Notes under the pieces: generated by a model
What the model was told of the DNA's origin: nothing
Seen by the model: the letters and a program-made list of their open reading frames with translations, nothing else
Databases searched by the model: none
NCBI GenBank assembly: GCA_049588915.1
Contig: JBAVZU010000066.1
Location: forward strand, 725 to 64,724
Length of the DNA: 64,000 nucleotides
Reading direction: 5' to 3'
From: Candidatus Sulfotelmatobacter sp.
GTDB taxonomy: Bacteria > Acidobacteriota > Terriglobia > Terriglobales > Acidobacteriaceae
Position numbers and translations under genes: made by a program
Part shown: positions 1-64,000 of the stretch, in pieces
Position numbering within the stretch: position 1 is the first letter of the stretch
Layout: each line of letters opens with the position of its first letter

Positions 1-1454
1 GTGACGCCGGAAATCTCTGCCTCGCGCTGGGGGGGTCGAAAGCATGCAATCAGCCCATCACCCTTACCCCATTTTCTTTGAGCTTCACGCCTCAGTTACT
101 TGGGTCGGCTCCGACCACGCAGACCATCACGCTCACTAACAATTCGAGTTCAGCGTTAAGCGGTCTCAAACTTCTTTTCACTGAGCAAGATAGCTTGCTC
201 TTCTATTCGTCCGGCGGTGGCGACTTTAACGGTGTGCATAATTTTACAGAGCAGGACAACTGTACGCAGCAGGGATCGATCACCTTGAATTCCGGAGCCA
301 GTTGCCCAATCACGGTTTTCTTCTCCCCTCAGGAGAGTTGCCCGTGGCTCCCGCAGCCACAAGGAGGCGCCAGCATTGATGGACTTCCGCCCGCAAAGTG
401 TCCGCTGCCGCTGACTGCCTCACTCACGGTTACCGTTCCCAGCGGTAGTGTAGACGCCGATTCAGAATTTTCGGTGCCGGTTACTGGCACCGGCTTGAGC
501 TTAGTTGTCCCGTCTGGTCCCGAGATTGATTTTGGGTGGGAAGCGTTCGGCGAGGCGAGTCCTCCCCAGACGCTCACCTTCACGAATCAGGGCCCGAGTC
601 CGGTCACAATCCTGCCCGCGGGGGCGCCCTGCGTTTATGGCCAACTGCTGGCCTTGCCTCGCCCGCCGGTCTCAAACGGGCAGCCTATGGTACCCGGTAT
701 ACAGCTCGCAGAAACTGCGGGAGTTGTTAGTAGCCCTATTGTGCCTCAGAGTAATACCTCACCTCCATTGGTTAACGCCCCGACCGCGGACTTTTTTTGT
801 GAATCGGATCCACCCCGGTCCAACGGCGGTAGTGGGCTACCCAACCTCCAAATCTCAAAAAATGAATGTTCGGGCCAAACGCTCGCACGCTTCGGACAGC
901 AGGGCAATAGTTGCAGTCTGCAAGTGAGCTTTGTACCCCAGCCAGCGACCTCGGCGGCGGCATTGACTTCTGGCCTGGGCTTGGACGACTTTCTGGAACT
1001 GAACAGCATGTGGTGTGGTGACCCGAACAATCCTCCAGAACCCAGCTGCGAGATTGACAGCGGTCGTTTTCCTGTCGAGATCAAGACGAATCCGCCGAGT
1101 CCCCTCAGGATGTCTCCCAGTGCCGGAATGGATTTCGGTACCGTGCCCAAGGGTACAGGGACCAATCCTCTTACGATCACAATCTTTAATGATCCAGTGG
1201 ATCCTAAGGCTGGCCCTGTAAGTTTCACCTCCAAGCTCGTGACCAATACCGATTACTTAGAGTCTGACAACTGTCCTCCCATACTGGATTCGGATCAAAG
1301 TTGCACTGTGACGGTAACATTCGCACCGACCGTTGTGGGCCCTGATCAAGGCCAAATCACTTTGACTTATAGCTTGACGACGGGCAGTGGATCATCTCAA
1401 ACGACCCAATTTGGGTTAGTGCAGACAATTTATTTGCGTGGAATTGGACAGTAG
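1..1454 (+). CDS. Secreted repeat protein with choice-of-anchor-D / ASH (HYDIN-like, PapD-fold) type repeats; 5' end cut by the window edge
   Basis: The reading frame is open from nt 3 to the stop at 1452-1454, so the listed TTG at 78 is probably internal. Repeated blocks are typical of these beta-sandwich repeats: QTITLTNNS, QTLTFTNQGPSPVTI, NPLTITIFND, SCTVTVTFAP..GQITLTY. Confidence 0.6.
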   Translation, partial: DAGNLCLALGGSKACNQPITLTPFSLSFTPQLLGSAPTTQTITLTNNSSSALSGLKLLFTEQDSLLFYSSGGGDFNGVHNFTEQDNCTQQGSITLNSGASCPITVFFSPQESCPWLPQPQGGASIDGLPPAKCPLPLTASLTVTVPSGSVDADSEFSVPVTGTGLSLVVPSGPEIDFGWEAFGEASPPQTLTFTNQGPSPVTILPAGAPCVYGQLLALPRPPVSNGQPMVPGIQLAETAGVVSSPIVPQSNTSPPLVNAPTADFFCESDPPRSNGGSGLPNLQISKNECSGQTLARFGQQGNSCSLQVSFVPQPATSAAALTSGLGLDDFLELNSMWCGDPNNPPEPSCEIDSGRFPVEIKTNPPSPLRMSPSAGMDFGTVPKGTGTNPLTITIFNDPVDPKAGPVSFTSKLVTNTDYLESDNCPPILDSDQSCTVTVTFAPTVVGPDQGQITLTYSLTTGSGSSQTTQFGLVQTIYLRGIGQ

Positions 1455-1533
1455 TGTCTTTTGTGGCCGAATCTTGATCGATTATTGCAGCAGCGGACGC
1501 TCTTATCTGTCAAGCATCATCAGAGGCTTTAAA

Positions 1534-3675
1534 GTGACGGAGGTTGCCGTGGATGGTAGGAAGTGGGCTCTTATACTATTAGTCATTTCGACGTCTCTCT
1601 CGCTGGGCTGCGGAGGCAGTAGCGGCAGTCCATCCAGTCAGAGTCAAGCAAGCATTTCGATTGCTCTCAAACCAGTCCCCTCCACTACAAGTATTGTGGC
1701 TGGCAGCACGACCGGAATCCAGTTGACTCCTGTCGTCAGCAATGATCCGAGCAATTCCGGCGTGGATTGGGCTGTCACGTGCTCGCTCTCGAGCAACTCT
1801 TCCACTGGTTCTTGCGGTACTCTCAGCATTACGACGTTCCATTCGGCCAGTGCGACTCCGGTGACTTACTATCCTCCAGCGGTTCTTCAAACTGGAACCT
1901 TGACGGTTAATGTAACTGTCTTTGCGACCGCGGATCACACCAAGAATGTGACGACTCCGATTACCATCACTTCTTACGCCAGCGTTCTGAGCGGCACCTA
2001 TGTCCTTCAGGTCCAAGGGGCCGATAGCAGCGAGTTCCCTTATCAAACTACTGGCCTGTTCAATTTCGATGGCAATGGGAATATAACTGCTGGCCAACAA
2101 ACAATTAACAGTTTTAGTTTGGGAACATTTTCTAGCGTATACACCGTCCAGGGTTCCAGCGGAACACCAAGCACCTATTTTATAGGTGCAGATGGCCGTG
2201 GCTCAATAACTCTGAATCTTCAATCGAGCGCCGGTTTGGTCACCGAGACTCTATCGATGGTAATTATTTCTAGTTCCGAGGCCTTAGTCGCTGAACTCGA
2301 TTCCAATTCTGCGTCTGGAACGCTGGAACTGCAAAACAGCGCCGCGGCCACGACGATGCCAACTGGCGCTTATGCGTTTGTTACTAACGGCTCCGACGCC
2401 GGTAGCCCAACTGGCCCAGGCTTTGGTGTTCCCGTGCCCACAGCAATGGGCGGCGTCTTCAACATTGACAACATTCCGGCCTCAGGTTCGATCTCAGGTA
2501 GTGGCAGTCTGGCTGACCAGGATTATTACAACGCCACGGCAACCACGAGAATGCTTCAAAGCTGTGTGCCGCCCGCAGGAGTCACAGGGAGCGTCTCGCA
2601 GCCCACTTCAATTGGCATCGTTACGATAACGTTGACCGGAGCAACATGCTTCGGACTCCAGCATCCCGCTTCGATTCAATTTACCGGTTATATCGTCGAC
2701 GCGACTCACATCAGGCTTATCGAGAGCGATGACCTCACCGGTTCAGGAGGATTCCTGACAGCTGGAATCGCTGTCAACCAGGGCAGCGCCGCCGGTACGT
2801 TTACCGCGGCCTCTCTAGCTGGGCCTTACGTGTACGGCGTTCTCGGGTATGACATCAACTTAAACGTTCCGTCATCTTTCACATCGGCGGGTGTGATCAA
2901 CGCCGATGGCACTAGCATGATTACCGGGATCGACGATACTTTTTATCCAGGCGACGGTACCGCTTACACGGCCAACGCTTTTACGGGGCGATACTCTGTG
3001 GATGCGAACCAAATCGGGCGGGCAGACTTGGGGCCGAGGTTCTCGGGACCCTCTCCGCAGCCCCAGTTTAGCCTCCTGGCGTACCTCACCGGCGATGGAA
3101 CGCCGCCTTTGCTCCTCTGGTCTGAGGGAGAAGACCCAAGTTTTCCGGCGATTGGAACAGGAATCGCTTACCCGCAGGCGGCGAACGCATCATCTCTATC
3201 CTTCGGCAATCCGGAGACGTACGGTCTAAGCTTCACACAGAACAGCGGCAGCGAAGTTGACGGCACCGGCGACTTTACCTCAACCGTAATCATTAGTGGA
3301 GCGACGGGTAGACTAACGGGAACGGTGGACGATTTCAACAACAACATCTTTTCCGGAGGTGCTCCCGTTCCTATTCTTGATAGCTTCGCGTTGCCGGCGG
3401 ATAGCTTCGGCCGCATTGCTGGCACTTTCTTGAATGTGGCTGGTAGCCCGGGCCCCTATGTTGAATATTATTTGGTGGACGACAACCAGGGTTTCTTCGT
3501 CGAAACCGACCTTCTAAATTCATCGCAAGTTACCTTGGGCTCCTTCTACCAGGCCTGCGATGTCACGAGCGCGACTGCCTGCCAGACTGCGGCAGCGATT
3601 TCATACCGAAAACATACGTTGAAAGGGCACAAATTCCGCAGTCTGCGAAAAAACTCGGTAACGCCGAAGCACTGA
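1534..3675 (+). CDS. Large secreted lipoprotein-like protein, S/T/G-rich; no family recognised
   Basis: ORF 1438-3675. An in-frame GTG at 1534 precedes RKWALILLVISTSLSLGC (lipobox-like SLGC) and a GGSSGS linker. The rest is beta-rich and low in charged residues. The start could also be GTG 1549. Confidence 0.55.
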   Translation: MTEVAVDGRKWALILLVISTSLSLGCGGSSGSPSSQSQASISIALKPVPSTTSIVAGSTTGIQLTPVVSNDPSNSGVDWAVTCSLSSNSSTGSCGTLSITTFHSASATPVTYYPPAVLQTGTLTVNVTVFATADHTKNVTTPITITSYASVLSGTYVLQVQGADSSEFPYQTTGLFNFDGNGNITAGQQTINSFSLGTFSSVYTVQGSSGTPSTYFIGADGRGSITLNLQSSAGLVTETLSMVIISSSEALVAELDSNSASGTLELQNSAAATTMPTGAYAFVTNGSDAGSPTGPGFGVPVPTAMGGVFNIDNIPASGSISGSGSLADQDYYNATATTRMLQSCVPPAGVTGSVSQPTSIGIVTITLTGATCFGLQHPASIQFTGYIVDATHIRLIESDDLTGSGGFLTAGIAVNQGSAAGTFTAASLAGPYVYGVLGYDINLNVPSSFTSAGVINADGTSMITGIDDTFYPGDGTAYTANAFTGRYSVDANQIGRADLGPRFSGPSPQPQFSLLAYLTGDGTPPLLLWSEGEDPSFPAIGTGIAYPQAANASSLSFGNPETYGLSFTQNSGSEVDGTGDFTSTVIISGATGRLTGTVDDFNNNIFSGGAPVPILDSFALPADSFGRIAGTFLNVAGSPGPYVEYYLVDDNQGFFVETDLLNSSQVTLGSFYQACDVTSATACQTAAAISYRKHTLKGHKFRSLRKNSVTPKH

Positions 3676-3822
3676 AGGGCGGCCTTTAGCCGTGATCAAA
3701 TCAGACGTTCATTAGACGAGTAGGGCACTACTACGTTGGTTTGCGTGCTTACCACGCGATTAGGCCAAGGCCTCTGGCGGCAATGTGTCGGGATTAATTT
3801 TTGTTTAAAGGAGAGAGTAGAT

Positions 3823-5751
3823 ATGAAACGAGTTCTAGCTTTGGCGCTGTGGATGGCGCTCGTGGGCAGCCTGTACCCGGCGGAAGGCCAGCAGGGCGCC
3901 TCAAGTGGTGTGCCCGCGGGAACAAAGAGAAAGGCCACTCCAAAGGCTGTTGTACCGTCCGTCTCCGCGCAACTCACGGTACTGAGGGAGGCCATCGAAG
4001 CTCAACAAGAGCAGATAAACGCAATGGGACAGCAACTTCAGAGCCGCGATCAACGAATTCAGCAGCTCGAGCAGAGGCTTGATCAAGGCCAAGCGGCGGC
4101 TACTCAAGCTCAGGCCAAAGCCGATTCCGTGGCTTCTCAAACTGCCGCGCAGGGGGAGACGGTGGCAGCGCTGAAGAGCGATGTAACCGACTTGAAGACC
4201 AGTTCCACGAATGTGTCGCTGAGCCTTCAGGAAACGCAGAAGACGATGCAACAGGAGAAAGAAGAGATTGAGAGCCCGCTCGCGGTTCACTTCAAAGGTA
4301 TCACTCTTACTCCTGGCGGTTTCCTGGCTGCAGAATCTGTCTATCGGAATCGTGCTCTCGGGGCCGACATCAATACGCCCTTCAACAGCGTCAACATGCC
4401 GGGGGCCGGCCAGAATGCGGTGTCCGAGTTCTATGGTTCCGGTCGCCAGTCCCGCATTTCCATGCTTGCGGAAGGCAAGGTGGACAACGTCAAGATGAAT
4501 GGTTACTACGAAGCTGACTTTCTCTCCGCGGGCATTACCTCTAACAACAACGAGAGCAACAGCTACACTCTTCGGCAGCGCCAGGTCTGGGGACAAGTGG
4601 CCTCGGGCGGTTCGAGCCTGACCGGCGGCCAGATGTGGAGCCTGCTAACCGAAACTAAGCACGGTTTGGACAATCGGTCGGAAGCCCTTCCCATGACTAT
4701 CGACCCGCAATATACCGTCGGCTTTAGCTGGGCTCGGCAATACGGCGTCCGCTTCGTCCAGAATTTCGGCAATCGTTTCTGGATAGGCGCCTCCCTGGAA
4801 AATCCACAAACCACTTTTGCAGCGCGCGGAAACGCGGCGAACTTTGCTTTGGGCAGTCCTGGTAGCGGTGGCGGACTGTACAACTCGGGTATTACGAACT
4901 GCACTACCAGCACGGTAAGTGGAACCGCCGGAACGATCACCAGTGTCTTGACCAGTTGCACTCCGGCTGCCACTTATTCCTTTAACGCCATGCCGGATTT
5001 CATTGTCAAAGCCGCCGCAGAACCTGGTTTTGGCCACTATGAAGTGTTCGCCGTTCTCAGCCGCTTCCGCGATCGCGTTTATCCCTGCGCCGAGCCCTCA
5101 TCGGCTTCGAACTGCAACGGCGCAATTTCAGCATTGGGCGCCTACAACAACTCTTTTAACGTGGGTGGATTCGGGGCTAATGCGCGCATCACCTTGTTCA
5201 AACAACTGGATATCGGGGCTCATTTTCTTACCGGCGAGGGTGTTGGCCGCTATGGCACCGGCGGTCTACCGGATTCAACCGTTCATGCCGACGGCACTTT
5301 GGCTCCCCTGCGGAGCTATCAAGGCTTGGCTACCGTCGAGTGGCACACGAAGAGGTTGGACTTTTATGCCAACGCTGGCGACGAATACGTCGAGAGACGC
5401 TGGCAGTTTGATCCAAACAACTCTGTCAGTCCATACACGCCGGTGGGTTACGGCTCTCAGTTCTTTAGCGTGACCGGTTGTTATAGCGAAACGCCGCCGC
5501 CGACAACAGGGACGAACGGTTTCACTTTCGGTTCTCTTTCAAAATGCAATGCGGACACGAAGAGCCTTGTCGAGGGCACTGTGGGATTCTGGATTAAGGC
5601 CCATAGCGGTCCTCATGGCAGGCTTCAGTTCGGTCCACAGTACTCTTATGTTACGCGCTATGCGTGGACCGGTACCAGCGGGATAGGATTCGCTTCGCCT
5701 CACGGAATCGACAACATGTTCTTCACGTCGTTCCGCTACTATTTGCCTTAA
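3823..5751 (+). CDS. Outer-membrane beta-barrel (porin-like) protein with a long N-terminal coiled coil
   Basis: ATG 3823 is preceded by AAGGAGAG. Signal peptide MKRVLALALWMALVGSLYPAEG. A roughly 110-aa Q/A/E heptad-rich segment (LREAIEAQQEQINAMGQQLQSRDQRIQQLEQRLDQ...) is followed by an alternating beta-strand pattern that ends aromatic-rich (FFTSFRYYLP). Confidence 0.6.
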   Translation: MKRVLALALWMALVGSLYPAEGQQGASSGVPAGTKRKATPKAVVPSVSAQLTVLREAIEAQQEQINAMGQQLQSRDQRIQQLEQRLDQGQAAATQAQAKADSVASQTAAQGETVAALKSDVTDLKTSSTNVSLSLQETQKTMQQEKEEIESPLAVHFKGITLTPGGFLAAESVYRNRALGADINTPFNSVNMPGAGQNAVSEFYGSGRQSRISMLAEGKVDNVKMNGYYEADFLSAGITSNNNESNSYTLRQRQVWGQVASGGSSLTGGQMWSLLTETKHGLDNRSEALPMTIDPQYTVGFSWARQYGVRFVQNFGNRFWIGASLENPQTTFAARGNAANFALGSPGSGGGLYNSGITNCTTSTVSGTAGTITSVLTSCTPAATYSFNAMPDFIVKAAAEPGFGHYEVFAVLSRFRDRVYPCAEPSSASNCNGAISALGAYNNSFNVGGFGANARITLFKQLDIGAHFLTGEGVGRYGTGGLPDSTVHADGTLAPLRSYQGLATVEWHTKRLDFYANAGDEYVERRWQFDPNNSVSPYTPVGYGSQFFSVTGCYSETPPPTTGTNGFTFGSLSKCNADTKSLVEGTVGFWIKAHSGPHGRLQFGPQYSYVTRYAWTGTSGIGFASPHGIDNMFFTSFRYYLP

Positions 5752-5757
5752 TTGTGT

Positions 5758-5795
5758 GGCTCTCGCTCCGGTTCTCGTATCGGGGCGAGGGCTTT
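5758..5795 (+). terminator. Hairpin plus short T-run downstream of the porin-like gene
   Basis: GGCTCTCGCTCCG (5758-5770) pairs with CGGGGCGAGGGCT (5781-5793), allowing G-U pairs. The loop is 10 nt and TTT follows the stem. Confidence 0.4.
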
Positions 5796-5870
5796 GAGCC
5801 TAATACCGTCCGCGCAATTTAAGATCGCATGTCAATCGTGCCGCCGATGATCGTTTTGTTGCCTGCATGA

Positions 5871-7562
5871 TTGCAATCAGCACCCTCACTCTTTGCAATT
5901 GCGGGAGTGGTTAACGGAACCTTCGACCGAGCACCACAAGCTTCGATTGTCATCTCAAGGATTGTCATCTCAAGTAAGAGGTCTGGGGAGTTGACCGCAG
6001 CCGCCAAGGATCATTCGCCGCAAGTTAAGGCACCTAAAGAAAAGCGGCTGTCCCATCCGATCAAAGGTAACCAGCACCGCAAGAAGCGGTTGCTAAATCG
6101 GCCGGGCGGATTTTTCGACCGACGGCCCCTGCGAGTTATCGCTCTTGCATTGCTGCTGACCATCATAGCTGCTCCGTCCTTACTGCCCAAGTTCAGCGTC
6201 GTCGATAACGATATTTGGTGGCATCTAAAGGTCGGAGATTGGATCATTCAGCACTCGGCCTTTCCCCACACTGGAATTCTGTCGCGTACCGCTGCTGATC
6301 GCCCGTGGATGGCCTATAGCTGGATTTACGAGGTACTGCTTTCATTCTTTCATTACAGATTCCATCTGATGGGCGTTGCCGTCTACGGCCTCTTGCTCAC
6401 ATTCGCAGTCACCTATAGCGTCTTTTGGATGACACGCTGTCTAGCAAACCGTTTCTGGGGGCCGTCTTTGCTGGCCACTCTCTGTTGCGCCGCATTTCTC
6501 TTCAGGATCTACCCGCGGCCTGCATTCTTCTCCATGATGTTCTTCGCGATTTTGCTCACGCTACTTCTGGAGGCCCGGCGAACCGGACGCCTGCAAATGC
6601 TTTATTGGTTGCCACCGCTGTTTCTCGTTTGGGCGAACGCGCACATTCAATTCATATATGGACTATTCGTTGTTGCGCTGTTCGTAAGTGTAAATCTCGC
6701 ACTGAAATGGGCGTCGCATCGGGGGCTAGCGACAGATTTTCTCTATTCACCATTGCTGCCCTCGCGAACGCTGCTTGTCTTGCTGGGAGCCTGCGTGCTG
6801 GCTACCTGCGTCGGCCCGTACTCCTATCATCTTTATTCGGTGATTTTTAAATACGCAACATCGAAATATCCCTACACCTACATTGAAGAATTTCAGGCTC
6901 TTCACTTCCGCAGTTACATCGACTTCGTGCAGCTGTTGTTGGCCCTATCTGCATTCTTCGTATTGGTGCGCAGGAGACCACTGGACCCCTTTCTGCTTAG
7001 CCTATTGTTAGTGGCCACCTTGGTGGGATTCCGCACTGCGCGGGATGCTTGGTTCATCTGCATTCCAGCAACGGCATGCTTGGCCGAAGCCTTCCGGAGC
7101 CCCAGTCCGAAGCCTAGAAAGACCATCATCGAGAAAACTGCTCTTGCGGTCGTACTGGCTGTGCTCATTTTGCTGTACGCCCGGCTTTTGAATGTGAACA
7201 CTCGAGACATGCGCCTGGCCATTGCTTCCCACTATCCAGTCCGCGCAATCAACTTTCTTCGCGACCATCCGCAACCTGGGCCACTCTACAACACCTTCAA
7301 TTGGGGCGGATTTATCGCCTGGTACATGCCGGATTATCCAGTGGCCATCGACGGACGCACCGATCTCTACGGCGACGAGATCGACATGCGCTTCTATAAA
7401 ACCGAGAACGGAGACCCATCCTACGCTGACGATCGTTACCTCAATGAATCCAGACTAGTTGTGCTTCCAAGGGAAACGCCATTAGCACGTCTGCTCAATT
7501 CAGATACTCGGTTTACTGTCATCTATAGCGATCCGCTGTCAATGGTCTTTGTGAAGCAGTGA
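5871..7562 (+). CDS. Polytopic integral membrane protein (about 10 or more TM helices); GT-C/ArnT-like glycosyltransferase candidate
   Basis: Many hydrophobic helices. The motif DNDIWWHLKVGDWI follows the first TM, and there is a soluble C-terminal domain. The start is uncertain: the listed TTG 5871 lies upstream of a 15-nt tandem duplication. An in-frame TTG at 6090, just before the basic/TM1 segment, is an alternative. Confidence 0.5.
   Translation: MQSAPSLFAIAGVVNGTFDRAPQASIVISRIVISSKRSGELTAAAKDHSPQVKAPKEKRLSHPIKGNQHRKKRLLNRPGGFFDRRPLRVIALALLLTIIAAPSLLPKFSVVDNDIWWHLKVGDWIIQHSAFPHTGILSRTAADRPWMAYSWIYEVLLSFFHYRFHLMGVAVYGLLLTFAVTYSVFWMTRCLANRFWGPSLLATLCCAAFLFRIYPRPAFFSMMFFAILLTLLLEARRTGRLQMLYWLPPLFLVWANAHIQFIYGLFVVALFVSVNLALKWASHRGLATDFLYSPLLPSRTLLVLLGACVLATCVGPYSYHLYSVIFKYATSKYPYTYIEEFQALHFRSYIDFVQLLLALSAFFVLVRRRPLDPFLLSLLLVATLVGFRTARDAWFICIPATACLAEAFRSPSPKPRKTIIEKTALAVVLAVLILLYARLLNVNTRDMRLAIASHYPVRAINFLRDHPQPGPLYNTFNWGGFIAWYMPDYPVAIDGRTDLYGDEIDMRFYKTENGDPSYADDRYLNESRLVVLPRETPLARLLNSDTRFTVIYSDPLSMVFVKQ
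5945..5974 (+). repeat. Perfect tandem duplication of the 15-mer GATTGTCATCTCAAG
   Basis: Read directly: GATTGTCATCTCAAG GATTGTCATCTCAAG. Confidence 0.9.
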
Positions 7563-7665
7563 TGTGAGTGAAGGTATCTGTCTAGAAAGCTTTTGCCGCT
7601 GTAGCACACACTCAAGCAAGGCGTCGTGCTGAATCGGCAATCTGTGACGCTATGGTGGATTCATT

Positions 7666-8559
7666 ATGACAATGGCAATGAGCCGCATCGCAGTACTCGC
7701 ATCGTGTTTCAACCGGAAGGCAACGACACTCGCGGGCCTGGAATCCCTGTTCAGACAGAAAAAGGTCGAGGAGCTGAAAATCACTGTGTTTTTGGTTGAT
7801 GATGCCAGCACCGACGGAACACCGGCAGCTGTCGCAGAGCGATTTCCAGACGTGCGTCTCCTTCACGGTAACGGATCGCTTTGGTGGGTCGGCGCCATGC
7901 GCAAGGCATTCGCCGCGGCAATGGCCGAAGGTTACGACGGATACGTCTGGTGGAACGACGATACAGAACTGGTGGAAGACGCGCTGCACCGGTTGGTGAG
8001 CTGTGCTCTGCAGGTCGAACCTCAGCTGGGGCCAGCCATCATTGTGGGAAGCACATGCGATCCAGAAACTGGAAAACTAACATACGGAGGCTGGCGCAGG
8101 CGTCCCTCCTGGCGCCGAGTCGACTTTGTGCGAGTGGAACCTGGCAAAGACGAGCCGGTGCTGGTCGACATCATGAACGGAAACTGTGTTCTTATTCCCC
8201 ATGCTGTCGCCAGGATAGTCGGCAACATGGAGTCAAAATTTCGCCATCGGCTCGCCGACCATGACTACAGTATGCGTGCTGCCAAAGCCGGATTCGCTAT
8301 CGTCCTGGCTCCTGGATACGTCGGTCGTTGCAAAGGAAATTCAAGCGCGGGAACATGGAGAGACGGTACCATTCCGTTCGCTGCGCGGTGGAAGGACCTC
8401 ATGTCGCCACGAGGAATGGATCCGCGCGAATGGATGCTTTATACGCGAAGACATTACGGAGCGCTTTGGCCGATTTACGCCGTTTCGCCCTACCTGAAGA
8501 CGATTATGGGCCTCGGCCTGCGTACAGACTTCGGCAAAGAAGAAAGCCCGAAAATGTAG
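7666..8559 (+). CDS. Family 2 glycosyltransferase
   Basis: IAVLASCFNR..VFLVDDASTDGTPAAV is a GT2 DxD-region signature. Length is about 300 aa. Confidence 0.8.
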   Translation: MTMAMSRIAVLASCFNRKATTLAGLESLFRQKKVEELKITVFLVDDASTDGTPAAVAERFPDVRLLHGNGSLWWVGAMRKAFAAAMAEGYDGYVWWNDDTELVEDALHRLVSCALQVEPQLGPAIIVGSTCDPETGKLTYGGWRRRPSWRRVDFVRVEPGKDEPVLVDIMNGNCVLIPHAVARIVGNMESKFRHRLADHDYSMRAAKAGFAIVLAPGYVGRCKGNSSAGTWRDGTIPFAARWKDLMSPRGMDPREWMLYTRRHYGALWPIYAVSPYLKTIMGLGLRTDFGKEESPKM

Positions 8560-8689
8560 CAGGAGCTTTTGGGCCACGAGCCATCATCCGAGTTTTGTTT
8601 TAGCCGGAAAAACTTGTTGGCCGATGTTGTCGACACCAAGCGTCTGCCGGTGGTACACATAACCTGCGAATAAAGCGGGCACTGTGGAG

Positions 8690-10681
8690 TTATTCAATTT
8701 TGTTGACCCCACCACTGAACACAATCGGTTGCACAGCCGCTGGGGCGGCAAGTGAAAGAATTGGCGATTGCGAGGTGTCGATCATGCCATCGATGTTCAA
8801 AGACAAACTTCCTTTAGACTTGATACTGATCGTGGCTCCGCTGCCATGGCCGCCCGTCGTGCTGAGGTCGTTGGCAATTGTATAGCCGGTGCCCGGATTC
8901 AGCAGTACCGCTCTGGTAATCGCTCCTGATCCGTTGACAGCGAGAACCTGCAAAGATCCTCCGCTGGCGCCAGATTGCTTAACGGTAAGAACATCGTCTA
9001 CCCGGTACTTCTGTCCATCTGCAGCGGAAGAAAGTGTCCACTTGCCAGCGCATGAATCCGTAGCGTCTTGGTCCCGGGAGTTGATGAAGGATAGACCAAA
9101 TAAGTCCTCGATGCACTTCAATTCGGAGGCGAACTCGAACTGCGTGTGCGTGATCGTATTCTTGCAATAAGGTCCAATACAAATCAGCGGGACCCTAAAA
9201 CCAAGAGTTGGAAGGTTGTCGTTCGTCGGCGGAGGAACGTGATCGTAAAAACCGCCCCAGTCGTCCCACGTGAGCAGCACGATAGAGTGCGCATAGATAT
9301 AGGGATTGGTGAAGTAATTGTTCAAACGGCTTTGTGTCCAAGCTACCCCGCTCGCTAACGTTCCGTAACTAGGATGCTCGCTGAGGGTTTGATCAGTTGG
9401 ACTAAGATAAACGACTTTCGGCAAAGTACAGGCCCTGGAATCTGCTGGCGTTCCATCTGAGTCGATACAAGTATCGCCTGAACCGCATTGCGAATCCAGC
9501 GTACAGGCGTTTGCATGGTTGTTGCTGCACATCCCTGTGCACGCGGCCACGACGGTATCGAAGGCCGTGTCTTGATAGACATGATTCGCCCAGCGCGTGG
9601 GATTGAAATAGATGTTCTGGAAGTAGGCCGGAGCGAGCCAGCTGGGTTTATTGGTGGGCCCGTTGTTATTCGAGAAGTATCCCCAGGATGTCGGTCCGGA
9701 GCCTAGTACGGCCTCTATCCGATCGGCTATCGTAGTCAATGTCAAGCAGGGCGCACCGGAATTTCCGCCAATGCTTTTGTTCGTCGAACAGGTATCACTC
9801 AGAGCTGTACAGCCGGGATCGGTGGAGCAGGATGCAGGCCTTGAGCACTTGGTTCCTGTGAGACATTTGCAAGTGCACGCTACGGTTTTGTTGCTAGTAC
9901 AGACTCCACCGTAATACTGCGTACCGTCCGATGCCTGCGTTGAGATCATGTCCCCGGTATAGGTATAGGGAGGCGTTGATCCGCTGTGAGCGGCCCCGCA
10001 GGTCCAGGAATTGTAAAACCCCCCATGATTGCCCGGATTGCTAGCCGACCCCGCCACAGTCGTGGTCGGGTTATCACTAATCTCATTTGAGGCAGCCGCA
10101 AACAAGTAGGCATGATTCGGTAGTGAGGGTCCGCCCATCGTGGAAAAATGATTGTCGGCTAGGCCGTAAGTCGAGATCAGTTGGTACAAATATGGAATCT
10201 GCGTCTGATCGTAGTAAGATAAGCCCACCGTCGATGGCCAATTCATTGAGCCGTCGGAAAGTTGCTCGATAAACGACGCCTGCGAATGGCTGATATCGCT
10301 GTAGGTTGTCGCGGAATTTTGTAAGTTCAAATTGGTCGGAGTATTAGACTGCTTGCCTATGGTGATCTGCGGGCAGATATCGCCAGTCGTACACTCTGGA
10401 CCGTTTGGTGTGGTGCATTGCAGAGGTTCGCACCAGCCGCCGTTCGCGCAAACATCATGTGTTCCCACCGTCGTGCACGATGTGCTTTGGTTCGTCGTGC
10501 AACGCAGCGGAGAGTGCCCGCCTGAACAGTAGCTCTGCACGCCGGGAAAGGTGCCAAATAGTTCATCAGTCGAACGGTTCTCCTTGATGACGAGGATAAA
10601 ATGGTCGATCGACTGCGCCGAGCACAGAAGCGAGAGGAGAAGTGTTGCGACGAGACAACTAATCTTTATCAGCCACCGCAT
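8690..10681 (-). CDS. Secreted phosphoesterase-family enzyme (phospholipase C / acid phosphatase AcpA type) with cysteine-rich insertions
   Basis: ATG at 10681 with GGAGGAAAT immediately upstream. Signal peptide MRWLIKISCLVATLLLSLLCSAQS. Family motifs IDHFILVIKENRSTDELFG and LLTWDDWGGFYDHVPPP. The longer listed ORF (to 10816) lacks a signal peptide at its N-terminus. Confidence 0.8.
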   Translation of the reverse strand: MRWLIKISCLVATLLLSLLCSAQSIDHFILVIKENRSTDELFGTFPGVQSYCSGGHSPLRCTTNQSTSCTTVGTHDVCANGGWCEPLQCTTPNGPECTTGDICPQITIGKQSNTPTNLNLQNSATTYSDISHSQASFIEQLSDGSMNWPSTVGLSYYDQTQIPYLYQLISTYGLADNHFSTMGGPSLPNHAYLFAAASNEISDNPTTTVAGSASNPGNHGGFYNSWTCGAAHSGSTPPYTYTGDMISTQASDGTQYYGGVCTSNKTVACTCKCLTGTKCSRPASCSTDPGCTALSDTCSTNKSIGGNSGAPCLTLTTIADRIEAVLGSGPTSWGYFSNNNGPTNKPSWLAPAYFQNIYFNPTRWANHVYQDTAFDTVVAACTGMCSNNHANACTLDSQCGSGDTCIDSDGTPADSRACTLPKVVYLSPTDQTLSEHPSYGTLASGVAWTQSRLNNYFTNPYIYAHSIVLLTWDDWGGFYDHVPPPTNDNLPTLGFRVPLICIGPYCKNTITHTQFEFASELKCIEDLFGLSFINSRDQDATDSCAGKWTLSSAADGQKYRVDDVLTVKQSGASGGSLQVLAVNGSGAITRAVLLNPGTGYTIANDLSTTGGHGSGATISIKSKGSLSLNIDGMIDTSQSPILSLAAPAAVQPIVFSGGVNKIE

Positions 10682-10967
10682 ATTTCCTCCAGAATTTCCA
10701 CCAATGCTTATGCGGTTTGTCCGTCGCTGCCCCTTCATCTCCATCCGTGTCGAAAGGATCAACTCCAGGAGACACGACAGGAACGGTAAGCACCGGCTGC
10801 TTAGTAACCGGATCAACCACTACGCAGACCTGTACCATCTGGCCCTGGTATGGAACATCCCACATCTCTGTGCCCTTGACGCAAGTGCGCTGGGCAAATT
10901 GCGACTGAATGGGGCGACGATAACAACCAACTGTAACCAGTAACAGTCCGACCATCACGCACTTCAT
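10659..10967 (-). CDS. Small putative lipoprotein, first gene of the phosphoesterase operon
   Basis: MKCVMVGLLLVTVGC is a lipobox-like signal. The 3' end overlaps the phosphoesterase start by 23 nt. No clear SD and no family recognised. Confidence 0.4.
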   Translation of the reverse strand: MKCVMVGLLLVTVGCYRRPIQSQFAQRTCVKGTEMWDVPYQGQMVQVCVVVDPVTKQPVLTVPVVSPGVDPFDTDGDEGAATDKPHKHWWKFWRKYAVADKD

Positions 10968-11042
10968 TGGGAATCTTGTCTTAGTTCAAGAACGCTCGGG
11001 ATTTTACCCCATTTAGCCTGTTCTCGATGGTGAAACATTTCA

Positions 11043-11064
11043 ATTGTCATAGAATTTTCACAAA
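11043..11064 (+). promoter_or_regulatory. Pho-box-like pair of 11-bp direct repeats (ATTGTCATAGA ATTTTCACAAA)
   Basis: The two 11-mers match at 8 of 11 positions. The first resembles the E. coli PhoB half-site CTGTCATA. The site lies about 80-95 nt upstream of the lipoprotein/phosphoesterase operon but reads on the opposite strand. Confidence 0.2.
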
Positions 11065-11131
11065 GTGCACTCCAGCAAGCCGAGAAGCGTAAAACTCGGC
11101 ACAGGCTGTAAAACCTCAAGGCCAAGACGTC

Positions 11132-11190
11132 TTCATGACCGTAAGATTACAAAGCGATGACTTATGATTGTTGTGATTGACGAGCCCAAC
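11132..11190 (+). repeat. Copy A of a duplicated 59-nt intergenic element
   Basis: 51 of 59 positions are identical to 12154-12212 by ungapped hand alignment. Contains the mini-ORF ATG ACC GTA AGA TTA CAA AGC GAT GAC TTA TGA. Confidence 0.85.
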
Positions 11191-11336
11191 AACTATCTGG
11201 ATTGCCGCAGGCACCCGATGGCCTCCCAGCACCGAGAGCCGCGATAACAGATGCTATGTTGCGGTGCAGCGTGACAAGGGTTACACCCTCACTTCTGCAC
11301 CTCGCGTTGGCAATCATAGCTTTCTTCAGAGGTTCG

Positions 11337-11777
11337 CTAATTGTCGTGACCAACCAGGTTCGCTGAGAGATACGGGGATGATGACAGGAAACCGCCAATT
11401 TGCAGCTCCATTGGGCGGCCTGCCGTTCCCTGGAGATTGAGCCCGCAGACCTGAAATTGTCCTCCGCCAACCGTATAGTCAGGCTGAGGCAACTCTATGT
11501 CCAGCAAGACGGTGCTGGGCGACGTCGTGGAAGATCCATCATAAAGCTTCACGGCGACCGGCCCCAAAGCGGTGGACCCGGGCGAATTGAGGGCTCCGGC
11601 GATGATACAGTCGGCGACATGTTGTACGCCTGCGACCGCTGGCCTGGTCGCGGAATCGTCGGCACTGCTGTGAACGTTGCTAAATATGGACCACTCTGCG
11701 GTTGTGGTCGCGGCGCGTACAGCTGGTGCGGATCCGAACTTGTAGCTAAAGAAGCAAGCGGCTAGGGTAATGAGCAC
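11337..11777 (-). CDS. Hypothetical small secreted protein
   Basis: GTG start. The hydrophobic N-terminus LITLAACFFSYKFGSAPAVRA is followed by a T/S/G-rich beta-type sequence. Plus-strand ORFs over the same DNA are R-rich and look like antisense. The start is problematic; see the finding at 11777-11815. Confidence 0.5.
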   Translation of the reverse strand: MLITLAACFFSYKFGSAPAVRAATTTAEWSIFSNVHSSADDSATRPAVAGVQHVADCIIAGALNSPGSTALGPVAVKLYDGSSTTSPSTVLLDIELPQPDYTVGGGQFQVCGLNLQGTAGRPMELQIGGFLSSSPYLSANLVGHDN

Positions 11778-12153
11778 GAAGACTGGGACTATTGTTGTTC
11801 ACAGTTTTACTCTCCTAAGTTTATTTGAGTTTGGGGAAACGCCGACTCTACTGGTCGCACCAACTATGGAGGAAGCCCGTTACGCAGGCATGATGCGATC
11901 ATTAAATTTCGAATATTTTTCAGCCTATTTCCTTTTCGACTTCAAACGCTCCGTGCGCGCAACCTATAGCGATCAAGGAAGATACACGTCTGCTCGGATC
12001 TTAGCCCTCCACCCGTTTCACTATGGCGCGGACAAAGAACATTGTTCATCGTCTTCGCTTTTTTTCCTGATTTGACTCTAATGAATTGGATCTCAGTCTC
12101 GATCGCCAGATCGTGCGGGAGATCGTGTCAGAAAGCCTGAAGGACATGAAGTT

Positions 12154-12212
12154 TTCATGACCATAAGATTAAAAAGCGATGAATTAAGATCGGTTTGATT
12201 GACAAGCCCAAC
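12154..12212 (+). repeat. Copy B of the duplicated 59-nt intergenic element
   Basis: See copy A. The mini-ORF here reads MTIRLKSDELRSV. It lies about 145 nt upstream of the ATG at 12358. Confidence 0.85.
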
Positions 12213-12357
12213 CGGCATGATATTGTGCCGTCAAGTGGCCATTACCCTCTGTTGTTAGAGCAATAAGTGTCGACACTGCCCGCAAGTATTTGAAGAATTG
12301 AGTCCTGTCGTTGAAACAAGACTTACTGCCTTGCCCACCATTGAGGCCAGTAACGAT

Positions 12358-13968
12358 ATGAAATATTTCGAAATCCTGATTGTTTTAGTGCTGGCGATTG
12401 TTCCCCGCCTGAGCGCGACGTTAACCCCGACAACCAGTGTGCTTTCGTCATGGCTCAATCCATCCGCCTACGGGCAGGTGGTGAACTTTAGCGCAGTTGT
12501 CACCTCAGATCTGGGGACACCCCCGGATGGGGAAATGGTCACCCTCGAGCAAGGATCGAAAATACTGGGGAAGGCGCCCTTGAGTGCCGGCACGGCGATT
12601 TTCATGATCGCCACGCTAACGAGGGGCGCGGACGATATCAAAGCGATCTATCCCGGCGATTCGAATTTTGCGAAGAGCACTTCGAACGTTGTGGAAGAAA
12701 TCGTAGACAAGGCCCCGACATCGACCACCTTGGCATCGTCCGAGAATCCGTCAAATGTTGGGCAGGCGGTGACTCTTACTGCTATCGTGACGCCACAATA
12801 CAGTGGCACGGCCACCGGAACCGTGACCTTTAACAGCGGAAATAAGAAGCTCGGGACTGTGACGCTTTCCCGCGGCGTCGCCACGATTAAGACGAGTGGG
12901 TTAGCGGTCGGTTCCGATTCAATCACAGCCGTCTATAACGGAAGCAATACGTGCTTCGACAGCAACACTGGACTTACCCAAACCGTGGGCGCAGGGGCGT
13001 TCACATATCCCACCATGACCTGGAACGGCATCACGCGTTATTACGAAGTTTTTGTGCCGACGGTTCTGGCTGCGAATCCTGCCATGCTTTTGATGCTGCA
13101 TGGCACGAGGATTACCCCTTCCACCGGTTCTGACCCAACGCCTGTCATCACATTGAACTGGGGCTGGCAAAGCTACGCCAACCGGTACGAATTTATCCTG
13201 GTGCAGCCCGCCTCGACGTTTGACCCGTCATCGAATCAGTGGAACTGGAATTCGTTTTGCATGGACGGAACAACATTGTGCAATCCGTACGGAGCCAATG
13301 GAGGAGCATTTTCCTACGCGGAGGATTGTGGCTCAGCGGACGGGGAATGCCCCGACGATATCGGCTTCCTGGGAAACTTGATCACAACTCTAACTGCTCA
13401 GTACGGCGTGAATCCGAATACCATTTACGTTACGGGCTTCTCCGCGGGCGCGCAGATGACCGAACGTGTCGGTGTGGAACTCTCCGGCCTGGTGGCGGCA
13501 ATTGCTCCGGTTTCGGGTCCGCTGGTCAATGCGCAAGGGACCGTTCCTCCGCCATTGCCTCTGCCAACCTCCGTCCCGTCTCCGTTTCCGCCCATTTCCG
13601 TCATGGAGTGGCAAGGTACCAAGGATGAAAATTTGTGGCCCTGCGACTATGGCACAACCAACTACTCAAATGTAGTTTTCACTGTGGGCACGGTGGATGA
13701 CACTTTCAACTACTGGGTGCAACAGGATCAATGCAGTACGGTCGAAACCACGCAGACCCTGTGTTTGAATGGTTCGCCCAACAACGCGAGCGATTATCCA
13801 TCTCCGGGTATTCCGGGCGATACTGGTAACCTTGCTACCGGCTGCGCGGTCCCTCCCGGAGGCCAAAACATTGAAGTGCAATTTGTTTGGGAACCGGGCA
13901 TCGCCCACACCTGGAATGAGAACAACATTCCCTACATCTGGAGTTTCTTGTCCGCTCAACAGAAGTGA
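12358..13968 (+). CDS. Secreted protein with Ig-like (Big_3_5-type) repeats and a C-terminal PHB-depolymerase/LpqC-family esterase domain
   Basis: ATG 12358 with signal/anchor MKYFEILIVLVLAIVPRLSA. Repeated blocks of roughly 90 aa (..A.Y.GD.NF..S.S..) are followed by an alpha/beta-hydrolase part with LMLHGT and the nucleophile elbow GFSAGAQM. Confidence 0.75.
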   Translation: MKYFEILIVLVLAIVPRLSATLTPTTSVLSSWLNPSAYGQVVNFSAVVTSDLGTPPDGEMVTLEQGSKILGKAPLSAGTAIFMIATLTRGADDIKAIYPGDSNFAKSTSNVVEEIVDKAPTSTTLASSENPSNVGQAVTLTAIVTPQYSGTATGTVTFNSGNKKLGTVTLSRGVATIKTSGLAVGSDSITAVYNGSNTCFDSNTGLTQTVGAGAFTYPTMTWNGITRYYEVFVPTVLAANPAMLLMLHGTRITPSTGSDPTPVITLNWGWQSYANRYEFILVQPASTFDPSSNQWNWNSFCMDGTTLCNPYGANGGAFSYAEDCGSADGECPDDIGFLGNLITTLTAQYGVNPNTIYVTGFSAGAQMTERVGVELSGLVAAIAPVSGPLVNAQGTVPPPLPLPTSVPSPFPPISVMEWQGTKDENLWPCDYGTTNYSNVVFTVGTVDDTFNYWVQQDQCSTVETTQTLCLNGSPNNASDYPSPGIPGDTGNLATGCAVPPGGQNIEVQFVWEPGIAHTWNENNIPYIWSFLSAQQK

Positions 13969-14111
13969 GAAATGCGATCGCAGCGAGAAGACGTCGAATT
14001 CAATGGGCAGCAATGACAGATTGGAAAATGAATCGAAATTAAACCGAACCCTGAGGAAGATCAAACGTGGAAGTTGAGCGGGTGGCAGACAGCAGCGAAG
14101 TAATAATAAGG

Positions 14112-14354
14112 ATGAAGGAATTGACCAGCTATATCGCCGAAAAGGTGATCAAGGGTAAGAGTGAGATCACTGAGGACACCCCGCTGGTCTCTTCCGGTTT
14201 AGTCGATTCTTTCGCGTTGATCGGGATTTTCCTGGAACTGCAAAGGATCGCTAGTCGCAAGGTACCCGCCAGCAAGGTTCAGGTAAAAGACATGGATACG
14301 GTGCGGCTCATGTTTGCTACCGCCGAGCGGTTCGGAAAGCCAGTCAAGAATTAG
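14112..14354 (+). CDS. Stand-alone acyl/peptidyl carrier protein, DltC-like
   Basis: ATG 14112 follows AAGG. The product is 80 aa. The phosphopantetheine-serine motif GLVDSFALIGIFLELQ resembles the DltC-type DS(M/L)..V.L...LE. Confidence 0.7.
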   Translation: MKELTSYIAEKVIKGKSEITEDTPLVSSGLVDSFALIGIFLELQRIASRKVPASKVQVKDMDTVRLMFATAERFGKPVKN

Positions 14355-14404
14355 AGGGCAGATAGAAAGCACGCGCATGCCCAAACTCCTCTGGATGCGC
14401 CAAG

Positions 14405-16003
14405 TCACTGCGCCTGCTTCGCCAGCATCTCCGTAATTTTCCCCCGATCAATTTTGCCGTTCACATTCAGAGGAATCTGCGGAAAGTGGCAAAGGCGACT
14501 GGGAACCATGTACCGCGGCAGTCTGGTTTCACAAGCGGAAATGACTTCCTTGTCGCGCCCCGGGTCTGATCCCGACAACACGCCGACAATGCCGGAAGCC
14601 GAACCGTCCGATAGCGGCCACGGAATCGCAACCGCCAATTCGGTGCGTGCGGCTTCACGCAGTACCAGGTCAATCTCCGGCAACTCAACACGGTACCCAT
14701 TCACCTTCACCTGAAAGTCGCGGCGGCCGAGGTAATACAGGCAACCCCGTTCATCCTGCTGCACGAGATCGCCTGTGCGATACCAAAGCTGATCGCCTGT
14801 GTGCTTCAGGCGAACAAAGTTTCTTGCTGTCTTTTCAGCATCGTTCAGGTACCCGTGCGTGACCTGCGATCCGCCGAGGCACAACTCGCCGCTTTCGCCG
14901 GTCGGCACTGGCGCGAGATTCTCATCCACCGCGCACACCTGTTGTCCATCAAACGGCCAGCCGATGGGCACCAATCCGCGCACGCACTCCGAGGGCGAAG
15001 CTGCCGAATTCCACCGATACCAAGTGATCGCAATCGTCGTTTCAGTCGGCCCATAGAGATTTTCGAGAATCGAGTTGTTTGCCGCCTGCTGCCAAGCCTC
15101 TGCCAAGCTCGACGAAAGCGCTTCACCGCAAAACAGGCTCCACCGCAACGTCGGGAATGCTCTGGGTTCTAGTAGGCCTAGCTTCGACGCGAACATGGCC
15201 ACCGACGGCACCGAGAACCAGCACGTCAGTTGCTTTTCATCTATCAAAGTTGCCGGAGTGAGTGTCTTTTCGGGATAGGGGCAAAGCGTCGCGCCCGCAT
15301 CCCAACAGGTAAAGAGGTCATGCACGCCGAGATCAAAGGTGAGATCGAAGTTCTGCGAACAACGATCTTCAACATTCATGCCAAAGCGCTTCGCTGCATA
15401 CTCCATGTACGCCACGACGTTCGATTGGCTGACCGCCACTCCCTTAGGCACGCCCGTGCTGCCCGAAGTGAAGAGCAGATAAGCCGTATCGCTTCCGTCG
15501 ACAATCGGATCACAGGGATCAGCGATCTTCGACTCTGGGGCAGAGATGACGCGGTGCGCACACGAAAACGCGCGATCCGGTTCCCAGCCGGAATCCGGGA
15601 TGATTAGGGTTAGCGGCTGGTCGAATCGCGGAAGCAATGACGCCAGCATCGCGGCACACTCGCGGCTCACCACAACTGTCTTGCATTCCGAGGCGCGCAG
15701 CATGAGGAGAGTCCGCTCAAGAGGGAACTTGGGATTGAGAGGAACGTAGCCTCGTCCGCTGGCCAGCACCGCTAAGACTCCGCCATAGGCTGCTACACTG
15801 CGATCGGCAAGCACGGCAACTAGCTTTTCGGAGTGATCCAAACTCTCCGTGAGGCAAGTGGTGATTCTTCCCGCATAGTTCCACAGTTCCTCGTAACTCA
15901 GCAATTGCTCGCCAAGTTCGAGGGCCGACCTCCCGGGATTGGCGAGCAGGGACCGGAGGAAACCGCTGATCAAGCTTCTCGGTTTTTCTGATGGCGGATT
16001 CAT
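14405..16003 (-). CDS. Stand-alone adenylation enzyme (AMP-binding family, DltA/NRPS A-domain-like)
   Basis: Core motifs LFTSGSTGVPKGV, YGPTE, YRTGDL, GRRDFQVKVNGYRVELPEI and NGKIDR. Confidence 0.85.
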   Translation of the reverse strand: MNPPSEKPRSLISGFLRSLLANPGRSALELGEQLLSYEELWNYAGRITTCLTESLDHSEKLVAVLADRSVAAYGGVLAVLASGRGYVPLNPKFPLERTLLMLRASECKTVVVSRECAAMLASLLPRFDQPLTLIIPDSGWEPDRAFSCAHRVISAPESKIADPCDPIVDGSDTAYLLFTSGSTGVPKGVAVSQSNVVAYMEYAAKRFGMNVEDRCSQNFDLTFDLGVHDLFTCWDAGATLCPYPEKTLTPATLIDEKQLTCWFSVPSVAMFASKLGLLEPRAFPTLRWSLFCGEALSSSLAEAWQQAANNSILENLYGPTETTIAITWYRWNSAASPSECVRGLVPIGWPFDGQQVCAVDENLAPVPTGESGELCLGGSQVTHGYLNDAEKTARNFVRLKHTGDQLWYRTGDLVQQDERGCLYYLGRRDFQVKVNGYRVELPEIDLVLREAARTELAVAIPWPLSDGSASGIVGVLSGSDPGRDKEVISACETRLPRYMVPSRLCHFPQIPLNVNGKIDRGKITEMLAKQAQ

Positions 16004-17403
16004 CAGTTCCCAGGGTTCCGTTGGACCGGTTTGCTCGAATCGAACCGCTGTTCAGCATGAAGAGCGGCAACGGAATCCGAGGGCTTGTCCGTCGCGTGCG
16101 CTCTATGTTCCAGAATATCGTAGAGCCGATCGGCGACAATACGATCACCCTCGATGTTCAGGTGTGAGAGGCCGACATAGAGCGAACTCTTCTGGTCATC
16201 GAGGAGGTCCCCAAGATAATAGAAATCCGGGCGCTTGAGCTCGCGACCCTTCTGATAGACCGCCTGATACATCAGGTCCAGATTCGGGACCGTGCGAGAA
16301 TCCGTCTGCAACACCTGTTGCTCGGAGGGTGTCAGTTGCTTGTGCCCGACCAACAGATTGGGATACCACACGAAGATCGCGCGAAATCCATACTGCTTCG
16401 CCAGCAGGTTCACGATGCCCATGTTTTGCAGGTAGTTTTTCATCACCGCGGCGGGAAGCGTCTCCGTGTCGAGCACACGTTGCCTGTAGGGCTCAACATG
16501 AAACGGTTTTTTGACAGCAATCCTCTCCAGAAGGCGATAGGTATTGGTCTGGCTGAAGTAGGAGAAGCTTGCCTTCTCCGAAGCGCCCCAGTTGTCGAGA
16601 AAATCTCTAAAGGAGTTGTAGTTGCTGTGCACATCGGCGCGGCCGCTCTGATAGGCGGTAAACGCTTCGGTTCCACCATCGTAAAAAAGCACGACATCGG
16701 GTTTGCGGGCAGCGTGTTTGAGGTTCTCGATCAGTCCAACCATTTCCTGAGTGTTGGCCCAGCCTTTTTCCGCGTAATTCACAATGCAAACCGGCTTGCC
16801 TGCCTTTTCGTAGTCTAGCGCCACGAGTGAGGGGATACTATCTTCGTCTGGCGCGCCTGCGCTCCACATCACAGAATCTCCGAACATCCATATGGTGAAG
16901 GTCGTGTTGTCGCATCGGGTGTGAAGCGTCCGGCGAACTCCATCCTGATCGATGGCCAGCATCGCGCCCTGGTAAGGAGCATGGCGCCAAAGCACATACT
17001 GATGGTAGAGCACATGGTTCGCTTGCTCGAATTCTCTCCGGTACTCACGCTGCGTCGAGTTACCGTTTTCGGCAACATTGAAAGCAGGTTCCATGGCGTT
17101 CTGCGCCGCGGGAAGATATTGGCGGTACGAATAAAGCTCGACCGCGCCGAGCAGAATCACAGCCAGCGTCACAACAACGCAAAGGCGGATGGCGAAGTAC
17201 TTGAAGAGTGATGTGTAGTGCGTCGCGGGTGTTGGGCGACTCTTTAGGGTCGAATCACTCTTTGCTGGAACAAGCGGCGTCAACGGCACAAGTTGCTGAA
17301 CCTCGCGGTCGGTCGGAGTCTGATTGAATGCTAGCATAGTGCTTTGCCCTCTGAATCTTGCTCGCTCAGGATGACCGCGAGGATTTGTGCCCGACACTAT
17401 CAA
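16003..17403 (-). CDS. Membrane-anchored SGNH/GDSL-type protein, DltD-like candidate
   Basis: N-terminal TM segment YFAIRLCVVVTLAVILLGAV and the motif MFGDSVMWSAG (GDS block). It lies between the MBOAT and adenylase genes. Its stop overlaps the adenylase start (TGATG). Confidence 0.6.
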   Translation of the reverse strand: MIVSGTNPRGHPERARFRGQSTMLAFNQTPTDREVQQLVPLTPLVPAKSDSTLKSRPTPATHYTSLFKYFAIRLCVVVTLAVILLGAVELYSYRQYLPAAQNAMEPAFNVAENGNSTQREYRREFEQANHVLYHQYVLWRHAPYQGAMLAIDQDGVRRTLHTRCDNTTFTIWMFGDSVMWSAGAPDEDSIPSLVALDYEKAGKPVCIVNYAEKGWANTQEMVGLIENLKHAARKPDVVLFYDGGTEAFTAYQSGRADVHSNYNSFRDFLDNWGASEKASFSYFSQTNTYRLLERIAVKKPFHVEPYRQRVLDTETLPAAVMKNYLQNMGIVNLLAKQYGFRAIFVWYPNLLVGHKQLTPSEQQVLQTDSRTVPNLDLMYQAVYQKGRELKRPDFYYLGDLLDDQKSSLYVGLSHLNIEGDRIVADRLYDILEHRAHATDKPSDSVAALHAEQRFDSSKPVQRNPGN

Positions 17404-17427
17404 ACCGCCTAGTTGTTAGGTCGCAGT

Positions 17428-18930
17428 CTAGAACAGCGCGTACATGACGGGTCCCGTTTCGGCTTGTCCGGGGTGGAAAATCACGCTCAGGTACAACGCC
17501 AGGACGACTACTACTGGCATAATCCATACCCAGCGTTCGCGCGCCAGAGTGCCGAGGAGGGTGGCAAGCAGTCTGCGCAGGGTTCCGTTTGCTGTTTCGG
17601 TCGAGGTACGCGTGGCTTCTGCCAATCTATCCAAGAGCGCTCCGGCGGCGATGACCGCGAAATAGCCAAAAAACGCAAGCAGCGTCATCACATAGAAGCT
17701 GTGGTCCAAAGTCAGGTGACGGTAGGTGCCGAGTGACGCCAGTGCCTTCAGCATCGCGAATGACTGCCGCGTGTTTTCTGCGCGAAAGAAAACGTAGCCC
17801 ACGCAAACCGCGGAAAATGTCAGCCACCACGAGATTGCCATCGCAACCACCCCGGTCCACTCGAAGCCCAAGCGCTTGCGAAATTCCTGCCATTGCCGGT
17901 GCAAGACCAGCAAAATGCCGTGATAGATGCCCCACAGCATGAGTAAAAGAGTCCCTTTGTGCCATAGTCCGAAGACAAACATCGCGATCACCAGCGACAG
18001 GTTGCGCCACCAGACCTCGCGGCGCGCGGTCGCGAGTGGCAGAAAAAGGAAGTCACGAATCCAGAAGGACAGTGACATGTGCCAGCGCGTCCAGAAGACG
18101 GATATGGTGGTGGATAGATATGGCCGGTTGAAGTTCTCGTGTAACTGGATCCCAAACAGGCGGGCGCCGCCAATCATGATGTGAGTCCAACCGCAAAAGC
18201 TGAAATAGAGCTGGAATCCATAAGCGATAATCAGGAACCACACATCGATTCCACTTAGGGGCGCGGCGTTCTGACTGGAAAACGCATTGTCGAAAATCGC
18301 ATCCACGCCTGGGCCTGCATACAGGCCGCCAGCCATGACATTGGCGAGAACCGACATCAGCACTCCGATCGAAACGCGGCGCACTCCAGTTTTCAGATCG
18401 TCTTCGCTCACAGCCCAGTCCTGCTTAAACTGCGGCAGCATGCTGGACATGCGGCAGATCGGTCCCTGCAGCACAGTCGGCCAAAACGCCATGTAGAGGC
18501 AGAACTCGAGGAGCGTGGGGTTCAAATCCTCTTCGCGGTAGAGCTCTAAAAGATAACTCAGAGCCTGGAAAGTCCAGAAAGAAACCCCCAGAGGGAAGAT
18601 CATTCGCTTGAGCAGCGCAAAGGGAGAATCGCCCGGCGCGGCGGCGCCGAGCAAGGGCAGGTACTTGAACACGCTCAGAAAGGCCAGATTGAAAAGTATT
18701 CCAACCCACAGTCGCGCGGCGGTGATATTTTTCTTCAGCCATTCGCCCAAGGCGTAGTTCATGAGGGAGCTGAAAATCAGGACAACGATCAGCCATCCGC
18801 CCCAACTGTAATAAAAGAGCCAGCTTGCAATGAGGTAGAGTACCTGCCGCGCGCTGGCGGAACGAAGGCGCACCGCGATCAACCACACCAACAGCACGCC
18901 AATTCCGTATCGGAGGAATTCTGATGTCAT
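17428..18930 (-). CDS. MBOAT-family membrane-bound O-acyltransferase (DltB/AlgI/PatA type)
   Basis: Multi-TM protein with the MBOAT motifs FWTRWHMSLSFWIRDFLFLPL and FGLWHKG (conserved His). Confidence 0.85.
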   Translation of the reverse strand: MTSEFLRYGIGVLLVWLIAVRLRSASARQVLYLIASWLFYYSWGGWLIVVLIFSSLMNYALGEWLKKNITAARLWVGILFNLAFLSVFKYLPLLGAAAPGDSPFALLKRMIFPLGVSFWTFQALSYLLELYREEDLNPTLLEFCLYMAFWPTVLQGPICRMSSMLPQFKQDWAVSEDDLKTGVRRVSIGVLMSVLANVMAGGLYAGPGVDAIFDNAFSSQNAAPLSGIDVWFLIIAYGFQLYFSFCGWTHIMIGGARLFGIQLHENFNRPYLSTTISVFWTRWHMSLSFWIRDFLFLPLATARREVWWRNLSLVIAMFVFGLWHKGTLLLMLWGIYHGILLVLHRQWQEFRKRLGFEWTGVVAMAISWWLTFSAVCVGYVFFRAENTRQSFAMLKALASLGTYRHLTLDHSFYVMTLLAFFGYFAVIAAGALLDRLAEATRTSTETANGTLRRLLATLLGTLARERWVWIMPVVVVLALYLSVIFHPGQAETGPVMYALF

Positions 18931-19413
18931 TGGTTAGTCACCACTGCGTGTTTCGCACGCGGCGTCAGAAGCAGCGTGCCCCAAAGCGCATACTGGGGCG
19001 GACTAGCAAGTTCGAAATTTTCGCATCAATGGATTCATTCGCTGCGCCTGTTGTGAGTGTCCCGTGACCCTCACCGCATTTCCCGCCGGCCCAGCACATT
19101 AGGGGTCCACGATATTGATGCTTCGTTACACGCAGGTTGCGGGGATGTAAACGCTCGATGAAAACAAAGTGCAAACTCCTTGGCACCGGTTTTCTCGCTC
19201 CAATATGTCCCCACATACTGCTTGAGGACAGTCACTGGCACACTCGAAGAGTTCTTTGCAAAGGGCGCCTTTTTCTGCTCGTGCAAATTTAGGTAGATGT
19301 CCGAGACGCGCTGAGCTGTCGTCATGGGGCGCATGCGAAGGGGCGGTAGTTCGTCAAAAGTCGATTTTCCAAAGTCCCTTGCTCTTTTTGCGTCCTTGGA
19401 TTATAAAGTGTCT

Positions 19414-19566
19414 CATCTGGCGTTCGGGAATCGCGGTGAAAATCCGCTACTACCCCGTAACTGTAATCGCTGAGAACTGAACTTGGAGCCATGCTCCGGC
19501 CACTGAGGTTTTCTCGGGAAGGCTGTTCAGATTCGGTGAAGCGTGAGTCAGGAGACCGGCCAGATG
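19414..19566 (+). promoter_or_regulatory. Cobalamin (B12) riboswitch aptamer upstream of cobU
   Basis: P1 pairs CATCTGGC (19414-19421) with GCCAGATG (19559-19566). Conserved core GGTGAAAATCCGC..CCCGTAACTGTAA..GCCACTG..GGGAAGGC..AGTCAGGAGACCGGCC. Downstream, GCCTC (19686-19690) can pair with the SD GAGGT (19696-19700) just before ATG 19706. Confidence 0.9.
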
Positions 19567-19705
19567 CCAATCTAGGCTGATCCGGCTTCGATGGGAGAGC
19601 TGGATGGCGTTCCTTGCCAGGTGCAGCAAGCCCCGGCAACGAGAACCTGCCACATGAAATGATCCCGCTGTCCTGGGCAGAACGTGCCTCGGTCAGAGGT
19701 AATCC

Positions 19706-20251
19706 ATGCAAGAGATAGAGCGCAGGGCGATCACGCTCGTGCTCGGTGGCGTCCGTAGCGGAAAGAGCCGCTTTGCGCAGAAGCTCGCGGAAAAAGCTTC
19801 TTCCGTGGCTTTTGTTGCGACCGCGAAAGCGCTGGATGCAGAGATGCGCGATAAGATCCGCCGCCATCAGCAGGAACGTCCCAAGCACTGGCGGACTCTG
19901 GAAGAGCCGCTCGAGTTGGCGCGAGTCTTGGCCGAGCGCCCCCCACAGTTCGACGTGGTGCTGGTGGATTGTCTTACTCTTTTCGTAGCCAATGTTCTCG
20001 AAGAGAAGCCGCCGACGCCGGATAAACGCATCGCCGGCTTAACGGACGCATTGCGAACCGCATGTGCGTCCGTGGTGCTCGTTTCGAATGAGGTCGGCAG
20101 TGGCGTAGTTCCCGCCTATCCTGCGGGACGTCAATTTCGCGATCTCCTGGGCGAAGTTAATCAGAAAGTGGCGGCAATCGCCGATAACGTTGTGTTCATG
20201 GTCGCGGGACTTCCAATGTTGCTGAAGGGACACATCGAGGTGCGGCCATGA
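19706..20251 (+). CDS. cobU: Adenosylcobinamide kinase / adenosylcobinamide-phosphate guanylyltransferase
   Basis: LVLGGVRSGKSRFAQ P-loop, about 180 aa, in a cob/btu context behind a B12 riboswitch. Confidence 0.9.
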   Translation: MQEIERRAITLVLGGVRSGKSRFAQKLAEKASSVAFVATAKALDAEMRDKIRRHQQERPKHWRTLEEPLELARVLAERPPQFDVVLVDCLTLFVANVLEEKPPTPDKRIAGLTDALRTACASVVLVSNEVGSGVVPAYPAGRQFRDLLGEVNQKVAAIADNVVFMVAGLPMLLKGHIEVRP

Positions 20252-21102
20252 TGCGATTGCTTGCGTTGGCGACATTATGCTTGGCGCTGCCTGCCTTCGC
20301 GTCGCGAACGGTCACGGATGAACTGGGTCGCGCGGTAACGGTTCCAGACCATCCTCATCGCCTGGTGTGCCTGATGCCGAACTTGGTTGACGACGCGTAC
20401 GCGTTGGGAGCGGGGCCGGACGTAATCGCCGTGCCGGATTACACCAAGTATCCGGCGGAAGCCAAGACCAAGCCGAGCATCGGGTTGCCACTGAATCCCT
20501 CGATCGAAACCATCGTGTCTCTTCATCCGGATCTCGTCCTCGCCAGCGGTGATCTGAACCCCATGGCAACCGTGAATCAGTTGGAGGAGTTAGGAATCAC
20601 GGTATTCACGGTCAATCCGCACGGCATCGAGGGGATCTACAAATCAATTGCGAGCCTGGGACAGGCGTTAAACCGCGAGCAAGCGGCCGACAAACTGGTC
20701 GGCGTTTTGCGTGACCGCGAGGCTGCAGTGCGCCTGCGCGTTCACGGCAAGCCATCCGTCAAAGTTCTGATGCTGGTCTGGTATGACCCGATCATCACCG
20801 TCGGCAAAGACGCCTACATCACGCAGCTGATTGAAATCGCGGGTGGGCATTCGGTTACCGGTGACATCTCGCAGGAGTGGCCCCAGGTCAGCCTTGAAGT
20901 TGTTCTCGCTCGCGCGCCAGACGCCCTGCTATTGGTCCGAGGTTCCAAGATGTCGCTCGACGCCATCCGCAGCCGCCCGGGATGGACCAGTCTGCCCGCT
21001 GTAAGAGATAAGCGGGTTTATTACGTGGATGACCGCATTGAATATCCGAGCCCAGTCGCCTTCGATGCACTGGAGGATTTGGCGAAACAATTCTATCCGT
21101 GA
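20248..21102 (+). CDS. btuF: Periplasmic substrate-binding protein of a FecCD/BtuCD-type ABC importer (cobalamin-binding candidate)
   Basis: Signal peptide MMRLLALATLCLALPAFA and a TroA/BtuF-like layout (HRLVCLMPNLVDDAYALG..DLVLAS). ATGA overlap with cobU. Confidence 0.7.
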   Translation: MMRLLALATLCLALPAFASRTVTDELGRAVTVPDHPHRLVCLMPNLVDDAYALGAGPDVIAVPDYTKYPAEAKTKPSIGLPLNPSIETIVSLHPDLVLASGDLNPMATVNQLEELGITVFTVNPHGIEGIYKSIASLGQALNREQAADKLVGVLRDREAAVRLRVHGKPSVKVLMLVWYDPIITVGKDAYITQLIEIAGGHSVTGDISQEWPQVSLEVVLARAPDALLLVRGSKMSLDAIRSRPGWTSLPAVRDKRVYYVDDRIEYPSPVAFDALEDLAKQFYP

Positions 21103-21152
21103 AGTTCAAGCGTGAGATGGGCGCTCCATCTCCAAACTCATAACTGCGAACC

Positions 21153-21295
21153 AGCGGGATGATCGGGAAGCGCGGTGCAAGTCCGCCACTACCCCGTAAC
21201 TGTAAGCGAAGAGGCTCGGCCACACGCCACTGGAGGAAGGTTTCCGGGAAGGCGGCCGCAGCCGATGACTCGCGAGTCAGGAGACCGGTCCCGCT
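21153..21295 (+). promoter_or_regulatory. Second cobalamin (B12) riboswitch aptamer, upstream of the TonB-dependent receptor
   Basis: P1 pairs AGCGGGA (21153-21159) with TCCCGCT (21289-21295). Core GGTGCAAGTCCGCCACTACCCCGTAACTGTAA..GCCACTGG..GGGAAGGC..AGTCAGGAGACCGG. SD GAGGGG at 21304-21309, ATG at 21316. Confidence 0.9.
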
Positions 21296-21315
21296 AAACT
21301 TCCGAGGGGAAAACC

Positions 21316-23760
21316 ATGTTCCGACTTTCGCGCACGTTCCAATTGGCTTTTTGTTTCGTTTTCGCTTTTGCTGGTATCGCGTTCACCTTGCCTAACACTT
21401 CCATCCACGGAACCGTATCCGACCCCTCTGGCGCGGTGCTTGCCAACGCCAAAGTGGAATTGATCGAAAACGATATTCCCGTGTTAACCGTAATGACGGA
21501 CGCCAAGGGTGAATATGCGATCAATCTGAAACCCTCGCCTGGTTCCCGGCTCCGGGTATCTTTTTCTGGGTTCCGGACAGTCGAGAAGGTGCTGTCGCCA
21601 GCGGGCGACATCCGCGATTTGACCGTGGACATGAGCCTCCCGCTCGCGTCCTTCGCTGAGCAGATCACTGTGACGTCGACGGGAACGCCCACGCCCCAGG
21701 CGCAGTTGGGTGCGACCGTGACCGCACTGACCGAGCCCGACTATCAGGGAACGCGCGATATTCAAGAAGGATTACGGCTTGTTCCCGGCCTTCAGGCCGT
21801 GCAGACTGGCCAAGCCGGCGGAACAACCGCTTTATTTATTCGCGGCGGCGGCAGCGATGCGAACAAGATACTGATCGACGGAATCCCGGCGAATGATGTG
21901 GGAGGAGAATTCGAATTCGCAAACCTCGCAAGCGCTGCAATCGGGCGGGTGGAGGTTCTTCGCGGACCGAACAGCGTCCTATACGGGTCGGACGCATTGG
22001 CCGGCGTTGTCAGTTTCACAACTCCAAGGGGAGACACACCGCTGCCTTTGCTCACTTACTTGATCGATGGGGGCAACTTCGGTACTTATCATCAGGAAGG
22101 AACCTTCAGCGGACTTTACCGGCGGTTGGACTACTTTTCCGATTACTCGCGTTTCGACACGGGAAATTCAATCCCTGACAATACATTTCACAATGGCACC
22201 TTCGCGGGGAGCTATGGCTGGAAGTTCTCGCCGAACTCCACTCTGCGCGCGACGGTCCATCACGATCAGGTCGCTTCCGGTCAGCCCAATGCAATTGACC
22301 TGTACGGCATACCAACCGAGGCGAAGCAAGCCAGCGAAGATAGCTACTACGGGTTCACGTGGGAAAACCACCCGACAGCAAACTGGCACAGCCTTTTGCG
22401 CTATGGAGGGATCAGGCTGCGTTCAAGTTTCACCGAGTTCGCGCCCACAGGGATTCCACAATATTTTGACGGAGTTCTGGAAGATTATCTGGGCGCGCCG
22501 GTCACCATCCGAGGTGCGAACGGGTACACCGTAAGCGGCCAGGCCGTATATCAGTACGTAGAAATCTACCCCAACTCTTTTCCGGATTCCACCGACAAGG
22601 ACTTTGTCTACGCGCAATCGGACTATCGCTTCAACCAGCACCTTCTAGGACTCTTTGCATTTCGCTACGAGGACGAGCGTGGCTATTCCGAAAGCCCGAC
22701 CAGTTCCATCGAGCGAGGCAATTACAGCTACACCTTCCAACTTCAGGGCGATATTCGCAATCGGTTGTTCTATACGCTTGGGGGCGGTATTGAAGACAAC
22801 GGCCTGTTTGGGTTCGCCGGGACACCACGCGTTTCGCTGGCTTGGCAAGCGGCGCGCGGGGATACTGGATTCTTCAGCGGCACAAAAATTCGCGCCAGCT
22901 ATGGAGAAGGCATCAAGGAACCTAGCGTCCTTGATCAGACTACGTCGCTCTACGCCTTGCTTGAAAGTCTGTCTGGTGGCGCGCAACTCATCTCGCAATA
23001 CCGCGTTGGCGCGATCGGTCCGGAGCGTTCGAAAAGCTACGACGGCGGAATCGATCAATTGCTATTCGCTGGTCGCGGACGCGCGAGCCTAACCGCGTTT
23101 CACAACGAGTTCACGGACGGCATTGAGTACATCCCGCAACCGGGTCTCATCGATCTCGGGGTGCCCAGCGCCATTGCGGCCGCGGCTGTCTACGGCGCGA
23201 CCGTGAACTCCCAAGCCTATCGGGCGGAAGGAATTGAAACCGAAGTGGAGTATCAAATCACAAACAATCTCTTTGCCCGCGCGGGTTATACGTACCTGGA
23301 TGCGCGAATTCAGCGTTCGTTCTCGAGTGATGCGATTGGACCGAGCTTTAACCCGAACTTTCCGAATGTCCCAATCGGAATTTACTCTCCTTTGATTGGT
23401 GCACGCCCCTTCCGGCGTGCCCCCCACACCGGTTATTTCGAAGTGGGCTACCATGTAAAACGTTTTTTTACCGGCCTTCGCGGCACGCTGGTGGGGCGCA
23501 GAGACGACAGCGACTTCCTTGAATTCGACGCCAACGGCGGAACATCACTTCTGTTGCCCAACCGTAATCTCGACGGCGCTTATCAGAGGATTGATTTAAC
23601 GGCCAGCTATCAAATCAATCGGTACGTGGCCGCACAAGGCAGCTTTCAGAATCTGCTGAGCCAGCACTATGACGAGGCATTCGGTTATCCGGCAACTCCG
23701 TTCATGTTTCGCCTTGGACTGAAGTTCTCCCTGGGAGGTGAATCGTGGCCAGGGAAATAG
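21316..23760 (+). CDS. btuB: TonB-dependent receptor (cobalamin/corrinoid uptake candidate) with a carboxypeptidase-regulatory-like N-terminal domain
   Basis: Signal peptide, then IHGTVSDPSGAVLANAKVELIEND (CarboxypepD_reg-like). Plug motifs GLQAVQTGQAGGTTALFIRGG and NKILIDGIP, then a long barrel. The riboswitch lies directly upstream. Confidence 0.8.
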   Translation: MFRLSRTFQLAFCFVFAFAGIAFTLPNTSIHGTVSDPSGAVLANAKVELIENDIPVLTVMTDAKGEYAINLKPSPGSRLRVSFSGFRTVEKVLSPAGDIRDLTVDMSLPLASFAEQITVTSTGTPTPQAQLGATVTALTEPDYQGTRDIQEGLRLVPGLQAVQTGQAGGTTALFIRGGGSDANKILIDGIPANDVGGEFEFANLASAAIGRVEVLRGPNSVLYGSDALAGVVSFTTPRGDTPLPLLTYLIDGGNFGTYHQEGTFSGLYRRLDYFSDYSRFDTGNSIPDNTFHNGTFAGSYGWKFSPNSTLRATVHHDQVASGQPNAIDLYGIPTEAKQASEDSYYGFTWENHPTANWHSLLRYGGIRLRSSFTEFAPTGIPQYFDGVLEDYLGAPVTIRGANGYTVSGQAVYQYVEIYPNSFPDSTDKDFVYAQSDYRFNQHLLGLFAFRYEDERGYSESPTSSIERGNYSYTFQLQGDIRNRLFYTLGGGIEDNGLFGFAGTPRVSLAWQAARGDTGFFSGTKIRASYGEGIKEPSVLDQTTSLYALLESLSGGAQLISQYRVGAIGPERSKSYDGGIDQLLFAGRGRASLTAFHNEFTDGIEYIPQPGLIDLGVPSAIAAAAVYGATVNSQAYRAEGIETEVEYQITNNLFARAGYTYLDARIQRSFSSDAIGPSFNPNFPNVPIGIYSPLIGARPFRRAPHTGYFEVGYHVKRFFTGLRGTLVGRRDDSDFLEFDANGGTSLLLPNRNLDGAYQRIDLTASYQINRYVAAQGSFQNLLSQHYDEAFGYPATPFMFRLGLKFSLGGESWPGK

Positions 23761-24821
23761 CGCAGACACGGGCTGCTCCCGCTCCCCAAGCGCAGGCAGA
23801 GCCCCAACCGCGGCATCGCATCTTGGCGGGGATACTGACGGTGTTGCTCGTGGCGGCGATTGTGGTCTCCTTGGGGTTGGGCGCGGTGGATGTACCGGTG
23901 CGGAAATTGGTTCTGGCGCTTCTTGGCAGGGATTCGCTCAGCGCCGATCAACGCATCATTATTCTTACAATTCGCCTTCCGCGCGTCCTGGCTGCGGCCA
24001 TTGTGGGGAGCGCGCTGTCGGTTTCCGGCCTTCTCTTTCAAGGGCTTTTCCGGAATCCTCTGGCCGACCCATATGTGATTGGATCCTCCGGTGGGGCCCT
24101 CCTCGGAGCGTCTGTGGGAGTGTTCTTGCTTTCTTCAGTGTCTGTCGCGGGATTCGGCGCGACGGCGCTTCTGGCCTTTCTTGGTGCCATCTGCTCAATC
24201 ACGCTTGTGTACTTGCTGGCGCGTGTGAATGGCCGCACGCCTGTCGTGGCTTTGCTTCTCGCTGGCTTTGCTGTGAGCACAATGCTCAGTTATTCCTCCT
24301 ATCTGCTGGAGGTGCTGGACCACGATTTTGGTACAGGGGTCCGGGTACTTGCATCCTGGCTGCACGGAACCATTGCACAGCCGACCTGGGGGCAATTGGC
24401 AATCATCGCTGCGATGCTGCTGTTTGGCTTGGCCGGTTCAGCGCCATTGACGCGAAAGCTGAACACGCTCGCTCTTGGCGAGGAATACGCGACGCATCTC
24501 GGCATCCATGTTCAGCAGACCCGCATTGCTGTGATTGTGATTGGATCCGTGCTCACGGCAGCTGCGGTGGCTCTGGGAGGGCTGATCAGTTTTGTCGGGT
24601 TGATTGTTCCACACATGATGCGCATGCTGCTGGGACCGGATCATACGCGCTTGTTGCCTGTGACCGCGCTGGCCGGGGCGGTTTTCCTGCTCGTGGCTGA
24701 TACAGTTGCGCGCACAGTAGTCGCCCCCTCCGAACTGCCGGTCGGGGTTCTCACCGCCTTCATCGGTGGCCCGTTCTTTCTTTACCTCCTGAGAAAAACA
24801 AAGCAGGAGACACTCTTGTGA
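23745..24821 (+). CDS. btuC: FecCD-family ABC importer permease
   Basis: GTG start. Motifs RLPRVLAAAIVGSALSVSGLLFQGLFRNPLADPYVIGSSGGA and GPFFLYLL. Confidence 0.85.
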   Translation: MAREIAQTRAAPAPQAQAEPQPRHRILAGILTVLLVAAIVVSLGLGAVDVPVRKLVLALLGRDSLSADQRIIILTIRLPRVLAAAIVGSALSVSGLLFQGLFRNPLADPYVIGSSGGALLGASVGVFLLSSVSVAGFGATALLAFLGAICSITLVYLLARVNGRTPVVALLLAGFAVSTMLSYSSYLLEVLDHDFGTGVRVLASWLHGTIAQPTWGQLAIIAAMLLFGLAGSAPLTRKLNTLALGEEYATHLGIHVQQTRIAVIVIGSVLTAAAVALGGLISFVGLIVPHMMRMLLGPDHTRLLPVTALAGAVFLLVADTVARTVVAPSELPVGVLTAFIGGPFFLYLLRKTKQETLL

Positions 24822-25585
24822 CTCCTCTTCTTGAATTTGACCAGGCCAGTTTCAGCTACGGAAATCGCACGGTCCTTAGCGATATCCATGCGGCTATTTC
24901 TGACAGCGAATGCATCACGCTGGTAGGCCCCAATGGGGTCGGCAAGACCACTCTGCTGCGCCTGGCTGCCGGCATCCTCGTCCCGAGAACCGGCGATGTG
25001 CGGTTACATGGTCAAGTTCTCCAGAGCCTAAAGCAACGCACCATTGCGAGGTCCATTGCGCTCGTGCCCCAGAACGTGGAGGTTCCGTTCGCTTTCACAG
25101 TCGAACAGTTTATCGAACAAGGCAGAACGCCTTTCTTAAGAATGTTTGGCGGACTGCGACCTGCTGACCGGGAAGCCATCGAAGAAGCGATGGATCTTAC
25201 GGATACGCGGTCGCTGCGCTCGAGGGTATTCAACCAGCTTAGCGGCGGCGAACGTCAACGCGTCAAGATTGCTCTCGGGCTCGCCCAGCGGCCGGAGCTT
25301 CTTCTGCTCGATGAACCCACACAGCACCTCGATATCGGGCGCCAGTTCGAAATGGTCGATCTGATCCGCTCCTTGAGCCGTCGCGGTATCGCGATCCTCG
25401 CCTCCATGCACGATCTGACGCTGATCGAAGGAACGTTTTCTTCGGTATGGTTGTTGAGTGCGGGGGAACCCATCCGCAAGGGGACACCGGAGGAGATGCT
25501 GCAACCCGAGCTACTGGAGCATGCTTTCAATTGTCCACCACGCCATCGTCCCGTGCTGGTCGAACGAATTCGGGCGAGGAGGTAG
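24818..25585 (+). CDS. btuD: ABC importer ATPase
   Basis: Walker A GPNGVGKTT, signature LSGGERQRV, Walker B LLLLDEP. GTGA overlap with the permease gene. Confidence 0.85.
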   Translation: MTPLLEFDQASFSYGNRTVLSDIHAAISDSECITLVGPNGVGKTTLLRLAAGILVPRTGDVRLHGQVLQSLKQRTIARSIALVPQNVEVPFAFTVEQFIEQGRTPFLRMFGGLRPADREAIEEAMDLTDTRSLRSRVFNQLSGGERQRVKIALGLAQRPELLLLDEPTQHLDIGRQFEMVDLIRSLSRRGIAILASMHDLTLIEGTFSSVWLLSAGEPIRKGTPEEMLQPELLEHAFNCPPRHRPVLVERIRARR

Positions 25586-25593
25586 CGAGTTTT

Positions 25594-26691
25594 ATGATCT
25601 CAACTTTCCCTTCATCTCTTGCTGAAGTCGCCGCAGCAATTGCACCATGCGAGGCGACCTTCAAGACGGAAGCCCAACGTCGGCTCGAGAATCTGGCTAA
25701 GCCGATTGGCAGTCTGGGCCATCTCGAAAGCATTGCAGCCCAGATGTATTCGATTTTCTCCGGAAAAATTCCTCGGTCGATGCGGAGAGCCGTTTATGTC
25801 TTTGCCGCAGACCATGGCGTGACGGAAGAAGGCGTCAGCGCGTATCCCCGGGAAGTGACGGCGCAAATGGTGCGCAACTTCCTGAATGGAGGCGCGGCGA
25901 TCAATGTGTTGGCACGGTTGCACGAGGCAGAACTCACAGTAGTCGACGTAGGTGTAGACGCCGAGTTCGAAGACGCTCCGGGACTTTGTTCCATGAAAGT
26001 ACGTCGCGGCAGCCGAAACATGCATCGCGAAGCGGCGATGACGGAGGACGAAGTTTTCGCCGCGCTTGACGCTGGAATTCGCGTGGCTCACAGCGCCAGA
26101 GAAAAAGGGCAGCAGCTCGTAGCTGTCGGCGAGATGGGAATCGGAAATACCACGGCGGCGAGTGCCATCGCGGCGGCGCTTACGCGCCAGCCGATTGGTG
26201 AAGTAACAGGCCGCGGCGCCGGACTCGACGTGGTCGGACGAAACCGTAAGCTCCACGTCATCAAGAGATCTCTCAAGCGGCATTTCGGAGTTTTTGAGGC
26301 GGAACCTGAGCCGCTTGAAGTCTTGCGCTGTGTTGGTGGACTCGAAATAGCGGCCATGACAGGATTCATTCTCAGCGCTGCGGCCGGGCGCATCGCCGTC
26401 ATTTGCGACGGCTTTATTTCGACCGTCGCCGCTGCAGTCGCATATGCCATTGCTCCGCAGGTGAGTGAATATCTGTTTGCCGGTCATTGTTCCGAGGAGC
26501 CTGGGCATCGGCACTTGCTTCGCTATATCGGAATCAAGCCGATACTCAACCTCGGCATGAGATTGGGCGAAGGGACCGGCGCGGTTCTCGCGATGCCGGT
26601 CATCGAATCTTCGATTCGTCTGTATTCTGAGATGGCTACGTTTTCTTCGGCGGGAGTGAGCGCGGCCTGCACCACGGAGTCCGGCAATTGA
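25594..26691 (+). CDS. cobT: Nicotinate-nucleotide--dimethylbenzimidazole phosphoribosyltransferase
   Basis: ATG 25594 lies 8 nt after the btuD stop. Motifs LAKPIGSLGHLE and GEMGIGNTTAASAI. The listed upstream extension from 25447 overlaps btuD and is rejected. Confidence 0.9.
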   Translation: MISTFPSSLAEVAAAIAPCEATFKTEAQRRLENLAKPIGSLGHLESIAAQMYSIFSGKIPRSMRRAVYVFAADHGVTEEGVSAYPREVTAQMVRNFLNGGAAINVLARLHEAELTVVDVGVDAEFEDAPGLCSMKVRRGSRNMHREAAMTEDEVFAALDAGIRVAHSAREKGQQLVAVGEMGIGNTTAASAIAAALTRQPIGEVTGRGAGLDVVGRNRKLHVIKRSLKRHFGVFEAEPEPLEVLRCVGGLEIAAMTGFILSAAAGRIAVICDGFISTVAAAVAYAIAPQVSEYLFAGHCSEEPGHRHLLRYIGIKPILNLGMRLGEGTGAVLAMPVIESSIRLYSEMATFSSAGVSAACTTESGN

Positions 26692-27434
26692 TCCGGACAC
26701 TCCAGGACGTCGCGACTGCGTTTCAGTTCCTAACCCGCCTGCCACTGGGTCGACCGAAGTATGACACTGAAGCGTTGTCGCGTTCTGCAAAGTTCTTCCC
26801 GCTGGTGGGTTTGGTGATCGGGATCCTGGGGTCGGTTCTTTATCAATTGTTGCTTCGGCATCTGCCAGCCACTGTGGCGGCATTGGTAGTGGTGATCTTT
26901 TTTGTGTTGGCCACGGGCGGATTGCACGAAGACGGACTTGCTGATGTCGCTGACGCCTTTGGCGGCGGATGGAGCCGTGAACAGATCCTTGCCATCCTCA
27001 AAGACAGCCGCATCGGAAGCTTTGGCGCGCTCGCCATCGTTTTCTCGGTTGCCTTGCGGTTGCTGTTACTGCCTAACCTTCCAACCGGCCGCTTCACAGC
27101 ATACGTGGTTTCCGGACAGGTGCTTTGCCGCTGGACCGCGCTTCCCCTCGGCTATTTGCTCCCGGCTGCGCGAGAATCCTCGAGTCAGGGAGCGCGGCTT
27201 GCCCGGCAAATTTCCGGCGTATCTCTGGCGATCGGAACAGTGATCGCCGTTGTCGTTGTCGGATACACATTGCGGGGGGCGCTGTGGGGTCCCATCGTAT
27301 CCGTATCGATAGTAACGGTTGCCAGCGGTCTATATTACTGGCGCCGCATTGGAGGCATCACCGGGGATTGTTTCGGGGCAACAAATCAGCTGGCCGAAAT
27401 CGCAGTTTACCTGTGTGGAGTCTGGCATCGATGA
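26688..27434 (+). CDS. cobS: Adenosylcobinamide-GDP ribazoletransferase (cobalamin synthase)
   Basis: Motif AFQFLTRLPL and a multi-TM protein of about 250 aa. TTGA overlap with the cobT stop. Confidence 0.9.
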   Translation: MIRTLQDVATAFQFLTRLPLGRPKYDTEALSRSAKFFPLVGLVIGILGSVLYQLLLRHLPATVAALVVVIFFVLATGGLHEDGLADVADAFGGGWSREQILAILKDSRIGSFGALAIVFSVALRLLLLPNLPTGRFTAYVVSGQVLCRWTALPLGYLLPAARESSSQGARLARQISGVSLAIGTVIAVVVVGYTLRGALWGPIVSVSIVTVASGLYYWRRIGGITGDCFGATNQLAEIAVYLCGVWHR

Positions 27435-28051
27435 CCAGCATGATTCTCATCCGGCACGGGGAGACAGACCTGGCCGGCATGTTCTGCGGTCATTCCAATC
27501 CGGACCTTAATGCAGCCGGAGAAAAGCAGCTTGCTTCACTTGCGGCAGAACTAGCTGCTCTCGGCATCAGGCGCATTTATTCGAGCGACCTGCAACGCGC
27601 GTCGCGGACGGCTGCGGCGATCGGCCTGCGCACAGGGATAGCGGTTGAATTCCGGACCGGCCTGCGCGAAATCCACTTTGGAGTTTGGGAAGGTTTGACC
27701 TGGGAAGAGATCGAGCGCCGCTATCCCAAGGAAGCCGAGCTGTGGTTAAACAGATTTCCCGCGTACTCCCCGCCGGGTGGCGAACCGTATGCAGACTTTG
27801 TTGCCAGGGTGGAAGCAGAGTTCCACTTGCTACTTCGTGAGACCACCGACCTTACAAAAGCCTCGGATCTTACACAAGCTGTTGTGACCCATCGAGGCGT
27901 CATGCAGTATGCCCTTACCCGTTTCTTTGGCTTCTCCGACGCTGAAGCGTGGAGGAGGACGGAGCGACACGGAGTGGCCATTGTCGCAACTCAAGTCCAG
28001 AATTATCGAGATTGCTTAGGCGACAGAAAACCAGAGCATGCCATTGGTTGA
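27431..28051 (+). CDS. cobC: Histidine-phosphatase family enzyme, alpha-ribazole phosphatase candidate
   Basis: ATG 27431 overlaps the cobS stop (ATGA). The RHG motif ILIRHGETD is present. Last gene of the cob cluster. Confidence 0.8.
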   Translation: MTSMILIRHGETDLAGMFCGHSNPDLNAAGEKQLASLAAELAALGIRRIYSSDLQRASRTAAAIGLRTGIAVEFRTGLREIHFGVWEGLTWEEIERRYPKEAELWLNRFPAYSPPGGEPYADFVARVEAEFHLLLRETTDLTKASDLTQAVVTHRGVMQYALTRFFGFSDAEAWRRTERHGVAIVATQVQNYRDCLGDRKPEHAIG

Positions 28052-28272
28052 ATAGGAGTATCGCAAACAAAAACAGTTGAGAATGTGTTTCGAGTCGCAT
28101 CGGCGCCGGAAACATGAACCATCTAAAATCAAGAGCTTACGGCGAAAGCGGCGAACGCTCACATGTTCTGCATGGATATTTGCACACCCACACGTAGGGC
28201 CCGGCTGCCATGCGCGCCATTCACATCAGGTTTATAATCTTCAGAGTTCTCTACTGAAGGCTGTATTCAAGC

Positions 28273-28764
28273 ATGACGGATCAACTTAGAAAAAAACTGC
28301 AGGAAGAAGTTGACGCGCTCGAGCACGAGCTGGTCCACGAGCTGCCCAAAGAGATCAAACGAGCCGCCGCTCTCGGCGATCTCAGCGAAAACGCCGAGTA
28401 TCACATGGCCAAACAGCGCCAGGAGTTCGTCAAAGCGCGCTTCCGCCAGCTCGGCAAGCGGCTTGCCGATCTCTCCCTGACCAACATGAACAACATCCCG
28501 CGCGATAAAGTGGGCCTCGGTTCAACGGTGAAGGTCTACGACAGCACCAAGGGTGAAGAAATAGAGTACAAGCTGGTGACGAGCGAAGAGTCGGATGTAA
28601 GCTCGGGCAAAATCTCGACCACCTCGCCCATCGGGCGCGCGCTACTCAACAAGAAAGTGGGCGACGAAGCCACGGTGATTACGCCGAACGGCAAGCGCGA
28701 GTTGGAAATTCTAAGTTTGAGCACTGTTCATGACGAGGCCGGTCCCGAAAAGGCGGAAGTCTAA
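28273..28764 (+). CDS. greA: Transcription elongation factor GreA
   Basis: GDLSENAEYHMAKQRQ and a C-terminal FKBP-like part ending ..ISTTSPIGRALLNKKVGD. Confidence 0.9.
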   Translation: MTDQLRKKLQEEVDALEHELVHELPKEIKRAAALGDLSENAEYHMAKQRQEFVKARFRQLGKRLADLSLTNMNNIPRDKVGLGSTVKVYDSTKGEEIEYKLVTSEESDVSSGKISTTSPIGRALLNKKVGDEATVITPNGKRELEILSLSTVHDEAGPEKAEV

Positions 28765-29411
28765 TGTCCCTCTCGTGGACGAGCGCTTTCGGCCGTGCCT
28801 GCGGAAAGCTGCTCGATACCATTGTTCGCTGGCTCGCGCTCTCCCGCATTAATCCCAACGTGCTCACGTTCATGGGCCTGGTGGTGAATACCTGGGCGGC
28901 AATCCTGTTCGGCTCAGCTACCGCCGCAAATCAGAGGCATTTATTTTTTCTTGCCGGGCTGGTCATTATCTTTTCCGGCTTTTTCGATCTTGTGGATGGA
29001 CAGGTTGCCCGCGCGACCAACCGCGTTACACGCTTCGGAGCGTTTTTCGATTCGGTCGTGGACCGGTACAGCGACGCTTCACAGTTCCTGGGCCTGCTGG
29101 TCTTCTATGCGCGTGGCGATCGTTTCTTCTACGTGGTACTGACCGCATTTGTCATGGTCAGCGCCATCATGGTTAGCTACACGCGCGCCCGCGCCGAATC
29201 GCTGATAGGATCCTGCCGCGTGGGATTTATGGAGCGCCCGGAGCGACTGGTGCTGGTGATTATCGGCGCGCTTTTCAATCGCATGGCCCCAGTGCTCTGG
29301 ATCATCGCAGTTCTTTCGACCCTCACCGTGATTCATCGCATGCGCTACACCTGGACTCGCACCCAGGATGCGCCTCCTTCTGTTCCCGCGAAAGCGGGCC
29401 ACGCTGCGTAA
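28764..29411 (+). CDS. CDP-alcohol phosphatidyltransferase family protein
   Basis: Motif DLVDGQVARATNRVTRFGAFFDSVVDRYSD (D-G-x2-A-R...D-x3-D). TAATG overlap with greA. Confidence 0.8.
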   Translation: MSLSWTSAFGRACGKLLDTIVRWLALSRINPNVLTFMGLVVNTWAAILFGSATAANQRHLFFLAGLVIIFSGFFDLVDGQVARATNRVTRFGAFFDSVVDRYSDASQFLGLLVFYARGDRFFYVVLTAFVMVSAIMVSYTRARAESLIGSCRVGFMERPERLVLVIIGALFNRMAPVLWIIAVLSTLTVIHRMRYTWTRTQDAPPSVPAKAGHAA

Positions 29412-29414
29412 ACT

Positions 29415-29837
29415 TCAAGTAGTCAGAATTCGCAACGCCGGGAAAGCTGCTCGATAGAGTCCTTCGTCGAGAGTCAGCAGCGCGTAATGGCGCGTCGTGG
29501 CGTACGCGCCAATCAGAAAGTCAGCGAGAAGTCTGCGTGGCCCGGGATCCCGATGTTTGCGGCGGCGCGCCGCGTAAGCTTGAAACGCCTGCCCCGCCAC
29601 ACGCCAAACTCGCTCCTCGATTTTCCAGTCAACTCCAATGCCAGTTTCCCGAAAAAAGGTGTCGAGGAAGCTTTCTGTTCGCCCGCCAAAAGCCATTAAT
29701 TCGGCGTACACGGGAGCAGGAATGATCAGTTGTCCTCGGCCGAGAGCAGCATCCAGGGCGGATTCTGCGGCGGAATTTAGAGTTTCTTCCCGGTCCCAGA
29801 GGGCAGCGATCACGGTGGTGTCGACGATAGTTTTCAC
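29415..29837 (-). CDS. vapC: PIN-domain toxin (VapC family)
   Basis: N-terminal acidic PIN residue in MKTIVDTTV, and C-terminal YALLTLDEG. 4-nt overlap with the upstream antitoxin gene. Confidence 0.8.
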   Translation of the reverse strand: MKTIVDTTVIAALWDREETLNSAAESALDAALGRGQLIIPAPVYAELMAFGGRTESFLDTFFRETGIGVDWKIEERVWRVAGQAFQAYAARRRKHRDPGPRRLLADFLIGAYATTRHYALLTLDEGLYRAAFPALRILTT

Positions 29838-30073
29838 TGGCCCCGCAATTCTCGCATCGTCTTCAAAATTGCCTTCCTACCAGAGCCGACACGTCCGTTC
29901 CCAATACCTCTGTACTTGCCGAAGGGGCTACTGTTTCTTACCGGGCGAACGTGCGTCCTGACACCGTCGCTTTCGAAGACGAGCACATCGCCTGGCCTTA
30001 CACCGAGTAGTTTCCGGATCTCGTGCGGAACTGTGATCTGGCCCTTGCTTGTAATCCTGGCTCGTTTTTGCAT
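29834..30073 (-). CDS. vapB: AbrB/SpoVT-fold antitoxin (VapB type)
   Basis: SKGQITVPHEIRKLLGVRPGDVLVFE is a looped-hinge-helix motif. The product is 79 aa. Confidence 0.8.
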   Translation of the reverse strand: MQKRARITSKGQITVPHEIRKLLGVRPGDVLVFESDGVRTHVRPVRNSSPFGKYRGIGNGRVGSGRKAILKTMRELRGQ

Positions 30074-30165
30074 ATTCTAATTTCCTTACATCATTATAGT
30101 ACTCCTTACCTATCGGTATATACGACCGCGGACACAGAGAATGCTAGACTATTCGCACCGTCTCG

Positions 30166-31098
30166 ATGACATTCTCCTTGCCTACTGATCCCGTCCTTGT
30201 CGTTCACGGCGGCGCCTGGGCCATGCCCGATGACATGGTGGAAGCGCACATCCAAGGCGTAAAAAACGCCCTGGCGGCGGGCTGGCGCGCTTTGGAGCGC
30301 GGTGGAACGGCGCTCGATGCTGTCGAGGAAGCTGTTGTCATCATGGAGGATGACGAAACCTTCGATGCGGGACGGGGAAGTTTTCTGAATCGCGAGGGCA
30401 AGGTGCAGCTGGATGCCCTGATCATGGATGGCGCCACGCTACGCGCCGGTGGCGTGGGCTGCGTAGAGCATTTGCGCAATCCCGTAAGGGCGGCGCGTAA
30501 GATTCTGAGCGAGAGTCCGCACGTATATTTCGTGGCAGAAGGCGCCGAGAAATTCGCTGCGGCACATGGCCTATCCCTTTGCAGGAACGAAGATTTGGTC
30601 ATTGCGCGCGAGGTAAAGCGTCTGCGCGAGTATCAGAGTGAAGCGGCGGGCCATGGGAACGACCTCTTCGCGCCCGCCATCTCTCACGATACTGTAGGGG
30701 CGGTGGCGCTCGATCGCGCAGGCAACATCGCTGCCGCAACTTCTACGGGCGGAACCTTGAATAAAGCGCCTGGACGCCTCGGCGATTCATCCTTGATCGG
30801 CTGTGGTTGTTACGCGAATAACGAAAGCGCGGCTGCCTCGACCACGGGCTGGGGCGAACCCATCATGAAACTGGTGCTGGCGAAGTGGACAGCCGACCGC
30901 GTGCTAGCCGGCAATCTTCCGGCGTGGGCCGCTCAGGAAGCGATGAATTATTTGAAGCAGCGACTGAATGGGCACGGTGGCATTATCGTCTTGAATACGC
31001 AAGGGCAGATCGGCATCGCGCACAACACTCCCCGCATGGCCTGGGCGTGTAAGACGATGAACAAAGAAGAAGCCGGCATCGAACGCAACGCAGTGTGA
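30166..31098 (+). CDS. iaaA: Isoaspartyl peptidase / L-asparaginase (Ntn hydrolase)
   Basis: VVHGGAW at the N-terminus and the autoproteolytic HDTVGAVALD site. Confidence 0.85.
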   Translation: MTFSLPTDPVLVVHGGAWAMPDDMVEAHIQGVKNALAAGWRALERGGTALDAVEEAVVIMEDDETFDAGRGSFLNREGKVQLDALIMDGATLRAGGVGCVEHLRNPVRAARKILSESPHVYFVAEGAEKFAAAHGLSLCRNEDLVIAREVKRLREYQSEAAGHGNDLFAPAISHDTVGAVALDRAGNIAAATSTGGTLNKAPGRLGDSSLIGCGCYANNESAAASTTGWGEPIMKLVLAKWTADRVLAGNLPAWAAQEAMNYLKQRLNGHGGIIVLNTQGQIGIAHNTPRMAWACKTMNKEEAGIERNAV

Positions 31099-31151
31099 TT
31101 ATTGCAATTGCGCACCAGAGGCCAAGTGTGCCCGTGAGGAACCATTGTGTG

Positions 31152-32504
31152 ATGTCCGCGAATCTCGCCACATCGATCATCAGAACCCTCCGCCAGCGTG
31201 GCTTCCAGGCATACCTGGTGGGCGGATGTGTGCGCGATCTTTTGCTGAAACGCGAGCCTGCGGACTTCGATGTCGCCACCAGCGCAACCCCCGCGCAAGT
31301 GATGGAGATTTTCCCAGAGACCTATGCCGTCGGAGCACAGTTTGGAGTGGTGCTTGTTCCATTACCAGAGTCGGAATGCGATGGCTCTGGCAAGAACGCA
31401 GTGTCAAAGCCTCAAGCCGTTGAAGTGGCGACGTTCCGCAGTGATCTCGGATACGCCGACGGACGTCATCCCGATGAAGTGCGTTTCAGCCAGGATCCAC
31501 GCGAGGATGTTGTCCGCCGCGACTTCACTATCAATGGCATGATGCTCGATCCCGTAAGCGGAGATGTTCTCGACTTTGTCGGTGGGCGCGAGGATCTGGA
31601 AGCAAAACTTGTCCGTGCTATCGGCGACCCTGACCGCCGCTTTGGCGAAGACAAATTGCGTATGCTGCGCGCCGTCCGTTTTGCGGCGCGCTTTGAGTAC
31701 GAAATCGAACCACAGACCTTCGCCGCAATTCAACGTCACGCGCGCGACATTCAAGTGGTCTCGCGCGAGCGCGTCCGCGATGAACTTACAAAGATGCTCA
31801 CCGAAGGCCACGGTCGCCGCGCGTTCCTTTTACTGGACGAAGCCGGTTTGCTCAAAGAAGTGCTTCCCGAGGTTTCTGCGATGAAAGGTGTTCAGCAGCC
31901 TCCAGAGTATCATCCGGAGGGCGATGTGTTTATGCACACGCTGTTGCTGCTGGAAAACCTGCCCCACCCCTCCCCGCCAACGCTGGCATGGGGCGCCTTG
32001 CTTCACGACGTGGGAAAGCCGGCTACTTTCCGCGTCGCTCCTGATCGCATCCGTTTCGATGGACACGTGGACGTGGGCGTGAAGATCGCAGAAGAAATCT
32101 GCGGGCGTCTCCGTTTCTCCAATCATGACGCTGCCCAGATTCTCGCACTCGTGGACAATCACATGCGCTTTGGGCATGTTTCGCGGATGAAAGAATCGAC
32201 GCTGAAGAAGTTCATGCGCCTACCCGGCTTCGATCAACATCTTGCCTTGCACCGCGCCGATAGTCTTGCCAGCCATCGCAACCTCAGCACGTATGAGTTC
32301 CTTCAGAAAAAATTGATTGAGATTCCTCCAGAAACATTTCGCCCTGCTCCATTGATAACAGGCGATGATTTGATCGCCGCCGGATATATGCCAGGGCCCC
32401 GATTCCGCGAAATACTCGAGACCGTGGAAGATGCTCAGCTCGAAGGACGACTGTACTCGCGCGACACGGCGCTCGAGTTTGTCCGCCAAGAGTTCCCCGT
32501 GTGA
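31152..32504 (+). CDS. cca: CCA-adding tRNA nucleotidyltransferase with HD domain
   Basis: From ATG 31152 the N-terminus is typical for the family: MSANLATSIIRTLRQRGFQAYLVGGCVRDLLL..DFDVAT. HD motif LLHDVGKP. The listed GTG 31095 (GTGA overlap with iaaA) is an alternative start. Confidence 0.85.
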   Translation: MSANLATSIIRTLRQRGFQAYLVGGCVRDLLLKREPADFDVATSATPAQVMEIFPETYAVGAQFGVVLVPLPESECDGSGKNAVSKPQAVEVATFRSDLGYADGRHPDEVRFSQDPREDVVRRDFTINGMMLDPVSGDVLDFVGGREDLEAKLVRAIGDPDRRFGEDKLRMLRAVRFAARFEYEIEPQTFAAIQRHARDIQVVSRERVRDELTKMLTEGHGRRAFLLLDEAGLLKEVLPEVSAMKGVQQPPEYHPEGDVFMHTLLLLENLPHPSPPTLAWGALLHDVGKPATFRVAPDRIRFDGHVDVGVKIAEEICGRLRFSNHDAAQILALVDNHMRFGHVSRMKESTLKKFMRLPGFDQHLALHRADSLASHRNLSTYEFLQKKLIEIPPETFRPAPLITGDDLIAAGYMPGPRFREILETVEDAQLEGRLYSRDTALEFVRQEFPV

Positions 32505-32594
32505 ATGGGTCAACTTCCAACTCCGCGGTCTTCGATCGAATGTTAGAATCGGACTTCGGTCGACATCAATGTTCATGAATTAAATCCGCGAGGA

Positions 32595-32957
32595 TTGCAT
32601 TTGGAGCAGGCAGGTCCGGGATTAGAGAAAATTGTGATCGGCGCACTGCGGCAAGCGCCACGGGCGGACGCTCCATCGCTTGCCTGGCCGTTGGTGTGCG
32701 GCTCGGCGGTAGCCGAACGTACACGAGCGATTGACTTCACCGCTTCGGTCCTGCGTGTTGAAGTGCCAGACGCTGGCTGGAAGCGCGAATTGCAGAGACT
32801 GGCTCCGCGTTATCTTGCGACACTGAATCGGTATGCGAGTCAAACAGTCGAAAGAATTGAATTCGTAATTCGCAACGAAAACAGAAGACAAGCAGAAGAC
32901 AAAGATAAGCAGGCAAAGATAAGTAAACAAGATGAAAGTCTCAGAAAAAGACGTTAG
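32595..32957 (+). CDS. DUF721 (DciA-like) protein with a K/Q/D/R-rich tail
   Basis: SLAWPLVCGSAVAERTRAIDFTASVLRVEVPDAGWKRELQ is the typical DUF721 pattern. The likely start is TTG 32601, 6 nt after GAGGA. The tail overlaps the gatC start. Confidence 0.7.
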   Translation: MHLEQAGPGLEKIVIGALRQAPRADAPSLAWPLVCGSAVAERTRAIDFTASVLRVEVPDAGWKRELQRLAPRYLATLNRYASQTVERIEFVIRNENRRQAEDKDKQAKISKQDESLRKRR

Positions 32958-33270
32958 CTACGTAGCCGACCTCGCCAACCTTGAACTTTCCGCCGGCGAG
33001 CGATTGGCCATGGTGCGTGACTTGAACTCAATTCTAGACTACATCGAAAGACTCAACGAACTGGACACGTCGAATGTTGAACCCATGGCGCAAGTATCAG
33101 ACCGATACGGCGTTGACGAATCCAAACAGGGAAGCGAGCGGTTCGCGTATGCCAGTCGCGAAGATGTGCCGGAGGGATTGCGCAAGTCGTTATCCCAGGA
33201 ATCAGCATTAGCCAACGCGCCCGATGCCGACGGCACGTTCTTCCGGGTGCCAAAGGTCATTGAAAGATAG
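32932..33270 (+). CDS. gatC: Glu/Asp-tRNA amidotransferase subunit C
   Basis: VSYVADLANLELSAGERLAMVRDLNSILDYIERLNELDT. Confidence 0.9.
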   Translation: MKVSEKDVSYVADLANLELSAGERLAMVRDLNSILDYIERLNELDTSNVEPMAQVSDRYGVDESKQGSERFAYASREDVPEGLRKSLSQESALANAPDADGTFFRVPKVIER

Positions 33271-33370
33271 TCGCCACTGATCCGTGGCTCGCGGCCATTC
33301 TGCGAGTGAATATCGATTCGTCGCGATGCTCACTGACCAGTGGCCATCACTCACCGCTGAAATTTCTTTC

Positions 33371-34816
33371 ATGGAATTGAAATCACTCACTATCGACGCC
33401 GCTCGTTCCGCCGTACAGGAGCGCAAGACGACTGCTTTCGCCCTCGTCGAAGCGCACTACGCGCGTATACAGGCCGAGGATCGACAAATCGGTGCGTACC
33501 TCACTCTGTGCAAAGAGCGGGCGCTGGAGCAGGCGGATCGAATCGACCGCATGGCCGCCGAAGGCAAGCCGTTACCGCCGCTAGCTGGCGTGCCCGTCGG
33601 TATTAAAGATGTGATGTCCACCCGCGGCGTTCGCACCACTGCGGGGTCGAAGATTTTGGGTAATTACATTCCACCCTATGATTGCACCGCCGTGGCGCGC
33701 ATGGAGACTGCCGGCGCCGTTGTGCTGGGCAAGACAAACTGCGACGAGTTTGCCATGGGGTCTTCGAACGAGAACTCCGCGTTTCATCCTGTGCGTAACC
33801 CAAGAGACCTGACTCGCGTTCCCGGAGGGTCTTCCGGCGGTTCGGCCGCCGCCGTTGCAGCAGATATGGCGGTCGTCGCTCTTGGTTCCGATACAGGGGG
33901 ATCGATCCGCCAGCCGGCAGCCTTCTGCGGCGTGGTGGGATTGATGCCCACCTACGGTCGCGTTTCGCGTTACGGCTTGATTGCGTTCGCCTCCTCGCTC
34001 GATCACATCGGGCCGCTGGCGAAGACAGTGAAAGATGCAGCGACCGTATTACGCACGATTGCCGGACGCGACCTCATGGACTCCACATCGGCGGACTTGC
34101 CAGTCCCGGATTACATCGCCCAACTGGAAAAGCCGGTTCGAGGACTGAAGCTGGGGGTAGCGAAAGAATATTTTGGCGAGGGCCTGGACGATGAAGTTCG
34201 CCATGGGGTTGAATCCGCGATCGATCAGATGAAGAACTTAGGTTGTGAAGTGCTCTCGGTTTCTTTGCCCCACACTCCCTACGCGATTCCCACCTATTAC
34301 CTGATCGCGACCGCGGAAGCCTCTTCGAACCTGGCCCGTTACGATGGCGTTCGCTACGGTTATCGTGCGCCGGGCGTAAAGACGCTTTCGGAGATGTACC
34401 GCCGCAGCCGCGATGAAGGCTTCGGCGCGGAGGTCAAGCGTCGAATCATGCTCGGCACGTATGCCCTCAGCGCCGGCTATTACGATGCCTACTATTTAAA
34501 GGCGCAAAAAGTAAGGACGTTACTCGCGCGCGATTTCGAAGAAACGTTTCAGAGAGTCGATGCGATTGTTACGCCCACCAGTCCTACCGCGGCATTCCGT
34601 CTGGGCGAGAAATCAAATGATCCGCTGGCCATGTATCTGGCCGATATCTATACCGTGACTGCCGACCTCGCCGGCATCCCGGGCATCTCGGTTCCATGCG
34701 GCGAAACGAAAGACAAGCTTCCCATCGGTTTGCAAATTCTAGGCAAGCATTTTGACGAAGCTACGATTTTGCGTCTGGCGCACGCCTACGAGAGGGCCGT
34801 TCAAATCGGTTCGTAG
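33371..34816 (+). CDS. gatA: Glu/Asp-tRNA amidotransferase subunit A
   Basis: Start at ATG 33371 ([12 protein letters not shown]..). Amidase signature [25 protein letters not shown]. Confidence 0.9.
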
Positions 34817-35382
34817 TATCTTTCTCCCGCGCACCCGCGGCAAAGTGCCCTCTCCGCGGTCCGCACCTCTCTCCGGAAGTTAATTCCCTCGCCGCACGTG
34901 TCACACACCACGCGCTCGCCTTTGTATCCGGGAAATTCCTCCGGAGGCAGTGCGACCTTGACCCACTCCGTAGTGAACAAGTCTTCATCGCTAATTTCGC
35001 GATAGGCCAGCATCTGTTGCTGGTTCTTGTTTTCGATCTCCGGATGCATTTGCCGCGCCAGTTTCTTCGAAGATTCCTTCGCAGCGATCCGAATTGCGTT
35101 GCCGGTGCTTACGTCGACAAACGTTGCTGCGACCTTTCCCCAGTCACGAAACTTGAGTGCCCGCTTTCCCAGGCGGCAGCCCGTAACCACGGCAACGGCG
35201 TCCGTGGCACAACGATCGATCTCGACGAATGTGACCAATCGCTTGCAATCCTTCCCGCGCGGATCGTCGATGCCGAGTTTAGCCAGGCCCAGCATCGCCA
35301 GTCGCACGCCGAGCACTTGTCCAGCACAAAGATGCCCGTGCGCCTGCTCGGCATCCAGAAGATATTCGTTCAGCGATTTCAT
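34801..35382 (-). CDS. FmdE-family protein (formylmethanofuran dehydrogenase subunit E-like domain plus C-terminal zinc ribbon)
   Basis: [45 protein letters not shown] with C-terminal CDTCGE..CRGC. Its 3' end overlaps the gatA 3' end by 16 nt (convergent). Confidence 0.75.
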
Positions 35383-35406
35383 AGAACCTCAATCGAGCAC
35401 TGCAAA

Positions 35407-36891
35407 CTACTTTCTTCTCCAGCGCACACCATCTTTCGTGTTTTCGATTACAACCCCGGCGTTAGTCAGTTCCGCGCGTAGAGCGTCTGAGATTTTGAAA
35501 TTGCGTCCGCGCCGCGCAGCTTCCATTTCGGCAACTTTCTTCTCGATGTCAGCGTCGGAAAGTTTGCCGGACTGCAGCGCCTCTCGTAGTTCCGGGCTGA
35601 TATCTTGTTCGCGCCCTTCACTCGGCGCCCACTCGAATACCTCTTTCATCTTTGGTCCGTCGTCATCTTCAAGAACCGCGAAAATCTCATCAAATTGCTC
35701 CAGTGCAACCCGCAGGCACGGCACGTCACTCTGTTTGATGCTATTCGCGTCGAAAGCGGCATTCGCGCTGCGCACCATCTCGAAAATTGCAGCCTGGGCC
35801 TGCGCTGTGTTCAGGTCGTCTTCCAACGAGGACTTCAGCTTGTTAATAGTTTCCGCAGCCAGCGCCTGCATTCCAGGATTTGAGCCGGGCGGCAGATTTT
35901 CCGCGGTCAAGCGCTGACGAAAATTCCGCAGTCGTTCCACCGAGACAGCCGCCTGCTTCAAGCCATCGAAGGTGAAATTTAACTGATTGCGATAAGGCAC
36001 GGAAGCAAGCAGGTAACGGATCGACGACGGTTTGTGTCCCTTTAGCACAAGATCGCGCAGCGTGAAGAAATTGCCAAGGCTTTTCGACATCTTCTCGCCT
36101 TCGACCAAAAGAAAACGAACATGAAACCAGAAACGGGCGAAAATCTTCCCGGTAAGCGACTCGGATTGCGCAATTTCATTTTCATGATGCGGAAAGACGA
36201 GATCTTCCCCTCCAGCATGAAGATCAAAACTCTCACCCAGTTCCTCCATCGACATCACCGAGCACTCCAGATGCCAGCCCGGCCGCCCCGGTCCGATCGG
36301 CGTATCCCATGAGGCTTCACCCGGCTTGGGCGCCTTCCATAGCGCGAAATCGCGCGCGCTATCTTTATCGTACTCGTCCAAATCCACGCGCGCGCTATCC
36401 AGCATTCCACCGAAATCTTTCTTCGAGAGTTTCCCATAGCGTGGAAAGCTGGCGATACGGAAGTAATAGGAACCATCCTCCGTACGATAGGCGTTGCCGC
36501 GCTCTACGAGTTTGGCGACAGAGTTAGCCATCTCTCTAATATGTTCGGTCGCGCGCACCAATTTCGGCTGCTGGATGCCGATCATGGCACAGTCTTCGAG
36601 GAACGCCTTCTGGTATTTTGCGGTGTACTGCTGAACGCTCACGTGGTCACGAGCCGCATTGCGGATAATCTTATCGTCCACGTCCGTAATGTTCATGACG
36701 TAACGCACGGTATATCCCGACTGGCGCAGGAATCGCTGCAACAAATCCACGGCAATGAAAGTGCGAAAGTTGCCGATATGTCCGTAGTCGTACACGGTGG
36801 GGCCACAGGCATACATGCGGACTTCGCCCGCGCGCATCGGCTGGAACTCCTCGACCTGCGAGGACATGGTGTTGTAAAGGCGTAGGGCCAT
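35407..36891 (-). CDS. cysS: Cysteine--tRNA ligase
   Basis: HIGH-type motif YDYGHIGNFRT and the KMSKS motif. Length 494 aa. Confidence 0.95.
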   Translation of the reverse strand: MALRLYNTMSSQVEEFQPMRAGEVRMYACGPTVYDYGHIGNFRTFIAVDLLQRFLRQSGYTVRYVMNITDVDDKIIRNAARDHVSVQQYTAKYQKAFLEDCAMIGIQQPKLVRATEHIREMANSVAKLVERGNAYRTEDGSYYFRIASFPRYGKLSKKDFGGMLDSARVDLDEYDKDSARDFALWKAPKPGEASWDTPIGPGRPGWHLECSVMSMEELGESFDLHAGGEDLVFPHHENEIAQSESLTGKIFARFWFHVRFLLVEGEKMSKSLGNFFTLRDLVLKGHKPSSIRYLLASVPYRNQLNFTFDGLKQAAVSVERLRNFRQRLTAENLPPGSNPGMQALAAETINKLKSSLEDDLNTAQAQAAIFEMVRSANAAFDANSIKQSDVPCLRVALEQFDEIFAVLEDDDGPKMKEVFEWAPSEGREQDISPELREALQSGKLSDADIEKKVAEMEAARRGRNFKISDALRAELTNAGVVIENTKDGVRWRRK

Positions 36892-36949
36892 AGAGGATTG
36901 TGGCGATCAGAGATGAACCCTTGATTTTAGGGTGACGCGCGAAACAGGG

Positions 36950-37549
36950 TCAACTGGCGCGGAGATCGACCGAAGCATGCGGAGCCACTGCGTGTGCCTG
37001 GGACCGCAGCCGCTGCTGCACCAAAATAACATAATGGAGTGCGGAGATGATTGTGAAAGAGAAAGTGGCGCGCAGAAAAACTGTGCGTGTAATCCAAACC
37101 CAGCGTTCAGGTCGAATGCTGAACAGCATCACAAAGAAGACGGCGGCAATCTGAGAAAAAGTGTTGGCCTTGCCAAAAATACTCGGCTGAAAGTTTCGCA
37201 ACCCTGCAATCGCGAATAAGACCGCGCTGGCCGCTAGAATGGAGATATCGCGACTGAACACCAGCACCGTAAACTTCCATGGAATCTTATGCAGAATAGA
37301 GAGGACCAGAAACAGAGTGCTCAGCAATAGCTTGTCTGCGATGGGATCGAGATACTGGCCGAGAAGAGTTTGCTGGTGCAGCCTGCGGGCCAGCTGGCCG
37401 TCCAGTCCATCGCTGAAACCGGCAATCACGAACAGAATCAACGCTCGCAAATAGCGGCCTTCGACCAGTTCGATCACGATGAATGGAACAAAGATCATCC
37501 GCAGCAGCGTGAGCTGATTGGGCGCGGTCAGGATCTGAGAAAGCCTCAT
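36950..37549 (-). CDS. pgsA: CDP-diacylglycerol--glycerol-3-phosphate 3-phosphatidyltransferase
   Basis: PNQLTLLRM..SDGLDGQLARRLHQQTLLGQYLDPIADKLL. About 200 aa with multiple TM segments. Confidence 0.85.
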   Translation of the reverse strand: MRLSQILTAPNQLTLLRMIFVPFIVIELVEGRYLRALILFVIAGFSDGLDGQLARRLHQQTLLGQYLDPIADKLLLSTLFLVLSILHKIPWKFTVLVFSRDISILAASAVLFAIAGLRNFQPSIFGKANTFSQIAAVFFVMLFSIRPERWVWITRTVFLRATFSFTIISALHYVILVQQRLRSQAHAVAPHASVDLRAS

Positions 37550-38037
37550 GCCTGTCCCTTGTTCTTGAGGGCTGCCGAGGTCGCCATGGTTTGAGAATCG
37601 CTGCCTTGAGAATCATGGATTTGACAATCATGAATTTGAGAATCATGAGTTTGACAATCATCGATTCTTTTCCGGATTGAAGAGCCGAATGTTGCGGCGG
37701 GTTTGAGCCCGGTTTTAGCCGAGAAACGCTGCGAAAGCGAAGGCAAATTTCCATCCGAAAGATCAAGCTCGATTCGTTCAATCCGGTGCATGTGAAAGAA
37801 AACGACCGCGGGAGTGAACGGCTCGCCGTCTTTCACCATCACTACCAGGTCTTCAAAGGAAGCCAACTCAATGCCGCTCATGCTGAGCCCCTCAGGCGCT
37901 AACGAAAGAATCATGCCCCAGAACTTATCTCGCGGATTACCCAGGGTTACCACCACCATCGATCCTGACGAGAAAGGAGCAGTGGAACGCGGCTGCGCTG
38001 ATGCGCTGGTATCATCCGCATGAGGGCTTTCTGGCAT
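37546..38037 (-). CDS. Hypothetical protein with a C-terminal (I/T)HD(S/C)Q pentapeptide repeat tail
   Basis: ATG 38037 is chosen because the longer ORF (to 38172) would overlap the galK start. The core VVVTLGNPRDKFWGMILSLAPEGLSMSGIELASFEDLV looks like a real domain, but I recognise no family. The stop overlaps the pgsA start. Confidence 0.5.
   Translation of the reverse strand: MPESPHADDTSASAQPRSTAPFSSGSMVVVTLGNPRDKFWGMILSLAPEGLSMSGIELASFEDLVVMVKDGEPFTPAVVFFHMHRIERIELDLSDGNLPSLSQRFSAKTGLKPAATFGSSIRKRIDDCQTHDSQIHDCQIHDSQGSDSQTMATSAALKNKGQA
37591..37665. repeat. Five tandem 15-nt units (TTGAGAATCATGGAT / TTGACAATCATGAAT type)
   Basis: Units read at 37591, 37606, 37621, 37636 and 37651. They are in frame (5 codons each) with the minus-strand ORF tail. 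Confidence 0.85.
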
Positions 38038-38130
38038 GGAACGATTGTCGCCGCCACGGCGGGGACTTTGCAACTGCCAAGGACCATTTATTCCAGGCGT
38101 CGAGCGTTTCGGAGATCCGGAGTTTTCGAA

Positions 38131-39282
38131 ATGGAGATGTCGAGCCACCTGCAAGCCAATTTCAGCCAGCATTTTGGTACCCCCTCAGAGGTCTATCGTG
38201 CACCTGGCAGGGTGAATCTGATCGGCGAACACACCGACTACAACGAAGGCTATGTAATGCCGTCGGCGATCGATCTTTGCTGTTGGGTCGCGATCGGGCA
38301 GCGCGAGGATCGTACTCTCGCCTTCTATTCGGAAAATTTAGGAGATTCGACGGAATTAGACCTGGCAAAGCAGGCTCCCGAGCCATCGAAAAACTGGAGC
38401 GATTATCCGATAGGCGTTGCGACGACGCTGCAGCACGCAGGCTATTCTGTGCGGGGCGCCAATCTTTACATCAAAACTGAAGTGCCCCTTGGGGCCGGGC
38501 TGAGCTCTTCGGCGGCCCTTGAAGTTGCAGTCGGATACGCACTGCTCGAAGCTTCGGGATACGAGATCGAAACGCTGCCGCTCGCTCAACTCTGCCAGCG
38601 CGCCGAAAATGAGTTTGTAGGCGCTCGATGCGGCATCATGGACCAATTCACGGCCTGCCACGGCCAGAAGGGAAAAGCGCTCCTGCTGGATTGTCGCTCT
38701 CTGGAATATTCGCCTGTGACTTTACCGGATAACGTCGCATTGACTGTCTGCAACACAAAAGTGAAGCACGCAATTGCCGGCGGCGAGTATAACCAGCGAC
38801 GCTCGGAATGTGAGGAGGCGGTGAGGCTCATTGCCCAATCCACGCCGCATGTTCGTGCGCTTCGCGACATCGATAGCAGGGAACTCGAAAGTCATCGCCG
38901 GTTATTGACGCCTGTCCTTTATAAGCGCGCCCGCCACGTCGTGAGCGAGAATGAACGGGTAAAAGCCGCTGCCCAAGCTTTGGAGCACGAGGACATTGGC
39001 GGCTTTGGCGAGTTAATGCGCGCGTCGCATCGCAGCCTGCGCGATGATTATGAAGTCAGCTGTCGCGAGCTGGATATGATGGTTGAGATCGCCGAACGCC
39101 AGCCATCTACTTATGGATCGCGGATGACAGGGGGCGGCTTTGGCGGATGCACCATCAACCTGATCGATGCTGAGAAAAGTGAGGAATTCAAAACGCGTGT
39201 GGCTGCGGAGTACAAATCCGCAACCGGCATCACTCCCGATATTTATCTAGTTAAACCTTCGCGAGGCGTCGGCGCCGCTTGA
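38131..39282 (+). CDS. galK: Galactokinase
   Basis: ATG 38131. Motifs GRVNLIGEHTDYNEGYV and the GHMP motif PLGAGLSSSAALEVA. Confidence 0.9.
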   Translation: MEMSSHLQANFSQHFGTPSEVYRAPGRVNLIGEHTDYNEGYVMPSAIDLCCWVAIGQREDRTLAFYSENLGDSTELDLAKQAPEPSKNWSDYPIGVATTLQHAGYSVRGANLYIKTEVPLGAGLSSSAALEVAVGYALLEASGYEIETLPLAQLCQRAENEFVGARCGIMDQFTACHGQKGKALLLDCRSLEYSPVTLPDNVALTVCNTKVKHAIAGGEYNQRRSECEEAVRLIAQSTPHVRALRDIDSRELESHRRLLTPVLYKRARHVVSENERVKAAAQALEHEDIGGFGELMRASHRSLRDDYEVSCRELDMMVEIAERQPSTYGSRMTGGGFGGCTINLIDAEKSEEFKTRVAAEYKSATGITPDIYLVKPSRGVGAA

Positions 39283-39288
39283 GTATGG

Positions 39289-39320
39289 AGTGAGGGCAGA
39301 TTTCACGCCCTGCCCTCACT
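39289..39320 (+). terminator. Strong hairpin between galK and tRNA-Val (11-bp perfect stem), no U-tract
   Basis: AGTGAGGGCAG (39289-39299) pairs with CTGCCCTCACT (39310-39320) around a 10-nt loop. It could terminate either convergent transcript. Confidence 0.45.
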
Positions 39321-39471
39321 GTTCCGCAGTCGACATTGCTCTCACTGATGAGGGCACGTGAGTTCTCGAGGTAAAGGCTAAGGGCGATCGCTTGCTGTTT
39401 CCGTCCATCTGATAGTGACGTAATGGCTGGACCAGCCAGGAGCCGAACCGTGATTGAATGTATTGACTGAA

Positions 39472-39549
39472 TGGTAGGCCCGAATGGACTCGAACCATCG
39501 ACCTCATCCGTGTCAAGGATGCGCTCTAACCAGACTGAGCTACGGGCCT
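39472..39549 (-). tRNA. tRNA-Val (anticodon GAC), CCA encoded
   Basis: Hand-folded cloverleaf. Acceptor AGGCCCG/CGGGCCT. D arm GCTC-AGTCTGGTTA-GAGC. Anticodon arm CATCC-TTGACAC-GGATG. T arm GATGG-TTCGAGT-CCATT. Discriminator A followed by CCA. Confidence 0.95.
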
Positions 39550-39736
39550 ACACGTCGAAAGGTTGCGGCTTCAATTCTAAAGGGCGTTGGGTGATTACGG
39601 CAACGGTGTGGCTCAAGTAACTTGGAATGCCGCAAAAGAGTTAAGAGTCGTCTTCGCAGATCCAGCCAGGTCGACAGAGTGCTTTCAAATCCCGAGAGCC
39701 CGCTAGAGAAAGCGCCTTTGGTGACACCCCTCCAGC

Positions 39737-40132
39737 TCACTTCAGAATTATCTCCGCGTTCTCCTGAAACTCACCTTGAGGCTGGCCATAATCAACCAGT
39801 TTGTAGCGCACCTGTGGCTTAGGGAGGTCTTCGTGCTCCCCCATGGCGAACAGGGTAATGGTGCCTCCATTTTCAAAGAAAAACAGACTAACGCTTTGTT
39901 GGCCATCTCCCGATGAGGCGTGAAGAACGGGATGCCCGTTAAACAAATACTTCTTGGGTGGTTTTTCCCGGTTCGTGGCTTTCCCCTTGCCATCAAATGC
40001 ATCATTCAAGGCCTGCCCCAGACTGGCATAGCGGTTTGAATTAACCAGTTTCTTCAAATAATTGTTCGCCTGCGCTTGCTGCATGGGAGGCTTCGTCAAA
40101 GTTCCGTCTCTCTTCATGATGACCATCAGCAT
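39737..40132 (-). CDS. Hypothetical 131-aa protein
   Basis: ATG 40132 lies 5 nt after AAGGAG. No family recognised. The C-terminal segment SVSLFFFENGGTITLFAMGEHED is faintly RelE/ParE-like, but that is unsupported. Confidence 0.5.
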   Translation of the reverse strand: MLMVIMKRDGTLTKPPMQQAQANNYLKKLVNSNRYASLGQALNDAFDGKGKATNREKPPKKYLFNGHPVLHASSGDGQQSVSLFFFENGGTITLFAMGEHEDLPKPQVRYKLVDYGQPQGEFQENAEIILK

Positions 40133-40266
40133 AAAGACTCCTTGTGGTTGCAGGATCTTTCTTGGTTCAAGGGGGGAAGTTTACACCCACTTGCGGTTTC
40201 GCCATATTGTGAGACGGCAATTTTTCACACCCCCTTTGGCTTAGACACAACTCTGAATCCCACTTT

Positions 40267-43200
40267 TTACCGTTCGCAACCCGTGTTGCCGATTCCAGTG
40301 AGGATGGGCAACGGCGCCTGTTTATTGGCGGCAAGAACCGCGTTGAAGGCGGCGAGACTCTGTTCGTTCAACCGCCGCCAGCTCGCGAGATCCTTGTCGA
40401 GGGCCTCGCAACTTTGTTGCGTTGCTAACCGAACGGTGTCTGCCGGACGCATGTCGGCGCTTTCCACGCTGAAAAGGAGCCGAGCCAGGTCGCGGTTCAC
40501 GGGTCCAAATCCCGGAGCGCGCTTGGTCCCCTTGTCGATGGCATCGATCTTCTTTTCGAAGTCGGCCACAGCGTCCTTTGTCTCTTTGGTTGCCGACTGC
40601 TTCAAGGCGTCCGTCCGTTCGGTGAAAGCTTTACGCAAAGCTGCGACCTGGTAAAAGGCATCTGAACTCGCCTTCATTGCCCGGCTGATTCGCTGCGCCA
40701 AATCGAGTTGGTCAGACAGGTCGGCGGCCGAGGCATGAACTCGCGGATCAAGTTCCACCGTGAGAGGCTGTTGCAAGCTCTGACCGCCCATCCGTAGTTC
40801 GACGGTGTACTTGCCGGGCAACACCAGTGGTCCGCGAGGTTGCAGGCGTGGCGTGAGGCCCGGTACGGCGTGATCGGCCAGAGTGTACTCGGTGTACTCC
40901 AGCAGTTTGCCGTAGTACCCGTACGGAAGCGAAGGCGGGGGCGGATACCGCAGATCCCACACAAAGCGATTGACGCCCGCAGCCTTGGACAAAGTGGCCT
41001 CTGGAGCAAACCAGTAGTTGGGAGCATTGGCGGGAAGATACGCGGCCGGCTTTGCTTCGCTGGAAAATCGCGCCACCTCGGCGCCCTTCCCATCGTGAAT
41101 CGTCAGCGTCATGTCGCCCGCCGGCGGCGTCTTCAGGTAGTAGTCAAGGATCGCTCCGTCGGGCGGGTTCTTGCCGGCCGGAGTTTCGATGGGATAGGGC
41201 GTGTCCTGATAGTTCTCCCACCGCACACGCATGGCAGGTGCAGGCACAAAGATGTGCGCGTCAGCGGCAGAGATTTGGGGATTGATCTCGCGCAAGAGAG
41301 CGATGTCGTCGAGAATCCAGAGGCTCCTTCCGAAGGTCGAGATTACCAAGTCGTTGTTATGGACCTGGAGATCGGTGATGGGTGTTGCGGGGAGATTCAA
41401 GGAAAATGGCTGCCAGTGGTCGCCACGGTCCCATGAGATGTATATGCCGGTATCGGTGCCGGCATAGAGCAGACCCTTGCGCTTGGAATCTTCGCGCACC
41501 ACGCGAACCATTTCGTGTTCCGGAAATCCGTTGACGATCTTCTGCCAGGTCTGGCCGTAGTCCTCAGTGCGAGCGACATATGGAGGAGTGGACTGTCGCG
41601 TCGCGCCGACCGTCAGATAGGCGGTGCCCGGATCGTGATGCGAGGCTTCGATGTACAGGATCTCGGTGGGCTCGCTCAGTCCGGGCGGAGAGACGTCTTG
41701 CCAGTGCTTTCCACCGTCGCGAGAAAGTTGAACGAGCCGGTTGCTCGTGCCAGCCCAGATTACACCTGATTGAACGATCGAAGGTGAAAGTGCTGTAATG
41801 GCCGGTGGACGCGGCTTGTCCGGATCGGGCTTCTCCGGCTCCTCCTGCTCGCCATAGCCGGTAAGGTCCGGACTGATCTCCCTCCAGCTCTTGCCTCCGT
41901 CGACCGTCTTGAGCACAAACTGCATGCCCAAGAGGAGAGTGGACGTATCCTGGGGCGAGAAGACCAGAGGCGGCATTTGCGAGGCGCGATATTTTTTGCC
42001 GCGCTCGAAGACGGTTGCGATTTGACCGGTCGATTTATCGTAACGAATCACCGACCCATACCATCCTCCGCTGTAAACAAAGTTGGGGTGCGCCGGGTCG
42101 GGAGTGATGTACGCGTACTCAAAGCCCCCCATGGAAAACCAATCCTGCAGAAGAATCTCGCCGTAGTCGCTGCGACTGATTACGCCAGCCGTACCACTGT
42201 CCTGCTGTGCTCCATAGGCGCGATAGGGGAACAAGTTGTCGGTGGAAATATGGTAGAACTGGCCGGTTGGCTGGTTGTACCAGGAACTCCAGGTCTTGCC
42301 AGCGTCCACCGTGACAATCGCTCCCTGATCTACACCGAAGATCATGCGCGCCGGATCGCGAGGGTCGATCCACGCCACGTGGAAATCGTCGCCGCTGGGA
42401 GCTCCAGCGAAAGCTTCGAACGTCTTGCCGCCGTCGGTGGACCGATACATGGAGGTCTGCGATACGTACAGCACGTCGGGATTCCGGGTGTCGACAAAGA
42501 CGCGGCTGAAATATTCATCGCCGGTCACCCGCGGATCCTTGGTGGACTGTTGCCACGTTGCGCCTCCGTCATCGGAGCGGAAGAACCCCTGCTCCATGAT
42601 GGCGTACAGGCGGCGCCCACCGGTCCCCGGAGCGACCGCGATGCCAACCCTCCCGCGAGCCTTCTCAGGCAGGCCGGTACTGGCAAGTGGAGTCCAGGTC
42701 GCACCACTATCTGCGGACTTCACGATGTTTGCGGTGGCTTCTGTGGCAGAATCGCCATAGCCGGATGCGGGACGATAGAGCACCGCGTACAACGTTGCTG
42801 GATCGCCGGGATCGGAGCATAGGTCGACGACCCCGATCGAGTCTTCCGCGGAGAACACTTTCGTCCAGATCTTGCCGCCGTCAACGGTTCGAAAGATTCC
42901 GCGGTTGGCTGTTTTTGCCGTTGCCGGAACGGGCCGCCAAAGTATACCGAAGCCGATCGAGTTTCCGCCGACCACGGCGACGTCGGGATTCTTGGGGTCC
43001 ACGATGATCGCCTGTATGAAAGGCACGTCCTGCAGCCCCACGTTCTGCCATGTGGCGCCTGCGTCCGTTGAGCGATAGACACCATTACCCCGCGTCTGTT
43101 CCCCGGTTCCGACATATAGAACGTTAGAATCGGACGGAGCTATCGCCAGTGCTCCGATGGACGCGACCCGTTCTTTGTCGAAAATCGGCTGCCAGACTTG

Positions 43201-43476
43201 TCCTCCGTCAGTAGTTTTCCAGACTCCACCACCAGGGGTAGCGAAATAATAGGTATTCGGGTCAGCCGCGCCAGCGACGGCCGTAACTCGCCCGCCGCGA
43301 AATGGGCCAATTGACCTCCACTGCATGCCGGAAAGAAGTTTGCTATCGATTGGTTCCTGGCTCGAAAGATTGACTGGCAAAATGGAGATGAAGGCAATGA
43401 GTGCAAGAAAGAGCCGGAGGCGTACTCCGTACAAGACAGTTTTCATTTGGATTTCCATCTTCTGATCGCACCCCAT
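40267..43476 (-). CDS. Secreted sortilin/VPS10-type BNR (Asp-box) repeat beta-propeller protein
   Basis: Many Asp-boxes: STDAGATW, TVDGGKIW, SADSGATW, SDDGGATW, STDGGKTF, TVDAGKTW, TVDGGKSW, SRDGGKHW, TEDYGQTW. The likely start is ATG 43446 (MKTVLYGVRLRLFLALIAFISIL). Confidence 0.85.
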   Translation of the reverse strand: MGCDQKMEIQMKTVLYGVRLRLFLALIAFISILPVNLSSQEPIDSKLLSGMQWRSIGPFRGGRVTAVAGAADPNTYYFATPGGGVWKTTDGGQVWQPIFDKERVASIGALAIAPSDSNVLYVGTGEQTRGNGVYRSTDAGATWQNVGLQDVPFIQAIIVDPKNPDVAVVGGNSIGFGILWRPVPATAKTANRGIFRTVDGGKIWTKVFSAEDSIGVVDLCSDPGDPATLYAVLYRPASGYGDSATEATANIVKSADSGATWTPLASTGLPEKARGRVGIAVAPGTGGRRLYAIMEQGFFRSDDGGATWQQSTKDPRVTGDEYFSRVFVDTRNPDVLYVSQTSMYRSTDGGKTFEAFAGAPSGDDFHVAWIDPRDPARMIFGVDQGAIVTVDAGKTWSSWYNQPTGQFYHISTDNLFPYRAYGAQQDSGTAGVISRSDYGEILLQDWFSMGGFEYAYITPDPAHPNFVYSGGWYGSVIRYDKSTGQIATVFERGKKYRASQMPPLVFSPQDTSTLLLGMQFVLKTVDGGKSWREISPDLTGYGEQEEPEKPDPDKPRPPAITALSPSIVQSGVIWAGTSNRLVQLSRDGGKHWQDVSPPGLSEPTEILYIEASHHDPGTAYLTVGATRQSTPPYVARTEDYGQTWQKIVNGFPEHEMVRVVREDSKRKGLLYAGTDTGIYISWDRGDHWQPFSLNLPATPITDLQVHNNDLVISTFGRSLWILDDIALLREINPQISAADAHIFVPAPAMRVRWENYQDTPYPIETPAGKNPPDGAILDYYLKTPPAGDMTLTIHDGKGAEVARFSSEAKPAAYLPANAPNYWFAPEATLSKAAGVNRFVWDLRYPPPPSLPYGYYGKLLEYTEYTLADHAVPGLTPRLQPRGPLVLPGKYTVELRMGGQSLQQPLTVELDPRVHASAADLSDQLDLAQRISRAMKASSDAFYQVAALRKAFTERTDALKQSATKETKDAVADFEKKIDAIDKGTKRAPGFGPVNRDLARLLFSVESADMRPADTVRLATQQSCEALDKDLASWRRLNEQSLAAFNAVLAANKQAPLPILTGIGNTGCER

Positions 43477-43607
43477 TCTCTGGCAATTGACGCTATGACA
43501 CTGTAATGCCTTACATTTGACCCGTTCCTCTGAGCGGTAAGGCGGTGGCCGACCAGCGCCCGGGCGGCGTGATGTTTCTGGCGAAAGTGTGAGGAAATAG
43601 TTTCTCT

Positions 43608-45041
43608 CTATTCCCCTGTTCTAGGTGTGACACTGCAAGCTTCCGCGGAAGGACTGCTCGGGCTGCAATTCAAATCTTTGTCCTTCGTCTCGCTTGATGT
43701 TTTCCGATAAAGGACTTTGAGAAAAATAAAGTAAACGACGGCCGCTGCAACAAGCGAAACCAAGGAAGCCATCATGCTGGCGGGGGCCAGCTTTGCGATG
43801 ACGAAGCCAGAAACCAGCGCGGTGACAGCGGCTAGATTCACTCCATGAGTATAGAAACAGGATCCTTTATCTTCGTATGCTTCGTGCAAGTTCAGCCGAG
43901 AACGGCGGATGACAAAGTAGTCGCACAAAAGAATTCCGATCAGGGGGGAGAAGAGATCCGAGAGCGCAAGCAGGAAGCTTCCAAAGTACCGAGTAACTCG
44001 AGAAGCGGCCAGAATTGTTCCCAGGGCACCCATCAATGCTGTACTCTGCCAACGCGAAATCCTGGGGAACATATTGGCCAAAGCCAGCCCAGAGGAGTAC
44101 AGGTTCGCATTATTCGCTGTCCAGCTAGAAGCGATGATCACGATCAGTGCCGGAGCGCCAAGTCCCAGCCTCTGCACCACGCTCACCGCATTCCAGTCCC
44201 CGGTCGCCAGCTTCGAAAGAGCTCCAACCATCCCTAAGAATAAAGATGGCGGAAACGCGCCGAGCATGCACCCAATCCAGTTGTCCCGCTCGCTGACCAC
44301 GTAGCGGGAAATGTCCGAGGCGGTGAAGACGCCGACGATGAGTCCTCCCATAACCAAATCCAGGCCTGTTGTGAGCGACAAGCTGTGGGTGGGGGTGAAG
44401 TGAACGAGGTTCCAATACCCGTACTTTGAAATGATGACGTACAGAATCCATATGCAGAGGCCGGTCAAGCCTGGAACCGCCAGGCGGCTCAGCCATTTTA
44501 TGTTTTCAAAACCGAAAATCGGAGGAAGAGAATTCAGAACGCCGATCAACGCAATGACGATGGCAGTATTGGAAAAGCCGGGCACTCCTTGCAGAGCATC
44601 GTGGGTCGCTTGTCCCGCTAGTTCCGCGGTAACGCCAAACCATCCGACCATCGAGATAAGGATGATGATGGACGAAATCCAGGAACCGCGCGGATGGCCC
44701 ATTGAAAAGCGGCTCGCCACCGTTGTCGAGACGCCGTAGTCGACACCGAAGTAGCCCATCAAAGCCAGCAGCACACCGAGAATGATGTTACCCACCACCA
44801 GCGCCCAGCAGGCCTGCGCCCAACTCAAACCCGGGACGAGCAACCCCCCGAGCAGAAGGCTTGAAAGTGTGATGTTCACTCCGGCTTGAATGACAAACAG
44901 ATCCCACCAACCCTTGGTTCTCTCGCTCTTCGGCACAGCGTCGACGCCGTGCTGCTCGACTTGGAATGCCTCTAACGGCACAGATTCACTCCGGCACTGG
45001 CTACATCGGAAAGACAAAGGGTTCAGAATGAAGAGGTGCAA
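43608..45041 (-). CDS. NCS1-family permease (cytosine/purine/uracil/allantoin/hydantoin type)
   Basis: PKSERTKGWWDLFVIQAGVNI and about 12 TM helices. It starts 5 nt after the upstream DUF917 stop. Confidence 0.85.
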   Translation of the reverse strand: MHLFILNPLSFRCSQCRSESVPLEAFQVEQHGVDAVPKSERTKGWWDLFVIQAGVNITLSSLLLGGLLVPGLSWAQACWALVVGNIILGVLLALMGYFGVDYGVSTTVASRFSMGHPRGSWISSIIILISMVGWFGVTAELAGQATHDALQGVPGFSNTAIVIALIGVLNSLPPIFGFENIKWLSRLAVPGLTGLCIWILYVIISKYGYWNLVHFTPTHSLSLTTGLDLVMGGLIVGVFTASDISRYVVSERDNWIGCMLGAFPPSLFLGMVGALSKLATGDWNAVSVVQRLGLGAPALIVIIASSWTANNANLYSSGLALANMFPRISRWQSTALMGALGTILAASRVTRYFGSFLLALSDLFSPLIGILLCDYFVIRRSRLNLHEAYEDKGSCFYTHGVNLAAVTALVSGFVIAKLAPASMMASLVSLVAAAVVYFIFLKVLYRKTSSETKDKDLNCSPSSPSAEACSVTPRTGE

Positions 45042-45046
45042 ACCGG

Positions 45047-46183
45047 TTAAATGTTACCGGTTCGATGCCTCTCCTCTATAGGAATGTAGGATGCATCATA
45101 GCCGAAATGCTCTGGCCCACACACTCTGAGGCCTGCTGCGGTTCGCCATGGCGAGGGCGCAGGAATTCCGATAATCGTCACTTTCTGTCCCTTCGTGAAA
45201 TCTGGATTGAGAACGGCTCTGCCCGTCGCATTATCGATCATCGTGATGATATCGGGAGACGTGATGGAAACCTTGCCATCCCGCCAGGAAATCAAGTTTT
45301 CATTTTTAAAACCCAGCTTGTACCTTTGCCCGGAGTAAAGCCCCGCTCCGCCGATTTCAACATCGCCGACCAGATAGCCGCCTTTGTCTGCCCAGTCATG
45401 GGCGGAGACCGCTCCCGCAAAAACTTTGTAGCCGTTGCTGGCGTCAAGCACTGCCTGGATCGGATCCTTTTGCGATTCAACCGCGACGCGGTAAGCCTTG
45501 CCGATCTCCTCGCACAGAGTTAGAGAACCCTGAACAACGATGTTTGGCTGCTTGAGCAGCTTGCCGGGCAGCGCCGAGTCTGCGGCTGCGATGTGCATGC
45601 TGATCGTTGAGGCGATGCGGAGAAACTCCTCTTCGCGCGATGGCGTGGCCACCTTGGTGATCAGCAGTTCATCGCCGAACAACGTGGCGGCTGCCGTCGG
45701 CAATAAAGAAATACCCGCCGCAAAGATCGTGCTTTGATCGATTTCCGGCACCGCCCTGCCCGCGGTATCGGCATCGAGTTGTGCGATTCCCAGATGCGCC
45801 GCGGTCGAAAGCGCGTAGGGCGTATTGCCTGCTCCGATCTCTCCCGCGATGACGGCGACAAAATTCTTGCCGACATGCTTCTGCAGCAGCCGGAATGCGA
45901 CGGCGGTTGCTTCGTCCTTGATGCGTGGGAGCTTGTTGAATCGCTCTATTTGTTCGGGAGTGTAAGGAGCCGTGCTGCCCACGTAGTAGGTCGTGGCCGC
46001 GTAGTCGTCATCTTTCATTTCGTCGACGGATATAAGATTGAACTTCAACCCGGCGGCGAGATCGTCGTGGATTCTCTTCAGTCCTGCCTCATAACTCCCG
46101 CCGCCGCCGCTGCCGAGATAGCAGCAGCCCATGATTATGTCTTCAAGATTCTGCCTGGATAAATTGCGCATAATAGCCCTCAC
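45047..46183 (-). CDS. DUF917-family protein (paralogue 2)
   Basis: QNLEDIIMGCCYLGSGGGGS, IAGEIGAGNT and LGIAQLDADTAGRAVPEIDQ are family-typical. Clearly paralogous to 46271-47386. Confidence 0.85.
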   Translation of the reverse strand: MRAIMRNLSRQNLEDIIMGCCYLGSGGGGSYEAGLKRIHDDLAAGLKFNLISVDEMKDDDYAATTYYVGSTAPYTPEQIERFNKLPRIKDEATAVAFRLLQKHVGKNFVAVIAGEIGAGNTPYALSTAAHLGIAQLDADTAGRAVPEIDQSTIFAAGISLLPTAAATLFGDELLITKVATPSREEEFLRIASTISMHIAAADSALPGKLLKQPNIVVQGSLTLCEEIGKAYRVAVESQKDPIQAVLDASNGYKVFAGAVSAHDWADKGGYLVGDVEIGGAGLYSGQRYKLGFKNENLISWRDGKVSITSPDIITMIDNATGRAVLNPDFTKGQKVTIIGIPAPSPWRTAAGLRVCGPEHFGYDASYIPIEERHRTGNI

Positions 46184-46270
46184 TTTAAATGTATTCAGTC
46201 AGCACACGTACGAAGTCATTCGTAAAATTCCGTTTGGTCGATTGGTCATTGGGGAGGGCGAACACCGCTG

Positions 46271-47386
46271 TTACGTCCACTGCATCTGCTCAATCGGAAT
46301 GTATGGCGTATCGAACCCAAAACGCTTCGGTCCGAACAGCTCGATTCCGCGCGGCGTACGCCAATTCGGAGGCGATGGAAAACCGATGACAATCACTTCC
46401 TGGCCTTTTTCAAAGTCCGGGTTCGAAATTGCTTTTGCAGACTCCTTGATCACCATCGTGATCAGGTCCGGGCAAGTGACGGAAAATTTTCCGTCGCGCC
46501 ATGAAACAAGATTCTCATTTTTGTAGGCGATCTTGAAAGTGCTGCCCTGATATTTGCCAGAACCCGAAATGTCGACGTCGCCAACCAGATAGCCCCCCTC
46601 ATCTTTCCAGTGGAAGCCGGAAATCCTTCCCCCGAACAGGCGATATCCGTGGCCTGCGTGCAACACAGCCTGAAGTACATCCTGATTCGCTTCGATCGCT
46701 GCGCGATAGGCTCGCCCGACTTCCTCCGCATGGCTGATGGATCCCTGCACCAGCACTCCCTTCCGCTTCGCGTCTTTTCCGGCGAGCGGAGTGTCAGCAA
46801 CGCCAATTCCCATGCTCACCATCGAGGCCGCGCGAAACAAATCCTCTTCTCGCGAAGTGGCTGCGACCTTCGGAAGGATCATCTCGTCCCCGTACTGCGT
46901 TACTCCGGCTGCGGGCGTAATCGACAGCCCCGCCGCCAGGACTGCATTCTGGTCGATTTCCGGAGCCGCTCGACCGACTGTATCGGCATCCAGCTGCGCA
47001 ATTCCTATGTGTGCTGCAGCCGACATTGCGGCGATGGTATTGCCGGGTCCGATCTCGCCAGCGATAGTGGCGACGAAATTTTTTTGCATGTACCGTTGCA
47101 GCAGTCGAAACGCGGCTGTGGTGGACCTCTCCTCGATGCGGGGAAGCTTCGCGTAGCGCTGCTTCTGCTCATCGGTCGGAGGAGCGGTCGAGCCTACGCC
47201 GTAGGTCGCGGCGGCATAGTCATCATCTTGCATCTCATCGGGAGACATCAATTTGAACGTGAGCCCCGCTTGGAGATCTTCGTGGACGCGTTGCAGACCG
47301 TGCGCGAAGCTGCCGCCTCCGCCCGTCCCCAGGAAGGAGCAGCCGACGACGATGTCCTCCAGGTTTTGTTTCGCCAGAGTGCGCAT
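46271..47386 (-). CDS. DUF917-family protein (paralogue 1)
   Basis: QNLEDIVVGCSFLGTGGGGS, IAGEIGPGNT and IGIAQLDADTVGRAAPEIDQ. Confidence 0.85.
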   Translation of the reverse strand: MRTLAKQNLEDIVVGCSFLGTGGGGSFAHGLQRVHEDLQAGLTFKLMSPDEMQDDDYAAATYGVGSTAPPTDEQKQRYAKLPRIEERSTTAAFRLLQRYMQKNFVATIAGEIGPGNTIAAMSAAAHIGIAQLDADTVGRAAPEIDQNAVLAAGLSITPAAGVTQYGDEMILPKVAATSREEDLFRAASMVSMGIGVADTPLAGKDAKRKGVLVQGSISHAEEVGRAYRAAIEANQDVLQAVLHAGHGYRLFGGRISGFHWKDEGGYLVGDVDISGSGKYQGSTFKIAYKNENLVSWRDGKFSVTCPDLITMVIKESAKAISNPDFEKGQEVIVIGFPSPPNWRTPRGIELFGPKRFGFDTPYIPIEQMQWT

Positions 47387-47411
47387 ATTTCTAATCTGTA
47401 GAAGACTCCTC

Positions 47412-47993
47412 TTAGCTCTGATGGAAGAAAGATGATACGAAGCTGGTTCTCCGAGTGGCGCTTATGTGATCCTTTACCTCGATCCGGCAGAAAACCAACT
47501 TTCCGGCGCTGTTTTGCAAATACGGATAAACAAAAGCGAAATCACCGACTAGTTTTCTGCGCACAATCTCCAATTCAAACTTCCTTTCAAGCTCTGCTTC
47601 AATCCGGCGCAGTATTTCCGCTTGCGAGCTCGGCGGGAGGTTGCCGTGATGCGCAAGATCGGACTCCGACATTCGGATGCCGACGTGCATGACTTGAGAA
47701 ACGTCTAGACCGTTTCGTCCTATGCGGCTTGACTTCCCAATCAAAACCTGCGGCCCGGCGAGTTGGGAGTCGCTCATGCTGCGCACCAGTTCGAGCGGCG
47801 GAAACATATCTCCAATCTGAGCACGAACGGCCACAGGTCTGCGCGGAGGACCTACATTCCACGCGCTCGCGCCTAAGACACCCAGCCCAAGACAGGTCAC
47901 ATTTGCGCATGCCAGATGAATGAAATCGCGTCGTTGCGTAGCTCCCCCTCGTGCTCCGCCCGGTCGATAAAAAACCAGGCGGCTAAAAATCAA
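47412..47993 (-). CDS. Hypothetical protein with a twin-arginine-like signal
   Basis: An in-frame TTG at 47993 gives ..GATQRRDFIHLACANVTCLGLGVLGASAW, a Tat-like T-x-R-R-x-F-I motif plus an h-region. The listed ATG 48083 would overlap the receptor gene by 100 nt. No SD and no family recognised. Confidence 0.45.
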   Translation of the reverse strand: MIFSRLVFYRPGGARGGATQRRDFIHLACANVTCLGLGVLGASAWNVGPPRRPVAVRAQIGDMFPPLELVRSMSDSQLAGPQVLIGKSSRIGRNGLDVSQVMHVGIRMSESDLAHHGNLPPSSQAEILRRIEAELERKFELEIVRRKLVGDFAFVYPYLQNSAGKLVFCRIEVKDHISATRRTSFVSSFFHQS

Positions 47994-50900
47994 ATCTGAT
48001 TGCCAACTGCACTTCTCTGGCGCCACCCAGAGGCCCGGCTGTAGCAAAGAGATTTCCGAACGTAGTGACTGGAGCTGATACATCGAATTCGTCGATCGGA
48101 TTCTGAGAGCCAGGGAACTGGCTGGAAAACTGTCCTGCCGTGCTTCCGAAGTTCACGTTGTTGAAGGCATTGAAGGCTTCGATCCTGAACTGGAGAACCT
48201 GCCTATCGCTCCACGGCATCTTGAATGACTTGGATACACCCAAGTCGGTATCGAAATACGCCGGTCCGAAAATCACGTTCCTGCTGCCTGCGGATCCGGG
48301 CAACGTATAACCGACCTGTGCGTAAGCCGCTGATGGATTGCTGAAAAGGTTGGGAACTCCATTGGGATCTTTCTTCGTCACCGACGTGCTCAATGGACCA
48401 ATAATGGTTCCCGGGCCCGGTTGAAAATCGTTGGTGGCGTAGTTGAAGCCATTGCGAGGCGTAAGTGGGAAGCCGGAGTGCCAACGGATCGTACCGCTAA
48501 ACTGCCAATTGCCAATCAAGGCGTTGAGCGGTCCCGACATTTTCGAGCCAAAGGTCTTTCCGCGGCCAAACGGCAACTGATAGACCCAGTCCCCGTTGAA
48601 GTTGTGCCTCAGGTGGAAATCGGAAAGAGCGCGACCGGCGCGGACATTGAATGCATTCGGAATCTGCCCGTTGACTTGTCCTTCGCTGAGGAACAGATCA
48701 GCGTTTTCTGCCGCCGAACCGTCGTCGATCGACTTGCTAAATACATAGTTCATGTCCAGAATCAGCGGGCCTGCTTTCTTGCGCAGGGAGAGCTGAACAC
48801 TGTTGAAACTTGATGTTCCTTCTGAAGTCCACGACGGAATGCTATCGAATTGCGGTCCAAACAGAACTCGTCCGTCTTGCTGCGGATCTACAGCCAACGA
48901 CCAGGGACTGCCGGCGCCCGGGAAGGGGTCGTCCATCGCGAGCACAGCATCGCTCCAATCCGGAGCATAGGTTTGCACGATGGAGTAAAAAGCCTGCGTG
49001 GGCGTCAGGTTCGCAACGGCAGGATTACGCAGATAACCTGCCGCATAAGCTGGCATATTGGGCATCAAGTCCTGAATCCATGCAATGGGAGTGATTTGCG
49101 ACGCAGGCGTCTGGTTGGTGAGGCTTCCCATCTGCTTTACGAGAAGGTTGTAGGCCTGCCACAGCGTCTGCCCCGATTTCACATCCTTGAATTCGCCCAA
49201 GTACTGGCCATAGTCTTTTTTCAGCAGCAGTCGATGGCCCAGATTCCCGACATACGCCGCTTCAACCGTAAAACCTTTCCCAAGCTCCCGCTCCAGACTG
49301 AAATCCATGGCATATGAATACGGAACCTTCAAACTCTGGTTTACCGCAAAGTCGAAATTGTCGATGCCCGTATCCGGCGTGAATGGAAAAGTCACACTGG
49401 TCGGAGCGTTGGGGAAGAATGTCGACAAGGCGGGAAATCCCGAACATCCAGCCGCCACGCTGCAAGTCCCGGAGAATCGCGGAGCCGTCGCCAGGCTGAA
49501 AAGCCCTACGGGAGTCAGTTCACTATTCACCAGGCCCGGATCGCCGGCGTTGATCGCCTGATCCGTTGCGATGGCTCCTCCCATGCGATCGTAGTACATT
49601 CCAAAGCCCGCCCGGATAGAACTCTTGCCCGGTCCTCCGAAAATCTTTCCCAGAGTTCCATCGTGATAGCTGGGAGAATATGCCAGAGACAGCCGGGGAG
49701 CGAAGTTGCGCGTGCTGGGGTTGTACCAAGAAGGCTTACCGTTTGCCTTTCCGCCAGGAATGAAGGAGAGAAGGGGCGCTGCGTCAGCCGGAATTCCCTG
49801 ATTCATGTTCGCCACGCGGATGTCCCACCACGAATTGAGGTTCATGGTCGGAATCGTCTGCAGCCCGTTTTGTTCCCACGGGACGCCGAAGTAGCTGTAG
49901 CGCAGACCGTAGTTGAGAGTGAGATTTGGCTTCACCCGCCAACTGTCCTGCACGTACCACTCGAAATCGTTCTCGGCATAGTTTCGATTTAACGGCGCAC
50001 CCGTTGGCGGTGTGAGCGCACCGGTCTTCGGGTTGGCTAACAGCGAAGCTTCCGCGTAACTCAACGAGCCCGTGAGTTCCATGAACGAAGTTAGGAATGC
50101 GGTGGTATTCAAGGGTACCTGTTGCCCCTGAGCCTGCAGTTCGTTGATCGGATCGCGGCAATCGTTGGAACAAAACGCGAAGTCTCCCAGAAAAAAGGTC
50201 GGATACGAATTTTGATAGGTCAAGAAGTGGTTTCTGGGAAGCTGAACATCAGCTCCCACCTGAATCGTGTGTGTTCCGCGAGTCCACGAGAGATCGTCCC
50301 TGAATTCTTCCGTAGGAACAGTGCGGGCAAACCCGCGTGTAAAGTTCAACGGATCGGAAAAATTTTCCGCAGACAGTGCGTCGGAAGTCCCGCCACTTTC
50401 ATTTACTCCCTGGCGTATGAATCCCCATTCGGCGTTGTTGATCAGGTTGGTGCGCAACACTGCCGTGTATCCAACTGCCATGCCCTTGCTGTCGTTAAAG
50501 AAGCGATTGTTTGGCGGAAGGCCGGGAAGTTCAGCAGGGGTAATGTCAGTCTTGATATCCGCGAGATTGCCGCGCCAGAACAGCATGTGTTTCCCGTTGC
50601 CCATCAAATTGAAATCCAGGCGAGCCGTGTAAACGCCGTTCGTGGTATTTGTCGGCGAATTGAAGGTAAAACCCGAATAGTTCAGGCCGCCGTCGAGTCC
50701 CAGACTTGGAGCATTGCCGGATGGATATAAACTCATGAACTGCAACATGGCGGGATTGACGCCGCAACCCGCGGAGCCAGGTTGCGAGCATCCAGGATCA
50801 AGCGCCGCCACCTTACTCGGCGTCAGTTCCACACAGTTTCCCAAGCCGTAGGGGCAGGGAACCACTCCGTTGCCCGGATTGGCTACCTGGTAAATCAGTT

Positions 50901-51957
50901 CGCCAGACTTCAAGGTGTTGCTCGGAATAATCCTGCTGGTCGGAGTCGCGCTGCGATCCGTTCTTCCTTCATAGTCGAGGAAGAAGAAAACTCTGTCTTT
51001 CCTTACAGGACCACCCAGCGACCCCCCGAAAATATTACGGATGAGCTTGGCTCTCGGAACGCCCTCCGCATTGTTGAAGAATGAATTTGCAGCGAGCGAC
51101 GTGTCGCGATTAAACCAGCGGGCGTTGCCATGAAACGCGTTGGTGCCCGACTTGGTCACCATCTCTACCTGCGCCCCGCCCGCGGCGCCGCTGGAGGCGG
51201 TTGCATTTGTGGTGATGACGCGAAATTCCTGCAGCGCATCGAGGGTGATTGGCATTGCGCTGGTGAATGCCGATTGATTTTGATAGTCGTTCGATTCGAT
51301 GCCATCGAGCGACACGTAGCTTTGGTTCCCGCGCACGCCGTTTACCACCCCCTCGCGCGGGTCCAGGTTCTGCGTCGAACCCATCGAGAGCAGGTCGGTG
51401 TCGGAAGAACCGGTAAACACCACGCCGGGTTGCAGCGTCAACAAGTTCACAGGGTTCCGGGCGGCGAAAGGCAATTGAACGATCTGATCTTGATCGAACG
51501 CTGATCCTACACTTGCGTCCTGCGTATTGACCGTTTCCACATTGCCTTCGACCGTGACGACCTGTTGCGCTTTCGCGCCGACCTGCAACGTAACATCAAT
51601 CCGCGTCGGCGTCGCCACCAACACAGCGACATGTTGACGAATCGCTTGCTTGAATCCCGTGGCGTCGATAGTCAGCGTGTAATTCCCAGCGGCGACCTGC
51701 GAGAATTCATAGGTGCCAAACGCGCCGGTCGTCGTGCTGCGTGTGGCGCCTGTTCCTTCGTTCACGATGGACACCTGAGCGCTCGCTACCGCCGCACCCG
51801 ATTGGTCAAGCACACTGCCGCTTAGAGTAGTAAAGGTCTGCCCGGTGGCGGCGACCGCCATCGCCATGAGGAACAGAACGAGTTCGGAAGCAGAGAGGCA
51901 TTTCCCACGAAGCACTGCGTGTCTGATACTTCCATCACCACCATCTTGTGTATTCAA
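47983..51957 (-). CDS. TonB-dependent receptor with a carboxypeptidase-regulatory-like N-terminal domain (1324 aa)
   Basis: LSGSVLDQSGAAVASAQVSIVNEGTGATRSTTTGAFGTYEFSQVAAGNYTL (CarboxypepD_reg-like), a plug region and a very long barrel ending ..LAIRFDF with a terminal Phe. Confidence 0.85.
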   Translation of the reverse strand: MNTQDGGDGSIRHAVLRGKCLSASELVLFLMAMAVAATGQTFTTLSGSVLDQSGAAVASAQVSIVNEGTGATRSTTTGAFGTYEFSQVAAGNYTLTIDATGFKQAIRQHVAVLVATPTRIDVTLQVGAKAQQVVTVEGNVETVNTQDASVGSAFDQDQIVQLPFAARNPVNLLTLQPGVVFTGSSDTDLLSMGSTQNLDPREGVVNGVRGNQSYVSLDGIESNDYQNQSAFTSAMPITLDALQEFRVITTNATASSGAAGGAQVEMVTKSGTNAFHGNARWFNRDTSLAANSFFNNAEGVPRAKLIRNIFGGSLGGPVRKDRVFFFLDYEGRTDRSATPTSRIIPSNTLKSGELIYQVANPGNGVVPCPYGLGNCVELTPSKVAALDPGCSQPGSAGCGVNPAMLQFMSLYPSGNAPSLGLDGGLNYSGFTFNSPTNTTNGVYTARLDFNLMGNGKHMLFWRGNLADIKTDITPAELPGLPPNNRFFNDSKGMAVGYTAVLRTNLINNAEWGFIRQGVNESGGTSDALSAENFSDPLNFTRGFARTVPTEEFRDDLSWTRGTHTIQVGADVQLPRNHFLTYQNSYPTFFLGDFAFCSNDCRDPINELQAQGQQVPLNTTAFLTSFMELTGSLSYAEASLLANPKTGALTPPTGAPLNRNYAENDFEWYVQDSWRVKPNLTLNYGLRYSYFGVPWEQNGLQTIPTMNLNSWWDIRVANMNQGIPADAAPLLSFIPGGKANGKPSWYNPSTRNFAPRLSLAYSPSYHDGTLGKIFGGPGKSSIRAGFGMYYDRMGGAIATDQAINAGDPGLVNSELTPVGLFSLATAPRFSGTCSVAAGCSGFPALSTFFPNAPTSVTFPFTPDTGIDNFDFAVNQSLKVPYSYAMDFSLERELGKGFTVEAAYVGNLGHRLLLKKDYGQYLGEFKDVKSGQTLWQAYNLLVKQMGSLTNQTPASQITPIAWIQDLMPNMPAYAAGYLRNPAVANLTPTQAFYSIVQTYAPDWSDAVLAMDDPFPGAGSPWSLAVDPQQDGRVLFGPQFDSIPSWTSEGTSSFNSVQLSLRKKAGPLILDMNYVFSKSIDDGSAAENADLFLSEGQVNGQIPNAFNVRAGRALSDFHLRHNFNGDWVYQLPFGRGKTFGSKMSGPLNALIGNWQFSGTIRWHSGFPLTPRNGFNYATNDFQPGPGTIIGPLSTSVTKKDPNGVPNLFSNPSAAYAQVGYTLPGSAGSRNVIFGPAYFDTDLGVSKSFKMPWSDRQVLQFRIEAFNAFNNVNFGSTAGQFSSQFPGSQNPIDEFDVSAPVTTFGNLFATAGPLGGAREVQLAIRFDF

Positions 51958-52088
51958 GGTCGCCCTCAGGAAGCCGCATCTAGAGCAGGAAGTTTCGTGG
52001 CCGGAAAGTTACGCCTTTTTCCGCAGCCATGTCAAGATAAATTTGTTTGACATCCGGCACATTTGTGTTAGAACAAGCACACTTTTGG

Positions 52089-52109
52089 AAACAGATTGAA
52101 AACAGATTG
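52089..52109 (+). promoter_or_regulatory. Tandem AAACAGATTG 10-mers with 11-bp periodicity in the divergent promoter region
   Basis: AAACAGATTG at 52089-52098 and again at 52100-52109. They lie between the receptor operon start (51957) and the hyuB-type gene (52232/52247). Confidence 0.3.
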
Positions 52110-52231
52110 TAGGGCTTGCAATTCGCCGAGGTCCAATGGAGAGAAGTGATCCGGTCCATTCATTTTTGACATTGTAGGTTTAGCAAGCGCGCTTCGAAGC
52201 AACAGTAGGGAAAATACAAGGTTTCCTATTT

Positions 52232-53980
52232 TTGAAAGGAAAAGGGTTGGCCGATCCAATCACGACTGAGGTCATTCGCTACGAGCTGATTTCCGCCGCC
52301 GAGGAAATGAAGCGGTGTTTCAAGCGCACGACAACACTGGCCATTCTTTACGAACTCAATGACTTTGGCATTTCCATCTATGATCACGCCCTGAACCTGA
52401 TTGCCGACGTCCCGGGAATCCCGTTGTTTTCGGGCACGCTCAACCATTGCGTGCAGTCGTGCCTCGACCAGGTGGGCATCGCCAACCTGGCGCCTGGCGA
52501 CGTGCTCACGACCTCGGTTCCTTTTGATACTGGCAGCCAGCCCATCGATGCGGCCTTGGTTGCTCCGATCTTTTTCGAAGATGAAATCGTAGCCTATACC
52601 GCTTTGAAGGCTCATATGGGCGATCTCGGCGCGATCGATCCCTATCCCACCACCTCAACGGAGATGTATCAGGAAGGACTCTTGATGCCCGCTCTGTATC
52701 TGTTTCGCAAGGGCGAACTTCAAGAGCAAATCGTGCGCCTTATCAAGGCCCACTCACGCATTCCCAACACGACTGCAACGAATTTCCTTGCGGCCGCTTC
52801 AGCATTGCGACTGGGCGGGCGGCGCGTCGAAGCGCTTGTCGCGCGCTATGGGAAAGATACCTTTCATAGAGCTGTTCAGGAAATGATCTCGCACGGCGAG
52901 AGAATATGCCGCGCAGCCGTTGCCGCCATCCCGGACGGCACATGGGAGATTGCCGATTGGATGGATAACAACGGTGTCGACCCCGAGCCTGTGAAATTAC
53001 ACGCGACCGTAACAGTGCGCGGCAGCGATTTCATTATCGATCTCTCCGGTTCGGCTCCCCAGCAGCGCGGCCCGATCAATTCGCCATTCCCGGGGACCAT
53101 ATCGGCGTGCCGCTACGTACTCAAGTCCCTCACCACTCCTCTGCTGCCCGCCAACGAAGGACATTTTCGACCCTTGCAGGTAATTGCGCCGTCTGGCTCG
53201 ATTTTCAACCCTACTCCTCCGGCTGCCACTTTTCTCTATGCCTGGCCCGAGCAGCGCCTGATGGATCTGATACCGATGGCATTAGCCAAAACAATTCCCC
53301 AGCGAGTGACAGGCCACTCGGGTGGAGACTGCTGCGATTTTCTGATGACCTACTTTGATTATGAGACTGGCCGCAGGGATTACGGTGGCGGGGTGGAGGC
53401 CGTGGGCATGGGGGCTAGCCGCGACCGCGACGGCGAGAATGCGTTGCTTCACCACTGCGAGTCCGGCTGCTGCAACATTCCGAATGAAATCGAAGAATCG
53501 CGTGTTCCGCTGATGGTTGAACGATATGAACTGCGGGAAAATTCGGGCGGGGCCGGCAAGTTTCGCGGCGGAGTAGGCGTGGTCAAGGAGTATCACGCAC
53601 TCGAGTCCACCACGGCGATATCCATTGCCGAGCGCACCGAGGCCAGCACCGTCAGCGGAATCGAAGGCGGGAAGGGCGGCGCGTTGAACGAAATCACCTA
53701 TTTTCCCGGTACGCCTCAGGAACTAAAGCGCGGAAAACATAAAGCCGAGCTTCGCGCGGGGGATCACGTCCTGATTCGCAGTGGGGGCGGCGCGGGTTGG
53801 GGGAATCCTTTGGAGCGCGATCGGCAAGCCGTTCTCGCCGATGTCATTGCCGGCTACGTCAGCCGAGGCGCAGCTGAGAGGGACTACGGCGTTGTGCTCC
53901 GTGAGATTGACTGCGAACTGACAGTAGACGCCGAGCGCACAACCGCATTGCGCGACGCGCTCGCCCACAAACTGCCGTAG
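52232..53980 (+). CDS. Hydantoinase B / oxoprolinase-family subunit (HyuB type), copy 1
   Basis: DPITTEVIRYELISAAEEM is a typical HyuB N-terminus. Also ..SGGGAGWGNPLERD. The likely start is TTG 52247, behind AAAGGAAAAGGG. Confidence 0.85.
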   Translation: MKGKGLADPITTEVIRYELISAAEEMKRCFKRTTTLAILYELNDFGISIYDHALNLIADVPGIPLFSGTLNHCVQSCLDQVGIANLAPGDVLTTSVPFDTGSQPIDAALVAPIFFEDEIVAYTALKAHMGDLGAIDPYPTTSTEMYQEGLLMPALYLFRKGELQEQIVRLIKAHSRIPNTTATNFLAAASALRLGGRRVEALVARYGKDTFHRAVQEMISHGERICRAAVAAIPDGTWEIADWMDNNGVDPEPVKLHATVTVRGSDFIIDLSGSAPQQRGPINSPFPGTISACRYVLKSLTTPLLPANEGHFRPLQVIAPSGSIFNPTPPAATFLYAWPEQRLMDLIPMALAKTIPQRVTGHSGGDCCDFLMTYFDYETGRRDYGGGVEAVGMGASRDRDGENALLHHCESGCCNIPNEIEESRVPLMVERYELRENSGGAGKFRGGVGVVKEYHALESTTAISIAERTEASTVSGIEGGKGGALNEITYFPGTPQELKRGKHKAELRAGDHVLIRSGGGAGWGNPLERDRQAVLADVIAGYVSRGAAERDYGVVLREIDCELTVDAERTTALRDALAHKLP

Positions 53981-54017
53981 ATCGATAACCGTAGATCGAT
54001 AACCGTAGAGCAATAAC
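53976..54017 (+). repeat. Three tandem 14-nt units CGTAGATCGATAAC (third unit CGTAGAGCAATAAC)
   Basis: Read directly. The first unit contains the hyuB-type stop codon. The three TAG triplets (53978, 53992, 54006) fall in all three frames. Confidence 0.85.
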
Positions 54018-54034
54018 GGAGATCAGAATCCAAG

Positions 54035-56128
54035 ATGCTACACAGCCAACCAGCAATACGCTTCGCCGTCGATGTAGGAGGAACTTTCACTGACCTGATC
54101 AGCTGGGATCTCCGCAGCGGTGAAGTTCGATCGAACAAGACGTTGACCATGATTGAGCCGAGCCAAGGCGTGCTGGACGTCATACGTAAGGAGAGGCTCC
54201 TCCTGGGCGATGTAAATCTATTCGTCCACGGCACGACCTTGGGGATCAACGCGGTGCTCGAAAGAAAAGGCGCTTCTACCGGACTGATCACCACCAAGGG
54301 ATTTCGCGATGTCATCGAAATCGCGCGAATGGATCGGCCCCATATGTACAACATCCTCTACCAGAAGCCGCCGACGCTGGTTCCCCGGCATCTCCGCATG
54401 GAAGTCGATGAACGCATCAATGCGCGTGGCTGCGTTCTGCGGCCGCTTGAACGCGCTGGAGTCGCGGACGCAATCCATCGGTTTCGGCGTCACAAGGTGC
54501 AGGCGGTTGCAGTGTGCCTGCTGCATTCCTACGCCAATCCCGCCCACGAAGAAGAAATCGGAGAAATCTTCGCGAAAGAGGCTCCGGAGATTTACGTCAC
54601 GCTCTCCCACAGAATCTTGAGGGAATACTCCGAGTACGAGCGCACGATGTCAGCCGTGATGAACAGCTATATTCAACCGAAGGTTCAGGACTATCTCGAC
54701 CACTTGCAGGAGAATTTGCAGAACGAAGGCTTTTCGCAAAGATTTCTGCTGCTTCGTTCCAGCGGCGGCGCAATGAGCTTCACCGAAGCGCGCGAGAGTC
54801 CGATTTTTACGTTGATGTCCGGACCTGCCGGGGGAGTATTGGGTGCAAGCAGGCTTTCTGCCGCAACAGGCCTGCAGAACCTGATCACGGCAGATGGGGG
54901 CGGCACAAGCTTCGACGTTTCTTTGATCGCGCAGGGGCAACCGCGCGTTGTTTCGGAAACTATGATCGAGGGGTACAAACTGCTGCTGCCGATTATGGAC
55001 ATCCGTTCGATTGGCGCTGGCGGTGGCAGTATTGCATCGATCGATGCTGGAGGTGCCTTGCAGGTAGGCCCCGAGAGCGCCGGAGGAAATCCAGGTCCGA
55101 TCTGTTACGGGCGCGGTGGAAAGCAACCCACCGTAACCGATGCTGCCCTTTGTATGGGTTTGCTCGACCCGAAGTATTTTCTTGGCGGCGAGATGCAGCT
55201 CAATTATGAATTGGCCAGCGCAGCGATCGATTTGAAAATTGCGGGCCCGTTGGGGCTAGACATACGGCGGGCCTCCAGCGGCATCTTGGCCATCGTCGAA
55301 ACGAAAATGGCGGGCGCAATCCGCGAAATCACCGTCGAAAAAGGTTTCGACCCTCGCGATTTTACTTTGCTCGCCTTTGGAGGCTCGGGTCCGTTTTTCG
55401 CCTGCAATCTTGCCCGGAAATGCGAAATTGGCAGGGTCGTGATCCCAGTGGCTCCCGCAAATTTTTCGGCGATGGGTATGTTGTTGTCCGACCTGGTCCA
55501 TCACTACTCGCGGACTATGATCCTGGACCTGAAAGACGCAACTGCGGACCAGATTGATGCAATCTTTCGTGAGTTGGAGTCGCTAGGGCGAGGCGCTCTG
55601 GATTCGGATGGGATTCCTGCCGAGAGACGGGAGTTTCATCGTAGTCTTGACATGCGCTATTTCGGACAAGGTGGCCATTCCGTAACCGTGCCTGTTCCAA
55701 CCGGAACTTTCACTGCCGAACAACGACAAGGATTGGCGGCGTCGTTCCATCAGATGCATGAAAGCACTTACGGACATCGAACCGAGGAGCCCGTGCAGAT
55801 CGTCCATTTCCGGCTGCAGGCGATCGGACGAGTCGAGAAGCCGGAGTTTCGGCCGATTCCAAGCGGAGACGAAAATGCCTCGCATGCGATCAAGCAGCGA
55901 CGAGATGTCTACTGGCGTGAACTCGACCGCATCGTTCCTTTTCCTGTTTACGACCGCGCTAAACTTCTGGCCGGAAATTCTTTGGCTGGCCCTGCGATCG
56001 TGGAAGAAGCGACCGCAACCAGCGTGCTCGGTCCGGGAGACATGTTGACCGTCGGCGCTTACGGTGATCTGATCATCGAGATTGCCCAACCCACAAGCGG
56101 AGTACGGAATGCCTCGATCACAGAGTGA
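54035..56128 (+). CDS. Hydantoinase A / oxoprolinase-family subunit (HyuA type), copy 1
   Basis: FAVDVGGTFTDLI, GGGTSFDVS and IGAGGGSIA are ASKHA-fold motifs of the family. Confidence 0.9.
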   Translation: MLHSQPAIRFAVDVGGTFTDLISWDLRSGEVRSNKTLTMIEPSQGVLDVIRKERLLLGDVNLFVHGTTLGINAVLERKGASTGLITTKGFRDVIEIARMDRPHMYNILYQKPPTLVPRHLRMEVDERINARGCVLRPLERAGVADAIHRFRRHKVQAVAVCLLHSYANPAHEEEIGEIFAKEAPEIYVTLSHRILREYSEYERTMSAVMNSYIQPKVQDYLDHLQENLQNEGFSQRFLLLRSSGGAMSFTEARESPIFTLMSGPAGGVLGASRLSAATGLQNLITADGGGTSFDVSLIAQGQPRVVSETMIEGYKLLLPIMDIRSIGAGGGSIASIDAGGALQVGPESAGGNPGPICYGRGGKQPTVTDAALCMGLLDPKYFLGGEMQLNYELASAAIDLKIAGPLGLDIRRASSGILAIVETKMAGAIREITVEKGFDPRDFTLLAFGGSGPFFACNLARKCEIGRVVIPVAPANFSAMGMLLSDLVHHYSRTMILDLKDATADQIDAIFRELESLGRGALDSDGIPAERREFHRSLDMRYFGQGGHSVTVPVPTGTFTAEQRQGLAASFHQMHESTYGHRTEEPVQIVHFRLQAIGRVEKPEFRPIPSGDENASHAIKQRRDVYWRELDRIVPFPVYDRAKLLAGNSLAGPAIVEEATATSVLGPGDMLTVGAYGDLIIEIAQPTSGVRNASITE

Positions 56129-57845
56129 CATCTTCACGCTGGAGATCATTCAGGACGGTCTGATTTCCGCCGCAGAAGAGATGTTTCACGCTTTCGGCCG
56201 CACCAGCAAAAGCCCGGTGATTTACGAAGTACTCGATTACGCCTGCGGCCTCACCGATCACGAAGGCCAGTTAATCGCACAAGCAGCGGGCGTGCCAGGC
56301 TTTTTGGGCACGCTGGATCTGGCAGTGAAACAAACTATCGGCAAGTTCAATGGGAACATCCATGGCGGCGACGTTTTCATAACGAACGATCCGTACGGGA
56401 ACGGAACTCACCTGAACGACATCACGCTGATTCGTCCGATTATGTACAAAGGCGCGATCGTTGCATTTGCCGTGAGCAAAGGCCATTGGTCTGACGTCGG
56501 CGGCATGCATTTCGGCAGCTGGACCTCCGATTCCACTGAGATTTATCAAGAGGGACTTTTCTTTCCCGTGATGAAGCTGTACGAGAAAGAGAAAGCGTCT
56601 GAGTCTCTCATCGACCTGATTCGTCACAACGTGCGCATTCCTGAGATGACCATCGGTGACATGTTGTCGCAGGAAGCCTCTCTGCGCGTTGCCGCGCGTC
56701 GCGTGGAAGAACTCTGCGCCAAGTACGGCTTGCCTTCGATGCAGCGCGCGTTTCAGAAAATATTGACCTCAGGCGAGAGGGTGAGCAAAAATGCGCTCAA
56801 GCATCTGCCGCACGGTGTTTTTGAGGCGGAAGATTTCATCGATGACGATGGAATTCATGATGATCCGATCCGCGTGCAGATTAAGCTCACGATTTCCGCG
56901 CGGGAGTTTGTCGTCGATCTGCGCGGCTCGAGCCCGAAAGTCAGCGGCTCCATCAATGCTTCCTATCCGGCGTCGCTGTGTACCGCGAAAGCGACATTCA
57001 AGGCGATCACGTCTCCGCACGCTCCGGCCAACGAAGGCAATTTCCGTCCCCTACGCCTGCTCACCGATCCCGGCAGCATCTTTCATGCGCTTCCGCCCGC
57101 CCCGACTTCGACCTATTGGGAGACCGATGCTTATGTTGGGGACTTGATGATGAAGGCGCTGGCCCCCCATATTCCTGGTCGCGTGGGCGCCGGTCACTTT
57201 CTCAGCGTTTGCGGAACGATCCTGGGTGGTTATGACGAACGAAAGAAACAGCCGTACGCTCTCGTTGAACCGCAACCCGGGGGTTGGGGTGCAACGTCGA
57301 CTCACGATGGCGCAAGCGCGCAGTTTTGTCTCGGCGACGGCGAAACCCTGAATATGTCGACCGAAGTCATCGAGGCAAGATACCCGATCCGCGTTGAACA
57401 GTATGCCTTGAACACTGAAGCGGGAGCGGGCTCTGGGAAATTTCGCGGGGGCTTTGGAGTTGTGAAGGACTATCGCGTGCTGAGTCGTGAAGCCAATTTC
57501 ACTGCTTCCTTTGGAAGATCAAGATTTCCTCCGTGGGGACTCTCGGGAGGTGGCGCGGGAAGCTGCAATCGCGTGTCGATTCTTTCTGCTGGAGCGCCTC
57601 CCGAATCGCGCGGCAAAATCGCAGCCAGAAAACTCCATCAGGGCGATATGGTTCGGCTCGCCACGGGCGGAGGTGGTGGCTTTGGCCCGGCGTTCGAACG
57701 TGATCCACAAGACGTTCAAGCCGACGTTCGCAACGAATTCCTCTCGATTGATCAGGCGCAGCAAATCTATGGCGTCGTCCTCAATGGCGAGACATTGCGG
57801 GTCGACCAGAAAGCAACTGCGGTTCTGCGAGAGAAGCAGAATTGA
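56109..57845 (+). CDS. Hydantoinase B / oxoprolinase-family subunit (HyuB type), copy 2
   Basis: ATG 56109 gives MPRSQSDIFTLEIIQDGLISAAEEM. Also ..TGGGGGFGPAFERD. 20-nt overlap with the preceding HyuA-type gene. Confidence 0.9.
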   Translation: MPRSQSDIFTLEIIQDGLISAAEEMFHAFGRTSKSPVIYEVLDYACGLTDHEGQLIAQAAGVPGFLGTLDLAVKQTIGKFNGNIHGGDVFITNDPYGNGTHLNDITLIRPIMYKGAIVAFAVSKGHWSDVGGMHFGSWTSDSTEIYQEGLFFPVMKLYEKEKASESLIDLIRHNVRIPEMTIGDMLSQEASLRVAARRVEELCAKYGLPSMQRAFQKILTSGERVSKNALKHLPHGVFEAEDFIDDDGIHDDPIRVQIKLTISAREFVVDLRGSSPKVSGSINASYPASLCTAKATFKAITSPHAPANEGNFRPLRLLTDPGSIFHALPPAPTSTYWETDAYVGDLMMKALAPHIPGRVGAGHFLSVCGTILGGYDERKKQPYALVEPQPGGWGATSTHDGASAQFCLGDGETLNMSTEVIEARYPIRVEQYALNTEAGAGSGKFRGGFGVVKDYRVLSREANFTASFGRSRFPPWGLSGGGAGSCNRVSILSAGAPPESRGKIAARKLHQGDMVRLATGGGGGFGPAFERDPQDVQADVRNEFLSIDQAQQIYGVVLNGETLRVDQKATAVLREKQN

Positions 57846-57905
57846 TTGCGGAAGTCGTTAGCCAAGAGCGGAAATTGATCTGAGGAAACTTCATCTGAGG
57901 TAGTG

Positions 57906-59978
57906 TCAGCGAATTTCAATCTGCAGGTTGCCATATGCATCGACCTGCAGGTGGTCTCCACCATTTACGATAGTGGTCGACGTTGGCTCTTCGATGACCG
58001 CCGGGCCATTCAGTCGCGAACCCGGTGGCAGGTTGCTGCGCTCAAAGACTTGCACTTTCCCCGATTTGTTTTCCAGATGCATCAGTCGCGATCCCTTGGG
58101 TTTCGCGCGCGCGAGTTTTCGTTGTGAAATCGCTCGGATTGGGGGTTTGGGCAGCTTCGCATACGCCACCAGGTGGCAGGTAACGATTTCCATCGGGTCC
58201 TGAAGAGTGAACTCGTAGGCACGCTGATGCAACTCTTCAAAGTGCCGGCGCAGGACTCCTATGGCCTGATTTTTTAGCGTCGCCTGAGCTATAGGCACTT
58301 TCACGCTGTGTTCCTGGCCTCGATAGCGGGCATCGACATAGCGTTCGATATGAATCTGCTCTTCCCGGCGCTCTTCGGAGAATGCCTTGCGGGACTGTTC
58401 TTCCAGTTCGCTGAAAGCCGTCTGCAGCTGTTCGCCGCACTGCCGATCGACAAGCATAATCCGAGTACGCAGGAAATCTCGCCGCAAATCCGCAACGAGC
58501 ATTCCCCATGCCGAGAACACTCCAGGCAATGGAGGAATTAAGACCTTTGGGATACCGAGTTGCCGCGCGACACTGGAGGCGTGCAGCGGCCCGCCGCCTC
58601 CATATGCAACGAGTGTGAAATCCCGAGGATCATAGCCGCGCTTCACCGAGACCAGCTTGAGTGCGTTGATAATTTGCGAGTTGGCAAGCCGCACTGTCCC
58701 TTGAGCGAGTTTGTCGACAGGAATCCCCAATTTCCTCGACTCGGAAGCAAACGCATCATATGCACGCTCCTTGTTCAGATGAATGTCTCCGCCGAGGAAA
58801 TAATCGGGATTCAGAACGCCGCCAAGCAGGAACGCATCGGTCACCGTTGGTTTCGTTCCTCCAAGGCCGTAGCAGGCAGGACCGGGCACTGCACCCGCGC
58901 TTACCGGGCCAACCCGCAGCGCGCCCGTTTCATCTTTGTTGAAAATGCTTCCGCCCCCTGCGCCGATCTCGACGATATCCAAACATGGCACCTTCAACGG
59001 GTATCCCGCCGAGGTCGAACTCTTCTCGATGAAGTAATCGCTGTTAATGCGCAGTTGGCCTTTGTGGATTAGAGTAGTCTTCGCGGTTGTTCCACCAACA
59101 TCGAGAGTCAGCAGATTCGACTCGCCGATCGACTCTCCGATCGCGCGTGCACCGATCGCTCCTGCAACTGGTCCCGATTCCACAACCCGAATGGGCGCCC
59201 GCTTGGCCTGCGAGAAGCTCATCACGCCCCCATTCGATGCCATCGCATACAGTTGCGCACCCATGCCAACCTTGCGCAGACCATCTTCCAAATTTGCCAG
59301 GTATCGAGCCACGACTGGCTGAACATAACTGTTCAGCACCGTGGTGTTGGCCCGCTCATACTCCCGGTATTCTTGCGTCAGTTCGTGAGAGCAGCAGACC
59401 AGGATCTCTGGTGCATGCTTGCGTATCCAGTCCGCGCATTTTCGCTCATGCGCACCATTCGCGTAGGCGTTGAGGAAACACACCGCAATGGCCTCCACAT
59501 CTTTTTCTTTGCAGCGGCGAATGTGCGCGGGCAGGTGCGCGAGATCGAGATCTTCAAGCACTTGCCCATCAGCGTCCAAACGCTCGCGTACTTCGAAGCT
59601 GAGTTCGCGAGGGATAAAGGCAGGGGGCTTGGTGTAAGTGAAGTTGTAAATGTCGGGCCGGTTCGAGCGCTGTATTTCGAGCACATCGCGAAAGCCGCGG
59701 GTAGTAAACAGAGCAGTTCTTACGCCTTTTCGTTCGGTAAGAGCATTAATTACGACGGTTGAGCCGTTCGCAAAATACTTCTTCACCGATCGTGGAGGGA
59801 TGCCGGATTTTGCCAACGCGCTGATGATCCCGCGCGAAAAATCTTGGGGCGTAGTGGAATCTTTCGCCACGATGAGCTGACCGGTCCGTCGGTTATAGCC
59901 AACTAGGTCGGTAAAAGTTCCACCGACGTCCGTAGCGACGTTAATAGTCAATTCAACTCTCCGGCGCTCGTTTCTCAA
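57906..59978 (-). CDS. Hydantoinase A / oxoprolinase-family subunit (HyuA type), copy 2
   Basis: VATDVGGTFTDLV, DVGGTTAKT and IGAGGGSIF. 4-nt overlap with the upstream gntR-type gene. Confidence 0.9.
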   Translation of the reverse strand: MRNERRRVELTINVATDVGGTFTDLVGYNRRTGQLIVAKDSTTPQDFSRGIISALAKSGIPPRSVKKYFANGSTVVINALTERKGVRTALFTTRGFRDVLEIQRSNRPDIYNFTYTKPPAFIPRELSFEVRERLDADGQVLEDLDLAHLPAHIRRCKEKDVEAIAVCFLNAYANGAHERKCADWIRKHAPEILVCCSHELTQEYREYERANTTVLNSYVQPVVARYLANLEDGLRKVGMGAQLYAMASNGGVMSFSQAKRAPIRVVESGPVAGAIGARAIGESIGESNLLTLDVGGTTAKTTLIHKGQLRINSDYFIEKSSTSAGYPLKVPCLDIVEIGAGGGSIFNKDETGALRVGPVSAGAVPGPACYGLGGTKPTVTDAFLLGGVLNPDYFLGGDIHLNKERAYDAFASESRKLGIPVDKLAQGTVRLANSQIINALKLVSVKRGYDPRDFTLVAYGGGGPLHASSVARQLGIPKVLIPPLPGVFSAWGMLVADLRRDFLRTRIMLVDRQCGEQLQTAFSELEEQSRKAFSEERREEQIHIERYVDARYRGQEHSVKVPIAQATLKNQAIGVLRRHFEELHQRAYEFTLQDPMEIVTCHLVAYAKLPKPPIRAISQRKLARAKPKGSRLMHLENKSGKVQVFERSNLPPGSRLNGPAVIEEPTSTTIVNGGDHLQVDAYGNLQIEIR

Positions 59979-60943
59979 GAAAGGATGCCGACTTCCAATC
60001 GCGCCTTTTCAAGTGAAACTGGATCGGCGCGCAACGTCGGCGTAGCGACATCAGGTCTGAGTCGCACATTTTCCGGCAGTTCGTCCCAGATGCGATTGCT
60101 GAAAAACAGCAGTTGCCATTTTTCACGTTCCAGCCACTCGTCGAGAGGTTCGATCTCCTCGATCGCAAGAGCCCCAAAGGCAAGTCCGGCATTCGGAAAA
60201 AGGCTCTCAATCTGCCGCAGAAATAGACGACCGTACTCTTCAAGATCGCGTTTCTTGAATACAAGGGCAACGCGACTGCCTGGGGCCAGCTGCGCAATTC
60301 TCGTCATCACCTTCTGATCCCAGTGCACCGAGACGATCACCACTTTCAGGTTGTGTTTGCGTGCAACTCTGCATGCTTCCTCGTAATGAAACGGAACGGT
60401 GCACAAATACCGCATTCCCCGAGTGTCCCGGTGCGGTAGCTTCCGCAGGGTGTCAAAGTCTATGCCGCGCACGGGAACTCCCCAGGCCTGAGAAATATCG
60501 GAGGCGAATTGCTCGGCCTGCACGCGATTGCATTCCCCGAAGACGATTCGGTTGTCGCTGTCTCTAGCTTGGCGAACCTTGTGTTGCAGGTACAGCGCGA
60601 AGCTTTGCGGATGAATCCCGAGTTTCAGAACCTGCTGCAAAACTGTCTCCGCGAGCTTGCGCACCTGCTGTTTTCTGCTTTCGCGATGTCCTCCATATTC
60701 CAATTGCCGGTTCACGATAACGCGACGGCTCCGGCTGATGGTGAGAATCCCGGCGCGCGCCAATTCTTCATAAGCGCGCCGCACGGTTGCCGGGCCAATA
60801 TCCAGTTCCCCGCCTAACTCGCGAATCGAAGGCAGAGTATCGCCTGGCTGCAGTTCGCCGAACGCCAACGCCATTCTAATCCGCTCCTTGATTTGCTCGT
60901 GAGCCGGATACGGATTGGCGGTGTCCACAAAGAAATCGATCAC
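59975..60943 (-). CDS. GntR-family transcriptional regulator with an unassigned C-terminal domain of about 250 aa
   Basis: The N-terminal winged HTH reads QIKERIRMALAFGELQPGDTLPSIRELGGELDIGPATVRRAYEELARAGIL. I could not place the C-terminal part in the FadR, HutC, MocR or YtrA types. Confidence 0.8.
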   Translation of the reverse strand: MIDFFVDTANPYPAHEQIKERIRMALAFGELQPGDTLPSIRELGGELDIGPATVRRAYEELARAGILTISRSRRVIVNRQLEYGGHRESRKQQVRKLAETVLQQVLKLGIHPQSFALYLQHKVRQARDSDNRIVFGECNRVQAEQFASDISQAWGVPVRGIDFDTLRKLPHRDTRGMRYLCTVPFHYEEACRVARKHNLKVVIVSVHWDQKVMTRIAQLAPGSRVALVFKKRDLEEYGRLFLRQIESLFPNAGLAFGALAIEEIEPLDEWLEREKWQLLFFSNRIWDELPENVRLRPDVATPTLRADPVSLEKARLEVGILS

Positions 60944-60969
60944 GCTAATACCTCACATCTGTTTTCATA

Positions 60970-60985
60970 CGCACACAAGTGTGCG
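60970..60985. promoter_or_regulatory. Perfect inverted repeat CGCACAC-AA-GTGTGCG upstream of the gntR-type gene (operator candidate)
   Basis: 7-bp arms with a 2-bp spacer, 27-42 nt upstream of the GTG start at 60943. Confidence 0.3.
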
Positions 60986-61186
60986 CGCAGCGAGAAACGG
61001 ATTAGACCATGGCGTCCGGCGACTGTCAACTCCGCTCTTGCTCAGATGAACCCGATATTAGGGTCTATTCGGCGCGTAATTTCACCGTGAGGCGAATGCC
61101 AAGAGAACGAGGGCACGATTCGACGACCGGAACGGTCGCCCACGGTGGGTGAGGGGCTCTGCTGATTTGAGAAGGCGGCTGTTAGA

Positions 61187-61622
61187 TCATCCGATCGCGC
61201 CTAATTGGCGCAAAATGGTGGCGTGATCGAAGTACACTTTCTCGCAAACTAGGTTGTTGTCTTCAAAGACAAAGATCAACACGCTCTGCACTTCCATTTT
61301 CTTTCCCGTGGGTGGAATGCCCGCCCAGATTCCTCTTTGAGTCCCTCCAAAACTTAACCTCCACAATCACTGCATCATCAGCATGATGGAGACCAATCTT
61401 ATGCAGGTAGAAGTCAGGGAAGGCTGCGAGCAGACCGCTCACTAATCCATGAACCGCCTCACCTCCGTCCACTGCCACTCCCAAGGCAGGAACCTCGTAA
61501 CGCGGATGCCGAACTGTGGCCAAGGTTGCGGCTACATCGTGAGTGACGGCTTCTGCCTCGATATGGGCGTTCACGATAGCTTCGCGGCGCTCCCGGATGT
61601 TGTTTGTCCCTGTAATTGCCAC
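61187..61622 (-). pseudogene. SnoaL-like ester cyclase (NTF2-fold) gene interrupted by a 1-nt frameshift
   Basis: The listed ORF 61263-61622 ends ..HHADDAVIVEVKFWRDSKRNLGG... Shifting one base at the TTTT run (plus-strand AAAA 61349-61352) gives ..VEVKFGGTQRGIWAGIPPTGKKMEVQSVLIFVFEDNNLVCEKVYFDHATILRQLGAIG, with the stop at 61187-61189. That is the canonical C-terminus of this family. Confidence 0.6.
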
Positions 61623-61884
61623 GGTATCCCCTCCAGGCGAGCAAGTATAAAATAACCGACCTCAAATTGGACCGCCCTTATGGGCTCCCGGTCGCTGGCT
61701 CGAGGTCCGTCGCAAGATTTCCCCAGCGGGCTGCCCAGGTTGCGCGGCCCGTGTGTGAGTACAGAGCCAGCATAGAGCTTTGGTAATCCCCGTTCCCCTC
61801 ACCAAATCGCGCTCAGGGACCGATGAAATATCACTACGGTACAAAAGCTCGAAGTGCAACCCGCTTGGGGCGTGGAGCAGCCAA

Positions 61885-63645
61885 ATGGCAGTTGTAATCT
61901 GGTTTCGGAATCTGAACACGAAGTGGAAACTGGCTCTCGCCTTTGGACTTCTTGAAGTCCTGATGGTCGGCCTCGGACTCTTTTCTCTTGCCGAGCTTTC
62001 CAGAGTGAATGAGACCACGGTCAAGATGGTCAAAGACCGGATGCCCTGCGTGCGGCTGCTGGGCAATCTCAAGTACGCCACGTCGGCGATGCGCCGTTCC
62101 GAACTGAGCTATTTGCTCGCTGTGGATCCCAAAGAGCGGCCGAAGTGGGATGCATCCATGAAGCAAGCCCTGGATGACATTCTGCTGAGCCAAAAGGAGT
62201 ATCAGTCCTTAATCAGCTCCGACGAAGAACGCAAAAATTACGATGCTTTCAAAGACGCATGGAAAAAGTACCTGGACGTGCACCAACGAGTAATGAAGCT
62301 TACCGCCGAGAATGAGTATCAGGCTGGACTGCTGGCCCAGGCTGAGGGAAGCGACACGTATGAGGCGGCCGCGAAATTTTTGCAGAACGATGTCGATCTG
62401 AACAATAAGAACGCACAAGAAGCTGGAGCCCGGGCCGCCGGCGTCTATATGTCATCCCGATATTGGATTATCGGGCTTCTAAGCTGTGCTGCGGTACTCG
62501 GCTTTATCATGGCGACAGGCATCGGACGAGCTATTTCGGCGGCCATGACCAGAATGCTCGTTCAGGTGCAGCAAATCGCCGCCAATGACCTGGCAGTCGA
62601 CGATGTGGTGGTCAGTTCCCAGGACGAAATTGGCAGAACCAGCCTCGCTTTAAACGGAATGAAGAACAATCTTTCCAAAGTGATCCAGAGGATTGCCGAC
62701 ACAGCCCAACAGCTGGCCGGAGCCAGCGAAGAGATTTCAGCAGGCGCAGGGCAGGCAGCGGAAAGCGCACGCAACCAAGCCGACCAGACCCACCAGGTTG
62801 CGACCGCAATGCAAGAGATGTCAGCCACGGTGCAGCAGGTCTCGGAGAACTCGCACAAAGCTTCTGAAGCGTCTCAGCAGTCAGCGCAAGCGGCCCGCCA
62901 CGGCGGCCAGATCGCGGAAGAAACTTTGGGCACCATGCAGAGCATTTCAGATTGCACCAGGAAAGTCGCCGTTAGCATAACGGAACTCGGAAAGCGTTCC
63001 GAGCAGATCGGAAAGATTGTTTCCGTTATCGATGATATTGCCGATCAAACCAATCTGCTGGCTCTGAATGCCGCGATCGAGGCTGCACGCGCCGGTGAAG
63101 GAGGGCGAGGATTTGCCGTCGTGGCCGATGAGGTGCGAAAACTCGCCGAGCGCACCACCAAGGCCACCAGTGAAATCGCCGCCATGATCGAATCCATCCA
63201 AATGGAGACGAAAAGCTCCGTCCAAGCCATCGAACTCAACGGAACCCAAGTGCTGGCGGGTGTTGAAAAAACTAAGGATTCGGGTAAAGCCTTGCAAGAG
63301 ATCATTCAGATGTCGGAACGAGTGGGTGACATGATCGGTCAGAACGCCGTGGCTGCCGGCCAGCAATCCGTCGCCACCGAGGACATCAACCGTAGCATCT
63401 CGCAGATCGCCAGCCTGACACAGCAGTCCTCCGCGACAGCCGAGCAAACCGCCAAGGCCTGTACGGGCCTCTCCAGCTTGGCCCTGGATTTGCAAAACCT
63501 GGTGAGCCAGTTCAAGCTGTCCACAGGATCTGGCCGCCCAACCCACTCAGCTTTGGAGCGCGAATCTCTGGGGGCAACGTCAGCAGGTATCCGACGAAAC
63601 GAGCCCCAGCCTCGTGCCCGAGCAGCAGTTGCGGGGCACGACTGA
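61885..63645 (+). CDS. Methyl-accepting chemotaxis protein (4-helix-bundle sensor, HAMP, MA domain)
   Basis: ATG 61885 follows GGAGCAG. TM1 is [21 protein letters not shown]. Signalling hairpin [39 protein letters not shown]. Confidence 0.9.
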
Positions 63646-63653
63646 GATCCTTT

Positions 63654-63899
63654 TCAGGCTCTTTTCAGCAACCTGGAAATCCAGACCAGAATGACCGCGC
63701 CAACAAATGCCACAAGGATGGAACCTATCATGCCGCCGCCCGGCCAGATTCCCAGAAGCCCAAAAACCCAGCCGCCCACAATGCCGCCGAGGATGCCCAG
63801 AATTATGTCGACGAGTACGCCGTAACCACCGCCCTTCATGACCTGCCCGGCGAGCCAGCCTGCGATCAGTCCGACGACAATCCACGCGAGAAGTCCCAT
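63654..63899 (-). CDS. GlsB/YeaQ/YmgE-family (transglycosylase-associated) small membrane protein
   Basis: ATG 63899 follows AAGGAG. Sequence MGLLAWIVVGLIAGWLAGQVMKGGGYGVLVDIILGILGGIVGGW. Confidence 0.85.
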   Translation of the reverse strand: MGLLAWIVVGLIAGWLAGQVMKGGGYGVLVDIILGILGGIVGGWVFGLLGIWPGGGMIGSILVAFVGAVILVWISRLLKRA

Positions 63900-64000
63900 G
63901 TCAATCTCCTTGGTCTGCATTAAGCAGGCAGGCCGAAATGTACACCTTGTTCTGGAAATGCTCAAGAGGCTCATCGGCGCGAAACTTTCCTTTGCCGAAA

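Follow-up and report, generated by a model that had tools for sequence, protein, structure and literature searches.

A conserved five-gene acidobacterial locus predicted to aminoacylate an envelope polymer by way of a carrier protein

Introduction

The Dlt system (DltX-A-B-C-D) D-alanylates teichoic acids in Firmicutes, and DltB is, to our knowledge, the one known MBOAT that uses a carrier protein. MBOAT-SGNH systems O-acetylate peptidoglycan (PatA/PatB), alginate (AlgI/AlgJ/AlgF/AlgX) and cellulose (WssH/WssI). Ape1 is an esterase of peptidoglycan O-acetylation, with FmtA and DltE its counterparts in D-alanylation. AlmEFG of Vibrio cholerae adds glycine or diglycine to lipid A. The Vibrio glycine ligase is AlmE (PMC4278540), also named VC1579 (PMC3652848), and AlmG is described as taking glycine from AlmF straight to lipid A (PMC4278540). 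Non-Dlt MBOAT/SGNH pathways use acyl-CoA and have neither adenylase nor carrier, while the shuttle role of the C-terminal Tyr motif has been demonstrated experimentally for PatA and DltX (PMC12148441). Dlt pathways with an esterase partner are on record (PMC12505958, PMC13653941). Diderms are already known to have Dlt systems, namely dltXABCD in Dickeya/Pectobacterium and the dra locus in Bordetella (PMC5541007; works cited in PMC9410548), and their presence in such a host is not new in itself.

Here we analyse a locus within a 64,000-nucleotide stretch of acidobacterial DNA (the window) that encodes an MBOAT, an SGNH-type protein, a stand-alone adenylase, a carrier protein and an Ig-like/esterase protein. 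We assign a probability of about 60% to the view that these five genes specify a pathway that aminoacylates an extracytoplasmic polymer of the envelope by way of the carrier protein. An earlier note on this DNA had termed the locus Dlt-like, a description that stands as to logic and fails as to ancestry, the MBOAT appearing to be of AlgI/PatA type, the adenylase AlmE-like and the SGNH protein a member of a separate family.

Results

The MBOAT, SGNH, adenylase and carrier open reading frames are all present at the positions and on the strands given by the earlier note (Table 1), and their translations contain every motif that it quoted. The stop codon of the SGNH gene runs into the start codon of the adenylase gene in cTGATGaat, base 16003 being common to both, while the carrier and adenylase genes converge with stops at 14354 and 14405, a gap of 50 nt. 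The contig gene calls give an MBOAT of 489 aa (start 18897), an SGNH protein of 444 aa from ATG 17337, which has an AGAGGG Shine-Dalgarno-like site 5' of it, a carrier of 95 aa and an esterase of 536 aa. We regard the genes as real because thousands of homologue clusters exist (3844 in the carrier profile search) and GTDB genomes yielded 69 syntenic loci. The sigma-70-like site 5' of the esterase-carrier pair is a weak, position-based candidate, and such sites are no commoner in the region than expected by chance.

Table 1. Positions of genes and features of the locus in the window
Feature	Position	Strand	Remarks
Candidate sigma-70-like promoter	12199-12226	+	TTGACA-16-TGnTATTGT; 10/12 positions
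Ig-like/esterase gene	12298-13968	+	Likely start 12358 (contig gene call)
Carrier, longer form	14067-14354	+	95 aa from GTG 14067 (contig gene call), or 80 aa from ATG 14112
Carrier gene	14112-14354	+	ORF as first noted
Carrier phosphopantetheine serine codon	14208-14210	+	In invariant LVSSGL[VI]DSF
Adenylase gene	14405-16003	-	ORF, 532 aa
Adenylase substrate-pocket segment	14999-15361	-	Residues 215-335; nine of ten code residues
SGNH-type protein gene	16003-17403	-	ORF as first noted; likely 444 aa; membrane-anchored, periplasmic (predicted)
SGNH block-V H414	16162-16164	-	
SGNH GDS serine S177	16873-16875	-	
MBOAT gene	17428-18930	-	ORF as first noted
MBOAT C-terminal hexapeptide V-M-Y-A-L-F-COOH, Tyr497	17431-17448	-	FxYxxF-type acyl-shuttle motif
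MBOAT H324 (FGLWHKG)	17959-17961	-	Conserved histidine; protein 489-500 aa
MBOAT H284 (WHMSLSFW)	18079-18081	-	Conserved histidine

Neighbourhoods were viewed within 8 kb in 69 related acidobacterial loci from GTDB genomes. The MBOAT, SGNH, adenylase and carrier genes occur together in 53 of these, showing tight co-conservation. The unit is five genes, not four, as the Ig-like/esterase gene, which lies immediately 5' of the carrier gene in the same orientation, is co-conserved: it occurs in 60/69 loci, always adjoining the carrier gene, and 49 loci contain all five genes. When 17 window genes were tested on the 69 loci the module's five alone recurred (57-67 loci each); a small ORF at 11337-11777 recurs in a single related locus, and none of the remaining flanking window genes is conserved in the set. 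Related loci preserve the arrangement in which MBOAT>SGNH>adenylase converges on esterase>carrier, at enzyme identities of 49-81%. Three loci (L026, L043 and L068) are complete but for the carrier gene, which is missing within 8 kb. The carrier is the most conserved module protein, its orthologues being 70-95% identical, as expected if docking with several partners is required.

The adenylase contains the motifs LFTSGSTGVPKG, YGPTE, YRTGDL and GRRDFQVKVNGYR, matches PF00501 (8e-64), and is a stand-alone protein with no fused carrier. A fatty-acyl ligase, a grouping that the earlier note had considered, is ruled out by a TIGR01733 score above the cutoff (334 bits; cutoff 317.4) and by retention of Asp235 and Lys517. 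The enzyme scores 261 bits against DltA models (cutoffs 476-560) and 194 bits against DltA in the PDB, while its best single-domain PDB relatives are the stand-alone enzymes 8k4r, 4oxi (AlmE) and 6akd, at ~300 bits. The specificity code, read at positions calibrated on E. coli EntF (DVWHFSLVDK reproduced), is DLHFLCLIAK (D224 L225 H228 F263 L290 C292 L316 I324 A325 K517) and is invariant in all 55 adenylase orthologues. The pocket segment matches 4oxi and 6akd at 103 bits, 8k4r at 101 and DltA at only 39-44, and the AlmE code derived by pocket alignment, DLHLFCLIAK, is identical at 8/10 positions. Judged by its sequence, the protein is an AlmE-like amino-acid adenylation enzyme, and the activated acid, which the earlier note had not named, is probably glycine or another amino acid of comparably small size. 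Desulfovibrionales plasmids encode members of this adenylase subfamily that have an identical code and are accompanied by a carrier and no MBOAT; these plasmids and Vibrio AlmG indicate that nothing intrinsic binds the adenylase-carrier pair to MBOATs.

The carrier contains the serine motif GLVDSFALIGIFLELQ, and its helix II, DSFALIGIFLELQ, is similar to DSFQTVGLLLEIQ of S. aureus DltC. In the PDB its profile matches stand-alone aminoacyl carriers (6cxt, 2.8e-5) and DltC (7r49, 1.8e-4; 1dv5, 4.5e-4), and it scores 21 bits against the NCBIfam DltC model (cutoff 68). These data weakly liken the protein to stand-alone aminoacyl carriers such as DltC. The profile also matches PigG and PltL, representing carriers of pyrrole natural-product pathways, the best NCBIfam match is the OlsHI ornithine-lipid ACP (22 bits, E 1.6e-4), and the nearest Streptomyces match sits in a natural-product-like cluster. 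Such matches would suit a small secondary-metabolite or aminolipid pathway, in which the adenylase and carrier build a product that the MBOAT and hydrolases process. We consider this very improbable, as the OlsHI score falls well short of the model's cutoff (130), the OlsHI pathway relies on a GH3-like enzyme instead of an MBOAT (PMC12493201), and the conserved set contains no condensation, ketosynthase, thioesterase, reductase or N-acyltransferase gene. The MBOAT, moreover, retains its extracytoplasmic acyl-shuttle tail, a feature characteristic of polymer acylation.

The MBOAT displays both histidine motifs and matches PF03062 (2e-13), bearing out its initial identification. It aligns with DltB in the PDB (7e-31) over both motifs, and its low-confidence model (pLDDT 57) has as its top Foldseek match DltB, the sole bacterial MBOAT among the PDB fold-search matches. 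Hydropathy reveals two extra C-terminal TM helices (residues 414-432 and 467-485). In blastp comparisons with six other MBOATs, each encoded beside the gene of a partner protein in a region that, as far as it was viewed, contained no carrier gene, identity was 31-34% for five (167-201 bits) and 25% for the sixth (128 bits), compared with 26.7% (120 bits) for S. aureus DltB; orthologues carry the name AlgI at JGI. The enzyme thus appears to be AlgI/PatA-type, closer to that type than to DltB. A TGP[V/I/L]MYALF-stop tail is present in 55/58 orthologous MBOATs, and the six carrier-less, partner-adjacent MBOATs end in F[IL]Y[FY]xF. S. aureus DltB has no such tail, and the C-terminus of DltX is NNFIYNEF. 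The VMYALF tail is therefore a putative fused acyl shuttle in place of the separate DltX microprotein, which would account for the lack of a DltX-like mini-gene, none being found 5' of the MBOAT, in agreement with the earlier note.

The SGNH-type protein has a single N-terminal TM helix, with invariant residues, at positions 70-88 of the 466-aa ORF (TM scan). The window protein has no match in Pfam, NCBIfam or PDB sequences, while 12 of 15 orthologues weakly match Lipase_GDSL (best 6e-5). In the profile the GDS and His blocks align to a lysophospholipase L1-like esterase, and a low-confidence model (pLDDT 54) has SGNH esterases and the OatA C-terminal domain as top Foldseek matches. Three positions N-terminal to the catalytic His, G411 stands where Asp is canonical, and DGGT replaces the block III GxND. 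No relation to S. aureus DltD was detected (hhalign probability 0.1%), nor any similarity to the partner proteins of the six other MBOATs, and neither the protein nor its orthologues fit the Pfam DltD or AlgX families, arguing against the alginate or peptidoglycan O-acetylation affiliation raised earlier. The protein, a predicted terminal acyl-transferase, appears to represent a family separate from DltD and AlgX. The family also occurs without an MBOAT, in acidobacterial paralogues and in Gemmatirosa.

The similarity of the MBOAT to enzymes from carrier-less loci, its FxYxxF-type tail and the AlgI name of its orthologues, together with the carrier-free, acyl-CoA-dependent chemistry of non-Dlt MBOAT/SGNH pathways (PMC12148441), count against a carrier-dependent pathway and make acetyl-CoA use possible. 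The MBOAT and SGNH protein would then form an O-acetyltransferase of PatA/PatB or AlgI/AlgJ logic that happens to share its locus with an independent adenylase-carrier route supplying another transferase, as with AlmG in Vibrio, where, as on the Desulfovibrionales plasmids, the adenylase subfamily works without an MBOAT. We view this explanation as unlikely: the SGNH and adenylase genes show translational coupling, and adenylase and carrier stay with the MBOAT in 53/69 loci while all other neighbours vary. The conserved set also lacks any AlmG/LPLAT-type, condensation or thioesterase protein, and the SGNH protein and esterase, being extracytoplasmic, would be out of reach of a cytoplasmic carrier. 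Furthermore, the SGNH paralogues without an MBOAT (L054, L056-L059) are also without adenylase and carrier, so that the presence of these two follows that of the MBOAT.

The product of the esterase gene comprises two Ig-like domains (Pfam Big_3_5, 1e-32) and an alpha/beta hydrolase domain of PHB-depolymerase/feruloyl-esterase type with the nucleophile elbow GFSAG. It matches the NCBIfam esterase_phb and PHA-depolymerase catalytic-domain models, each below cutoff, and PDB feruloyl esterase 8jh8 (6e-4) over the GxSxG region. The likely N-terminus, MKYFEIL..., is hydrophobic, consistent with a signal or anchor and hence with a secreted or anchored protein.

Discussion

The locus shares with Dlt a stand-alone adenylase, small carrier, MBOAT, tyrosine shuttle, anchored SGNH-fold transferase and esterase partner, and a predicted extracytoplasmic polymer as target. 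In contrast, none of the four module proteins with Dlt counterparts reaches its Dlt equivalog cutoff, the MBOAT bears the shuttle motif on its own chain, the SGNH partner has no sequence relationship to DltD, the adenylase pocket favours AlmE over DltA, and teichoic acid is absent from the host. Dlt orthology is therefore rejected. As noted earlier, the layout is not the canonical dltXABCD: gene order differs, and the carrier gene lies on the opposite strand from the other three core genes, an arrangement that counts against a single carrier-dependent pathway. The three loci lacking a carrier, the low DltC score, the MBOAT-free occurrences of the adenylase-carrier pair and of the SGNH family, the atypical SGNH catalytic blocks and the low confidence of both structure models count against it as well.

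With the PatA/PatB, AlgI and WssH systems the module shares an MBOAT core with conserved His and two extra C-terminal TM helices, a terminal hexapeptide with invariant Tyr and C-terminal Phe, an adjoining anchored SGNH-type partner and, like Ape1, an esterase in the locus. It differs in its co-conserved adenylase and carrier, the former translationally coupled, and in a hexapeptide that opens with V/I/L where theirs opens with F. AlmEFG likewise operates in a diderm host, with a stand-alone adenylase and small carrier aminoacylating an envelope component; this comparison covers the adenylase and transferase. Whereas the Vibrio transferase is AlmG, the conserved downstream enzymes here are an MBOAT and periplasmic hydrolase-fold proteins, which implies acyl-group export and extracytoplasmic transfer.

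The MBOAT is the sole membrane-crossing component of the module; the SGNH protein and esterase have N-terminal anchors or signals, and the adenylase and carrier have none. We infer the chemical steps, membrane topology, amino acid and acceptor of the aminoacylation pathway as follows. The cytoplasmic AlmE-type adenylase would activate a small amino acid, most likely glycine, and thioesterify it onto the phosphopantetheine arm of the 80-95-aa carrier. The aminoacyl-carrier would dock at the cytoplasmic face of the MBOAT, whose H284 and H324 would catalyse transfer to Tyr497 in its own periplasmic tail, a fused shuttle that dispenses with a separate DltX. The anchored SGNH protein would accept the group on Ser177 and then esterify the acceptor, most likely a surface polysaccharide or exopolysaccharide, possibly sulfated. 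The esterase, presumably co-transcribed with the carrier, may trim or relay the ester, in parallel with Ape1, FmtA and DltE.

The acceptor, for which the earlier note had listed LPS, exopolysaccharide or a surface glycoprotein, is probably a surface polysaccharide, as judged from neighbouring genes: within 8 kb, among the 69 loci, sulfotransferases occur in 25-26, Wzx flippases in 18, GT2 in 16 and phosphoesterases in 41. The same relay could instead serve a periplasmic-leaflet lipid (LPS/lipid A core, glycolipid or hopanoid) or peptidoglycan, tuning surface charge. AlmE, the closest characterised relative of the adenylase, serves lipid A glycylation, PatA/PatB is an MBOAT-SGNH pair acting on peptidoglycan, and PF04185 phosphoesterases of phospholipase-C/acid-phosphatase type lie near the module in 41/69 loci (8690-10816 in the window). 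We nevertheless hold such acceptors to be quite unlikely given the frequent polysaccharide-type neighbours, which are statistical neighbourhood evidence, the location of one SGNH paralogue inside a polysaccharide-assembly locus, and the finding that no lipid A or peptidoglycan genes are co-conserved in the 69 loci.

The module joins parts of three known systems in a combination that we did not find described in the literature. In peat-soil Acidobacteria it looks like a set of five always-linked genes, which would provide a carrier-dependent route for aminoacylating a polymer outside the cytoplasm.

A cohesive five-gene module in uncultured Acidobacteriota

The earlier note proposed a Dlt-like, carrier-dependent O-acylation module in an outer-membrane host. 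The four ORFs it named were all found where it placed them, and every motif it quoted was confirmed in the translations. The claimed overlap between the SGNH and adenylase genes is visible as cTGATGaat, shared by the stop of the first and the start of the second, while the convergence of the carrier and adenylase genes also held, with ∼50 nt separating the two stops. Gene calls on the source contig, which belongs to a Candidatus Sulfotelmatobacter MAG, shift the starts slightly and give proteins of 489 (MBOAT), 444 (SGNH), 95 (carrier) and 536 (esterase) amino acids.

Relatives of the module were collected by a scan with an alignment of SGNH orthologues, taking one genome per GTDB species. The scan yielded 69 loci, every one of them in a MAG assigned to Acidobacteriota (Terriglobales, Acidobacteriaceae, Sulfotelmatobacter) and none in a named isolate. 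Searches of these loci with the window proteins (tblastn) revealed a fixed layout, in which the MBOAT, SGNH and adenylase genes are co-stranded and the esterase gene, followed by the carrier gene, is convergent on the opposite strand. All five genes are present in 49 of the 69 loci. The synteny survey across Acidobacteriota suggested in the earlier note finds the core four genes (MBOAT, SGNH, adenylase and carrier) together in 53 of 69. The loci outside these counts are mostly contig ends or contain SGNH paralogues without an MBOAT and, in the latter (L054 and L056-L059), the adenylase and carrier are missing too. When each of the 17 genes located within the window's first 25.6 kb was compared with the 69 loci, only the five module genes were recurrent (57–67 loci each); the small ORF at 11337 was seen in one related locus, and the GT2 gene, the phosphoesterase gene and, on the other flank, the entire B12 cluster were found in none. 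The carrier is the best-conserved module protein (70–95% identity among orthologues), while the identities of the enzymes extend from low ends of 31–49% to high ends of 78–90%. These data show that the five genes are a cohesive unit. Scans for promoters and terminators returned sites no more commonly than expected by chance. The family is highly abundant in metagenomes from soil and peat, where it forms thousands of clusters at 90% identity, and seems restricted to uncultured Acidobacteria of the Terriglobales type (Ca. Sulfotelmatobacter and its relatives).

Coordinates of the module, its surroundings and related regions on other contigs and plasmids
Feature	Location	Strand	Description
Three consecutive large ORFs	1438-7562	+	745, 671 and 563 aa
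Phosphoesterase	8690-10816	-	708 aa, PF04185
Small ORF	11337-11777
Ig-like/esterase	12298-13968	+	Module
Carrier	14067/14112-14354	+	Module
Adenylase	14405-16003	-	Module
SGNH-type protein	16003-17403	-	Module
MBOAT	17428-18930	-	Module
Cobalamin riboswitch	19401-19578	+	Rfam RF00174, 88 bits
CobU	19706-20251		B12 cluster
Periplasmic binding protein	20248-21102		B12 cluster
Cobalamin riboswitch	21102-21307	+	Rfam RF00174, 99.5 bits
TonB-dependent receptor	21316-23760		B12 cluster
tRNA gene	39475-39549	-	Rfam RF00005, 68 bits
MBOAT-less SGNH paralogue	L054 3343-15089		Region of the polysaccharide locus with the paralogue, on the contig of L034; paralogue ∼50% identical to the SGNH protein; also in L056-L059
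Plasmid SGNH homologue	L076 8632-9969		Gemmatirosa kalamazoonensis plasmid 2; 32% identity, GDSL-like
Plasmid adenylase locus	L082 5373-8938		Solidesulfovibrio magneticus pDMC1; also S. carbinolicus pDCAR1 (L085)

On the MBOAT side the module is bordered by a B12 salvage and uptake cluster, lying behind the two riboswitches, that further holds a permease, an ABC ATPase and a CobT-like gene; the cluster is not kept there in relatives. No Pfam match was obtained for the three consecutive large ORFs on the other side, which lie behind a 458-aa ORF with Ig-like (Cep192_D4/HYDIN-type) domains, and none of the three has a counterpart among the 69 related loci.

The MBOAT carries a predicted fused acyl shuttle

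The MBOAT matches PF03062 (2e-13) and DltB in the PDB (7e-31), and scores 156.6 bits (1e-45) against the DltB equivalog TIGR04091, under the cutoff of 375. A reference set was assembled from a plasmid collection, comprising the S. aureus dltXABCD operon and six comparator MBOATs whose genes adjoin that of a partner protein. By blastp the window enzyme displays 31–34% identity (167–201 bits over ∼400 residues) to five of the six comparators and 25% (128 bits) to the remaining one, the second from Leptospira, compared with 26.7% (120 bits over 281 residues) to S. aureus DltB. Orthologous MBOATs carry the JGI annotation AlgI. His284 (in WHMSLSFW) and His324 (in LWHKG), which are invariant in 34 MBOAT orthologues, align with DltB His289 and His336, the DltB numbers being counted on the alignment.

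Beyond the DltB-equivalent core the protein contains two strongly hydrophobic transmembrane segments (residues 414–432 and 467–485) and ends in TGPVMYALF. The tail [V/I/L]MYALF-COOH is present in 55 of 58 orthologues, and the C terminus of the six comparators reads F[IL]Y[FY]xF; DltB has no such tail, and the terminus of S. aureus DltX is NNFIYNEF. As position 1 is V, I or L rather than F, the tail is a variant of the FxYxxF hexapeptide, whose invariant tyrosine serves PatA and DltX as a covalent acyl shuttle; in non-Dlt MBOATs the hexapeptide is borne on two extra transmembrane helices (PMC12148441). No small ORF encoding a separate DltX microprotein with an FxYxxF end was found upstream of the MBOAT gene or near the carrier gene, in agreement with the earlier note, which had seen no DltX-like mini-gene; the fused C-terminal tail explains this absence. 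Judged by these identities and motifs the MBOAT is assigned to the AlgI/PatA type, with a predicted fused acyl shuttle. An AlphaFold2 model built from a shallow orthologue alignment (pLDDT 57) informs on fold class only, and no geometry was drawn from it.

The SGNH-type partner is a separate family

The gene adjoining that of the MBOAT encodes a protein with a single N-terminal transmembrane helix, in which several residues are invariant. The possibility that this protein is a DltD was not upheld: neither Pfam DltD (PF04914) nor AlgX matched the window protein, DltD was not matched by any of 15 orthologues even at E values up to 10, and comparison of the orthologue profile with S. aureus DltD by hhalign gave a probability of 0.1%. 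Neither blastp similarity to the partners of the six comparator MBOATs nor sequence relatives in the PDB were detected. The window protein has no direct family match; 12 of 15 orthologues weakly match GDSL/SGNH lipase models (best 6e-5). The best Foldseek matches of an AlphaFold2 model from a shallow orthologue alignment (pLDDT 54; fold class only, with no geometry drawn from it) are SGNH esterases and the OatA C-terminal domain. SGNH hydrolases usually contain D-x-x-H before the catalytic histidine and GxND as block III. In the window protein the GDS serine Ser177 and His414 are invariant, as are G-x-S-H at residues 409–414, which lacks the aspartate at His-3, and DGGT in block III (residues 241–245). 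The active site may be atypical, as has been described for SGNH proteins of the transferase type, and the partner is, by these comparisons, a putative family of its own.

The only non-acidobacterial homologue in the plasmid collection, on G. kalamazoonensis plasmid 2, adjoins a 1344-aa ORF with carbamoyltransferase domain matches in its C-terminal part, and has no MBOAT, adenylase or carrier gene within 9 kb.

An AlmE-like adenylase and a stand-alone carrier

The adenylase scores 334 bits against the amino acid adenylation domain model TIGR01733, above the cutoff of 317.4, while its scores against the DltA equivalogs are 261.4 bits (TIGR01734, cutoff 559.85) and 263.3 bits (NF003417, cutoff 476), and it is 27% identical to S. 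aureus DltA. The ten specificity-code positions were calibrated on E. coli EntF, for which the alignment reproduces the known code DVWHFSLVDK. At the calibrated positions Asp224 and Lys517 occupy the places of the diagnostic Asp235 and Lys517. The code, whose extraction had been proposed in the earlier note, reads DLHFLCLIAK, is invariant in 55 of 55 full-length orthologues and is close to that of the glycine ligase AlmE; the S. aureus DltA code is DLMVFCTVAK.

The best single-domain relatives in the PDB are the stand-alone enzymes 8k4r, 4oxi (299.9 bits) and 6akd, all at ∼300 bits, compared with 194 bits for DltA. LgrA module 2 was rejected as the nearest relative, as its 327 bits are the sum of two A-domain matches (141 + 166), leaving 8k4r, 4oxi and 6akd as the nearest. 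The pocket segment alone gives 101–103 bits to these three (103 for 4oxi) and 39–44 bits to DltA. In the pocket alignment the 4oxi code, DLHLFCLIAK, is identical to the window code at 8 of 10 positions, the difference being one Leu/Phe swap. The molecule name given to 4oxi in the PDB agrees with the annotation that V. cholerae VC1579 carries; the entry is presumably the AlmE structure. VC1579 is almE, the glycine-carrier ligase of AlmEFG lipid A glycylation (PMC4278540). The adenylase is thus classed, on its pocket and overall similarity, as AlmE-like, and the odds that its substrate is glycine appear about even. A search of a representative library with the adenylase returned a list filled by giant multi-module NRPSs.

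Two Solidesulfovibrio plasmids (L082 and L085) encode a stand-alone adenylase that shares 46% identity with the window enzyme and, as read from the alignment, its specificity code. The genes that come next encode a carrier and a 241-aa protein without a Pfam match, with a CDP-glycerol glycerophosphotransferase (TagF-like) gene near and no MBOAT gene in the vicinity. The locus may represent another, uncharacterised diderm aminoacylation system. The occurrence of adenylase and carrier without an MBOAT indicates that the adenylase subfamily serves different downstream transferases.

The carrier gave weak profile matches in direct family searches. Its profile matches stand-alone aminoacyl carriers in the PDB (6cxt, DltC, PigG and PltL), with DltC (1.8e-4 to 4.5e-4) no nearer than the others. 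Scores against the DltC equivalogs are 20.9 bits (NF003464, cutoff 68) and 16.1 bits (TIGR01688, cutoff 52.35), and helix II resembles that of DltC. The predicted phosphopantetheine serine is Ser33. The best NCBIfam match, the OlsHI ornithine-lipid carrier, was rejected because its score of 22 bits is far under the cutoff of 130; the OlsHI pathway involves a GH3-like enzyme and is known from planctomycetes (PMC12493201). With the carrier profile and the MBOAT as queries, the 120 matches listed were all acidobacterial orthologues.

A surface polysaccharide as candidate acceptor

In several genomes the MBOAT-less SGNH paralogue lies ∼12 kb from the module, inside a polysaccharide locus. In L054 this locus encodes a GT2, three sulfotransferases, a 569-aa protein, a PF04185 phosphoesterase, an Esterase_PHB protein and a Wzx-type flippase, a set that suggests a sulfated glycan, modified by enzymes that have paralogues in the module. 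Across the 69 loci, homologues of these genes recur at distances of up to 8 kb from the anchor gene: the sulfotransferase in 25–26 loci, Wzx in 18, GT2 in 16 and the phosphoesterase in 41. In the window itself only a GT2 and a phosphoesterase gene are adjacent to the module. This statistical association points to a surface polysaccharide as acceptor, an assignment with an evenly balanced probability.

The window phosphoesterase, of the phospholipase C/acid phosphatase family, has a long Cys/Thr/Ser/Gly-rich insertion and is extended at its C terminus. The gene itself is not conserved, but many loci have distant paralogues (22–29% identity) close to the module.

Proposed mechanism and relation to known systems

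We propose that the adenylase would charge the carrier with glycine or a similarly small amino acid, and that the carrier would hand the aminoacyl group to the MBOAT for transfer onto its own C-terminal Tyr497. The anchored SGNH protein would then receive the group at Ser177 and esterify the polymer, while the esterase, co-transcribed with the carrier, may trim or relay the ester, as FmtA and DltE do with D-alanyl esters (PMC12505958, PMC13653941). This scheme, which draws on gene composition, motifs and co-conservation at every step, is somewhat favoured over its alternatives taken together.

The module is not orthologous to Dlt, as its proteins fall outside DltA, DltB, DltC and DltD and a separate DltX is lacking. 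Dlt systems have a separate DltX and a DltB without the tail, whereas here the shuttle tail is fused to the MBOAT on two extra transmembrane helices. That arrangement, together with the catalytic histidine, is shared with the PatAB/AlgIJ/WssHI type. These systems, however, use an acyl-CoA donor and have neither carrier nor adenylase, contrary to the genome pattern seen here, in which 53 of 69 loci retain both alongside the MBOAT. The family affinity of the MBOAT favours the main rival explanation, that an ordinary acetyl-CoA-dependent MBOAT-SGNH pair is linked to an unrelated adenylase-carrier pathway, yet the adenylase is translationally coupled to the SGNH gene, the five genes are exclusively conserved and the module encodes no other cytoplasm-facing transferase. 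With AlmEFG the module shares its putative glycine-carrier ligase, but an AlmG-type membrane acyltransferase is absent; the MBOAT is the sole acyltransferase family match among the five proteins, and no further gene is conserved.

Since Dlt systems are already known in diderms, including Dickeya/Pectobacterium dltXABCD (PMC5541007) and the Bordetella dra locus (cited in PMC9410548), the outer membrane of the host is not the novelty. No description was found in the literature searched of an AlgI/PatA-type fused-shuttle MBOAT with an AlmE-type adenylase, a carrier, a new SGNH partner family and an esterase. In the collections queried, of which the plasmid collection is small, no cluster of MBOAT and carrier was found outside Acidobacteria. 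Plasmid MBOATs from Sphingomonas, Leptospira, B. thuringiensis, Pseudomonas and Bacillus are paired with partner proteins, and the stretches inspected around them have neither a carrier nor an adenylase annotated; the record from Bacillus is unannotated and provided ORFs only. An MBOAT was likewise absent beside weak carrier matches in Leptolinea and Streptomyces and an adenylase-pocket match in Vibrio tubiashii. The module may thus represent an unrecognised class of envelope modification, in which a fused-shuttle MBOAT of the AlgI/PatA type, fed glycyl groups by a phosphopantetheinyl carrier instead of acyl-CoA, would act with a new SGNH-family transferase and a dedicated esterase to glycylate reversibly a (possibly sulfated) surface polysaccharide; we give this full reading a probability of roughly 0.45.

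Bacterial MBOAT-SGNH acylation has been divided into two classes, Dlt, with a carrier donor and a separate DltX, and the others, with acyl-CoA, a fused shuttle and no carrier (PMC12148441). In the module a fused shuttle occurs together with an adenylase and a carrier that are co-conserved with it. If the proposed flow is right, donor type is separable from shuttle architecture, and amino-acid esterification of surface polymers reaches beyond teichoic acids and lipid A into diderm soil bacteria. The module offers testable residues (Tyr497, His284/His324, Ser177 and carrier Ser33) and a predicted substrate, glycine. In acidic peat its product could influence the charge of the cell surface, the binding of metals and protons, and resistance to desiccation or phages. 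If the carrier-fed glycylation reading is true, dependence on a carrier protein evolved among bacterial MBOATs beyond the DltB lineage, and the abundant Acidobacteria of peat soils would possess a tunable surface charge.

Follow-up and report, generated by a model that had tools for sequence, protein, structure and literature searches.

The described relatives of HyuA/HyuB proteins include the hyuABC system of Pseudomonas sp. NS671, the N-methylhydantoinase of P. putida 77, and a fused N-methylhydantoinase of solved structure (PDB 7hk5/9h03). Characterized DUF917 enzymes act on thiohydantoins, where they exchange a thio or methylthio substituent at C2 for oxygen, and the thiohydantoin and S-methyl-thiohydantoin desulfurases belong to ergothioneine catabolism. 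A Firmicutes plasmid module, which is uncharacterized, combines DUF917, short HyuA, "cytosine permease", DUF917, and short HyuA genes in this order, with examples in Parageobacillus thermoglucosidasius pGEOTH01 (NC_015665) and Planococcus glaciei NZ_CP041325. The ATP-dependent N-methylhydantoin step has been covered previously (PMC12623156). CapAB of Pseudomonas jessenii (PDB 6yra) is an ATP- and bicarbonate-dependent cyclic-amide hydrolase with an (alpha-beta)2 composition, in which the residues D11 and D295 of CapA and D41, H99, D101, and H124 of CapB have been tested by mutagenesis (PMC8453981).

The window, that is, the whole stretch of 64,000 nucleotides analyzed here, comes from a Candidatus Sulfotelmatobacter-like acidobacterium of peat soil. 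Analysis of the region 43550-61000 suggested, with moderate confidence, that it constitutes one putative GntR-controlled regulon for the scavenging and ring opening of a hydantoin-like N-heterocycle. All ten ORFs that a sequence-only reading of this DNA had reported were recovered in place and with the families it had named (Table 1). Its description of small gaps and overlaps also agreed with the spacings: genes of the minus-strand operon are 5, 87, and 25 nt apart, 54 nt separate hyuB1 from hyuA1, hyuA1 and hyuB2 overlap, hyuB2 and hyuA2 converge at a distance of 60 nt, and gntR and hyuA2 overlap by 4 nt. Nucleotide homology to a 90%-identical relative (L001) stops at position 43550, forming a sharp left boundary. 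Since the flanks differ even from this close relative, the unit itself is the conserved entity. The GC content of the locus equals that of its flanks, so the "island" of the sequence-only reading holds as a divergently transcribed unit and not as a compositional one.

Table 1 Features of the locus, in window coordinates
Feature	Position	Strand	Basis
NCS1-family permease, last gene of minus-strand operon	43608..45041	-	PF02133 1e-41; maximal ORF
DUF917 / S-Me-THD-like paralogue b	45047..46183	-	PF06032 + PF20906
DUF917 / S-Me-THD-like paralogue a	46271..47386	-	PF06032 + PF20906
Small Tat-motif protein	47412..47993	-	Translation, alignment; in no known family
Oar-type outer-membrane barrel, first gene of minus-strand operon	47983..51957	-	CarboxypepD_reg + OMP_b-brl_4 1e-134 (Pfam)
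Divergent control region, conserved core	52030..52075	.	Back-to-back TTGACA boxes + palindrome
HyuB1, B subunit of core pair	52232..53980	+	PF02538 5e-144
HyuA1, ATP-binding A subunit of core pair	54035..56128	+	Three HyuA Pfam domains
HyuB2, second B subunit	56082..57845	+	PF02538 5e-165
HyuA2, second ATP-binding A subunit, co-transcribed with gntR	57906..59978	-	Three HyuA Pfam domains
Dedicated GntR-family regulator	59975..60943	-	PF00392 wHTH
Perfect palindrome GCACAC-AA-GTGTGC, putative autoregulatory operator	60971..60984	.	28-41 nt upstream of gntR start

Comparison with related genomes revealed the full gene set (Oar-type barrel, small Tat-motif protein, one or two DUF917 proteins, NCS1 permease, HyuB1-HyuA1-HyuB2, and gntR-HyuA2) in at least six Terriglobia lineages, among them Sulfotelmatobacter-like, Acidiferrales, and other Terriglobia, and on 19 metagenome contigs, where it is kept together despite inversions and reshuffling. 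The NCS1 gene is syntenic in all loci, and hyuA2 always adjoins gntR, in either order. A minimal co-directional operon of barrel, small ORF, DUF917, NCS1, HyuB, and HyuA is found in L015/L016. The barrel is dedicated to this unit. When orthologues were defined by an identity of at least 80% and paralogues by 45% or less, the barrel orthologues were syntenic in 19/19 metagenome contigs, with hyuB1 upstream in all 10 contigs that reach that far and the small ORF and/or DUF917 downstream in 16 of the 16 that extend there; hyuB1, the small ORF, and DUF917 were all missing from the neighborhoods of the four barrel paralogues. As the sequence-only reading had expected, DUF917, NCS1, and the barrel keep strict synteny with the Hyu genes in all relatives examined, and neither A/B pair is an equivalog of a curated enzyme.

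The two arms also share an operator-like palindrome, in line with the earlier view of them as one system. The spacer between the arms has a mean column identity of 37% across seven loci, and the core of the control region is its only conserved block. This core contains TTGACA boxes at 52035-52030 on the minus strand and 52047-52052 on the plus strand, and the palindrome GCACATTTGTGT at 52057-52068. In the rightward promoter-like element, which faces hyuB1, the spacer holding this palindrome is flanked by the TTGACA box and a TAGAAC hexamer. A formal sigma-70 scan left the divergent promoter hexamers uncalled because the -10 hexamers are weak. The palindrome upstream of gntR is the only perfect match in the 64 kb, and an equivalent is located upstream of gntR or hyuA2-gntR in every locus extending there. 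Across ~0.54 Mb, the pattern RCACA-N2-3-TGTGY occurs 32 times, all 32 copies being in the divergent spacer or just upstream of gntR, while the gntR-less L015 locus and the paralogue loci have none. In the window itself there are exactly two, against a shuffle mean of 0.45. This restriction to two control positions argues that both arms very probably belong to a single regulon under the dedicated GntR protein.

The window Hyu proteins share with the ATP-dependent hydantoinases the two-subunit architecture, the subunit sizes of ~690 and 585 aa, the three ATP motifs of the A subunit, and the metal site of the B subunit. Unlike those systems, which have a single pair and to which the similarity is remote, the locus has each subunit as two paralogues, lacks a hyuC-type carbamoylase, and combines the Hyu genes with the outer-membrane barrel, DUF917, and a GntR-family regulator of a novel type. 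The gene order B then A is that of capBA (PMC8453981), although the locus context of CapAB is entirely different. The P1, P2, and adenosine motifs are intact in both HyuA1 (DVGGTFTD13, DGGGT287, GGNPGP350) and HyuA2 (DVGGTFTD17, DVGGT293, GAVPGP362), and the mutagenesis-tested residues of CapA and CapB map onto A1, A2, and B2. Alignment of HyuB1 to CapB (6yra) and N-methylhydantoinase (7hk5) revealed a metal tetrad of D44, Q103, D106, and H128, in which Gln takes the place of the first His, leaving B1 without an equivalent of CapB H99; in 7hk5, the Gln ligand is at the fourth position instead. Gln occupies this position in 9/9 B1 orthologues that co-occur with B2, His is kept in the single-pair locus L015, and the D-H-D-H tetrad of HyuB2 is intact in all seven of its orthologues. 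The second copies are 36% (HyuB2 versus HyuB1) and 41% (HyuA2 versus HyuA1) identical to the first. Both HyuA/HyuB pairs of the sequence-only reading are present but not of equal standing, and we propose that HyuA1/B1 is the ancestral core enzyme and HyuA2/B2 a later addition. Acetophenone carboxylase (Apc, PDB 5l9w), whose hetero-oligomer combines two distinct HyuA-type subunits (PMC8453981), offers a precedent for A1 and A2 in one complex, although its gamma and delta subunits score only 103-346 bits against the window subunits, it needs extra small subunits absent from the locus, and the window B subunits are of hydrolase-type length. Overall, the Hyu subunits have hydrolases as their best solved relatives, with 283-493 bits for N-methylhydantoinase 7hk5 and 191-400 bits for caprolactamase 6yra, and carboxylases reach only 54-346 bits.

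These comparisons bear on a rival view in which the Hyu pairs are ATP-dependent lactamases or oxoprolinases, their substrate is a simple lactam such as pyroglutamate, valerolactam, or a caprolactam-like or oxindole-type compound, and DUF917 is an unrelated accessory. Caprolactamase alpha and beta are the sole NCBIfam models that the Hyu genes match, A2 scores equally with caprolactamase (380 bits) and N-methylhydantoinase (381 bits), and the locus has no carbamoylase, as a lactam substrate predicts. However, the caprolactamase model scores of 237-553 bits, a quarter to half of the equivalog cutoff, fall far under the 1000 bits required, and the other subunits are clearly nearer to N-methylhydantoinase 7hk5, the best solved relative of A1, than to caprolactamase 6yra (493 versus 400 bits for A1, 290 versus 191 for B1, and 283 versus 209 for B2). 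The Hyu family does take in lactamases, eukaryote-type oxoprolinases, and the IaaCE oxindole hydrolase, but the housekeeping 5-oxoprolinase of bacteria is PxpABC, which is unrelated to it (PMC8453981). The family names of characterized DUF917 members denote (thio)hydantoin substrates, and a PF01177 hydantoin-family racemase is inserted 3' of hyuB2 in two loci (L003/L019), which hints at a hydantoin-type substrate. On balance, we consider a lactam unlikely.

DUF917 is now split in Pfam into S-Me-THD_N and S-Me-THD_C, which both window copies match (E values from 1e-35 to 5e-53). They share 57% identity with each other, retain the family-invariant polar residues, and are under strong purifying selection (dN/dS ~0.05 for copy a). 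Their duplication, which the sequence-only reading had counted among the distinctive traits, is dispensable, as single-copy loci carry either paralogue (b-type in L013, L027, and L032; a-type in L011/L018). The link to thiohydantoins and hydantoinase neighbors that it named for this family agrees with the Pfam and NCBIfam names and with annotated plasmid loci. Outside the acidobacteria, the closest relatives share 43-52% identity and are encoded by stand-alone genes. The window copies have the same PF06032 + PF20906 two-domain architecture as the desulfurases NF058529 and NF058532, which act on a hydantoin-type ring and thereby fit a locus full of hydantoinase-family genes. Whether DUF917a/b are true (S-methyl-)thiohydantoin desulfurases, degrading a thiohydantoin derived from thiohistidine, was considered in this light. 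Both domains bear the S-Me-THD-like name and the two desulfurase equivalogs are the only NCBIfam models matched, but the copies reach only 77-84 bits where the cutoffs are 440-450. Moreover, neither an ergothionase/thiourocanate-hydratase homologue in the locus or window nor the remaining ergothioneine-pathway genes were found, and the later steps of that pathway use metal-dependent, ATP-independent hydrolases in place of HyuAB. Ergothioneine or thiohydantoin catabolism is therefore very improbable, and any chemistry assigned to DUF917 here would be an extrapolation from distant relatives whose equivalog models score below one fifth of the cutoff.

The NCS1 protein is as distant from the hydantoin permease Mhp1 (106 bits) as from the cytosine permease CodB (105 bits), and falls below all NCBIfam equivalog cutoffs, which resolves no substrate class. 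Its homologue alignments begin at residues 10-21; the first ~20 codons of the maximal ORF are thus probably untranslated, and the true start probably lies ~20 codons downstream of 45041. In the Firmicutes modules, too, a single operon brings together DUF917, frequently in duplicate, with an NCS1 permease and ATPases of the hydantoinase/oxoprolinase family, a recurrence that hints at a hydantoin-type substrate. They differ in their low identity (28-37% for NCS1 and only 30-34% for DUF917), in having short HyuA-only proteins (~460-520 aa) without HyuB, and in their sigma-54 type regulator and lack of an outer-membrane component. The claim that the locus matches no characterized system stands for the Hyu pairs, which are below all equivalog cutoffs, whereas the DUF917, NCS1, and Hyu theme is already widespread in Firmicutes, if uncharacterized.

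The same carriers and enzymes could be arranged otherwise, with DUF917 stripping the C2 substituent of a 2-amino- or 2-imino-imidazolinone to give a hydantoin that HyuA1B1 then opens. Candidate substrates of this type are creatinine and a guanidinohydantoin-type oxidized purine. Such a route is consistent with three of the subunits (A1, B1, and B2) having N-methylhydantoinase as their best solved homologue, with the Gln that its tetrad (D-H-D-Q) also contains, with the hydrolytic exchange at the imidazolidinone C2 by known DUF917 enzymes, as their names and the ergothioneine pathway indicate, and with an NCS1 as near to cytosine-permease-type carriers as to Mhp1. We nevertheless regard it as quite improbable: the similarity to 7hk5 is that of a remote homologue and not an orthologue, the racemase of L003/L019 would be pointless for achiral N-methylhydantoin, no experiment is known to link DUF917 to deamination, and N-carbamoylsarcosine amidase, sarcosine oxidase, and creatininase were not found in or near the locus.

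The barrel has the architecture of a TonB-dependent transporter, with CarboxypepD_reg, a weak plug, a large barrel, and a C-terminal Phe (...IRFDF). Its Plug match is near threshold (22.1 bits against a cutoff of 23.9) and was seen only when the plug segment was scanned alone. The TonB-dependent receptor of the sequence-only reading thus holds in its architecture, while the protein is Oar-type and not a classical receptor. In domain architecture it resembles Myxococcus xanthus Oar, where an N-terminal CarboxypepD_reg likewise precedes a plug-like segment and the barrel is very large; Oar is tied to protein secretion, whereas the window barrel sits, with inferred co-regulation, in a small-molecule catabolic operon. 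The small ORF (maximal extent 47412-48083) encodes, as previously noted, a genuine twin-arginine motif (RRDFIHLA), together with an A-S-A cleavage-like site. It has 23 database homologues and no match in Pfam, is present in most loci but missing in one lineage (L013, L027, and L032), and gave an unusable AF2 model (pLDDT 46.5). Its dN/dS of 0.32-0.40 indicates a coding but relaxed sequence. The window's clade has ACG at 47937-47939 where four other lineages have ATG, and the sole canonical in-frame start upstream of the RR that is not deep in the barrel gene is a TTG at ~47991-47993.

Founding Oar is a TonB-dependent transporter required for protein export, not import (PMC6434023), which raises the question of whether the barrel and the small protein form an export pair like Myxococcus Oar/PopC, or whether the barrel arm is separate from the Hyu arm. 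In the export version, the barrel would secrete the small Tat-exported protein, which would capture or process the substrate outside the cell. The small-protein gene always directly follows the barrel gene, the protein evolves fast, as exposed proteins often do, and the Plug match of the barrel is weak. Three loci (L013, L027, and L032), however, keep the barrel without the small ORF, the Tat signal has no canonical start codon in the window's clade, and the barrel is co-conserved and shares its control region and operator with cytoplasmic enzymes, which fits nutrient import. Export, or a separate barrel arm, is thus highly unlikely.

For the preferred reading of one scavenging regulon, the substrate would be a hydantoin-like compound, either a cyclic amide or a cyclic ureide, that is probably chiral and carries a substituent at position 5. 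The barrel would move it across the outer membrane, possibly with the dispensable, fast-evolving Tat-motif protein as a periplasmic accessory, and the NCS1 symporter, judged by its family, would bring it into the cytoplasm. There, the DUF917 hydrolase may alter the ring in analogy to C2 exchange, before or after the ring opening that the ATP-dependent HyuAB-type amidohydrolases would perform; HyuA2/B2 may widen the specificity, for instance by accepting the opposite enantiomer or another ring, or may join A1/B1 in a mixed complex. The "complete route" of the sequence-only reading was too broad, in that import through an Oar-type barrel is a predicted step and no enzyme for the expected ring-opened product, such as an N-carbamoyl-amino-acid amidohydrolase, was found in the locus. 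GntR is predicted to act on the RCACA-N2-3-TGTGY palindromes in the divergent promoter and in front of its own operon, most likely repressing both until the substrate or product occupies its novel C-terminal domain.

This domain (residues ~125-322) is of alpha/beta type and unclassified, and the regulator that carries it belongs to a rare subfamily. The regulator has 33 full-length homologues, all acidobacterial, and is confined to these loci. The C-terminal domain accounts for 71 clusters among 1.84 billion representatives, and the 10 clusters sampled all carry the GntR wHTH. In Foldseek searches with the AF2 model (pLDDT 82.9), the wHTH matched YtrA/HutC, and the C-terminus weakly matched periplasmic sugar-binding proteins.

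The best-supported reading of the locus, which draws on sequence comparisons, is a predicted single regulon for the uptake and ATP-dependent opening of a hydantoin-like heterocycle ring. The ORF list reproduced all coordinates of the sequence-only reading, and Pfam and NCBIfam confirmed every family call. The flanks are unrelated to the locus; one holds a chemoreceptor, and the other holds a BNR/sortilin-repeat protein, tRNA-Val and galactokinase. A compositional island, or signal of horizontal transfer, was rejected because the GC content is flat throughout the region.

Genes of the locus, with coordinates as positions of the window
Feature	Position	Strand	Arrangement	Source
NCS1 permease	43608-45041	minus		Pfam
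S-Me-THD/DUF917 (DUF917b)	45047-46183	minus		Pfam, NCBIfam
S-Me-THD/DUF917 (DUF917a)	46271-47386	minus		Pfam, NCBIfam
Small ORF without family (maximal)	47412-48083	minus		ORF list
CarboxypepD_reg + OMP_b-brl_4 barrel	47983-51957	minus		Pfam
HyuB (HyuB1)	52232-53980	plus	first of three Hyu genes in succession, divergent from the minus-strand operon	
HyuA (HyuA1)	54035-56128	plus	second of the three	
HyuB (HyuB2)	56082-57845	plus	third of the three	
Second HyuA (HyuA2)	57906-59978	minus	convergent to the plus-strand Hyu genes	
gntR	59975-60943	minus	convergent to the Hyu genes; 4-nt overlap with HyuA2	

All proteins of the locus were mapped onto the loci of relatives and onto metagenome contigs (numbered with an L below). 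In a scan with one genome per species, the closest relatives, with protein identities of 86–96%, are Candidatus Sulfotelmatobacter and other Acidobacteriota MAGs. Loci of the window's clade (L025, L026, L031 and L035), of Acidiferrales (L011/L018 and L004/L048) and of one more lineage (L013/L017) share the layout gntR>hyuA2> <hyuB2<hyuA1<hyuB1 >barrel>smallORF>DUF917(x1-2)>NCS1. L003/L019 are rearranged into four transcription units that keep all components and add an Asp/Glu/hydantoin racemase (PF01177) after hyuB2 (1364-2146 in L003 and 11097-11879 in L019). In the more distant lineage L015/L016 (59% identity in DUF917), the operon is minimal, with barrel, small ORF, DUF917, NCS1, HyuB and HyuA all in the same direction, one A/B pair and no gntR of the window's type. 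A single metagenome scan was anchored on the barrel, a gene in mid-locus. Among barrel orthologues of at least 80% identity, all 19 of 19 metagenome contigs are syntenic as far as each reaches; upstream, 10/10 carry hyuB1, and downstream, 16/16 carry DUF917, the small ORF or both. Barrel matches of at most 45% identity (n = 4) have none of the locus genes nearby. Nucleotide homology with a 90%-identical relative ends at 43550, 58 bp past the NCS1 stop codon, so that the conserved entity is the unit and not its neighborhood.

Several loci carry peculiarities of their own. Two IS4/IS5-type transposase genes (13444-15607) lie directly downstream of the NCS1 gene in L003, consistent with the rearranged layout of that Sulfotelmatobacter variant. 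The barrel gene of L015 is split into two calls (260 and 1,067 aa; 5357-9339), while the near-identical L016 has one (1,283 aa; 5490-9341), and the split is probably an assembly frameshift. L017 belongs to the lineage that has neither DUF917a nor the small ORF, and its hyuA2 call consists of two pieces (117 and 562 aa; 11017-13066), which may reflect either a frameshift or a second pair beginning to decay. A clan-MH metallopeptidase gene with M28/M20 matches directly adjoins gntR in the two Acidiferrales lineages (L018, 8203-9606; L048, 2651-3994; 58% identity between the copies). This peptidase was considered as the missing downstream hydrolase and was not counted in the unit, since neither the window nor the other lineages have it.

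The motifs that define the Hyu subunits come from the paper on the caprolactamase structure, namely the ASKHA ATP-site motifs DxGGTxTD (P1), DxGGT (P2) and GxxPGP (adenosine), and the metal tetrad Asp-His-Asp-His of the subunit CapB (D41/H99/D102/H124) (PMC8453981). HyuA1 (A1) and HyuA2 (A2) both carry the Hydant_A_N, Hydantoinase_A and Hydant_A_C domains (E 1e-14 to 1e-94), and their ATP-site motifs are intact (DVGGTFTD13, DGGGT287 and GGNPGP350 in A1; DVGGTFTD17, DVGGT293 and GAVPGP362 in A2). The Hydantoinase_B domain is full length in both HyuB1 (B1) and HyuB2 (B2). The metal tetrad is a complete Asp-His-Asp-His in B2 and reads D44/Q103/D106/H128 in B1, where the first His is replaced by Gln (Q103 in GSQPID; codon 103 at 52538-52540). 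This Gln is present in all B1 orthologues that co-occur with B2 (9/9), and the lone B1 of the single-pair L015 operon retains His (GTHPAD); the co-occurrence suggests that the His-to-Gln change came after the arrival of B2. Since the solved N-methylhydantoinase 7hk5 has Gln at the fourth ligand of its metal site, Gln is compatible with activity and B1 need not be inactive. The four Hyu proteins fall into four clean orthogroups, with identities of 41% between A1 and A2 and 36% between B1 and B2. A1/B1 are found in all loci, the minimal one among them, and A2/B2 only alongside gntR.

Comparison with characterized enzymes revealed that the Hyu proteins are nearer to hydrolases than to carboxylases, with 283–493 bits to 7hk5 and 191–400 bits to caprolactamase (6yra). 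The caprolactamase equivalogs NF050156/NF050157 have a cutoff of 1,000 bits, and the scores of A1 (552.6), A2 (492.2), B1 (237.5) and B2 (265.1) stay below it; likewise, scores for the acetophenone/acetone carboxylase equivalogs are 101–359 bits against cutoffs of 1,250–1,500. These carboxylases have a long B-type subunit (684–776 aa), whereas B1 and B2 are 582 and 587 aa, and the ORF list contains no gene for a carboxylase-type small subunit. None of the four passes an NCBIfam equivalog cutoff. The Hyu proteins are members of the HyuA/HyuB ATP-dependent hydantoinase/oxoprolinase/lactamase superfamily and lie outside every characterized enzyme family.

Both DUF917 paralogues pass PF06032 and PF20906 (123–180 bits against a cutoff of 27), and their PDB relative is 2o3i. 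Their sole NCBIfam matches are the thiohydantoin desulfurase and S-methyl-thiohydantoin desulfurase equivalogs (NF058529 and NF058532), with scores of 77–84 bits well under the cutoffs of 440–450, and Pfam names both domains S-Me-THD-like. The link of DUF917 to thiohydantoin metabolism, given in the sequence-only reading, thus holds at the level of the family, but with 77–84 bits the locus proteins are neither of these two desulfurases. The a/b duplication originated within Terriglobia. An obligate DUF917a/b heterodimer was rejected because single-copy loci have the a-type (L011), the b-type (L013, L027 and L032) or a basal form (L004 and L015). The possibility that one copy is a pseudo-enzyme was also rejected, since nearly all family-invariant polar residues are kept in both, and substitution rates place both copies under strong purifying selection (dN/dS ~0.05). 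The nearest non-acidobacterial relatives (43–52% identity) are stand-alone genes with unrelated neighbors. On Firmicutes plasmids, a module annotated as DUF917, short HyuA, "cytosine permease", DUF917 and short HyuA recurs, whose NCS1 protein shares 28–37% identity with that of the window, indicating that the theme of DUF917, NCS1 and hydantoinase-family genes is widespread. The literature searched yielded no primary paper on DUF917 or thiohydantoin desulfurase, and the Firmicutes-type module seems uncharacterized there; a side remark describes DUF917 as uncharacterized and enriched near hydantoin racemases.

In the proposed pathway, the DUF917 proteins would perform a ring-modifying hydrolysis. 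A plain lactam or oxoproline could instead be the substrate of the Hyu enzymes, which we regard as unlikely. A hydantoin-type compound is favored because the Hyu proteins are nearer to N-methylhydantoinase, because of the known substrates of the DUF917 family, and because one variant of the locus carries a hydantoin-family racemase. The sequence-only reading had proposed a complete route from the outer membrane to the cytoplasm. An enzyme for the ring-opened product is absent, so the route is not demonstrably complete.

The NCS1 protein contains a Transp_cyt_pur domain (143.5 bits against a cutoff of 23.5) and falls below the equivalogs for specific carriers (184 versus 326 bits for the CodB model and 57 versus 620 bits for allantoin permease). 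It is equally far from the hydantoin permease Mhp1 (106 bits) and the cytosine permease CodB (105 bits). The barrel matches OMP_b-brl_4 with 451 bits and ends in Phe. Its architecture is Oar-type. Only when scanned alone does the stretch that follows CarboxypepD_reg and precedes the barrel domain approach the Plug (PF07715) cutoff of 23.9 bits, with 22.1 bits over profile positions 10-106 of 107. Sequence search of the PDB with the barrel matched the CarboxypepD_reg domain alone. We know of no reliable TonB-box model for Oar-type proteins, and the 64-kb window has no TonB/ExbBD genes. Oar itself is required for protein secretion (PMC6434023), so import by the locus barrel is a role that we infer from genomic context. 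The window's other TBDT (21316-23760; CarboxypepD_reg, Plug and TonB_dep_Rec) has a Plug score of 75.6 bits. This classical TBDT belongs to a separate, ordinary cluster for cobalamin uptake and salvage (19401-28051), whose two cobalamin riboswitches lie at 19401-19578 and 21102-21307 and which further encodes a BtuF-like binding protein, FecCD/ABC, CobT, CobS and a CobC-like phosphatase.

The small ORF between the barrel and DUF917 genes has a textbook twin-arginine start (MKRRDFIHLA and similar) in four other lineages, and is missing from one lineage; the twin-arginine motif itself is conserved and is also present in the window. In the window (47937-47939, minus strand) and in the related loci L001 (~8238) and L005 (~8216), the ATG of this start has become ACG, and the purine-rich, Shine-Dalgarno-like GGAGGGGGAG upstream of the ACG is preserved. 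An in-frame TGA four codons upstream in L005 means that no canonical start can include the RR motif. In the window's clade, an internal Met has arisen directly behind the signal (G[DE]MFPPLELV), and gene callers take it as the start. Either the ACG would initiate translation, or the clade would make a signal-less cytoplasmic form of 140 aa. Selection on the small ORF is purifying but relaxed (dN/dS 0.32–0.40). No family was matched, and the predicted structure is unusable (pLDDT 46.5, shallow alignment).

The GntR protein has an N-terminal wHTH (PF00392, 53.9 bits against a cutoff of 27), which Foldseek matched to the YtrA/HutC wHTH with a probability of 1.0. Residues 76-322 match no Pfam or NCBIfam domain, and no FadR/FCD, HutC/UTRA, MocR, YtrA or AraR effector domain was recognized. 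The structural model is confident (pLDDT 82.9) and contains a C-terminal alpha/beta domain (residues ~125-322; 59975-60568) weakly resembling periplasmic sugar-binding proteins (Foldseek TMq 0.27–0.29). Among 1.84 billion representatives, this domain forms 71 clusters and stands behind a GntR wHTH in 10/10 sampled. Only 33 full-length homologues exist among 5.8 billion proteins, each of them acidobacterial, and some of their contigs also carry the DUF917 loci. The protein looks like a member of a small and so far undescribed GntR subfamily.

At 28–41 nt upstream of gntR there is a perfect palindrome, GCACAC-AA-GTGTGC, and the divergent spacer contains a related one, GCACATTTGTGT. The palindrome was first spotted by eye and then followed by a pattern census; an inverted-repeat search of the control regions gave nothing at its length threshold. 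The census of RCACA-N2-3-TGTGY found 32 copies in ~0.54 Mb (window plus loci), every one (32/32) located in the barrel/hyuB spacer or directly upstream of gntR (or hyuA2-gntR), and none in paralogue loci or in L015, which lacks gntR. The window contains exactly two, versus a shuffle mean of 0.45. In the seven-lineage spacer alignment (37% mean column identity), the sole conserved block consists of the palindrome and two back-to-back TTGACA hexamers, with the palindrome placed within the spacer of the hyuB1-facing promoter-like element. A formal sigma-70 scan did not call the conserved TTGACA boxes owing to weak -10 hexamers, and we therefore term them promoter-like only. No riboswitch or leader RNA was found in 43000-62000. 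We infer that the GntR protein would repress both arms and its own gene.

The locus is of an already known kind, a repressor-controlled catabolic cluster with a transporter, Hyu-family enzymes and DUF917 that is visible in annotated genomes and uncharacterized, and it is not a new principle. What is new here is the coupling of such a cluster to a barrel of the Oar type, a conserved arrangement of the two pairs (B-A-B / A) in which B1 is the Gln variant, the putative Tat-motif accessory protein, and the dedicated GntR subfamily with its putative operator. Terriglobia such as Sulfotelmatobacter are dominant in acidic peat and forest soils and hard to culture, and their genomes encode hundreds of Oar-type barrels, the substrates of which are almost all unassigned. 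The locus connects one of these barrels with a defined chemistry in the cytoplasm, a predicted ATP-driven opening of a hydantoin-like ring, and the predicted regulator and operator make the substrate question experimentally approachable. It also provides a natural experiment on DUF917, with two interchangeable paralogues, and on the specialization of Hyu-family subunits, with the B1 His-to-Gln change tied to B2. Its main value is as a tractable way into a soil N-heterocycle and into what Oar-type barrels do in acidobacteria.

A more specific joint reading, which we consider quite improbable, is that the locus would encode a pathway not described before, in which the TonB-dependent, Oar-type barrel would import a small N-heterocycle. 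DUF917 would then perform a new hydrolytic C2 exchange on an imidazolinone/thiohydantoin-like ring, and a mixed (A1B1)(A2B2) ATP-dependent hydantoinase would open the product. B1, with its His-to-Gln change, would have been specialized for a second substrate or for regulation after the acquisition of B2, and the new GntR effector domain would sense all of this. If true, the very abundant acidobacterial class of Oar-type barrels would thereby have its first assigned small-molecule nutrient.

Elsewhere in the window, three large plus-strand ORFs in a row (1438-7562; 745, 671 and 563 aa) match no Pfam family at E <= 1e-5, and the ORF preceding this trio carries a Cep192_D4-like (Ig-like) domain.
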